Of a stretch of 27,313 bases of DNA, positions 1-27,313 are shown in pieces. The notes beneath the pieces are model-generated. The model ran no database searches. It was not told the origin of the DNA and worked only from the letters and a program-made list of their open reading frames with translations. A program made the position numbers and the translations under genes. The stretch spans positions 1-27,313 of the forward strand of contig DATFXM010000021.1 of NCBI GenBank assembly GCA_035315885.1. The letters run 5' to 3'. Origin of the DNA: Blastocatellia bacterium (GTDB lineage Bacteria; Acidobacteriota; Blastocatellia; UBA7656). Within the stretch, counting starts at the first letter, position 1. The number at the start of each line of letters is the position of its first letter.

Positions 1-85
1 CGGTTGTGAACTGTGGTCGTGACCCCGCATACTAAGTGATTCCAAATAGGGCCGCGCCGGCAATTCAACAGGCGTAGGACCAGCT

Positions 86-1768
86 ATGAGCAGCGTACCC
101 AACAAAGTGATCTATTCGATGGTCGGCGTGGGCAAGTTCTACGACAAGAAGCCGGTCATTAAGGACATATATCTCTCGTACTTCTACGGTGCAAAGATAG
201 GAGTGATCGGACTGAACGGCTCGGGCAAGAGTTCGCTTCTGCGGATCATAGCCGGTGTTGACAGGGAGTTCGTCGGAGAAACGGTATCGTCGCCCGGTTA
301 CTCCGTTGGCTACCTCGAACAGGAGCCGCGCCTCGATGATTCGAAGACCGTCCGTCAAATCGTCGAGGAGGGCGTCCAGGAAACGGTTGATTTGCTTAAG
401 GAGTTCGACGAGATCAATGCCCGATTTGCTGAGTCTCTTACTGACGACGAGATGAATGCACTGCTCGAACGTCAAGGCACGGTGCAGGAAAAACTGGAGA
501 GTGCCGGAGGCTGGGATCTCGACAGCCGTCTGGAAATGGCGATGGACGCGCTGCGCTGCGCGCCCGGCGAGACGCCGATCGCCGTTTTGTCTGGCGGAGA
601 GCGGCGGCGTGTGGCGTTGTGCAGGCTATTGCTGAAGCAGCCGGACATCTTGCTGCTCGACGAACCTACAAATCACCTGGACGCTGAATCAGTGGGTTGG
701 CTCGAACAGCATCTTCAAAAGTATGCCGGTACGGTAATCGCAGTGACGCACGATCGCTACTTCCTGGACAACGTGGCAGGCTGGATCCTCGAGCTGGATC
801 AGGGGCGCGGCATACCGTGGGAAGGAAACTATTCGTCCTGGCTTGGGCAGAAGCAAGAGCGATTGAGGCGTGAAGAGAAGACCGAGAGCCAGCGTCAAAA
901 GACACTCGAGCGTGAGCTGGAATGGATACGAATGGCGCCTCGCGCGCGACACGCAAAATCGAAGGCGCGAATCAACGCCTACGAGCAGTTGCTCTCGCAG
1001 GAAAGCGAACGGCGCGGTCGCGAGCTGGAGATCTTTGTTCCTCCGGGGCCCAGACTTGGAGATGTGGTCATTGATGCGAAGGATGTGACAAAGGCTTATG
1101 GCGACAACCTGCTGATGGAAGATCTTTCGTTTTCGTTGCCGCCTGGCGCGATCGTCGGAGTGATAGGACCCAATGGGGCGGGCAAGACTACATTGTTTCG
1201 GATGATCACCGGACAGGAACAAGCTGACTCGGGCAGCTTTCGTGTAGGCGAAACCGTCAAGCTCGGCTACGTCGACCAGAGTCGCGAACTCGACGCTGAA
1301 AAGACGATCTGGGCCGAGATCTCGGGCGGTGAGGAGATGATTCAGCTCGGCAAGCGAGAGGTCAACTCGCGAGCCTACGTCGCGAGATTCAACTTCTCCG
1401 GTTCTGACCAACAGAAGAAAGTAGGCATGCTGAGCGGGGGCGAACGGAATCGCGTTCACCTTGCGAAGATGTTGAAGGAAGGGGCGAATGTAATTCTGCT
1501 GGATGAGCCTACGAACGACCTGGACGTCAACACGCTGCGCGCGCTTGAAGAGGCGTTGGAGAACTTTGCCGGCTGCGCGGTTGTGATAAGCCACGATCGA
1601 TGGTTTCTGGATCGACTGGCGACACACATTCTGGCGTTTGAGGGAGAGAGCCGGGTTGTGTACTTCGATGGCAACTATTCGGAGTACGAAGCCGATCGAC
1701 GGGCCAGACTTGGGGAGAGCGCATCGCAGCCGCATCGAATAAAGTACCGCCACCTTACGAGAGGATAG
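86..1768 (+). CDS. ettA: ABC-F family ATPase, energy-dependent translational throttle EttA (YjjK)
   Basis: 560 aa. Two ABC cassettes, each with Walker A (GLNGSGKSS / GPNGAGKTT), an LSGGE signature and Walker B. The inter-domain linker and ~555 aa length are typical of EttA. Stop TAG at 1766-1768. Confidence 0.9.
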   Translation: MSSVPNKVIYSMVGVGKFYDKKPVIKDIYLSYFYGAKIGVIGLNGSGKSSLLRIIAGVDREFVGETVSSPGYSVGYLEQEPRLDDSKTVRQIVEEGVQETVDLLKEFDEINARFAESLTDDEMNALLERQGTVQEKLESAGGWDLDSRLEMAMDALRCAPGETPIAVLSGGERRRVALCRLLLKQPDILLLDEPTNHLDAESVGWLEQHLQKYAGTVIAVTHDRYFLDNVAGWILELDQGRGIPWEGNYSSWLGQKQERLRREEKTESQRQKTLERELEWIRMAPRARHAKSKARINAYEQLLSQESERRGRELEIFVPPGPRLGDVVIDAKDVTKAYGDNLLMEDLSFSLPPGAIVGVIGPNGAGKTTLFRMITGQEQADSGSFRVGETVKLGYVDQSRELDAEKTIWAEISGGEEMIQLGKREVNSRAYVARFNFSGSDQQKKVGMLSGGERNRVHLAKMLKEGANVILLDEPTNDLDVNTLRALEEALENFAGCAVVISHDRWFLDRLATHILAFEGESRVVYFDGNYSEYEADRRARLGESASQPHRIKYRHLTRG

Positions 1769-1874
1769 TTCTGAGTCCTGAGTTCTGAGTGCCGGACGTG
1801 GAAAGATCACTCATTAAAAACTACTCAGAACTCAGAACTCAGAACTTCGGTGTGACTCAGAACTCAGAACTTCC
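1767..1874. repeat. Heptamer-array palindromic element E1: left arm (GAGTTCT)x3, 32-bp core, right arm (AGAACTC)x3 plus an extra right-arm copy
   Basis: agttctgagtcctgagttctgagtg ... ctcagaactcagaactcagaac ... gactcagaactcagaacttcc. Starts at the ettA stop codon and ends directly against the ATG at 1875. Confidence 0.8.
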
Positions 1875-2255
1875 ATGAGCGAACAACAGATCCAGGTTCT
1901 GGCTGACGCACTCGGAATCCCAAAGATTCGACGGCACATCTTCCTTTGTTGTGACCAGACCAAACCCAGATGTTCCGAAAAGGAAAAGAGCCTGGAATCG
2001 TGGGAATATTTGAAGAGACGATTGAAAGAGCTGAACCTGCTCGGCGACGGAGGAGTCTACAGAACAAAGGCGAACTGCCTTCAGATTTGTCAGCACGGAC
2101 CGACTGCACTGGTCTATCCTGATGGTGTCTGGTATCACTCCTGCACGCCAGAAGTGCTCGAGCGGATCATTCAGGAACATCTTATCGGCGGTGTGCCCGT
2201 TGAGGAGTATGTTATCTTCCGTCATCCCCTGGAGACTCCGCGCGAAAACGAATGA
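1875..2255 (+). CDS. Thioredoxin-like [2Fe-2S] ferredoxin family protein
   Basis: 126 aa. Cys pattern CC-x7-C ... C-x3-C ([10 protein letters not shown] ... CLQIC), as in Aquifex Fd4/NuoE-type thioredoxin-like ferredoxins. Stop TGA overlaps the rnhA ATG (ATGA at 2252-2255). Confidence 0.65.
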
Positions 2256-2728
2256 ATCAGAGCCAGGATGTCATCGCATACACGGACGGTGCTTGTTTGG
2301 GAAATCCCGGCCCGGGCGGTTGGGGTGTCGTACTTCTTTACGGCGATAACCGCAAGGAGCTGTCGGGCGGATTCCGTTTGACTACAAACAACCGCATGGA
2401 GATCACGGCGGTTATCGAAGCCCTCAGGGCGTTGAAGCGACCTTGCCGAATCACTGTACACAGCGACTCGCAATATGTGGTGAACGCGATCATGCAGGGT
2501 TGGGCAGAACGATGGCGCGAGAACGGATGGAAGCGCAACAAGAAAGAAAAGGCGATCAACCCGGACTTATGGGCCGAGCTCCTGGAGCTGGTTTCGCGGC
2601 ACACGGTGCGCCTGCAATGGGTGCGAGGACACTCCGGCGTTGAAGAGAACGAACGTGCCGACCGGCTTGCGATGGCCGCCGCACAACGCAAAGATTTGCC
2701 CCGGGACGAGCAATACGAGCGTTCTTGA
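2252..2728 (+). CDS. rnhA: Ribonuclease HI
   Basis: 158 aa. N-terminal motif [18 protein letters not shown] and the C-terminal ERADxLA acidic residues fit the RNase H type 1 fold. Typical length. Confidence 0.9.
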
Positions 2729-2737
2729 GTCAGAGGC

Positions 2738-3484
2738 TTGTATCATCTCCATTGTAAGCGAGCAACCGCTTTGAAAGCTCTTCAACAGCTTGCAAGTCTT
2801 CTTCCGGATATTCCTCGTTGGATAGAAGTCAGGTCGATGCTTCTCGAAGGTAGCTGTGAGGTCGAGGGCCTGAAGCCTGACCAGCCGGACGCTTGCTTTG
2901 TGCTTTGGAATCGGCGTAGAGAATTGACCGCGGTGGTCGGCCGCCCTGACAGAAATGCGATACAGGAAACATTGGTACGGGCTGAGAACAAGGGCGTGGT
3001 GATTTGTGCGCCCGAGAACACAGAATGGCTCGGAGCGATTCTCGAGGGCTGGTCAGCAGGTTCGGCAACGCTTCATTTGCTCAAAGATTCGTCCCGTTTA
3101 CCTCGGCCTGATCCGAATTCTGTCCGCTTTATCGCGGCGGATGAGATCGCGACTCTTGGATACTTGCCGCCACCTTTGCTTGAGGAGTTGGAGGTAGTTG
3201 CGCCGACTTGTTTGATTGCGGCTACATTGGTGGACAAAATGCCAGTGTCTTTCTGCTACGTGGCTTGGGAAACTGAGACTCTGTGGGACATTTCTATTGA
3301 AACGTTGCCCGGGCATCGCGGAAAGGGTCACGCAGGTGTTGCAGTGTCTTTCTTGATCGGTCATATGAATAGGAAGGGAAAACAGCCAGTGTGGGGTGCG
3401 GAAGATTCAAATTCTCCGTCGCTGAAGCTGGCGGCAAAGCTTGGCTTTGTTCCTGTAGACCGTCTGACAGTCTTTCGAAAATAG
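2738..3484 (+). CDS. GNAT-like acetyltransferase domain protein, start uncertain
   Basis: The C-terminal ~90 aa (ETLPGHRGKGHAGVAVSFLIGHM...KLAAKLGF) resemble a GNAT acetyl-CoA binding core. The N-terminal ~150 aa are unassigned. The longest ORF starts at TTG 2738, and an internal ATG lies at 2837. Confidence 0.45.
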   Translation: MYHLHCKRATALKALQQLASLLPDIPRWIEVRSMLLEGSCEVEGLKPDQPDACFVLWNRRRELTAVVGRPDRNAIQETLVRAENKGVVICAPENTEWLGAILEGWSAGSATLHLLKDSSRLPRPDPNSVRFIAADEIATLGYLPPPLLEELEVVAPTCLIAATLVDKMPVSFCYVAWETETLWDISIETLPGHRGKGHAGVAVSFLIGHMNRKGKQPVWGAEDSNSPSLKLAAKLGFVPVDRLTVFRK

Positions 3485-3550
3485 GAGCGAGAAATCGAGA
3501 ACGAGGAACCAAACTCAATCAACGAGAACCCCGGACTTTTCGCGGCGCTG

Positions 3551-4525
3551 GTGGGAGATGGTGGTCCTCTGTTGACTTTTGTCGCCTTGAGCCTGATTTT
3601 CGTGGGTGCGTTCGCCGTATTCCTTGCCGCGACCGGCCACTTTCTTCCGCAGGACGTAGCCTATCTGGGAATGACCGCCGATGAACTCTGCCGTCTGCAC
3701 GGATGTCGAGTCGTTCATTTCATGGCCCACGATCGAGTCTCATTCGGAGGGGCACTAATAGCGGTCGGAACGATGTATCTCTGGCTCGTCGCATTTCCGC
3801 TTAAGAGAGGAGAACCGTGGTCATGGTGGGTGTTCCTGCTAAGCGGCATTTCGGGGTTCGGTAGTTTTCTTGCGTACCTTGGATATGGCTACCTCGACAC
3901 CTGGCACGGAGTGGCGACGCTCGTTCTACTGCCTATATTCATTGCCGGGCTGGTGATGTCTCGAAAGCGGTTGACCCGGCCGAAGGGGCTTGCGTCTATC
4001 CTGAAACCAGCTATGCGACTCTCTCTCAGCACCTTCCAGGGGCTTGCGCGGATTCTTTTCGTATTTGTAGCGCTCGGCATGGTGGCCGGAGGGTTGACGA
4101 TAATGGTTGTGGGTATGACCAGAGTGTTCGTTCCCCAGGATCTCCAGTTCATGCAGATCAGCGCCGACCAGGTTAGGGCGATCAATCCGCGGCTCGTTCC
4201 ACTGATAGCGCACGATCGAGCTGGATTCGGCGGTGGAATTTGTTCGTGCGGGCTCACGGTTCTGCTGTCGGTCTGGTGTGGTCGTCCATCAAAGAGTCTG
4301 TGGCAAGCGTTGTGCGTTGCAGGTTTGGCAGGATTTGCGTCGGCGATCGGTGTACATCCGGCCGTTGGCTACACCAACCTCACGCATCTGGCGCCGGCGA
4401 TCGTTGGCGCGGCGACATTCGTCCTGGCACTAGTGCTTTCGTGGAAAGGCATGCACAGGCATCATCTTCAGCCCGAAGTCGATACTTCCAGCCAGAGAGT
4501 GGAAACGGTCAGCGAGACACTATGA
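3551..4525 (+). CDS. Polytopic membrane protein with an internal duplication (HDRxxFGG motif twice)
   Basis: 324 aa and hydrophobic throughout. Two homologous halves each carry an AHDR(V/A)(S/G)FGG motif. GTG start, no clear SD, so the start is uncertain. Confidence 0.5.
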   Translation: MGDGGPLLTFVALSLIFVGAFAVFLAATGHFLPQDVAYLGMTADELCRLHGCRVVHFMAHDRVSFGGALIAVGTMYLWLVAFPLKRGEPWSWWVFLLSGISGFGSFLAYLGYGYLDTWHGVATLVLLPIFIAGLVMSRKRLTRPKGLASILKPAMRLSLSTFQGLARILFVFVALGMVAGGLTIMVVGMTRVFVPQDLQFMQISADQVRAINPRLVPLIAHDRAGFGGGICSCGLTVLLSVWCGRPSKSLWQALCVAGLAGFASAIGVHPAVGYTNLTHLAPAIVGAATFVLALVLSWKGMHRHHLQPEVDTSSQRVETVSETL

Positions 4526-4566
4526 TTTCGTTTCACTGTTGGACGGGTTTGATCAAGCGAACTTGT

Positions 4567-5193
4567 TTAAGACGCAGGAGCCTTTGCGCGTCTTGGCTTG
4601 CGCTCGGTGATTTCGGGCAAGTACTTGTTAGCCACCCTGTAAGCGAGTAGAAGCACCAACACAAGACCGAACATAATCGGCTCGCGCGTATCTGCCTTGA
4701 CCAGCATATAGTAGTGAATCACTGCAGCGGCGGCGGCCGCATACGTCGCGGTGTGAATCCTGTTCCAACGCTTTCCTCCCAGCCTTTTGATCCAGCCTTG
4801 AGTCGAAGTGACCGCGAGTGGCATCAGTAGAACGAACGCGCCCATACCCATTGTAATGAAGGGTCGCTTGAGGATGTCCTGGCCGATTGCAGGGAAGTCA
4901 AAGAACTTGTCGAACCAGACGTACGTGAGAAGATGAAGCGTCGCATAGAAGAATCCGTAAAGGCCGAGCATGCGACGGAGCTTTACCATCCAGGGCTGGC
5001 CGATGATCTTCCGCAGCGGGGTGACGCACAGGGATAACAGTAGAAAGATCAGCGCAAGCACGCCGGTTGTGCGAGTGGCAAACTCGGTAGGGTTGGCGCC
5101 GAGATGATGATAATAGGCATCCAACCCGAGAAGCGTGAGCGGTACGAGACTGCTAACGAAGATTACGAATCTCGAAAACTGCGTGTCGGTCAT
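4567..5193 (-). CDS. msrQ: Protein-methionine-sulfoxide reductase heme-binding subunit MsrQ (YedZ)
   Basis: 208 aa, six predicted TM helices, conserved His in TM helices and the YedZ ferric-reductase-like family length. Lies downstream of msrP on the same strand. Confidence 0.85.
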   Translation of the reverse strand: MTDTQFSRFVIFVSSLVPLTLLGLDAYYHHLGANPTEFATRTTGVLALIFLLLSLCVTPLRKIIGQPWMVKLRRMLGLYGFFYATLHLLTYVWFDKFFDFPAIGQDILKRPFITMGMGAFVLLMPLAVTSTQGWIKRLGGKRWNRIHTATYAAAAAAVIHYYMLVKADTREPIMFGLVLVLLLAYRVANKYLPEITERKPRRAKAPAS

Positions 5194-5200
5194 GGTTGAC

Positions 5201-5370
5201 GGTTTCTAGTTTCTGGTTTCTGGTTCTTATTCTCTGCTCGACTACAACAGTCGATTGGTTGATTGACGAAAGTACTCAACACTTCGAAGCGTGCTCGGGT
5301 TCTCTCCATGGGCTGGCATTTGTAGGGCAATTCGTCAGGAACGAGAAACCAGAAGCCATAAACCCGAGAC
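5201..5370. repeat. Heptamer-array palindromic element E2 (GGTTTCT family), intercistronic between msrP and msrQ
   Basis: Left arm ggtttctagtttctggtttctggttc (5201-5226). Right arm gaacgagaaaccagaagccataaacccgag (~5339-5368). Inner complementary segments gctcgggttctc / aacccgag are also present. Confidence 0.65.
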
Positions 5371-5376
5371 CGATCA

Positions 5377-6363
5377 TCAAAAGTATTTTTTCAAATCCAT
5401 TCCTGAATAAAGGCTCGCGACCTGGTCGCCGTAGCCGTTAAACAACAACGTGTCTCGAAGACCGAATTCACCAATGCGCCTCTCTCTTTTCTGACTCCAT
5501 CGAGGATGATCGACTGCAGGATTCACGTTCGAGTAGAAGCCGTACTCGCTCGGTGCGGCGAGATTCCAGGTCGTTCGCGGCTCCTCGGCAACGAGCCTGA
5601 TCTTGATAATCGACTTGATGCTCTTGAACCCGTACTTCCACGGAACGACCAGCCGTAGAGGCGCGCCGTTTTGCGGCGGCAGCGTCTCCCCGTAGAGACC
5701 GTTCACAAGAATGGCCAGCGGATGCAATGCCTCATCAAGGCGCAATCCCTCAACATAAGGCCAGTCCAAAACTGAACTCCTTATATTCGGCATCTGGTTG
5801 CCGTCAGCCAGCGTCACAAATTGAACGTATTTTGCGGCAGAATTCGGCTGCACCTGCTCCAGAAGCTTAGCCAATGGGAAACCAACCCACGGAATGACCA
5901 TCGACCATGCTTCCACGCACCGGTGTCGGTACACCCGCTCTTCGAGCGGCGCCAGCTTCACTATTTCGTCGATATCGAAAGTTCGCGGTTTGTTGCAAAG
6001 TCCTTCGACTTCAACTGTCCACGGTCGCGTGACGAAGTTCCGCGCTTTGCTTGCTACCGCACGCTTGTCGGTAGAGAACTCATAGAAGTTGTTGTAGTGG
6101 GTGATGTCGTCGTACGAGGTCTTCTTTTCGTTTGCGATCTCCGGAGCCGGCGACTGTTCGCCGGAGCCCGATTGCTGAACGCCCTCGATTTTGTTGCCGG
6201 AGGTCGATTTCTGATCCGGCGTGGCGAAGTAGCGGTAGAGCAGGCCCGTGCCCAGCACAGAACCGGTCAGCGCGGCCCCTCGCAGAAACGTCCTGCGACT
6301 CATGTAAACGCTTTTGGGCGTGATCTCGCTCGATTTGATGTCTTCGGCTTTCTTGATAACCAT
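5377..6363 (-). CDS. msrP: Protein-methionine-sulfoxide reductase catalytic subunit MsrP (YedY), molybdopterin-dependent, Tat-secreted
   Basis: 328 aa. The N-terminal extension plus twin-arginine signal ([15 protein letters not shown]) is collinear with E. coli YedY. Sulfite-oxidase-family Mo-MPT domain present. Confidence 0.9.
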
Positions 6364-6476
6364 CGCAATTAATCAGTTGCTTCCCTTAGCACTCCAACCT
6401 TAAATCCCCGCGGGTTCCGGTTTTATTCCCATCGCGACAATATTGATTGGATACCGTTTGAGCTAAAGACGCAACT

Positions 6477-6508
6477 TCTAAAATGAGCAGGGCGCCGAAG
6501 CGCCCTGC
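6477..6508 (-). terminator. Rho-independent terminator after the aldehyde dehydrogenase gene
   Basis: GCAGGGCGC-cgaa-GCGCCCTGC hairpin (9-bp GC stem, tetraloop) at 6487-6508. Followed on the minus strand by TCATTTTAG. Confidence 0.6.
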
Positions 6509-6534
6509 GTTGTGTTTGCATTAAGACCGGTTCA

Positions 6535-8067
6535 TCAGGCTATCTTTCTCAAACCCCTTCGGTACAGTAGCCTCATTAACGCCTTAAACCTACCGTACCA
6601 GCGCGGTGTATAAGGAAACCACCACCAGTCGCTTTTCATCGGAAACAAATCCCAGTTCAAGTGTTTCATTCGAACAAACTCGAAGAGTCCTGCCTCTCCA
6701 TGCGTGACCCCAATCCCGCTCTCTTTGACGCCAAACCAAGGGGTTTGCGCAGCGCCGTGAGTGTACAACGCATCGTTGATAATCACCGTGCCTGCCTCGA
6801 TGCGGTTCGCGATCCTCCGGCCGCGTTCGTTGTCGGCCGTCCACACTGAGGCGAGCAAACCATATCGCGAATTGTTGGCCTCGCTAATTGCCTCTTCTTC
6901 GGTCTTCACGATTTTTATTGGAAGCACCGGCCCAAAAGTCTCATCGGTCATCACTTTCATCGAATCGTTAACGTTGACCAGAACGGTAGGCTCGAAGAAG
7001 TAGCCTCCGAGATCGGGACGCTCTCGGCCACCCGCGAGTACCCGAGCGCCCTTTGCTACGGCGTCGGAAACGTGATCAACCACCACCCCCAATTGACGCT
7101 CATTGACCAGCGGCCCAACATCCGTAGAGCAATCGGGCCCTGGTGCACCCACTCGAAGCTTCTTCACCTCCTCGACAACCGCGGCTATGAATTTCTGCGC
7201 GATCGGCTCCATCACGTAAAGACGCTCGACCGAAGCGCAGACCTGTCCGCAGTTCATAAACGCGCCCCACACGGCGCCCTTTACCGTCCGTTCGAAAGGT
7301 GCGTCTTCGCACACGATCATCGGATCTTTGCCGCCGAGCTCGAGAACGATTGGCAACAGCCGCTTTGCCGCAGACTCGGCAATCCGCTTGCCCGTTCTGA
7401 CCGAACCCGTGAAGAAAATCTTGTCGACTTTCGATTCGACGAGCGCAGCTCCGGTACTGCCGTCACCCTGCACGACTTCAAGAACGCCTTCTGGAATTCC
7501 GGCCGCGGCAAAAAGGCGCTTGATAGCGTCACCGACCAGCGGAGTGTATTCCGACGGTTTGAACACCACGGCGTTACCGGCCATCAGTGCCATCACAATC
7601 TCGCCCACCGGTATCGAGAAAGGAAAATTCCACGGGCTGATGACTCCCACAACGCCGAGCGGCTCGTAAACCAGCATCGAGCGCTTGTTTCGCATCACTG
7701 CCAGCGAGAACTTTTGAGACTTGAGGATGCGCTGTGCATTAGTGGCGAAGTGGCTCATCAAATCGCTCACCATGAACACTTCAGTGGAGAGAGCTTCAAA
7801 GGGAGGCTTGCCAGTTTCGTCGGAGATGATGCGGACAATCTCTTCTTTTCTGTCGAACAGTTCGCTTTGTACCTGCAGAACAATGCGCGCTCGATCATTG
7901 AAACTCAGCGCTCCCCACGCGGGCTGCGCAGCTCGTGCCCGGTCTACTGCAGCGTTCACCTCGGCGGCGGTGGTGATATGGAACCGCGCGACCTCTTCGA
8001 GCGTGGCGGGATTCAGCGATACGATTTCGGCACGGTGCTTATCGATGGTCTTCGGACTCGCAGTCAT
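6535..8067 (-). CDS. NAD(P)-dependent aldehyde dehydrogenase family protein with a C-terminal Trp-rich extension
   Basis: Catalytic Cys (CGQVCASVER) and Glu (ELGGKDP) motifs and a Rossmann GxxxxG are present. The start is placed at ATG 8065-8067 (MTASPKT), with AGGAGA 7 nt upstream; the longer ORF to 8106 lacks an RBS. Confidence 0.85.
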   Translation of the reverse strand: MTASPKTIDKHRAEIVSLNPATLEEVARFHITTAAEVNAAVDRARAAQPAWGALSFNDRARIVLQVQSELFDRKEEIVRIISDETGKPPFEALSTEVFMVSDLMSHFATNAQRILKSQKFSLAVMRNKRSMLVYEPLGVVGVISPWNFPFSIPVGEIVMALMAGNAVVFKPSEYTPLVGDAIKRLFAAAGIPEGVLEVVQGDGSTGAALVESKVDKIFFTGSVRTGKRIAESAAKRLLPIVLELGGKDPMIVCEDAPFERTVKGAVWGAFMNCGQVCASVERLYVMEPIAQKFIAAVVEEVKKLRVGAPGPDCSTDVGPLVNERQLGVVVDHVSDAVAKGARVLAGGRERPDLGGYFFEPTVLVNVNDSMKVMTDETFGPVLPIKIVKTEEEAISEANNSRYGLLASVWTADNERGRRIANRIEAGTVIINDALYTHGAAQTPWFGVKESGIGVTHGEAGLFEFVRMKHLNWDLFPMKSDWWWFPYTPRWYGRFKALMRLLYRRGLRKIA

Positions 8068-8203
8068 GGGAGATCTCCTGGAGACGCCGGCGTGCGCCGG
8101 TAACAAGCTTCAACAAAGCTAAACAGGTGGATAGCAAACCGGAGCCCGGTCATCGGGCCAGTAGCATCCTACTACGATCGGGGCGAAGCTCATAACGGGA
8201 GAT

Positions 8204-8839
8204 TCATCCCAGCATCTCCAGCAGGTCGGTAGGTGAGTCGAGGGTGAGATCCGGCACTGCATCAATGAGGCGCTCGCGGGTGGACCCGCCCCACAAGGCC
8301 GCAGCGGTTCGAGTGCCCGCCGCACGACCCATCAGGATGTCCGACGGACTGTCGCCGATTACGAGCGTAGCGCGCGGATCGGCGTTCAGCTCGCCCAATG
8401 CTCGCAGAACGCCATCCGGTTCAGGCTTCGGACGAGCAACGTCGTCTCCCCACACGGCGAAGTCAATGCGCGACCTGAGTCCGATGATATCTAACTCGAG
8501 CTCGCCCGCGCGACGGGGCTTGAGCGACACGATGCCTACGCTTGCGCCACGCTGATTGAGTGAATCGAGCACGCGTTCCACGCCGTCGTAGGCGGTGAGG
8601 TGCTGATGGTGCGTTGCGTAGTAGTGTTCTTCAAAGCTCGCAAGCATCTCATCCACCATCTGCTCGCCGTAGCGCTTGAGAACCTCGTGCGGGGTGACGT
8701 TCCAGAAATCAGTGAAGTCCCGTTCATCGGGAGCTGAGCCGGTGTGACGTTCAATCGAATGCAGGAATGCTACGCGATACGCCGGTTCAGAATAAGCCAG
8801 TGTTCCATCAAAGTCGAACAGGAAGCAGTTCAAGTTCAC
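8204..8839 (-). CDS. HAD-superfamily hydrolase (phosphoglycolate phosphatase-like, subfamily IA)
   Basis: Motif I FDFDGTL, motif II S/T, motif III K ... GDSxxD (VIGDSPSDI). The start is placed at GTG 8839, with GGAGAA 8 nt upstream. The longer ORF to 8977 would run through repeat element E3. Confidence 0.7.
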   Translation of the reverse strand: MNLNCFLFDFDGTLAYSEPAYRVAFLHSIERHTGSAPDERDFTDFWNVTPHEVLKRYGEQMVDEMLASFEEHYYATHHQHLTAYDGVERVLDSLNQRGASVGIVSLKPRRAGELELDIIGLRSRIDFAVWGDDVARPKPEPDGVLRALGELNADPRATLVIGDSPSDILMGRAAGTRTAAALWGGSTRERLIDAVPDLTLDSPTDLLEMLG

Positions 8840-8882
8840 TACGATATTCTCCTCTCTCTGTGCGCCGCTGCCAAGGGATAGG

Positions 8883-8958
8883 GAGTACTGAGTACTGAGA
8901 GACTTCAAGTCCGCATCGGTTGCAACTCCAATCTCAGAGTTCCATACTGAGAACTTCC
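8883..8958. repeat. Heptamer-array palindromic element E3 (degenerate; GAGTACT arms)
   Basis: gagtactgagtactgagag ... ctcagagttccatactgagaacttcc. The right end abuts the ATG at 8960. Confidence 0.6.
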
Positions 8959-8959
8959 C

Positions 8960-9472
8960 ATGATCGAACTCATACAAGGCGACATCACTAGTCTAAAAGT
9001 TGATGCCATCGTGAATGCCGCAAACGAGTCGTTGCTCGGAGGCGGCGGCGTTGATGGCGCAATACACCGTGCGGCTGGTCCCGGCCTGCTAATTGAATGT
9101 CGCACGCTCGGTGGGTGCCCAACCGGCGAGGCGAGAATCACGCGCGGATACAAATTGCCGGCGCGTCACGTAATTCATACCGTAGGTCCGGTATGGAATG
9201 GTGGCGGTCAGGGCGAGCCTGAGCTTCTGGCGTCCTGCTACCGCTCGAGTCTGAAGCTCGCTGTTGATAATGGCGTGCGGTCGATTGCATTTCCCGCCAT
9301 CAGTTGCGGCATCTATGGGTATCCGCCTGACAAGGCGTCAGAGATTGCAGTTTCCGAAGCCCGAGAATTTCTGCGCTCGACTTCGGATATCGATCGAATC
9401 GTGTTTGTGTGCTTTGAGAACCAGGTCTACGAGGCGTATCAGCGGTTGCTAGCAAAAGTAGAGGACCGGTGA
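8960..9472 (+). CDS. ymdB: Macrodomain protein (O-acetyl-ADP-ribose deacetylase, YmdB/MacroD-like)
   Basis: 170 aa. GDIT...[21 protein letters not shown] and the catalytic G-I-Y-G region are all present. Confidence 0.85.
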
Positions 9473-9939
9473 CACGGAAATACTGCTACGACTATCCAAG
9501 GCCGGCGCTTACCGTCGACATTGTGCTGTTTCGAAGAAACCACGATGTTCACGAGGTATTGTTGATTAAGCGCGGTCGAGAGCCTTTCAAAGACAAGTGG
9601 GCTTTTCCGGGAGGGTTTGTTGATCAGGACGAATCCCTTGAAGATGCCGCCGCGCGAGAACTCGTTGAAGAGACAGGCTTGACCTCGATCAGACTGGAAC
9701 AAATCGGAGCGTTTGGCGATCCGGGCCGAGATCCAAGAGGTCACACGGTAAGCGTCGCGTTTGGCGCAATCATTAACGGCGACGTCAAGGCGGAAGCTGG
9801 CGATGACGCGGCTCAGGTCAAATGGCATTCCGCCGCGCGGCCCGGACCGCTCGCTTTCGATCACAGGAAAATCCTGGCTGTTGCGCTCGATCACTTTCGA
9901 GTCAACGGAGCGCGACGCGCGGTGCGAAAGAAAGTTTGA
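9469..9939 (+). CDS. NUDIX hydrolase (likely ADP-ribose pyrophosphatase)
   Basis: Nudix box [24 protein letters not shown] (GX5EX7REUXEEXGU). GTG start overlaps the macrodomain stop (GTGA at 9469-9472). Confidence 0.8.
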
Positions 9940-9974
9940 GTTCAAATATCGCTTCAGGGTCGACAACCCACAGA

Positions 9975-10451
9975 GTGCAAAACTCGGGTCTGCACGTCGC
10001 GTTGATCGAGCCCGAAATACCTCCGAACACCGGCAACATCGCCAGACTCTGCGGGGCTACCTTTACGCCGCTTCACCTCGTAGGCAAGCTCGGGTTTCGC
10101 ACGGATGACAAGGCGCTGCGCCGCGCGGGCCTCGACTACTGGCAGCACGTTGAGATTCATTATCACCTCAACATCGGCGAGCTTTACAGATTCCTGCCCG
10201 GTTCGCGCTTCTTGTATTTCTCTACGAAAGGGGAGAGGCGCTACGCGGACTTTGAATATTGTGCGGGTGATTGTCTGGTATTTGGCCGGGAGACGAAAGG
10301 ACTGCCCGAAGAGTTATTGCGAGAGAACTGGGACCATTGTCTGACGATTCCGATGCCGAATCCACGCATCAGGTGTTTGAACCTCGCAACGTCTGTAGGG
10401 ATCGTCCTCTACGAAGCTCTACGACAGCTTGAGTCGTTCAGTGAGTCGTAG
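9975..10451 (+). CDS. trmL: tRNA (cytidine/uridine-2'-O)-methyltransferase TrmL (SpoU/TrmH family)
   Basis: The SPOUT fold starts at LHVALIEPEIPPNTGNIARLC, matching the E. coli TrmL N-terminus (IVLYEPEIPPNTGNIIRLC). The start is placed at the in-frame GTG 9975, giving ~158 aa. The ORF-track start at 9822 would add ~50 non-homologous residues overlapping the Nudix gene. Confidence 0.7.
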   Translation: MQNSGLHVALIEPEIPPNTGNIARLCGATFTPLHLVGKLGFRTDDKALRRAGLDYWQHVEIHYHLNIGELYRFLPGSRFLYFSTKGERRYADFEYCAGDCLVFGRETKGLPEELLRENWDHCLTIPMPNPRIRCLNLATSVGIVLYEALRQLESFSES

Positions 10452-10462
10452 AAATAGCTCGG

Positions 10463-10506
10463 GCCGTTGCAGGAGTCCCTAAGCAGCGGCCCGGTTGTTT
10501 TTTCGA
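10463..10506 (+). terminator. Rho-independent terminator after trmL
   Basis: GGGCCGTTGC-(12 nt loop)-GCAGCGGCCC (10-bp stem, 1 mismatch), followed by GGTTGTTTTTTCG. Confidence 0.6.
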
Positions 10507-10523
10507 CAGCCTCGAGAATCGCG

Positions 10524-11666
10524 TTATGGATTCTGCGGAGGCTTGTTGGGGTTATCGGGCGGTTTGCCGTCAGAGTCACGTCGCTTGAGTGTCGGTTTCT
10601 CCTTTGGAGTCTCTTCACCGGACGAAGTACTCTGAGTCTGATCATCCGCATCTTTGCGCCGCTTGAGAGTGGGTCTCTGAGGACCTGTCTGGCGGTTGCC
10701 GTTTGCATCAAGAGTCTTCGAGTTGGTGATCGCGAGCAGCCTGGACTTCACCGAATTGAAATCCGAGGTGGTCACCATGTACTCGTCGCGATCGGGAAAA
10801 CGCGCAAGAAGGTCATGGACTTTGGTGATGCGATCGGGTGTAGGCGGATGCGTTCCGAAGAGTTTCGACAGAGTGCCGGGTTTCCCTTTTTCCTTCTTCT
10901 CGAGTTTCTCAAAGAAAGTGAGGAACTGATTCGGGTCATAACCGGCCGCCCAGAGGTATTGAGCCCCGAGCCTGTCTGCCTCGGCTTCGGCGCCGCGAGT
11001 GAATTTTAAGAACGTAAGAGGAACGCCGATCTGGTAAGCCTGATACGCTATGGCGCCAAGTCCGCCGCTCAGAAAGATGAGCGGGATGAAGGCGTAGTTG
11101 GCGATCGTAGCTTTTGAGGCCTGTTCGACTCCGTGACGCGCCGCCACGTGACCGATCTCGTGGGCCATAACTCCGGCGAGCTCTGCTTCGTTGTCTGCGG
11201 CAAGGATGGCGCCCTTGTTCACGTACAGGAAGCCGCCCGGCAACGCGAACGCGTTGACGTCATCGGAATCCAGGACCTTGATCGTGAATGGAATCTTTGC
11301 GTCGGAGTGCAGTGCGAGGTTTTGGCCGACGCGGTTGACGTATTCGGTGACAACCGGGTCGTCGATGAACTTGCCCTGCCGGTCGACGTCGGCTGCTAGT
11401 TGTCTCCCAAGCGCTACTTCCTTATTAAGAGAGTAGAAATCAATCTGGTGCTTGTTTATGTTGCGCTTCCCAATAAGCAGGGGGTTCTCCTCTTCAGAGA
11501 GCTTACCCTTTGGAGCAGAAGCATCGGCTTGCGATGCGGCAGTCTTGTCGTCGGGCTTCGTTGCCGTTGGTTTGTTGTCTTTGCTATCCGCAAGTAGCGT
11601 CGTGGGGAGGGCGAACAACAATGCGAGCGCGATAGCAGCCACGCGTTTCAGAACCGGTGCGTTCAT
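10524..11666 (-). CDS. Secreted M48-family zinc metallopeptidase (BepA/YcaL-like) with a Lys/Pro-rich repetitive C-terminal tail
   Basis: HEIGH zinc motif (MAHEIGHVAARH). Signal peptide MNAPVLKRVAAIALALLFALPTTLLA. The start is placed at ATG 11666, with GGAG 8 nt upstream. The C-terminal tail contains PTLKRR twice. Confidence 0.8.
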   Translation of the reverse strand: MNAPVLKRVAAIALALLFALPTTLLADSKDNKPTATKPDDKTAASQADASAPKGKLSEEENPLLIGKRNINKHQIDFYSLNKEVALGRQLAADVDRQGKFIDDPVVTEYVNRVGQNLALHSDAKIPFTIKVLDSDDVNAFALPGGFLYVNKGAILAADNEAELAGVMAHEIGHVAARHGVEQASKATIANYAFIPLIFLSGGLGAIAYQAYQIGVPLTFLKFTRGAEAEADRLGAQYLWAAGYDPNQFLTFFEKLEKKEKGKPGTLSKLFGTHPPTPDRITKVHDLLARFPDRDEYMVTTSDFNSVKSRLLAITNSKTLDANGNRQTGPQRPTLKRRKDADDQTQSTSSGEETPKEKPTLKRRDSDGKPPDNPNKPPQNP

Positions 11667-11794
11667 CGCCGGGACTCCTTTCGTCAAACTACTGGAGGGT
11701 CCACACAGGCAGGCCGCTCACGACACAAAGTGTAACACACCCTGAAACTGCGTCAAAAATAAAATGCAGCTCTAAATGCAAGCCTTTAATGTAA

Positions 11795-11880
11795 GAGCCG
11801 AGGGCTCAGGGGTGAGCGCTGAGGGCTCCGGCTGAGTGCTGAGTTTGTTGGTCTCTCGGTACTCAGCACTCAGCACTACT
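11795..11880. repeat. Heptamer-array palindromic element E4 (GCTGAGT / ACTCAGC arms)
   Basis: gctgagtgctgagt (11830-11843) ... actcagcactcagcact (11861-11877). The right arm overlaps the stop codon of the zinc-ribbon gene. Confidence 0.65.
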
Positions 11881-12376
11881 CCTTAAGCTGTGTCATCCCG
11901 AAGATCGTTACCACGTCGAGGTGAAGTCGTACCGGCGCTTCATCGTACCCTGGCGGCTTTTCGTCCATAGTGCTGAAGAAACCGTTCCCCAGATTGCCGC
12001 CGCTTACGCTTACGTTGCCGAAAATCCCGAGCCCGCTGATCCACACTGCGGCGTCATCGGGAACGAAAAGGTCCACGGTCCCAAAAATCGAAACAATTGA
12101 CAGGTGAGTTTCGCCTTCCGGCAAAAGATCAGAGCGTAAGTCGATGGCTACCGTGCCGAAGACTGCCACCGCGCTGTGCCCGTTCAGGTCACGGCCGGCG
12201 TTCGACAGCTCCTGACTGTTGAAGATCGCGAGAGTACTGCCGCCTCCGCGCTGCACTCCGACCGGTCGCCCGGCCAGAGGCTCGCCGAGAGCGCCCATAA
12301 CAGGCTCGAGGTTTGTTCCGCAGGCGCGGCAAAACTTTGCGTTGAGGGACTCCGCGCCGCACTTTGGACAGAACAT
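11876..12376 (-). CDS. Zinc-ribbon protein with a LiaF-C-terminal-like (DUF2154-like) beta-repeat domain
   Basis: N-terminal CPKCG...CRACG zinc ribbon. C-terminal repeated (V/I)FG(T/N)V strands (VFGTVAIDL, IFGTVDLFVP, IFGNVSVSG, IFGMTQL) as in LiaF/YvqF C-domains. GGAGG RBS lies 7 nt upstream of the ATG. Confidence 0.6.
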   Translation of the reverse strand: MFCPKCGAESLNAKFCRACGTNLEPVMGALGEPLAGRPVGVQRGGGSTLAIFNSQELSNAGRDLNGHSAVAVFGTVAIDLRSDLLPEGETHLSIVSIFGTVDLFVPDDAAVWISGLGIFGNVSVSGGNLGNGFFSTMDEKPPGYDEAPVRLHLDVVTIFGMTQLKE

Positions 12377-12520
12377 TCGGTGGATTCCTCCGCAAGTCGA
12401 AACCTAACGATTATAGATACTCAGGTAAAAGTAAAGGTTAGAGAGGCCGTAGTCCTCGTTTGGTTCTGACTGAACAAAATCGTCGCTGCCCCGCTAGTAT
12501 CCGCGAGGTTAGAGAGAGAT

Positions 12521-12550
12521 TTTCTTGACCCGGAGCGCCTGGTCTATAAT
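12521..12550 (+). promoter_or_regulatory. Putative sigma-70-type promoter for the CarbopepD/TPR gene
   Basis: Perfect TATAAT at 12545-12550. The TTGACC -35 box at 12525-12530 has a 14-nt spacer, or a weaker TCTTGA with a 16-nt spacer. The ATG lies 32 nt downstream, with an AAGGGAG RBS. Confidence 0.4.
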
Positions 12551-12581
12551 TGCCGAATCTACCTCGAAAAGGGAGCCCTCG

Positions 12582-13616
12582 ATGACCCGGCGAGTGATCA
12601 TCACGCGCACGATTGTACTTCCCGCGGCAACCTTGTTTCTTTTGGTCGTCTGTGGCGGGTTCGTTAGCGAATCAATGCAGCAGAACATGATCCGTGGAAA
12701 GGTCCGCGCGGCGGATGGTACCACGGTTAACAACGCCATAGTCGAACTCAGAATAGGCGGCGGGGGAATGATATCTCAGAAGGTTACTCACAACGATGGA
12801 GACTTCGCGTTCAATGGTCTCGCAAGCGGCGAGTACGAGGTCGCGGTGACTGTAGCGGGATTTGAGCCGGCGGCGCAGACCGTCAGGTTTACTGAAAACG
12901 ATCGCATGAACTTCATGGAAGTAGTCTCCGTGGAGATCATGATTCGCGCCAAGCCCGACCCAAATGCGTTTCTCTCACCGCCGGGAGTGAGTTTTGTTCA
13001 AGAGGTGCCAAAAGCGGCTCGCAGCAGTTATGAAAAAGGCGTCGGCAAGCTCAAGGAAGGGAAACCCGACGAAGGCGTAGCGCTGTTGCGCGAAGCCATA
13101 GCCGGATTCAATGACTATTTCGATGCGCACTTCTCTTTGGCCAAGGAGCTTTTTCGGCAGGGCAAAGATGCCGAAGCTCTCGAGGAACTTGAGCGCGCCA
13201 GACAAATCAACGACCGCCAGGATGCAGTGTTCTTCCTATTCGGCATGGTGATGCTCAAGCAACAGAAGTTTGTCATAGCCGAATACGCGTTTCGCGAAGC
13301 GCTGAGACTGAATCCCAACAATGTGGGCTCGCGGTTTTACCACGGCGTAGCGCTAATTGAAATCGCCGGTCGGAGCAAAGATCAGACGCAGAGCGTTTCG
13401 GACCTCACTGAAGCAGAGAAGGAGCTCAATCGCGCTTACGATATGAGCGAACGGAAACTGAGCGCGGTTTTTTACCAGAGGGCGCGGATTTGCGAGCGGC
13501 GCGGCGACAACGCGGGCGCCGCCAGGGAACTGGAGAACTACCTCAAGGCTGATCCCGATGCCAAGAACGCCGCACAGATTCGAGAGAAGATCACCAAATT
13601 GCGCAGCCGGCGTTGA
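12582..13616 (+). CDS. Membrane-anchored carboxypeptidase-regulatory-like domain plus TPR-repeat protein
   Basis: N-terminal TM helix, a CarbopepD_reg-like beta-sandwich (IRGKVRAADGTTVNNAIVELRIGGG...EYEVAVTVAGFE), then ~4 TPR-like helical repeats. The start is placed at ATG 12582, with GGGAG 6 nt upstream. Confidence 0.7.
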   Translation: MTRRVIITRTIVLPAATLFLLVVCGGFVSESMQQNMIRGKVRAADGTTVNNAIVELRIGGGGMISQKVTHNDGDFAFNGLASGEYEVAVTVAGFEPAAQTVRFTENDRMNFMEVVSVEIMIRAKPDPNAFLSPPGVSFVQEVPKAARSSYEKGVGKLKEGKPDEGVALLREAIAGFNDYFDAHFSLAKELFRQGKDAEALEELERARQINDRQDAVFFLFGMVMLKQQKFVIAEYAFREALRLNPNNVGSRFYHGVALIEIAGRSKDQTQSVSDLTEAEKELNRAYDMSERKLSAVFYQRARICERRGDNAGAARELENYLKADPDAKNAAQIREKITKLRSRR

Positions 13617-13620
13617 CAAA

Positions 13621-13717
13621 GGAGAGTAGGCAGTAGGCAGTTAGTTTCGTGGTTTCTGGTTCCTTCTTTCTGGTTCGCGTGCGTGTCTGATTTCTTAGAG
13701 CCTACTGCCTACTCTCC
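13621..13717. repeat. Heptamer-array palindromic element E5 (GTAGGCA / TGCCTAC outer arms, GGTTTCT inner repeats)
   Basis: ggagagtaggcagtaggcag ... gtttcgtggtttctggttccttctttctggttc ... gcctactgcctactctcc. GTTGAC lies immediately on both flanks (13612-13617 and 13719-13724). Confidence 0.7.
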
Positions 13718-13848
13718 TGTTGACGCATCCGTTCTCTTCGCTTATCATCCGTCAATCTCGCGTGTTTTTCAGTCGTCAGGCCTGAAACGCACCATCGCTT
13801 GCAAGTTTCGAAACAGCTCCCGAGTCAAAGCCATTGGAGGTCCTGGTT

Positions 13849-15795
13849 ATGCGGTTACGTGGAGTCTGTTTGTTCGCGGCCATCGTCGTGGCTAGTTCCA
13901 TTGCAACTGTGCGGGCCCAGGGATCTGATCCCTACTCCCGCAACATGCAAAAAGAACAGCGGATCATCGATAAGCTAAAGGCCATTGCGCCGCAACAAGT
14001 CGACAACTTTACTGCCGCCACCAAGGCAATCGATCGTGCAGATAACGAAACGGCCGCCAAACTTTATTACGAGGTGTTGAAGGCAGCACCCGATTTCGAT
14101 CCTGCTATGAGGCGCCTGGGCGGCGCATTGATCAGCTCGGGACATGCACGCGAAGGTTTCGCTCTGTTGAACCAGGCGGTAGCCAAGAATCGCAGCCCGG
14201 AGAATTTGATAACCCTCGCGCAAGCCTTGGCCATGTCGGGGAACGACACCAACACCAAGAAGGAAGAGAGACAGCAAGCGTTGTCGTTGGCTGCGGAAGC
14301 CAATCACCTCAACGAGGACACAACTGACCTCGGCTATCCGTTGGTGCTCGCAAACGTGAGCCTTCAGCAGCGGAATGAGGCCGAGTTTCGCTTCGCGACA
14401 TCGCTGTTGGAGTCGCGGTTCCCCGACTTGATGTTCACGCACTACTGCAAGGCGCTGCGGGCCGCGATGGACGAGAGGTGGATCGAGGCCGAGAACGAAA
14501 TCAATAAAGCACAAAAGCTGGGACTATCGCCTGATACGGCGGCCGCCTTTCTCAACGACGGCGTGCATACGCGCGCTCAAATGTGGCGATACGGATATCT
14601 GGCCGCGTTCCTTGTGATAGCGTGGCTGACCGGCCTTCTGTTGTTGCTGGTGGGCGGCAAGCTGCTTTCAGGTGCGACGCTGAAGTCGATCGAAAACTCG
14701 GACCCTAACTCGACGATCGCTGGCAAAGAAATCTCTCTCAGGCGTTGGTACCGAAAAGTGATCAACGTGGCGGGAGTGTATTACTACATCTCGTTGCCTT
14801 TCGTGATTTTTCTGGTCCTTGCACTTGCGGCGGGCCTAACGTACGGGTTTTTGTTGCTCGGCCGAATTCCCATCAAGTTGCTTTTGATCATTGATCTGGG
14901 CGCGCTCATCACCGTGTACAAGATGATTCGATCGTTGTTTATCAGGATCGAAGCTGAAGATCCGGGTCGCAGCCTTCAAGAGCAGGAGGCCCCTGGGCTT
15001 TGGAGTCTGGTCCGGCAAGTAGCCGATACGATCGGCACACGGCCAGTCGATGAGATACGCGTGACTCCGGGAACCGAGCTCGCAGTTTACGAAACCGGAA
15101 GTTGGCGGGAGCGCGCCAACGACTCGGGGCGTCGCAAGCTCATCCTGGGTGTAGCGACCCTGAACGGGTTCAAGCAGGACGCGTTTCGTGCAGTGCTGGC
15201 GCACGAGTACGGGCATTTGTCCCATCGGGATACTGCCGGCGGCGATGTTGCTCTCCGAGTAAACCAGGACATCATGAAGTTCGCCAACGCGATGGCTTTG
15301 GCAGGACAGGCGGTGTGGTGGAACCTGGCGATTCACTTTCTCAGGGTATACCACTTCATCTTCAGGCGGATCAGTCACGGTGCTACAAGGCTTCAGGAGG
15401 TCTTGGCGGACAGAGTCGCCGTGCGCAACTTCGGGCTGGCAGCGTTCGAAGAAGGACTCACTCACGCGATTCGTCGTTCGTACGAATTCGAACACGTGGT
15501 CACCGGTGAGGCGAGCGAAGCCGTTCAGCAACGCAGGTCACTCAGGAACCTCTACGGCCTGCCCGATGAGACGACGGTGTCAGTCGAAGACAAGATTAAG
15601 GAAGCACTCAACCGCGAGACATCGGAAGACGACACGCACCCAAGTCCTGTAGAGAGGTTCAGGCTTGCGAGGCGTATACACTCGAATTCTCCAGAACCGG
15701 CCCCCGGGCTGGTCTGGGAACTGTTCGTCGATCGCGAAGGTCTCACCAAAGAGATGAGCGAGCTCGTAGACCGAGAGCTTCATTCAGTTTCCTGA
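13849..15795 (+). CDS. Membrane M48-family zinc metalloprotease with an N-terminal periplasmic TPR-like domain
   Basis: Signal peptide, ~230 aa TPR-like helical region, three TM helices, HEYGH zinc motif (VLAHEYGHLSHRD) and the C-terminal HtpX-like motif THPSPVERFRLARRI. The start is placed at ATG 13849, with GGAGG 8 nt upstream. Confidence 0.75.
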   Translation: MRLRGVCLFAAIVVASSIATVRAQGSDPYSRNMQKEQRIIDKLKAIAPQQVDNFTAATKAIDRADNETAAKLYYEVLKAAPDFDPAMRRLGGALISSGHAREGFALLNQAVAKNRSPENLITLAQALAMSGNDTNTKKEERQQALSLAAEANHLNEDTTDLGYPLVLANVSLQQRNEAEFRFATSLLESRFPDLMFTHYCKALRAAMDERWIEAENEINKAQKLGLSPDTAAAFLNDGVHTRAQMWRYGYLAAFLVIAWLTGLLLLLVGGKLLSGATLKSIENSDPNSTIAGKEISLRRWYRKVINVAGVYYYISLPFVIFLVLALAAGLTYGFLLLGRIPIKLLLIIDLGALITVYKMIRSLFIRIEAEDPGRSLQEQEAPGLWSLVRQVADTIGTRPVDEIRVTPGTELAVYETGSWRERANDSGRRKLILGVATLNGFKQDAFRAVLAHEYGHLSHRDTAGGDVALRVNQDIMKFANAMALAGQAVWWNLAIHFLRVYHFIFRRISHGATRLQEVLADRVAVRNFGLAAFEEGLTHAIRRSYEFEHVVTGEASEAVQQRRSLRNLYGLPDETTVSVEDKIKEALNRETSEDDTHPSPVERFRLARRIHSNSPEPAPGLVWELFVDREGLTKEMSELVDRELHSVS

Positions 15796-15822
15796 ACAAG
15801 CAGATTCTGGAACGAAGAACTC

Positions 15823-17394
15823 TTATTTGTCGCTTCGAGATCCATCTACCGGCGCCTGAAGAGACGATAAGAACTCGCGAACAACTTGTTTGACGTCGCG
15901 CTTCTCGCCGTCCACCGCGTAGTTCAGCTTTCGCATGTCGGCATCAGTGATCTTGCCAGCCAGAGACTCCAGCGCGGCTAATATCTCCGGCGATCGCTCC
16001 AGCGTCGCCTTTCGGAACACGGGCGCTGCCTCGTACGGTGGAAAGTAGTGTCGATCGTCGGTTAGTTGATAGAGATTCAGTTTATCGATCAACCCGTCTG
16101 TAGAGTTGCCGGCGATCACGTCTACCTGGCCGCCTGCAAGAGCTCTGTACGTTAGCGAAAGGTCCATCTCACGTGGAGGCTCGCCGAATCTCAAGCCGTA
16201 GGTGTGCACCAGACCGGGATAACCGTCCTTCCGATTGATGAAGTCCTGACCGAAGCCGGCGTGCAATCTCGGCGCGACGGCGGCGAGGTCCGAAATGGCT
16301 TTTAGATGAAGGTTGGCCGCATCCTGACCTCGCACCAGTATTGCAAAGGTGTTCTGAAACCCGAGTGGTGAAAGCCACTCAAGTCCGAACTGCGATTGGT
16401 ACTCGCTTTTGACTTGATTGTAGACTTCGCGCGGATCGGTTAGTGGCTCGTGCTTGAGAATCGCAGTAAACGCGGTTCCGGTGTACTCGACGTAGCCGTC
16501 GATCTCGCCATCCACAAGCGCCCGATGACAGAGGTCACCCCCGAGCTCGAACTGGCGTTTGACCTCGATGCCGGTTCGGGACTCGATGAGCTGAGCAGTC
16601 ATTTCGCCGAGAATAACCTGTTCAGTGAAGTCCTTCGATCCAACTACAATTTGGTGCGTTTCAGTCCTGGAAAAAACAATGCTCGCCACGGCTACGGTGG
16701 CTATTAGAACCGTTGCGCCAACGAGCCTGCGAGCGCGGTGCTGACTTCTTATCCTGGACGGCGCGAGTGATCTCTCAACCAGCCCGAGCAAGAAGTCAGC
16801 CGCAAGGGCCATCAACGCGGCAGGAAGTGCGCCTGCCAACACCAGAGTGTTGTCACTCATTCGGAGGCCGCGAAAGATAAGGGTGCCCAGCCCGCCCGCG
16901 CCGATTGCCGCTGCGATAGTGGCAGTGCCGACGGCGATCACCGTAGCGACGCGGACGCCTGCGATGATTACCCCCATCGCCAGCGGCAGCTCTACCTGCA
17001 AGAGCATCTGCCGGTCGGTCATTCCCATCCCGCGTGCGGCTTCTTTGACCGCGGGATCGACGCCATTGATGCCCGTGAAGGTGTTGCGGATTATTGGGAG
17101 GAGAGAGTACAGGAACAGTGCGATTATTGCCGGCAGGCGTCCGATGCCGTACCTGCCCAGTATCGGAATCAGAAAGCCGAACAGCGCCAGACTCGGAATG
17201 GTTTGAAGCACGTTAGCGATGCCAAGCACCGGTTTGCTGAGAGATGGCTTGCGAGTCAATAGAACGCCGATCGGCAGGCCAGCGGCGGTCGCCGCTGCCG
17301 TTGCAATCGCAACCAGGATGAGGTGCTCGAGCGCAAGTTGCCCAACCTGGGTCCGATTGTTGATCAGGAATTCGAAGAGTCGGCTCATTATCAC
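15823..17394 (-). CDS. ABC transporter permease fused to a C-terminal betaine-type substrate-binding domain (OpuC/ProWX/EgtU architecture)
   Basis: 523 aa. The N-terminal ~210 aa form a BPD-transport TMD of ProW/OpuCB type (EAA-like loop). The C-terminal ~290 aa form an OpuAC/ProX-family periplasmic binding domain. Confidence 0.85.
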   Translation of the reverse strand: MIMSRLFEFLINNRTQVGQLALEHLILVAIATAAATAAGLPIGVLLTRKPSLSKPVLGIANVLQTIPSLALFGFLIPILGRYGIGRLPAIIALFLYSLLPIIRNTFTGINGVDPAVKEAARGMGMTDRQMLLQVELPLAMGVIIAGVRVATVIAVGTATIAAAIGAGGLGTLIFRGLRMSDNTLVLAGALPAALMALAADFLLGLVERSLAPSRIRSQHRARRLVGATVLIATVAVASIVFSRTETHQIVVGSKDFTEQVILGEMTAQLIESRTGIEVKRQFELGGDLCHRALVDGEIDGYVEYTGTAFTAILKHEPLTDPREVYNQVKSEYQSQFGLEWLSPLGFQNTFAILVRGQDAANLHLKAISDLAAVAPRLHAGFGQDFINRKDGYPGLVHTYGLRFGEPPREMDLSLTYRALAGGQVDVIAGNSTDGLIDKLNLYQLTDDRHYFPPYEAAPVFRKATLERSPEILAALESLAGKITDADMRKLNYAVDGEKRDVKQVVREFLSSLQAPVDGSRSDK

Positions 17395-17402
17395 TCGGGG
17401 CG

Positions 17403-17527
17403 GTTTAGAGTTTAGGGTTTAGGGTTTCTGTTTCGAGTTTCTGGTTGCTGGTTCCCTTGTCGCGGCGCTTGGTTCCTGGAGCTTCGCGCTGTCAATCAAA
17501 CCAGAACCAGAAACCCGAAACCCTCTA
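17403..17527. repeat. Heptamer-array palindromic element E6 (GTTTAGG / GGTTTCT family), intercistronic between the ABC ATPase and permease genes
   Basis: Left arm gtttagagtttagggtttagggtttctgtttcgagtttctggttgctggttcc. Right arm aaaccagaaccagaaacccgaaaccctc, which overlaps the ATPase stop codon. Confidence 0.7.
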
Positions 17528-18295
17528 CTGCATCGTCTCCACAAAAGCCCTCGCTTCCGGATCGTCGAGTTTCAGGAATTCTTCGGTGGACGTAAGTGCG
17601 ATCAAGTGCCCGTCCTTGAACAGACCAATTCGGGACGCGAGAAGGAAGGCCTCGCGTACGTCGTGTGTCACAAACACGATCGTCTTGTTCAGCCTCTTTG
17701 AGAGCGCCGCAAACTCACGCTGAAGCCCTGCGCGAGTCAGCGGGTCAAGCGCTCCAAACGGCTCGTCCATAAGAATGATGGGCGGGTCGCCCGCCAACGC
17801 TCGAGCCACACCGACTCGTTGCCGTTGGCCGCCCGACAACTCCGCCGGCGAACGATGCGCAAAGGACGCGTGATCAAGTCCCACCAGGTCGAGTAGCTCC
17901 CGAACCCGCGTTGCAATTCTTTCCGGAGCCCAGCCGTTCAGTGTTGGCACCAGTGCAATGTTTCGTTCAACCGTGAAATGCGGAAACAGTCCAGTCTCCT
18001 GAATCACGTACCCAATATGACGCCGGAGTTTGATGGCGTCCCATAGAGTCGTCGGTTTGCTTTCGACCAGGATTTCGCCCTCAGTCGGGTCAAGAAGCCG
18101 GTTGATCAGTTTTAGAGTCGTAGTCTTTCCTGATCCACTGCGGCCCAAAAGCACCAGAGTTTCGCCGGCGGACACCACAAAATTCAAATCGGAGACAAGG
18201 TTCTTTCCTTGTGGAATGGTCAGCGTGACATCCCGGAACTCAATCGCGGCGGCGGGTACATCCCGTTCGTCTGTTCGGGGCTGAGGTTTTTCCAC
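17525..18295 (-). CDS. ABC transporter ATP-binding protein, betaine/ProV-OpuCA-like but lacking the C-terminal CBS pair (EgtV-like)
   Basis: 256 aa. Walker A GRSGSGKTT, signature LSGGQRQRV, Walker B ILMDEPFGALD and the H-loop are present. GTG start lies 5 nt after the egtD stop. Confidence 0.85.
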   Translation of the reverse strand: MEKPQPRTDERDVPAAAIEFRDVTLTIPQGKNLVSDLNFVVSAGETLVLLGRSGSGKTTTLKLINRLLDPTEGEILVESKPTTLWDAIKLRRHIGYVIQETGLFPHFTVERNIALVPTLNGWAPERIATRVRELLDLVGLDHASFAHRSPAELSGGQRQRVGVARALAGDPPIILMDEPFGALDPLTRAGLQREFAALSKRLNKTIVFVTHDVREAFLLASRIGLFKDGHLIALTSTEEFLKLDDPEARAFVETMQ

Positions 18296-18300
18296 CTGAG

Positions 18301-19329
18301 CTAGTCCACTGAAAGGAGGTTGAAGCTGAACCGACGACCAGCATCAAACCAGGTCCGCGAGAGCTTGAAACCACCCCTCCTCGCGATCTCGCCCAGCTTG
18401 TCCAGATCGTATTTGTACGAGCTTTCGGTGTGAACCGATTCACCGGGTTCGAACTCGACTTCAAGGTCGAGCGCACCAATTCGAATTGTCTGCCGAATCC
18501 GACTCACAAGGTGCATCTCTACGCGGCTGAGCGCTTCGTTATAACACGAGCGATGCTCGAACTCTTCCAGCTTGAAATCGGAGCGCAATTCGCGGTTGAT
18601 GCGGACCAGAAGGTTGAGATTGAAAGCGGCAGTGACGCCGAGGGAGTCATCGTAAGCCGGTATCAGCACGTCGGGTGATTTCTTGAGGTCAGCCCCAAGC
18701 AGGAAGGCATCACCGCTATCAAGCAACTCGCGGACGGCGCTGAGAAACGATACAGCTTCGTCCGGGTCGAAGTTGCCGATGTTCGACCCGAGAAAGAGCG
18801 CTACTGTGCGCTCGGAACCGCCGTGTTGTGCGCGCTCTCGCTTAAAGGCTTCCAAAGCGGTGAAGTAGTCTGCTGCGTACGCGGTGATGCGAAGTTTCGG
18901 GTAGGCGCGCAGCAGCTCCCGGCTGCTTGTCTGAAGGCTTGCCGGCGAGATGTCTACGGGCAAGTAATGGAGCTCCGTTTGACGACGAAGGAACGCCTCG
19001 ATGAGGAGGCGCGTCTTCTCGGCACTACCGCTTCCGAGCTCGATCAGCCGGACCGAAGGGCTGGAATTCGCGATCGAGGTTGCGATTTCGGTGGATCGCT
19101 CGCGCAGAATTTGGCTCTCGGCTCGCGTCAGGTAGTATTCAGGCAGGCAACAGATCGCTTCGAAAAGGCGAGACCCCAGTTCGTCGTAAAAATACTTTGG
19201 AGGTAGATGTTTGGGTTTTTGAGTCAGCCCGTTGCGCACATCGCGCCCTAGCGCGCTGCTGTCGCCTCCGTCCGCAAGTTGATGGATGATCAAGCGATCG
19301 TCTTGTTGAGGATATGTTTTTTGCGCCAC
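18301..19329 (-). CDS. egtD: L-histidine N-alpha-methyltransferase EgtD (hercynine synthase, ergothioneine pathway)
   Basis: 342 aa, collinear with mycobacterial EgtD: PPKYFYDELGSRLFEAICCLPEYYLTRAE, ELGSGSAEKTRLL, LFLGSNIGNF, PAYDDSLGVTAAFNLNLL, ESSYKY. Confidence 0.9.
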   Translation of the reverse strand: MAQKTYPQQDDRLIIHQLADGGDSSALGRDVRNGLTQKPKHLPPKYFYDELGSRLFEAICCLPEYYLTRAESQILRERSTEIATSIANSSPSVRLIELGSGSAEKTRLLIEAFLRRQTELHYLPVDISPASLQTSSRELLRAYPKLRITAYAADYFTALEAFKRERAQHGGSERTVALFLGSNIGNFDPDEAVSFLSAVRELLDSGDAFLLGADLKKSPDVLIPAYDDSLGVTAAFNLNLLVRINRELRSDFKLEEFEHRSCYNEALSRVEMHLVSRIRQTIRIGALDLEVEFEPGESVHTESSYKYDLDKLGEIARRGGFKLSRTWFDAGRRFSFNLLSVD

Positions 19330-19417
19330 CTGCCCCTCACCTGGACTATCTCCGGAAGCCCCGCAACTGCTATGGACATCTCGTAATGCTACCGTAGTTC
19401 ATTCATCGTGCCAAACG

Positions 19418-19672
19418 AGAGTTCTGAGTACTGAGTTCTGATTTAATGGCCCTGAGTAGGAGATGAGGGGATTGAGAGAGCCTCTGCGGCCTTTGCGAAC
19501 CATGCGGCCTTTGCGTGAAACCCGGATTTGCCCCCTGCAGCGGATTGTGGACACAGCGCTTTGTCCCCGGGGTCAACAGCTTGGAAGTCTGGTTTCACGC
19601 AAAGACCCCGGAGGCTCTCCTCATCCCCTCATTTCCAACTCAGCACTCAGGACTCAGCACTAAGAACTGAGC
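19418..19672. repeat. Composite nested palindromic element E7 (~255 bp): GAGTTCT-array outer arms, GGAGATGAGG inner arms, further inner inverted repeats
   Basis: Outer gagagttctgagtactgagttctga / actcagcactcaggactcagcactaagaactgagc. Inner aggagatgaggggattgagagagcctc / gaggctctcctcatcccctcat. Innermost ggcctttgcgtgaaacc / ggtttcacgcaaagacc. ggcctttgcg also occurs as a direct duplicate. Confidence 0.75.
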
Positions 19673-19920
19673 GACCGGCAGCCGTAACTACCTCTACCCA
19701 GAGCGCATTAGATCGGCGGGAGCCAGAGAAAATCTTACACGGGGCGCCTGTAACAATTACCGGCTTGCAGGCTTTTGGCCGGCCGTAAACGCTCAAAATG
19801 CTGGGGATTTTGGGGAGACCGGCCCGGCACAGGGATTGCGGAAGACTCAGTGGGGCAGAGATACGGGTGATGAAAATCATTTCCGGTCTCTTATTCGGTT
19901 ACTGTGGTGAGGACGGTAAC

Positions 19921-19951
19921 CAAAGGCGATGCGGGAATCTCGCATCGCCTT
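19921..19951 (+). other. Perfect 12-bp stem-loop immediately upstream of the OmpA-like gene
   Basis: AAAGGCGATGCG-ggaatct-CGCATCGCCTTT, followed by ATTCTCATTTCG. It ends 22 nt before the ATG at 19974. Confidence 0.5.
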
Positions 19952-19973
19952 TATTCTCATTTCGACAGGCAGC

Positions 19974-20708
19974 ATGAAAGGGTTTATGACGACCAGACTT
20001 GGCCGTGTCATTGCGGTCAGTTTACTCGCGACAGCCTGCTGCGCTGGGTGTGCGACTAAGAAGTACGCAAGAAATCGGGTAAACGAGCGGGTTACCCCGC
20101 TCGAGAGCCGAACCGGGGAACTCGAGGAGACGTCCAGGCGCAACAGCCAGGACATCTCGAGGCTTGCCGGCGACGTTACTGATGTTCGGCGGCGAGCCGA
20201 CCGGGCTCAGGCTCAAGGCGAAGCAGCTACGACTCGCGCCGAAGAAGCCAGCCGTCGTGCCGGATCCGCTGAAGCAGCAGTCGGCGACCTGAGAGCGAAC
20301 CTGGATAAGTACTCGCTCCAGAAGACCGCCACTGTAAACTTCAAGACCGACAGTTATGAGTTATCTCCTGACGCGCGGGCGGTCCTCGACCAGCTTGCTG
20401 CCCAGATTAGAGACCGCGAGAACTTCATATTCGAAATTGAGGGCTTTGCCGATGCTCGTGGCACCGATGCTTATAACTTTCAGCTCACCGCGAAGCGGGC
20501 CGACGCGGTTAGGCGTTACTTTGCGGAGCAGCACAAGGTTTCCCTGTTCAGGATGCACGTCCTCGGGATGGGCGAGTCGAACGCGGTAGCTGACAACACC
20601 ACTATCGAAGGACGAGCACAAAACCGGAGAGTAGAAATAAGGTTGCTGAGCCGAGAGCCGGCGCTGTCACAGTCAGCGCGGCGTGCGTCCCCCGATAAAA
20701 ATCAGTGA
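19974..20708 (+). CDS. OmpA-family peptidoglycan-binding lipoprotein with a central coiled-coil
   Basis: Signal and Cys-rich lipobox-like region (LLATACCAGC). The C-terminal OmpA_C domain carries FDTDSYELSP-like, NFQLTAKRADAV and RRVEI motifs. The start is placed at ATG 19974; the ORF-track start is at 19929. Confidence 0.75.
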   Translation: MKGFMTTRLGRVIAVSLLATACCAGCATKKYARNRVNERVTPLESRTGELEETSRRNSQDISRLAGDVTDVRRRADRAQAQGEAATTRAEEASRRAGSAEAAVGDLRANLDKYSLQKTATVNFKTDSYELSPDARAVLDQLAAQIRDRENFIFEIEGFADARGTDAYNFQLTAKRADAVRRYFAEQHKVSLFRMHVLGMGESNAVADNTTIEGRAQNRRVEIRLLSREPALSQSARRASPDKNQ

Positions 20709-20762
20709 GTCCTGACGCAGAGTCGAGGCTAGAACCCAAAGCCCTCGTTCGCCCCCAAGAAG

Positions 20763-20794
20763 AAAAGCGCATCGCTGATGCGCTTTTTTCTTTT
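20763..20794 (+). terminator. Rho-independent terminator after the OmpA-like gene
   Basis: AAAAGCGCATC-gct-GATGCGCTTTT, followed by TTCTTTTGG. Confidence 0.7.
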
Positions 20795-20810
20795 GGTTCT
20801 CCTGGTCAAC

Positions 20811-20853
20811 GAAATGGAAAAACGCGCTCACGACAACCGATCGTGAGCGCGTT
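20811..20853 (-). terminator. Rho-independent terminator after the TonB-dependent receptor gene (convergent with the previous terminator)
   Basis: 13-bp perfect stem AACGCGCTCACGA / TCGTGAGCGCGTT with loop caaccga. On the minus strand it is followed by TTTTTCCATTT. Confidence 0.65.
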
Positions 20854-20892
20854 TCTTTCTGCGCGGTGGATTCTGCAGGGGTCCGCGCAGGT

Positions 20893-23800
20893 TTAGAACG
20901 TGAACTTCACTGCAAGCTGCAACTGACGCGGATCGCCCACTCCGACTCTCAGAAAGCCGTCGAAGTTGAACAAAGCCGGCGAGACCAGCGGGTTGACGTT
21001 GTTGTCATTATTAAACGTGTTGAACATCTCGACCATCGGAGTCAGGGTCATTCGATCGTTGAACTTGAATGGGCGCAGCAGCCGCCAGTCGAACGAGAAG
21101 TAATCGTTGTTCTTCCGGATGCTGTTTCTTCCCTGATCAACGCCGTTCACCACACGCGGGTTCGGAGTGATGGGTTGCGCGGAATGAGCTTGCATTCGAG
21201 TGTTCAACTGAAAGCCCCAGCCGGGTTCGCAGTAGGCGAAGAAGTTGAACTTGTGCCGCTCGTCCCGGTCCGACAGCGAGTAGTCTTTACCGAAGTCGTT
21301 GTGATCAAACACTCGGTCGGTGAACGGATCGCGTTCGTTCGAGTCGTCGTCCAGATCCTTCGAGTACACGTAATTCCCTTCGAGCTGGAACCGGTTGCTG
21401 AAGCGCTTCCTCAATCCAACGGTGAGTCCGCGATACAGCGATTTCGCCGAGCTCTGCGTAACGAACACGTCGCCCAATTGAGGTCCGAACGGCGCAGGTC
21501 CTTGGTTGATGTTTACAAACCTGGTAAGGTGTACGCCCTTCGAATGGGTGAAGTCGACATACGCCGCCCAGTTCGGAGACAGCTCCTGTTCGAAAGCTAC
21601 ATTGGTCGTGTAGATCCTGGGATTGGCGTAGTCTTTTGAAAAGACCCGCACACCGGTAAACAGAGGGAAGGTCCCCGGCGGAACGTCGGGTATCGGCGCA
21701 AGCCCAGGCCACGTCGGAGCGCTGGCAAACCCCTGACGAATCAGATCCGTACTCGCGAAGTTAGTTCGTTGTTGAGCGCCGTTGGTTGTGATCGAGCCAA
21801 CCTGGCTGAGCATATTCTGCCGGGCATTGTAGATGCCCCAGCTCGCCCGCAGCACTGACCTGCCCTTCTTGCTTATGTCCCAGGCGAATCCGACGCGCGG
21901 CTGAAACATCTTCCACTGATCGTGCAACGTGCCGTCTGACGGGAACCGCGGATCGTTCAGGAAAGGACCGTAAGCAGTTTGCTCCGGAGGCACGACAGCA
22001 TTAGGAAACACCTGGGCTTCCCATCTCAGGCCGTAGTTGAGCGTGAGGTTTGGCAGGATCTGAAACTTGTCCTGCGCGAAAAATGCGATGTCATCATTCT
22101 TGATTGTGGACGCGCCTGGAGGGGGAACACCGCTCAGACCGCTCGGTATTCCGTCCTGCAGGTAGAACAAGAGAGGACCGCCGCTCGTGGCCCCGCCCGG
22201 ACACGTTGCCGGCAACGTCACGAAGGTTCCGTTGGAGCAGCCGATGGTGTTTGGCCCAAACCCTCCGGGCGCGGCGGGTGACGCGTAACGAAGGAAACCG
22301 GTGACGCTGTCGAACAGGTAGCGGCCGGTGAAGAATCCGCGAAACACCTGGTCGTTCAGCGTGTGAATCCACTCGCCTCCCATCTTAAATGTGTGTTTTC
22401 CCTCGATGATCGAGAAGCTGTCCCGGAGCTGCGTTCGCCAGATCAGCTCGTCTACATTCGGCTGCAGGAAGAACGGATTTCCGAATCTGAAAGTTGGAAC
22501 GAAACCCATTCCGGTGTCCGCAAGAAGGTTTGACTGTGTCGCCTCACGCGGACGAGACTCTCGCGAATAGGTAAAGTGAGCTTCGTTCAGCTTTGTTGGC
22601 GAAAGCGTGCTGAACAGGTTGAGGTTGAACACATTGATCTTCGATGGCCCCTCAGTGCCGTTCGCCGACGTTCCGTAAGTCGCCACGTCGAAGGTCTGGT
22701 TTTCATTCTTCGAGTGGTCAAAGTTGTACGACGCGCTGAGCTTGTTGTTAGCCGTCAGACTCCAGTCCAGCTTGCCCAGGACAGCGCTATTTCGAATCGG
22801 GTGTTTGACCGCCAACCCCTCGTTTTGTCCAAGCTTGCTTTGGAAGAAATTCAGCAGCGCAAGCCGCTGACAATCGGGGCTGCCGTTGATCAGCGCTTCG
22901 TTTGCGGGCACGGTAGGAGCCGCAACAGGGCATGGCGTTCCGATCGGAATGCTGAGGTTGGAGCGAGTGAGATTCGAAATGATCTGCTCAAACGCACCGA
23001 AGAAGAAAACCTTGTCTTTTATGATCGGTCCGCCGATGGTTCCGCCGAACTGCTCTCTATGAAAATCGGTGAGTGGCTGGTGGTCGGAGGTCTCGGCAGA
23101 AAGACCCTCAAGCCGTTGATAATGAAACAAGCTGCCGTGGATGGTGTTGGTGCCCGATTTCGTGATCACATTTATAACGCCGCCGGCGGTTCTGCCGAAC
23201 TCGGCGCTGGCTCCGCTCGAGATCACCTGGAATTCCTTGACCGCCTCCAGGGTGATGTCGATCGCGGCGCGTTGACCACCTGCCTGTTCGCCGAAGAATC
23301 CATTGTTGTAGTCTCCACCGTCCAGGCTGATGTTATTGAATATGCCGCGCTGTCCGGAGAAGTTAATTTCGTCACCGTCCGGGCCCTGGGTGATGGCGAC
23401 GCCTGGGGTCAGCGTAAGCAGGTCCTCAAACTTGCGCCCGAGAATCGGAGTTGTGCTCACCGAGAGCTCGTTCAGGGTCGTGCTCGATTCAGTCTTGACC
23501 GTATCGATGGTTGGGGCCGCGGTGATTGTGATCTTCTCCTCTAGACGGGAGACTTTCATGTTGAGAGAGAGCGTTATTGCCTGCCCGACCGTGAGCTCGA
23601 GGTTTTGCTGAATCAGCGTTGCAAACCCCTGTTTGCTGGCGGTTAGGGTGTATTTCCCGGGTTGGAGCTGAAGAAAAACGAATCTTCCGTCGGAGCCGGT
23701 TTCCAGCTTCTTGCTGAAGTTGGTGTCCAGATTCAAGACTTCGACGCTCGCTCCGGCGACAACCGACCCTTGTTCGTCGAGCACCGTTCCCTGGATTACT

Positions 23801-23898
23801 CCGGTGGTGATCTGAGTCTGGCCTGCAGCCGAATGCACGAGCGCGAGCATGAGCAAAACTGATAGCAAGATTCTTGAGCGTGCCTGAGCTTTTTTCAT
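20893..23898 (-). CDS. TonB-dependent outer-membrane receptor with an N-terminal carboxypeptidase-regulatory-like domain
   Basis: ~1000 aa. Signal peptide (MKKAQARSRILLSVLLMLALVHSAAG). CarbopepD_reg motif (GVIQGTVLDEQGSVVAGASVEVLNLDTN...GKYTLTASKQGF). Plug and beta-barrel regions, ending in an aromatic residue (KFTF). The start is placed at ATG 23898; the ORF-track start is at 23964. Confidence 0.85.
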   Translation of the reverse strand: MKKAQARSRILLSVLLMLALVHSAAGQTQITTGVIQGTVLDEQGSVVAGASVEVLNLDTNFSKKLETGSDGRFVFLQLQPGKYTLTASKQGFATLIQQNLELTVGQAITLSLNMKVSRLEEKITITAAPTIDTVKTESSTTLNELSVSTTPILGRKFEDLLTLTPGVAITQGPDGDEINFSGQRGIFNNISLDGGDYNNGFFGEQAGGQRAAIDITLEAVKEFQVISSGASAEFGRTAGGVINVITKSGTNTIHGSLFHYQRLEGLSAETSDHQPLTDFHREQFGGTIGGPIIKDKVFFFGAFEQIISNLTRSNLSIPIGTPCPVAAPTVPANEALINGSPDCQRLALLNFFQSKLGQNEGLAVKHPIRNSAVLGKLDWSLTANNKLSASYNFDHSKNENQTFDVATYGTSANGTEGPSKINVFNLNLFSTLSPTKLNEAHFTYSRESRPREATQSNLLADTGMGFVPTFRFGNPFFLQPNVDELIWRTQLRDSFSIIEGKHTFKMGGEWIHTLNDQVFRGFFTGRYLFDSVTGFLRYASPAAPGGFGPNTIGCSNGTFVTLPATCPGGATSGGPLLFYLQDGIPSGLSGVPPPGASTIKNDDIAFFAQDKFQILPNLTLNYGLRWEAQVFPNAVVPPEQTAYGPFLNDPRFPSDGTLHDQWKMFQPRVGFAWDISKKGRSVLRASWGIYNARQNMLSQVGSITTNGAQQRTNFASTDLIRQGFASAPTWPGLAPIPDVPPGTFPLFTGVRVFSKDYANPRIYTTNVAFEQELSPNWAAYVDFTHSKGVHLTRFVNINQGPAPFGPQLGDVFVTQSSAKSLYRGLTVGLRKRFSNRFQLEGNYVYSKDLDDDSNERDPFTDRVFDHNDFGKDYSLSDRDERHKFNFFAYCEPGWGFQLNTRMQAHSAQPITPNPRVVNGVDQGRNSIRKNNDYFSFDWRLLRPFKFNDRMTLTPMVEMFNTFNNDNNVNPLVSPALFNFDGFLRVGVGDPRQLQLAVKFTF

Positions 23899-23972
23899 GT
23901 TCCGCCCCCAATATGTTGTAATGGTGTCTGCGTTGGCGCGCATTCTATAGCGGCTTTGAAACACACGTCAAC

Positions 23973-24096
23973 GAGTAAGAGTACTGATTTCTGAGTCATG
24001 AGTTCTGATGGGTTAAGGGAGATGATGGGTTAAGGGAGATGAGGGATGAGGAGATGCGGAGATGAGGAGACTCAGAACTCAGAACTCAGAACTTCC
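23973..24096. repeat. Heptamer-array palindromic element E8 with a tandem 17-mer and GGAGATGAGG core
   Basis: Left gagtaagagtactgatttctgagtcatgagttctga. Core gatgggttaagggagat x2 then gagggatgaggagatgcggagatgaggaga. Right ctcagaactcagaactcagaacttcc. Confidence 0.75.
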
Positions 24097-24217
24097 CATT
24101 TGCCTTTTGGCTCGTCAGAATATCCTTGACCCTCCCGTCTTAGGCGATACCATGACGGGCGCAGAGATCTGAATCAACGCTGCGAGTAGTTCTTCGAAAA
24201 GCCCGTCGTGGCAAGAT

Positions 24218-24877
24218 ATGACGTTCCTGATAATTATTCTCACATTGGCAGTTGCGGCATCCGCACTGTTTCTGTTGTTTTGGGCCCGTACTTCAACTGC
24301 AACTCGGTGGGATCATCAGCTCTACCCTCGCGAACCGGTCAGTCTCTTTGAGGCCCCGCCGCCGGAGGACGAGCCGATCCCTGATCAGCAACGTGAGTCA
24401 TTGATTGAGCGCGCCCGTCAAGGCGAGTTGACAACCCTCAGCGAGGCCAGCAGGCACGGCGACGATCTGTACGAAGAAGTACTCGATGTGCTAGCCGAGT
24501 CTCGAAGCAAGGAACAGGAATTCGCCGAGTTGACCGAGTACATCTCACAAACGAACGGCCTGCGTTCAAGCCGGCGAGTCGCGCGGCTTGCGATCGAGCG
24601 CTGGAATGCATCTCCTACTGTGAGCTCGACCGCCCGGATGCTGCATATTGCAGCGCTTTCTGACGATGCCGAAACCTATCATCGAGCCGTGGACGCGGTG
24701 CGTGATGTCTGGAATGCCGACAAACTCAGGATCTCAGCAAACGATTTGAAGCAACTGGTTGAAAGCCAGTTCTGGGTACTTTCACCCGAAGCGCGCCGAA
24801 GCGGCGCGGGATTTCAACTGAAAAGAAGGCTAGCAGGTTTTCGCCGCGAGCTGGCGGCAGCGACTGCTGCGCGTTGA
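24218..24877 (+). CDS. Hypothetical single-pass membrane protein (N-terminal TM, helical acidic cytoplasmic region)
   Basis: 219 aa. Starts MTFLIIILTLAVAASALFLLFWA, then Glu/Arg/Ala-rich with no recognisable motif. Lies 33 nt upstream of the flotillin gene on the same strand. Confidence 0.5.
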   Translation: MTFLIIILTLAVAASALFLLFWARTSTATRWDHQLYPREPVSLFEAPPPEDEPIPDQQRESLIERARQGELTTLSEASRHGDDLYEEVLDVLAESRSKEQEFAELTEYISQTNGLRSSRRVARLAIERWNASPTVSSTARMLHIAALSDDAETYHRAVDAVRDVWNADKLRISANDLKQLVESQFWVLSPEARRSGAGFQLKRRLAGFRRELAAATAAR

Positions 24878-24910
24878 ACGCACACTCACACAGCCAGCAA
24901 GAGGTTTCTC

Positions 24911-27136
24911 ATGAGCCGAAACGATTTCCCATCGATAATTCCTCTCCTCGTGTTTGGGGTTATAGGATTTCTGATTCTTCTGACGATCCTGCGAAGGATT
25001 CTAGTCAACGTTGGCGGTCGAGAGATCGCAATCAAGGAGCGGCGCTACATCGGAAGTCGCATGCCTCCGGGCCGGGTCGTTGCGATTGAAGGCGAGATAG
25101 GAATCCAGGCCTACGTGCTCAAACCAGGCCTGCACGTAATTAAATGGCCGTTCGAACGCGTGCTCCAAAAGTATCCTCTGGTAGAGATTGGCCCCGACGA
25201 AATCGGAGTGATCGAAGCGATCGACGGCGAGCCTATGCCCACAGGCCGATTCCTCGCGCCTGATCGAGCGGAGAACGCCCATAACAATTTTCAGGACCCC
25301 GTAGCCTTTATCGAGCGAGGCGGCATAAAGGGCGTGCAGCTCCGCACGCTCCCGCCGGGTCTCTGGCCGATACACCCTTACCTCTTCCGCGTATCGATGG
25401 CAAAGGTAACCGTTGTCCCGCAGGGTAAGGTGGGTGTTGTCAGCGCTGCCGACGGCGGCCCACTGGATCAGGGACGGCTGCTCGCGAAGGCCATTAAGGG
25501 TCACCGGAACTTCCAGGACGCCGAAGAGTTCATCTCGTCGGGCGGCCAGAAGGGTCCCCAAGTCGAAGTATTGACACCCGGGACCTATCGTATCCTAACG
25601 GACTCGATTCCCCTCGACGGACGCAACGAACGCAGGCCCGGGTTGTTTGCGGTCCGTTTGTTCGACGCCAGCATTATCTCCGAGAACCAGATTGGACTAG
25701 TTGAAGCTCTGGATGGCTCGCCGCTCGATCCGCGAGACTACGTCGCAACTCAGGTTGCCGGTCACGACAATTTTCAGGACGGATTCGAGTTCATCAACGC
25801 AGGCGGCCAGCGTGGACCGCAGAAGGACATCCTTCTCCCCGGCACCTATTACGTCAATCCGCTGATGTTCAAGGTCATACCTGAAACGGCTAAGGAGGTG
25901 AAGCCCGGCGAAGTCGCGGTAGTGGTTTCGAACGTCGGCAAAGATCCGTCCGAGGAAGTACGCCGAGCGATGGCCGCCAAGGTACGCGAGCGGCTTGAAC
26001 GCGAGGAACAGGAACAGATGGCTCAGGCTGCGGCCCGGCTGGACAAGATAGACCGGGAGGACAAGACCGTTCAGGAGATTAAAGAAGACCTGGCGCTGGC
26101 AGATCCGGCCGATCAACGGCTGGATGAAGGGGCGCACGAGGCCTACGTCGTCCCGGACGGCTTCCGCGGAATTCAGGAGATGGTTGTTGGGCCGGGACGC
26201 TACTACGTCAATACGCTGGCAGTGACTCCCATCGTGATACCCACGACCAACCAGACGGTCGAGTGGACATCCGGCGAAGTCCAGAACACCTTCAATCCAT
26301 TCGAGGTGATTTCTAAGGACGGCTTCTCGATGCAGTTGGAAGTGCGCGTAGTGTTTAGGGTCAAACCCGAAGACGCACCGTTCATGGTTGCCAAGATCGG
26401 TTCGGTGGATCGGCTTATACAAAACGTCATGCATCCACTGATCGACTCGATATTCAGAAACCAGGCTTCTGAGTCTTCGGCAATGGCGTATCTCCAGAAC
26501 CGGCACGAAGAACAGGAGCGCGCGGAAGCACGAGTTCGAGCGCACCTGTTGAAGTATCACGTGGACGTTGTGAACGTTTTGATCTGCCACATTCACTTGC
26601 CGGAAGAGTTGATGAAGACTCAGACGGAGAAGATCCTGGCGGAACAGAGACAGAATATGTACAACGCCCAACGGGAAGCCGAGGAGAAACGCATACAGCT
26701 TGAGAGGACGAAAGCTCACGCCGACAATCAGCGGGATCTGATGGCGGCAACTGTAGGCGTGGAGATTGCGGGCAAGCGAGCCGAGCAGCGCAAGAACGAA
26801 GCTGACGGCGAGGCTCACTATATCCTGGCGACCGGTAAGGCAGAGGCCGAAAAGGTCAGGCTTATGGGTGAGGCGCAAGGCGTTGCCTACAACGAGCAGG
26901 TTCGTGCTTTGGGTGCTTCTGGTGTCGCGCTGGTTGAGACGCTGAAGGTCATTGGCGAAAAGAACGTTCGAATTACTCCGGACGTGATGGCGACCGGCGG
27001 GGGAGCCGAGGGCGGTGGCGGCGGCATCGGAACTCTGCTGCTGTTGAACCTCTTCAGAGATCGCCTGGGACTCGAGAACGACAACGGCTCGAAGATGGTT
27101 CCAGTTCCGGTCCCGGTGAAATCCTCCAAGCCGTGA
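24911..27136 (+). CDS. Flotillin-family (SPFH/band-7, FloT/YqiK-like) protein with an expanded array of SPFH N-terminal beta-hairpin repeats
   Basis: 741 aa. N-terminal membrane hairpin. Three clear tandem ~80-aa repeats (each H-x-NFQD-x3-F-I-x2-GG-x-(K/R)G-x-Q-x3-L-x-PG-x-Y), flanked by an N-terminal ~60-aa SPFH-like copy and a degenerate copy downstream. A coiled-coil region follows, then the SPFH core (FSMQLEVRVVFRV) and a flotillin C-terminus (KAEAEKVRL...GGGAEGGGGG). AAGAGG RBS. Confidence 0.75.
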   Translation: MSRNDFPSIIPLLVFGVIGFLILLTILRRILVNVGGREIAIKERRYIGSRMPPGRVVAIEGEIGIQAYVLKPGLHVIKWPFERVLQKYPLVEIGPDEIGVIEAIDGEPMPTGRFLAPDRAENAHNNFQDPVAFIERGGIKGVQLRTLPPGLWPIHPYLFRVSMAKVTVVPQGKVGVVSAADGGPLDQGRLLAKAIKGHRNFQDAEEFISSGGQKGPQVEVLTPGTYRILTDSIPLDGRNERRPGLFAVRLFDASIISENQIGLVEALDGSPLDPRDYVATQVAGHDNFQDGFEFINAGGQRGPQKDILLPGTYYVNPLMFKVIPETAKEVKPGEVAVVVSNVGKDPSEEVRRAMAAKVRERLEREEQEQMAQAAARLDKIDREDKTVQEIKEDLALADPADQRLDEGAHEAYVVPDGFRGIQEMVVGPGRYYVNTLAVTPIVIPTTNQTVEWTSGEVQNTFNPFEVISKDGFSMQLEVRVVFRVKPEDAPFMVAKIGSVDRLIQNVMHPLIDSIFRNQASESSAMAYLQNRHEEQERAEARVRAHLLKYHVDVVNVLICHIHLPEELMKTQTEKILAEQRQNMYNAQREAEEKRIQLERTKAHADNQRDLMAATVGVEIAGKRAEQRKNEADGEAHYILATGKAEAEKVRLMGEAQGVAYNEQVRALGASGVALVETLKVIGEKNVRITPDVMATGGGAEGGGGGIGTLLLLNLFRDRLGLENDNGSKMVPVPVPVKSSKP

Positions 27137-27158
27137 CCTGACTCAACAGGACATTGAG

Positions 27159-27207
27159 GAGCAAAAAGAGTAGGGCCGCAATTTACAAAGAGTAATTGCG
27201 GCCCTAC
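27159..27207 (-). terminator. Bidirectional hairpin terminator (strong for the downstream minus-strand gene)
   Basis: 14-bp perfect stem GTAGGGCCGCAATT / AATTGCGGCCCTAC. On the minus strand it is followed by TCTTTTTGCTCC. Confidence 0.65.
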
Positions 27208-27240
27208 GTCTCAGTAAGCTTGCGGTGAAAGCGTTCGTCA

Positions 27241-27313
27241 GCGGCCCAGCACGTCGACCAGCTCTTGAACCGCGGCGGCTGAACGGTTGAGAGACGCGCG
27301 CTCGTCGGTGCTC
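27241..27313 (-). CDS. 3' end of an unidentified minus-strand gene (partial, runs off the window)
   Basis: Open frame ending ...STDERASLNRSAAAVQELVDVLGR with stop (TGA) at 27241-27243, ~35 nt upstream of the terminator hairpin on the same strand. Confidence 0.3.

Follow-up and report, generated by a model that had tools for sequence, protein, structure and literature searches.

The complete contig analysed here (the window; ~27 kb, from a metagenome-assembled genome, MAG, of a soil Blastocatellia in the Acidobacteria) carries eight palindromic elements, E1–E8, each in a separate intergenic spacer and each built around tandem arrays of 7-nt units. The elements, to which no strand is assigned, are listed below with the complementarity of their arms and the z-score of their predicted RNA fold, computed against dinucleotide shuffles.

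E1, 1767–1874, spacer between EttA and a 126-aa gene: left arm (AGTTCTG)3.4 at 1767–1790, beginning within the EttA stop codon TAG; core at 1791–1822; right arm (ACTCAGA)3.4 at 1823–1846; second, unpaired array (ACTCAGA)2.4 at 1855–1871, ending 3 nt 5' of the ATG at 1875; arms 24 nt, 96%; z −3.0.
E2, 5201–5370, spacer of an msrP–msrQ-like operon with genes on the minus strand: left arm (GGTTTCT)3.6 at 5201–5226, 7 nt away from the msrQ start; degenerate right arm at 5339–5364, ending ~12 nt short of the msrP stop; arms 26 nt, 85%; z −2.9.
E3, 8883–8958, weak palindrome separating a HAD hydrolase gene from the divergent Macro-domain gene: left arm (GAGTACT)2.4 at 8883–8899; degenerate right arm terminating ...GAGAACTTCCC directly 5' of the ATG at 8960; outward promoter-like site at 8874–8846, minus strand; z −1.2.
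E4, 11795–11880, with an array entering the TAG stop of a LiaF-like gene (minus strand): perfect 14-bp heptamer hairpin, GCTGAGTGCTGAGT at 11831–11844 with ACTCAGCACTCAGC at 11861–11874; a second hairpin, GC-rich and containing a 20-nt repeat, at 11795–11843; arms 14 nt, 100%; z −4.7.
E5, 13620–13718, its start only a few nt from the upstream stop codon: perfect 19-bp arms, AGGAGAGTAGGCAGTAGGC and GCCTACTGCCTACTCTCCT (19 nt, 100%), enclosing a direct, unpaired array (GTTTCTG)4.4 at 13644–13675; end 2 nt 5' of a promoter-like TTGACG-17-TATCAT; z −5.8.
E6, 17402–17529, opuA-like operon on the minus strand, in the spacer separating the ABC ATPase gene from the permease/binding-protein gene: left array (GGTTTAG)3.7 at 17402–17427, mostly unpaired and adjoining the start codon, then GTTTCTG-type units up to 17453; right arm at 17498–17529, overlapping the ATPase stop codon; arms 32 nt, 81%; z −3.65.
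E7, 19418–19672, nested palindrome of 255 nt between divergent genes: outer arms of GAGTTCT/GAGTACT arrays at 19419–19441 and ACTCAGC-type arrays at 19638–19672; inner arms of purine-rich GGAGATGAGGGGA and its complement; inner 17-nt pair at 19506–19522 and 19591–19607; outward promoter-like site at 19414–19386, minus strand; arms 74 nt, 73%; z −8.1.
E8, 23973–24096, between divergent genes: degenerate heptamers as left arm at 23979–24008; unpaired purine-rich block of GGAGATGA-type repeats (periods 8, 16 and 17) at 24006–24070; perfect right arm (ACTCAGA)3.4 at 24070–24093; outward promoter-like sites at 23971–23942 (minus) and 24126–24153 (plus); arms 15–20 nt, 87–90%; z +0.3.

Our own scan of the window found 13 period-7 arrays against 0.3 in shuffles, all of them in E1–E8, while periods 4–6 and 8–12 stayed near background and period 3 was mildly elevated (38 vs 25.6); TRF reported period-7 arrays at all eight sites. 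An inverted partner (a 14-mer with ≤2 mismatches within 300 nt, for which chance is estimated at ~1% per array) is present for 12 of the 13. Cores are unrelated from element to element and the arrays alone are common to all eight, which bears out the preliminary description of one architectural family of hairpin-forming inverted heptamer arrays, far above chance at eight sites. The six differing heptamers quoted there do vary between copies, but collapse into three families: GAGTNCT (E1, E3, E4, E7, E8), GGTTTCT/GGTTTAG (E2, E6, inner E5) and GTAGGCA (E5). Similarly, the statement that the arms match within each copy holds for the partnered arrays but not for the degenerate arms of E2 and E3 (right) and E8 (left), and we found no true complementary array for the (GGTTTAG)3.7 of E6 or the inner (GTTTCTG)4.4 of E5. 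As had been proposed, no coding sequence explains the elements; the only ORF overlapping any of them is a HAD hydrolase (8204–8977, minus strand), whose start is probably over-called, since the domain starts at residue 50 and the L120 orthologue has 216 aa. The window contains no in-ORF copy.

Folding predictions set six elements well beyond their shuffles (z −2.9 to −8.1), but not E3 and E8, which are weak hairpins by their scores. E4, E5 and E7 fold strongly, a point counted against a purely neutral or selfish reading, and a selected structural role for these three is conceivable.

Five of the eight elements start directly at an upstream stop codon or no more than a few nt from it. E1, E2 and E6 separate cistrons of what are likely operons, and the gap from array to next start codon is 3–7 nt in E1, E2 and E3 and ~8 nt in E6; no Shine-Dalgarno motif was seen 5' of the genes following E1 and E6. 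E3, E5, E7 and E8 appear, from the promoter-like motifs facing outward from them, to lie outside the flanking transcripts. U-tracts are absent from all eight elements, although canonical GC hairpins with T-runs occur elsewhere on the contig (6487, 19922, 20761 and 20818–20856). On reading the sequence, we noticed a further terminator-like GC hairpin with a T-run at 27170.

Comparison with related genomes bears on the age of the elements. Seven related Blastocatellia loci (~103 kb) hold no genuine heptamer arrays; the E1 site spacer, 106 nt in the window, measures 0–40 nt in relatives, and the E2 junction, 183 nt in the window, measures 7–16 nt in three relatives. The missing arrays and much shorter spacers indicate that the elements are lineage-specific gains, and relatives without elements had earlier been named as the outcome favouring a non-ancestral origin. 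At E1, the near-identical strain L189 lacks exactly one ACTCAGA unit, in the right arm only, and of two JGI metagenome contigs carrying E1, one is identical and the other differs by one unit. Paired arms drift independently, with unequal copy numbers and variant units.

A scan of other carriers (864 kb) yielded 353 period-7 arrays, against 26 of period 8 and 23 of period 9, 123 of the 353 being paired; the further copies sought in the preliminary description exist, with the same inverted architecture in many phyla. Unit families are genome-specific and reused at many loci within a genome; overall, 358 arrays comprise 141 canonical units. GAGTTCT/GAGTGCT arrays are present in Anabaena and Nostoc (L045, L056, L062), some of them facing an inverted partner. 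By crude longest-ORF gene calls, the paired arrays have a polarity: the G/T-rich arm comes first in 47 cases (14 reverse) and starts no more than 15 nt past a stop codon in 27 (1 when read the other way), and for arrays just after a stop codon the stop-containing strand is sense in 45 vs 15. Copies also occur in frame within genes: in PriA (three), MurG and polyprenyl synthetase of a Phycisphaeraceae MAG, in MutS and PriA of a second Phycisphaerae genome, and, as a heptamer palindrome, in PriA of a cultured Phycisphaerales isolate.

We favour, with modest confidence, the interpretation that E1–E8 are a lineage-specific, non-coding palindromic heptamer-repeat family that is selfish or neutral at the DNA level and has REP-like side effects. 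On this model, whole 7-nt units are gained and lost through replication slippage, and the two arms would share a unit through a common DNA-level origin, by inverted duplication, template switching or the copying of a pre-formed palindrome, making selection on an RNA helix unnecessary for arm matching. Elements have been added into formerly compact spacers, whether as pre-formed palindromes or by growth in place, and would persist only where harmless. Such sites would be those directly abutting a stop codon, provided that the stop-rich G/T strand is sense, spacers within operons and the gaps between divergent promoters; other genomes additionally carry in-frame, stop-free copies in loops of conserved proteins. 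Spread within a genome would likely proceed by a hairpin- or ssDNA-dependent process. Two observations count against this explanation: the polarity bias also holds between divergent genes (6/8 in our own reading of the scan), where a stop-codon filter cannot act, and the outer phase AGTTC...GAACT is found in 34 of 78 paired GAGTTCY arrays vs 14 of 102 solo ones, a preference that simple slippage does not predict. Also set against it are the lack of a copying mechanism among our findings, of target-site duplications and of a transposase on the contig.

The foremost alternative, which we regard as unlikely, is that the elements are selected RNA stem-loops, acting as terminators without a U-tract, 3'-end stabilisers or translational gates, whose arms match through compensatory evolution. 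The six strong folds, the proximity to upstream stop codons and following start codons, and the placement of E1, E2 and E6 between likely cistrons all fit such a role, as does one PriA loop where the heptamer differs between two lineages yet the arms are complementary in both; for cyanobacterial repeats, a part in transcript stability or translational coupling has been suggested (PMC2670836). However, the matching units, first read as covariation conserving a stem-loop, do not bear this out, since the arms differ in whole units, both from strain to strain and inside single elements, and sense-strand G:U pairs are not over-represented among their mismatches (12 sense-compatible vs 21 antisense-only). 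Stem-loop conservation is further opposed by E3 and E8, which fold no better than shuffles, by the apparent position of E3, E5, E7 and E8 outside transcripts, by the missing U-tracts on a contig with canonical terminators, by close relatives that lack elements at the same operon junctions, and by a PriA coding copy in which every unit has lost its pairing to the avoidance of stop codons. A shared DNA-level origin of both arms accounts for their matching units at least as well, and E1–E8 behave more as selfish, slippage-prone DNA than as conserved RNA structure.

Improbable, too, is that E1–E8 represent classical MITEs or REP/REPIN sequences that an IS transposase or a RAYT (HUH, Y1) moves in trans, the arrays serving as terminal inverted repeats. 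Presence or absence at orthologous sites, the outer phase preferred in paired but not solo arrays, the reuse of genome-specific units across loci and the in-frame insertions in housekeeping genes, comparable to Rickettsia palindromic elements (PMC10969869), would all agree with mobilisation. Against this, conserved internal sequence is absent, arm length and unit differ from copy to copy, target-site duplications at the elements do not exceed chance, and the contig encodes neither a transposase nor a RAYT; neither a 'heptam-' term nor 'tandem repeat' appears in a 2024 review on prokaryotic MITEs.

We give slightly less credence still to the idea that a nucleic-acid-binding protein recognises the arrays in a 7-nt register, the candidates being cold-shock-domain proteins (each binding ~one heptamer), a DNA-binding regulator or ribosomal protein S1. 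A start-adjacent A/C-rich array would then act as a Shine-Dalgarno-independent leader, antagonised by the G/T-rich arm. The strict period is in line with this, as are the extra unpaired A/C-rich arrays beside the start codons, lacking Shine-Dalgarno motifs, at E1 and E6, the TAACTGA repeats directly 5' of start codons in Beggiatoaceae, which Csp and S1 have been suggested to bind (PMC4679880), and heptamers close to start codons in Nostoc (bioRxiv 10.1101/2022.06.06.494920). Yet the unit diversity, with three families in the window alone, argues against a sequence-specific binder, A/C-rich arrays are not enriched ≤15 nt from start codons (5 vs 6 paired, 6 vs 8 solo), and arrays occur within coding sequences too. 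An artefact of short-read assembly across low-complexity repeats, which the MAG origin of the window and a very long GAGTTCT array from the first bases of carrier contig L004 might suggest, is highly improbable given the recovery of E1 in two JGI assemblies, one with a clean 7-nt difference, the palindrome in a cultured isolate, GAGTTCT arrays in isolate and chromosome-level records, and PriA, MurG and MutS reading frames that stay intact across their elements.

The preliminary description matched the elements to no repeat family, which is not borne out: heptanucleotide STRR/LSSR repeats are known, including inverted pairs (PMC4692102) and 7-bp hairpins (PMC2670836). Xanthomonas GGGAATC heptamers (Rehm et al. 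2015) form 70–75 convergent inverted pairs per genome, are ~90% intergenic, with about three quarters as nearby opposite-strand array pairs, G-rich array first, lie much nearer the upstream than the downstream ORF, and vary in length and sequence among close relatives; their flanking genes share no common function and no role was found (PMC4692102). E1–E8 resemble them in being intergenic tandem heptamers in inverted pairs, with the G-rich arm first, upstream-ORF proximity and variable length. They differ in host phylum, in units mostly without G-tracts rather than a single G-quadruplex-capable G-tract family, in the coexistence of three families within 27 kb, and in that 3/8 elements lie between divergent genes, where the Xanthomonas repeats are under-represented.

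Cyanobacterial STRRs form 7-bp hairpins between hupS and hupL (PMC2670836). They share with our elements the 7-bp unit, several families per genome and hairpin arrangements between operon cistrons, but were described in filamentous cyanobacteria with other canonical units, and the literature we found does not treat them as a class of palindromes that obeys a polarity rule or adjoins stop codons. Vioque in 1997 reportedly placed STRR copies inside the RNase P RNA gene. TAACTGA repeats (MacGregor 2015), found in marine Beggiatoaceae, cyanobacteria and Bacteroidetes (PMC4679880), are likewise mostly intergenic heptamer arrays, patchy across phyla and abutting coding boundaries, with a unit that carries a stop codon in every frame of one strand; they differ in having a single unit, 169 direct sets vs one indirect (PMC4679880), and a forward orientation immediately 5' of start codons.

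The resemblance to REP/MITE biology noted earlier is one we share: like REP/BIME and REPIN sequences, E1–E8 are intergenic imperfect palindromes, often after stops or between cistrons, and dispensable in relatives. REP elements affect mRNA stability and translation. They depend on a RAYT and have conserved sequence with a GTAG-type head, whereas period and architecture alone are common here. Rickettsia palindromic elements recall the Phycisphaerae copies in PriA, MurG, MutS and polyprenyl synthetase, being in-frame palindromes in unrelated housekeeping genes that are apparently translated, but form ~150 bp families of conserved sequence without heptamer periodicity (PMC10969869).

E1–E8 belong to the cyanobacterial STRR or heptanucleotide LSSR class, already known and poorly understood, and extend this class, itself not new, to a Blastocatellia contig. 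Any transcript containing an element would fold into a long hairpin, with REP-like side effects expected in the form of a barrier to 3' exonucleases and partial termination, and, for E1, E2 and E6, an uncoupling of translation between cistrons.

A periodicity scan found 13 period-7 arrays in the window, against 0.3 in shuffled sequence, with periods 4-6 and 8-12 close to background and period 3 mildly raised. We counted as a heptamer simple repeat a 7-nt unit repeated head-to-tail in at least about 2.4 copies with an excess specific to period 7, and the arrays conform to this definition. TRF likewise reported a period-7 array at each of the eight sites named in the preliminary description. All 13 arrays lie inside these elements and are intergenic, confirming that the feature is real and that its location is non-coding. 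The elements, each with an arm, a core and an opposing arm, are as follows:

E1, 1767-1874: within a likely operon, between EttA and the next gene; arms 96% complementary over 24 nt
E2, 5201-5370: within a likely operon, between msrP and msrQ
E3, 8883-8958: between divergent genes
E4, 11795-11880: arms 100% complementary over 14 nt
E5, 13620-13718: arms 100% complementary over 19 nt
E6, 17402-17529: within a likely operon, between ABC ATPase and permease
E7, 19418-19672: between divergent genes; arms 73% complementary over 74 nt, the lowest value
E8, 23973-24096: between divergent genes

An inverted partner was found no more than 300 nt away for 12 of the 13 arrays, and the G/T-rich arm leads in all six scored pairs (6/6). 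The earlier observation that the unit differs between copies while the arms continue to match was borne out, even at an orthologous site, but several arms are degenerate and two arrays, GGTTTAG in E6 and the inner GTTTCTG in E5, are without a complementary counterpart. The six heptamers originally quoted reduce to three families (GAGTNCT, GGTTTCT/GGTTTAG and GTAGGCA). RNA folding of each element, as had been suggested, showed E1, E2, E4, E5, E6 and E7 to be 2.9-8.1 sd more stable than dinucleotide shuffles, but no gain for E3 (z -1.2) or E8 (z +0.3). A search of the whole window on both strands against Rfam returned zero matches at the gathering score. Purine-rich GGAGATGA / GGGTTAAGGGAGATGAT repeats with periods 8, 16 and 17 occur inside E8 (24006-24070), and repeats of the same type occur inside E7 (19445-19480), which also holds a complementary copy; these look like repeated Shine-Dalgarno-plus-AUG motifs.

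The window is an entire contig of 27,313 bp. According to Pfam, its genes are of ordinary housekeeping type; they begin with EttA, an unknown 126-aa protein, RNase H and a GNAT acetyltransferase, continue with an msrP/msrQ-like pair, an aldehyde dehydrogenase and HAD hydrolase, Macro, NUDIX and SpoU proteins, followed by two M48 peptidases, a LiaF-like protein and a TPR protein, and end with an opuA-like ABC transporter, an EgtD-like methyltransferase, OmpA, a TonB-dependent receptor and an SPFH protein. The elements fill 8 of about 13 sizeable spacers between these genes. E1, E2, E4, E5 and E6 begin at, or no more than about 12 nt from, the upstream stop codon, with E1 and E4 each incorporating the TAG stop in their first unit, and the gap between array and next start is 3-7 nt in E1, E2 and E3 and about 8 nt in E6. 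The position of these five next to a stop codon agrees with Xanthomonas, where the pairs are nearer the end of the upstream ORF than the downstream ORF. Outward sigma-70-like motifs, which are consensus matches only, were seen just beyond the arms of E3, E4, E5, E7 and E8; if real, these would place the five elements upstream of promoters and outside the flanking transcripts.

Two further observations concern the gene map itself. The HAD-hydrolase domain of the ORF at 8204-8977 (minus strand) begins at residue 50, and the orthologue in L120, an element-free Blastocatellia relative, is 216 aa long; the 5' end of this ORF has probably been called too far out, and the true start is probably left of E3. 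At 15823-19329 (minus strand), an EgtD-like histidine methyltransferase gene lies directly upstream of the opuA-like glycine-betaine ABC transporter, an adjacency that may tie hercynine or ergothioneine-type betaine synthesis to betaine transport.

E1-E8 are not canonical Rho-independent terminators, as they carry no T-runs and a terminator scan called 0 of 8. Ordinary terminators, GC-rich hairpins with T-runs called within the scanned range, do occur at other gene ends on the contig, which marks the heptamer elements as a distinct class:

6487-6508: GC-rich hairpin with T-run
19922-19952: GC-rich hairpin with T-run
20754-20856: GC-rich hairpin with T-run
27170-27207: GC-rich hairpin, read as a terminator from the sequence by eye

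Among these canonical hairpins, a convergent pair separates the OmpA and TonB-receptor genes.

The first interpretation is partly right, in that the elements are a REP- or MITE-like palindromic family. In an all-against-all BLAST of E1-E8, the heptamer arrays were the sole common sequence: the cores are unrelated, and the comparison revealed neither a conserved palindromic sequence of the REP/REPIN kind, nor internal sequence from a parent IS as in MITEs, nor a common cargo. REP/REPIN elements go with a cognate RAYT (Y1 HUH transposase); in the 27-kb contig, Pfam scans matched no ORF to a transposase family. Target-site duplications, as expected of MITEs, were rejected, since flanking direct repeats in 61 elements were equal to those of a permuted control. 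E5 is flanked by direct copies of GTTGAC (13612-13617 and 13719-13724), the left of which holds the TGA stop of the upstream gene and the right of which coincides with the -35 hexamer of a promoter-like TTGACG-17-TATCAT; as a target duplication this pair is a lone case, with no such signal across the 61 elements.

We compared the window with related loci for presence or absence of the elements, as the preliminary description had proposed. None of seven related Blastocatellia loci (together about 103 kb, with EttA 85-89% identical) holds a genuine heptamer array, and their spacers at the E1 and E2 sites are shorter, with 0-40 nt between EttA and the next gene, compared to 106 nt in the window, and 7-16 nt at the msrQ-msrP junction, compared to 183 nt. 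The elements are thus gains of this lineage in otherwise compact spacers. In the element-free relative L120, the msrQ-msrP spacer (16 nt, L120:10448-10463) reads ATTGAGTAGGGTTCTG, which looks like lone copies of window units (GAGTAGG, GGTTCTG) and could be a seed, a remnant or chance.

The loop sequence of E1, used as a query against metagenomes, matched two contigs. One E1-bearing metagenome contig (L124/L188) is identical to the window. In L189, from a near-identical strain, the right arm of E1 lacks exactly one ACTCAGA unit and there are two nearby substitutions, direct evidence that array length shifts in steps of one unit or more and that an arm can change independently of its partner; a whole-unit difference in copy number between close strains, as expected from slippage, is therefore observed at E1. 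Beyond L124/L188 and L189, no near-identical contig was found, and the next EttA homologues are at most 89% identical.

Further copies were found, a genome scan for (GAGTTCT)3 yielding at least 119 stretches; the matches listed include Acidobacteriota, Planctomycetota, Chloroflexota, Cyanobacteria, Bacteroidota, Gemmatimonadota, Nitrospirota, Armatimonadota, Bacillota, candidate phyla and others. In 864 kb of the matches listed, we counted 353 arrays of period 7, 174 of period 6, 26 of period 8 and 23 of period 9. Across the matches listed, the arrays comprise 141 distinct units, an inverted partner accompanies 123 of the 353 (35%), and the palindromic elements, about 57 in number, are built from many different units. 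Together with the intergenic position of 13/13 window arrays and the lack of arrays in the seven relatives, this occurrence in many phyla characterises the repeats as mostly intergenic and patchily distributed.

Polarity extends beyond the window. Among the matches listed, the G/T-rich arm comes first in 47 paired elements versus 14, and the G/T-rich arm of a pair starts no more than 15 nt after a stop codon, read in the sense of that gene, in 27 cases versus 1 when read the opposite way. For all arrays in the matches listed that lie no more than 15 nt after a stop, the stop-bearing strand is the sense strand in 45 versus 15. Because every frame of (GAGTTCT)n contains TGA and the complementary strand is stop-free, a filter against read-through damage can explain much of this polarity, but it cannot explain the polarity seen between divergent genes, which is beyond its reach. 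Paired arrays also show a preferred outer phase, AGTTC...GAACT being present in 34 of 78 paired GAGTTCY arrays versus 14 of 102 solo arrays (L001-L119, the (GAGTTCT)3 carriers; in the window, E1, E3 and E8).

By eye, purine-rich GGA/GAA often precedes and TTC/TCC often follows paired GAGTTCY arrays, for example AGAACTTCC(C) ahead of ATG in E1 and E3. The proposal that A/C-rich arrays mark start codons had no support as a general rule outside the window. Nor did GAGTTCT stand out as a special heptamer in viral contigs, where (GAGTTCT)3 gave 6 matches, compared with 21 for (GGTTTCT)3 and 15 and 18 for permuted heptamers, and is thus no commoner than the latter. In a Pirellulaceae contig (L004:5-193), at least eight blocks of (GAGTTCT)3 run from the first bases, possibly reflecting an assembly break, and in a Thermoanaerobaculia locus (L085:5264-5412), a 149-nt (CACTCTT)n array is paired with (GAAGGGT)n.

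Copies were also found inside genes. In one Phycisphaeraceae MAG, which has 14 heptamer arrays in 8 kb on contig L094, these are:

L071:4693-7458, minus strand: 921-aa PriA frame passing through three heptamer palindromes
L094:4463-5851: MurG, with an in-frame heptamer palindrome between its two domains
L094:6368-7435: polyprenyl synthetase, with an in-frame heptamer palindrome inside

This PriA retains the PriA 3'-binding, DEAD, Helicase_C and PriA_C domains by Pfam, and the palindromes, whose unit GAGTTCC is stop-free in all frames, read SSEFRVPSSEL...NSELGTRNSEL in protein. In an alignment of PriA proteins, all three loops also carry insertions in three relatives (75-84% identical), with a drifting peptide, and in a fourth genome (64% identical), where the units are different. 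A cultured isolate is interrupted at a single loop, and another three orthologues in the alignment lack heptamer-type insertions. The DNA of loop 2 reads (AGTTCCG)n...(AACTCGG)n in one lineage and (GGATTTC/G)n...(GAAATCC)n in the other, and loop 3 of the cultured isolate reads (GAGTTTC)n...(GAAACTC)n. Direct arrays occur in MutL (Tolypothrix) and SbcC (Leptolyngbya). L190 contains 21 arrays in 8.9 kb, some within a called MutS gene. In-frame, stop-free copies in conserved protein genes were seen in L071, L094, L190 and L191. A 340-nt (AGGGTTT)n...(ACCCTAC/ACCCTAA)n palindrome separates divergent MutS and PriA in L190, with arrays in the called MutS (L190:2690-3001, L190:1-2661); the unit of the palindrome is the plant-telomere-like TTTAGGG, as in the GGTTTAG array of E6.

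The preliminary description had read the matching of arms under changing units as covariation, and hence as conservation of a stem-loop. We do not consider this good evidence for a conserved stem-loop, since the elements lack the marks that selection at the RNA level usually leaves. No sense-strand G:U bias was detected in 30 elements with co-directional flanks, in which 12 mismatches were sense-compatible and 21 antisense-only, although these numbers are small and the gene calls crude. Copy number and variant units differ between the arms of one element, and elements sit in probably untranscribed places and also inside coding sequence, where coding constraint overrides pairing. In one PriA insertion, the stop-free, G/T-rich sense arm GAGTTCC faces the partner arm AGAACTC, so that the avoidance of TGA has cost every unit its full pairing. 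A common DNA-level origin of both arms, followed by slippage and drift, fits better.

The suggestion that no known repeat family matches these arrays did not survive comparison with the literature, as heptamer repeats have already been described in Xanthomonas, cyanobacteria and Beggiatoaceae, and the window elements belong to this known class. According to PMC4679880, a 2007 survey (Mrazek et al.) identified heptanucleotides as the most abundant class of long simple repeats in most genomes examined. Xanthomonas GGGAATC arrays form 70-75 convergent inverted pairs per genome, about 90% of them intergenic and near the upstream ORF, with no function found (PMC4692102). The window resembles these pairs in its opposite-strand arrays, G-rich arm first and proximity to the upstream ORF, but the Xanthomonas unit has a G-tract capable of forming a G-quadruplex, which most window units lack: a GGG run is absent from GAGTTCT, GAGTACT, GGTTTCT and GTAGGCA and present only in the GGTTTAG array of E6. 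The 7-bp STRR repeats of filamentous cyanobacteria form hairpins, such as those separating hupS from hupL, and were suggested to act in transcript stability or translational coupling (PMC2670836), and in Beggiatoaceae, TAACTGA direct repeats adjoin start codons (PMC4679880). Rickettsia palindromic elements (PMC10969869) resemble the in-frame PriA insertion, in which coding constraint prevails over pairing; no such in-frame, stop-free copy in a conserved protein gene was found in the window. Neither 'tandem repeat' nor any term beginning 'heptam' occurs in a 2024 review of prokaryotic MITEs. In the literature searched, we did not find described the acidobacterial host phylum, the density of 8 of about 13 sizeable spacers, the rules of polarity, stop codon and phase, or in-frame heptamer palindromes in essential genes of other phyla.

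An unlikely reading is that the elements are traces of a propagating process, so far unrecognised and able to pass between lineages, for instance an enzyme or an altered form of replication or repair. Such a process would write or copy 7-nt-periodic hairpins with no need of a conserved sequence. This reading draws on the recurrence of the same architecture, and even of the same units (GAGTTCT, AGGGTTT), in Acidobacteriota, Planctomycetota, Cyanobacteria, Chloroflexota, Bacteroidota and other phyla when close relatives are without them, on the outer phase and G/T-rich-arm-first polarity of paired arrays, on genome-specific unit families, and on the in-frame colonising of permissive PriA, MurG and MutS loops, with the unit at the same loop being lineage-specific. 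The most likely account, in which we have moderate confidence, is a selfish or neutral family of slippage-prone palindromic heptamers, filtered by selection to harmless sites and with REP-like side effects on transcripts.

The preference of bacteria for 7-nt repeats, and the role of such repeats, have been in question since the cyanobacterial STRR and the 2007 heptanucleotide survey. The class is very dense on this contig, which belongs to an acidobacterial lineage with relatives that are without it. Comparison beyond the contig provides concrete handles in the form of a one-unit strain difference, rules of polarity and stop codon, an outer phase and in-frame copies in essential genes, with a cultured Phycisphaerales isolate carrying an in-frame copy making experiments possible. 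For annotation, the elements swell operon spacers, can pass for regulatory RNAs and can add peptides to conserved proteins.

Follow-up and report, generated by a model that had tools for sequence, protein, structure and literature searches.

Three genes in a row were annotated on the minus strand of a 27,313-nt stretch of Blastocatellia bacterium DNA (the window): egtD, an ABC ATPase gene, and a gene encoding a permease fused to a substrate-binding domain (SBD). Domain profiles located all three with the identities and positions that an earlier note on this DNA had given them. An independent assembly (Logan SRR5262248, 8.7 kb) had identical gene order and spacing, and it also called the 256-aa ATPase gene. 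The features of the locus are listed in Table 1.

Table 1. Features of the egtD-transporter locus in the window
Feature	Position	Strand	Details
Permease-SBD fusion, 523 aa	17394-15823	-	BPD_transp_1 residues 39-210, OpuAC residues 248-510
Fused substrate-binding domain, residues 236-523	15823..16689	-	OpuAC / cluster F-III; OpuAC E = 1e-60
Permease transmembrane domain, residues 1-235, type I ABC importer	16690..17394	-	BPD_transp_1; 71-80% identical to relatives
Intercistronic spacer, 130 nt, long hairpin of GTTTCTG heptamer repeats	17395..17524	-	Arms ~17410-17454 and 17503-17528
ABC ATPase, 256 aa, no CBS pair, GTG start	17525..18295	-	ABC_tran
egtD, L-histidine N-alpha-methyltransferase (hercynine synthase), 342 aa	18301..19329	-	TIGR03438, Methyltransf_33
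Sigma-70-like promoter candidate	19386..19414	-	TTGGCA, 17 nt, TAGCAT; 57 nt upstream of egtD start
Inverted ACTCAGA/AGTTCTG heptamer-repeat arms, egtD-ompA intergenic region	19420..19671	.	Inverted repeat I1, direct families D1, D4

The egtD product scored 357.5 bits against NCBIfam TIGR03438, whose curated equivalog cut-off is 290.9, and 369 bits (E = 2e-110) against Pfam Methyltransf_33 (PF10017). It matched the M. smegmatis EgtD structures at E = 4e-70. All nine residues of the histidine pocket (Y48, F56, Y65, N186, Y226, T233, M272, E302, and S304) are identical to their M. smegmatis counterparts (Y39, F47, Y56, N166, Y206, T213, M252, E282, and S284). The residue list is that of the EgtD structure literature, and its numbering agreed with the PDB sequence. 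With the full catalytic pocket conserved, the enzyme is predicted to trimethylate histidine to hercynine (histidine betaine), from which ergothioneine is made.

The egtD stop codon TAG is followed by CTCAG and the GTG start of the ATPase gene, which confirms the 5-nt gap described before; no alternative in-frame start was present upstream of the conserved IEFRDV motif. Given so short a gap, translational coupling from egtD to the ATPase gene is plausible. The promoter candidate upstream of egtD is weak evidence, as the consensus scan returned 2 sites in the region vs 1.3 expected. ABC_tran was the sole domain of the ATPase. The protein aligned to positions 6-227 of a proV model that is 363 positions long and therefore has no C-terminal CBS part. 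The Pfam result and the proV model coverage bear out the statement that this ATPase does not carry the tandem C-terminal CBS domains of the osmoregulated OpuA/OpuC/ProU type. Related egtD-linked loci encode ATPases that share 68-77% identity with it.

The spacer between the ATPase and permease genes folds into a hairpin of -50.2 kcal/mol (z -3.7), and a T-run is absent. Its heptamers gave 11 matches vs 0.02 expected (repeat families D2, I11, and I21), and the hairpin belongs to a family of heptamer-repeat elements in the intergenic regions of the window. The coupling of the two genes is ancestral, since their reading frames overlap in some 75 of the 95 related loci, and in the window it is broken by this hairpin. 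The spacer is an inserted, lineage-specific repeat element. The egtD-ompA intergenic region (16 heptamer matches vs 0.09 expected) is the site of egtB in related genomes, and no remnant of egtB was detected there by tblastn.

The window was searched for the remaining genes of ergothioneine synthesis. Pfam scans of 19 other long ORFs detected no egtB, egtA/GCL, egtC, egtE, eanB, or other sulfur-insertion gene in the 27.3 kb, a 1023-aa receptor-like ORF (20893-23964) lying outside the scan, and EgtB and GCL queries gave no tblastn match in the window. The reported absence of egtB, egtC, and egtE therefore holds for the window. It needs one correction: egtB was lost secondarily from this locus, as the majority of related Blastocatellia keep egtB and the glutamate-cysteine ligase gene in the cluster. 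A sulfur-inserting enzyme (EgtB, EanB, or MES) is not encoded beside egtD in the window, but it is in about 15 orthologous Blastocatellia loci.

The EgtD-side survey covered 74 species-level genomes holding an EgtD relative. Genes were scored as present or absent from tblastn matches in the 6-10 kb flanking each locus, on contigs from MAGs and metagenomes. About 16 of these genomes, all Blastocatellia, have the order egtD-gcl-ATPase-TMD/SBD. Wherever the contig permits the test, these clusters carry egtB approximately 300 bp upstream of egtD in divergent orientation. The upstream gene was annotated as EgtB (TIGR03440, 368 bits vs 360) and the intervening gene as a GCS2 ligase. Neither egtC nor egtE was identified in L010, the sole related cluster with annotated neighbours. 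Seven more genomes have the three-gene form of the window, with at least 4 kb of egtB-free sequence upstream. The window, one three-gene locus, and eight five-gene loci have the same genes downstream (CarboxypepD_reg-TPR, M48-TPR, and LiaF-like). Because related genomes carry the five-gene cluster with the same downstream flank, the window locus is an orthologous, reduced form of egtB <-> egtD-gcl-ATPase-permease that has lost egtB and the glutamate-cysteine ligase gene at this site.

The transporter-side survey recovered 80 metagenome loci at least 60% identical to the permease-SBD, 45 of which were testable (at least 2.1 kb upstream). An EgtD-family gene, or gcl, lies directly upstream in 39 of the 45: egtD is co-directional in 5, an EgtD-family gene is divergent in 33, and gcl stands at a contig edge in 1, leaving 6 with nothing. 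The divergent EgtD-like proteins keep 9/9 histidine-pocket residues. Ten loci of Eremiobacterota and one of Gemmatimonadota place egtD or egtBD beside transporters from other subfamilies of this family, with differing orientation and domain order, and these links appear to be independent recruitments. Binatota-type clusters are without EgtB and contain a LysE-family exporter, a membrane di-iron FA_desaturase-like enzyme, and a secreted FGE-domain protein. EgtB is also absent from the three-gene contexts. Three orphan egtD genes (L003, L019, and L035) are without transporter linkage. The adjacency of egtD and the transporter is far beyond chance, since dozens of genomes and metagenome contigs show it independently, and the pairing is found in about four soil phyla. 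The functional tie proposed in the earlier note is thus strongly supported by conservation in both surveys, and its remark that the linkage is undescribed agrees with our full-text literature searches, in which no description of it was found.

The locus has every component of a type I ABC importer, namely a BPD_transp_1 permease, an ABC_tran ATPase, and a dedicated SBD. The SBD matched its PDB relatives at E = 1e-43 to 1e-61, with scores alike for EgtU, OpuCC, OpuBC, and ProX. Its predicted pocket, mapped onto SpEgtU numbering, comprises K254, D255, F256, E258, G285, G286, D287, Y304, T307, F346, N348, F350, D384, R388, L412, N430, and Y454, and it is invariant or nearly so across all egtD-linked relatives. 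The carboxylate clamp of SpEgtU (Lys242/Thr296/Arg379 with acidic residue 375) is kept as K254/T307/R388 with D384, so the ligand would have a carboxylate and would not be choline (PMC9732360). AfProX has the same clamp and acidic residue 375, so neither is ergothioneine-specific (PMC9732360). D255 and D384 occur only in the EgtD-linked clade among the compared sequences. D287 is a Blastocatellia trait, replaced by N, S, or T in Binatota-type relatives. At the three Asp positions (255, 287, and 384), the nearest relatives carry N, T, and E, and none of the three examined is egtD-linked. We named the clade of the window SBD KDFE after its K-D-F-E pocket motif; it is distinct and is encoded almost always beside an EgtD-family gene.

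The description of the transporter as EgtUV-type is correct for architecture. EgtU consists of an ATPase gene and a TMD fused to a C-terminal SBD, the same two-gene layout that had been noticed in the window (PMC12922746). The description fails for clade placement and for the ergothioneine determinants. In an NJ tree, the window SBD clade lies outside both the S. pneumoniae-type and the H. pylori-type EgtU clades and is sister to cyanobacterial-type unlinked transporters. The window SBD shares 36% identity with SpEgtUC and 38% with HpEgtUC, a distance similar to that between the two (33%). The published determinants of ergothioneine affinity are an invariant Gly244 and a Phe293/Tyr337 switch, and in SpEgtUC, G244F lowers the affinity 100-fold and F293Y 10-fold (PMC9732360). 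The window has Phe256, Tyr304, and Phe346 at these positions; H. pylori EgtU likewise is without the Phe293/Tyr337 switch. The proposed check of the aromatic cage and thione contacts was made by residue mapping: three aromatics and the Asn base are kept, but Tyr419 and the thione-side residues are changed. EgtU Ile243 (Pro in H. pylori) is Asp255 in the window, and Thr274 (Gly in H. pylori)/Thr275 are Gly286/Asp287 in a loop one residue shorter.

With moderate confidence, we favour a make-or-take module whose histidine betaine would be hercynine or ergothioneine. From their domain content, the ATPase and the permease-SBD fusion form a type I ABC importer. The three genes would work as one module, in which the betaine is either made, or taken up and recaptured, under common control. 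Because the KDFE clade is nearly always beside an EgtD-family gene, the substrate is most likely a histidine betaine (hercynine, ergothioneine, or both), and the importer probably handles these and not ordinary osmoprotectants. Hercynine is the metabolite common to all linked gene contexts. The module reading is favoured by the 39 of 45 testable loci, the independent recruitments, the kept clamp, the CBS-free ATPase, and an EgtD that is still intact in three-gene lineages mutually only 60-67% identical. Against it, the pocket is like that of the glycine-betaine binder AfProX at 244 (Phe), 293 (Tyr), and 337 (Phe), the linkage is broken at 6 of the 45 testable loci and by several orphan egtD genes, and other amino-acid betaines are the ligands of related binding proteins elsewhere. 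Making and importing one compound also needs a physiological rationale, which is assumed here.

The AfProX-like residues at 244, 293, and 337 would also suit a general importer of compatible solutes (glycine betaine, proline betaine, and the like), with the adjacency to egtD reflecting a shared osmotic or desiccation stress regulon and hercynine perhaps a compatible solute. Every database labels the protein as a transporter of glycine betaine or osmoprotectants, its nearest unlinked relatives lie in plain ATPase-permease-SBP operons, and OpuF importers have the same fused architecture. We consider this rather unlikely. A shared regulon leaves unexplained both the 39/45 EgtD-family adjacency in three arrangements (one being gcl only, at a contig edge) and the independent egtD links of three other lineages to other subfamilies. 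The ATPase is also without CBS domains, and D255 and D384 separate the linked clade from its unlinked relatives.

The leading idea of the earlier note, a true EgtU orthologue importing ergothioneine specifically and with high affinity, would discriminate against hercynine as in S. pneumoniae; EgtU rejects hercynine 10,000-fold. The two-gene architecture is the same, and the K, T, R clamp and the acidic residue at 375 are kept. Validated EgtU SBDs are mutually 33% identical, so ergothioneine binding tolerates large divergence, and the F/Y switch is missing from H. pylori EgtU as well. The five-gene relatives, in which EgtB is present, would make ergothioneine. However, Gly244 is replaced by Phe, and Ile243 and Thr275 by Asp; the residues at 243 and 274 lie nearest the thione sulfur, and 275 is beside the ring N-delta-1. 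Cage Tyr419 is replaced by Asn, and the SBD falls in neither EgtU clade. The three-gene and Binatota-type contexts are without EgtB, so ergothioneine is not the metabolite common to the linked contexts. An EgtU orthologue is improbable on these grounds.

Histidine, like hercynine, is common to every EgtD-linked context, and the SBD might take up L-histidine or partly methylated histidine as a precursor for EgtD. A 44%-identical Rhizobium binding protein adjoins hutC-hutH, an amino-acid permease adjoins egtD in Eremiobacterota, and one cage Tyr changed to Asn with two extra Asp could suit a primary ammonium group. We hold a precursor importer to be equally improbable: the cage keeps its Asn base and three aromatic residues, a pattern seen in quaternary-amine binders, and the hutH neighbour may just as well be a lyase of the ergothionase type with a betaine as its substrate. 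Export of self-made hercynine, offered as an example in the earlier note, is highly improbable mechanistically, for although a producer needs a release route for a zwitterionic betaine, Binatota-type clusters have a separate LysE-family exporter, and a BPD_transp_1 permease with a tethered SBD is a hallmark of type I importers among the established ABC transporter classes.

For the histidine-betaine module, we tentatively suggest that EgtD and the KDFE-type importer may constitute a widespread soil hercynine system without sulfur insertion. Hercynine or a derivative might be an end product that is released and retaken, and the SBD might be hercynine-selective, a mirror image of EgtU. This possibility covers the three-gene Blastocatellia loci, Eremiobacterota, and the Binatota-type clusters.

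Descriptions of ergothioneine transport in bacteria have so far concerned scavenging by species that do not make the compound, such as S. pneumoniae, Listeria, and H. pylori. Here, a separate clade of the EgtU transporter family is tied at the operon level to the enzyme that opens the pathway. The tie is seen in about four soil phyla, and many linked loci have no sulfur-inserting enzyme nearby. Should hercynine or ergothioneine be the substrate, producers too would import or recapture betaines, which bears on the exchange of ergothioneine and hercynine in soil, and hercynine may have its own role. The pocket residues D255, F256, D287, F350, D384, and N430 would then represent a second, independently evolved recognition of histidine betaines. 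Linkage to EgtD is a simple genomic marker for annotating a clade now labelled glycine betaine transporter.

With the EgtU/EgtUV systems (S. pneumoniae SPD_1642-1643, L. monocytogenes BilE, and H. pylori EgtUV), the window transporter has in common two genes, a C-terminal OpuAC-type SBD of cluster F-III fold, the Lys/Thr/Arg clamp with an acidic residue before Arg, the Asn cage base, and the import direction. It differs in Gly244 to Phe, F293/Y337 to Y/F, Tyr341 to Phe, Tyr419 to Asn, and Ile243 and Thr275 to Asp. EgtU was described from non-producing, host-associated bacteria, whereas this importer shares a predicted operon with hercynine synthase in soil bacteria. AfProX, OpuC, OpuB, and OpuF belong to the same binding-protein subfamily; AfProX has Phe 244, Tyr 293, and Phe 337, and OpuF has a fused TMD-SBD. 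Unlike these systems, the window has an ATPase without CBS, one cage Tyr changed to Asn, the extra Asp255 and Asp287, and near-obligate linkage to the EgtD family. The OpuAC proteins of amino-acid-betaine catabolism (the Rhizobium hutC-hutH-linked protein and the hydroxyproline-betaine-like protein of S. meliloti pSymA) show 40-44% identity and have the same pocket scaffold (K-x-F-E, Y-T, E/D-R, Y), and their position 419 is likewise non-aromatic. They are free periplasmic proteins in catabolic contexts, whereas the window domain is fused to the permease and linked to biosynthesis. Mycobacterial egtABCDE has EgtD in common with the window, and EgtB and an EgtA-like glutamate-cysteine ligase in common with the orthologous Blastocatellia locus; here, unlike in mycobacteria, an ABC importer lies inside the predicted operon, and the window keeps egtD alone.

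The window EgtD (342 aa) scored 357.5 bits against the NCBIfam egtD equivalog model (cut-off 290.9) and 369 bits against Pfam Methyltransf_33. In PDB sequence alignment, the match to EgtD structures from M. smegmatis had E = 4e-70. The histidine pocket of the M. smegmatis enzyme, which we take to comprise Y39, F47, Y56, N166, Y206, T213, M252, E282, and S284, is identical in the window EgtD (9/9, numbering checked on the PDB sequence). By sequence, the window EgtD is very likely a genuine hercynine synthase. After its stop codon TAG and the 5 nt CTCAG, the gene of a 256-aa ABC ATPase starts with GTG; ABC_tran is the sole domain of this ATPase, which ends at the point where proV-type ATPases continue into their CBS part. 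A 130-nt spacer separates the ATPase gene from the gene of a 523-aa permease of importer architecture, with BPD_transp_1 at residues 39-210 and an OpuAC binding domain (SBD) at residues 248-510. An M48/TPR gene, convergent with the three genes, and an OmpA-like gene, divergent from them, mark the borders of the cluster. Gene content and spacing were the same in an independent 8.7-kb assembly, and a 4.3-kb metagenome contig (L087) matched the permease-SBD with 100% identity over the residues matched. The domain matches, the 5-nt gap, the lack of CBS domains, and the independent assembly confirmed the three-gene observation of the earlier note. Its statement that egtB, egtC, and egtE are missing from the window also held: EgtB, EgtA, EgtC, EgtE, EanB, or OvoA-like proteins were not detected among the other long window ORFs scanned, and EgtB and glutamate-cysteine ligase as tblastn queries had no match in the window. 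The window also encodes an MsrQ/MsrP-like pair, a Ferric_reduct membrane protein and an Oxidored_molyb protein. This pair was rejected as a relative of MES, the metallopterin ergothioneine synthase, a molybdoenzyme of another family.

Coordinates of features in the window and in related loci
Feature	Locus	Position	Strand	Remark
Three-gene module	window	19329-15823	minus	
egtD	window	19329-18301	minus	
ABC ATPase	window	18295-17525	minus	
Permease-SBD fusion	window	17394-15823	minus	
MsrQ/MsrP-like pair	window	4567-6363		
Heptamer hairpin elements	window	1767-1871, 5202-5363, 8884-8900, 11861-11877, 13645-13675, 17410-17528, 19420-19668, 23980-24093		intergenic
Insertion between ATPase and permease genes	L040	1359-2364		
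Binatota-type cluster	L154; L114; ~33 further loci among L105-L166	L154 1772-8720; L114 1389-7572		at least partly Candidatus Binatus
egtD-OpuC-like loci, Eremiobacterota	L026-L034, L036	e.g. L026 7730-14611		egtD adjoins amino-acid permease
hutC-hutH region, Rhizobium ruizarguesonis plasmid pRlX4	L084	4578-12063		
EgtU-ATPase pair, Lactobacillaceae plasmid	L075	1820-5642		
Same arrangement, Lactobacillaceae plasmid	L076	1826-5747		

The EgtD scan, with one genome per species, returned 74 loci. Gene presence or absence was called by tblastn in 6-10 kb flanks of MAGs and metagenome contigs, and some taxonomic labels in this comparison set are doubtful. The nearest EgtD loci were in Blastocatellia MAGs (58-66% identity). 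Thirteen Blastocatellia loci carried a five-gene form, in which egtD is followed by a ~455-aa gene, the ATPase gene, and the permease-SBD gene, with a divergent gene ~300 bp upstream; three further loci carried parts of this arrangement at contig ends. The divergent gene encodes EgtB, with DinB_2 and FGE-sulfatase domains and a TIGR03440 score of 368 bits vs 360. The ~455-aa gene encodes a GCS2-family glutamate-cysteine ligase, which scores under the EgtA and plant-type GshA cut-offs. The three-gene form of the window was found at seven loci (L006, L007, L015, L018, L059, L002, and L040) and on the metagenome contig P0048, and the testable ones had at least 4 kb without egtB upstream. MAGs with this form include DLHY01, JBFMAU01, JBIOWC01, DATFWY01, and DASYSA01. 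Linkage of egtD to this transporter is conserved. The flank downstream of the permease gene (CarboxypepD_reg-TPR, M48-TPR, and LiaF-like genes) is shared by the window, one three-gene locus, and eight of the five-gene loci. The window therefore represents the chromosomal locus orthologous to the five-gene ergothioneine cluster, minus egtB and the ligase gene. In the neighbor-joining tree of EgtD, the three-gene loci were scattered among the five-gene loci; their EgtDs are 60-67% identical to one another and have an intact pocket. Because this tree carries no support values, repeated loss of egtB and the ligase gene is rated as likely and not as proven. In a few Blastocatellia, egtD lacks both partners. 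The MAGs of L040 and L004 are labelled 'uncultured Clostridia'; since their loci are clearly Blastocatellia-like, these MAGs are probably mis-binned.

The ATPase-permease spacer folds into a hairpin (-50 kcal/mol, z -3.7) composed of GTTTCTG heptamers, without a T-run. Two families of tandem-heptamer hairpins (ACTCAGA/AGTTCTG and GTTTCTG/CAGAAAC) are distributed over at least seven of the window's intergenic regions, with 16 and 11 matches observed vs 0.09 and 0.02 expected. These elements look like REP or STRR-type repeats. Other heptamer repeats occur at this junction in related Blastocatellia, and the three-gene locus L040 has a 995-nt insertion there. In ~75 of 95 related loci, there is an overlap of 1-23 nt between the ATPase gene and the permease gene, and spacers, found in some Blastocatellia only, are unrelated to one another in sequence. 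The spacer hairpin is therefore a lineage-specific repeat insertion and was rejected as a conserved operon feature. No known RNA family was found in the window at the Rfam gathering thresholds, and hence no riboswitch.

The metagenome scan with the permease-SBD returned 80 loci at ≥60% identity, and the upstream neighbor was counted in the 45 whose sequence extended at least 2.1 kb upstream. It was a co-directional egtD as in the window (5/45), a divergently oriented EgtD-family gene (33-36% identity) at the ATPase start (33/45), a ligase gene at a contig end (1/45), or nothing (6/45). The divergent EgtD-like methyltransferases keep all nine histidine-pocket residues and scored 283 bits on the egtD model, slightly below the cut-off. 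The gene order of these Binatota-type clusters is secreted FGE-domain protein, LysE exporter, FA_desaturase-like membrane enzyme, EgtD-like (opposite strand), ATPase, permease-SBD, and amidohydrolase; a full EgtB was not found in them. Their SBDs are 84-91% identical to a protein assigned by NCBI to Candidatus Binatus. The product of the cluster may be a modified hercynine that is exported and then re-imported. At 10 loci of Eremiobacterota (Vulcanimicrobiota), egtD is convergent with an OpuC-like system of two permeases, one fused to the binding domain, and EgtB was not found within 10 kb of egtD. The pocket of the Eremiobacterota binding protein has Gln at the Tyr341 cage position. At one Gemmatimonadota locus, an SBD-TMD fusion (domain order reversed) and an ATPase diverge from egtB-egtD. 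The binding domains of these two phyla share only 35-45% identity with the window SBD and lie on other branches (neighbor-joining topology), which indicates that egtD became associated with this transporter family several times.

The best five PDB matches to the window SBD were all engineered nicotine/acetylcholine sensors. After masking of the query residues identical to the sensor, H. pylori EgtU (8DP6) was the top PDB match. The S. pneumoniae and Listeria EgtU sequences were obtained via a Lacticaseibacillus plasmid EgtU homologue. A Lactobacillaceae plasmid (L075) carries an S. pneumoniae-type EgtU (E = 8e-83 to 7TXL) and an ATPase, with an NAD(P)/FAD-dependent oxidoreductase after them and IS elements on the flanks; a second plasmid (L076), known from its gene arrangement alone, is arranged alike. 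These plasmids point to ergothioneine uptake as a mobile trait, possibly accompanied by a reductase. Pocket residues were assigned by sequence alignment alone, with sequences from PDB alignments.

Pocket positions of the window SBD and two EgtU proteins (SpEgtU numbering)
Position	Window	SpEgtU	HpEgtU
242	K254	K	K
243	D255	I	P
244	F256	G	S
246	E258	E	E
273	G285	G	G
274	G286	T	G
275	D287	T	G
293	Y304	F	Y
296	T307	T	T
337	F346	Y	F
339	N348	N	N
341	F350	Y	Y
375	D384	E	D
379	R388	R	R
401	L412	P	I
419	N430	Y	F
443	Y454	Y	Y

The pocket is invariant across the Blastocatellia egtD-linked domains and nearly invariant across the 80 metagenome loci. The nearest unlinked relatives, from cyanobacteria-like three-gene operons (60-65% identity), have KNFE...T...ER, whereas the linked clade has KDFE...D/N/S/T...DR; Asp255 and Asp384 therefore track egtD linkage. 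D384 was dropped as a sign of an imidazole-bearing ligand, because AfProX has an analogous Glu (PMC9732360). N430, at cage position 419, was dropped as unusual, because A, Q, or F occupies this position in related binding proteins of proteobacteria.

We infer that the transporter handles a histidine betaine. Hercynine would be the product of the sole enzyme common to every linked arrangement, and ergothioneine would result only in arrangements that include EgtB. The best explanation of the module, slightly more likely than not, is a make-or-take or recapture logic. A general betaine importer in a shared stress regulon is a rather unlikely alternative. A strict ergothioneine-specific EgtU orthologue is improbable. 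PMC9732360 names Gly244 and the F293/Y337 switch as determinants of ergothioneine affinity and gives losses for SpEgtUC of 100-fold (G244F), 10-fold (F293Y), and 10-fold (Y419F). The earlier note had proposed checking the SBD residues against EgtU, and by alignment the window SBD has neither Gly244 nor the switch. SpEgtU and HpEgtU are only 33% identical and HpEgtU lacks the switch, so divergence alone is no bar to ergothioneine binding. Equally doubtful is a histidine importer feeding EgtD, hinted at by a 44%-identical Rhizobium binding protein that adjoins hutC-hutH; this neighbor could also act on a betaine. On the Rhizobium plasmid (L084), the binding protein lies between hutC-hutH and an ornithine cyclodeaminase-family gene, and a second SBP, two ABC permeases, and an ATPase are located further downstream. 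The region could serve the catabolism of histidine or a histidine betaine, and the hutH-like gene possibly encodes an ergothionase-type lyase. Export by this transporter, one of the examples given in the earlier note, is highly improbable, as it does not fit a type I importer.

In the literature searched, no report joins an egtD or egtB cluster to an OpuC/EgtU-type transporter, in line with the earlier remark that the linkage appears undescribed; the H. pylori EgtUV paper (Cell, 2022) lay outside this search. The module reveals no new mechanism and offers a well-supported, testable lead on hercynine/ergothioneine traffic in soil bacteria. The EgtU papers present uptake as a trait of non-producers. 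Compared with EgtU, the window SBD retains the Lys/Thr/Arg carboxylate clamp. With Thr instead of Asp at position 296, it is less likely to bind choline alone. In SpEgtU, Ile243 contacts the thione sulfur and Thr275 adjoins the ring N-delta-1. Asp255 takes the place of Ile243 in the window SBD, and Asp287 is aligned with Thr275. This placement suggests that the window pocket is not built like the EgtU sulfur site and could suit imidazole/imidazolium N-H donors.
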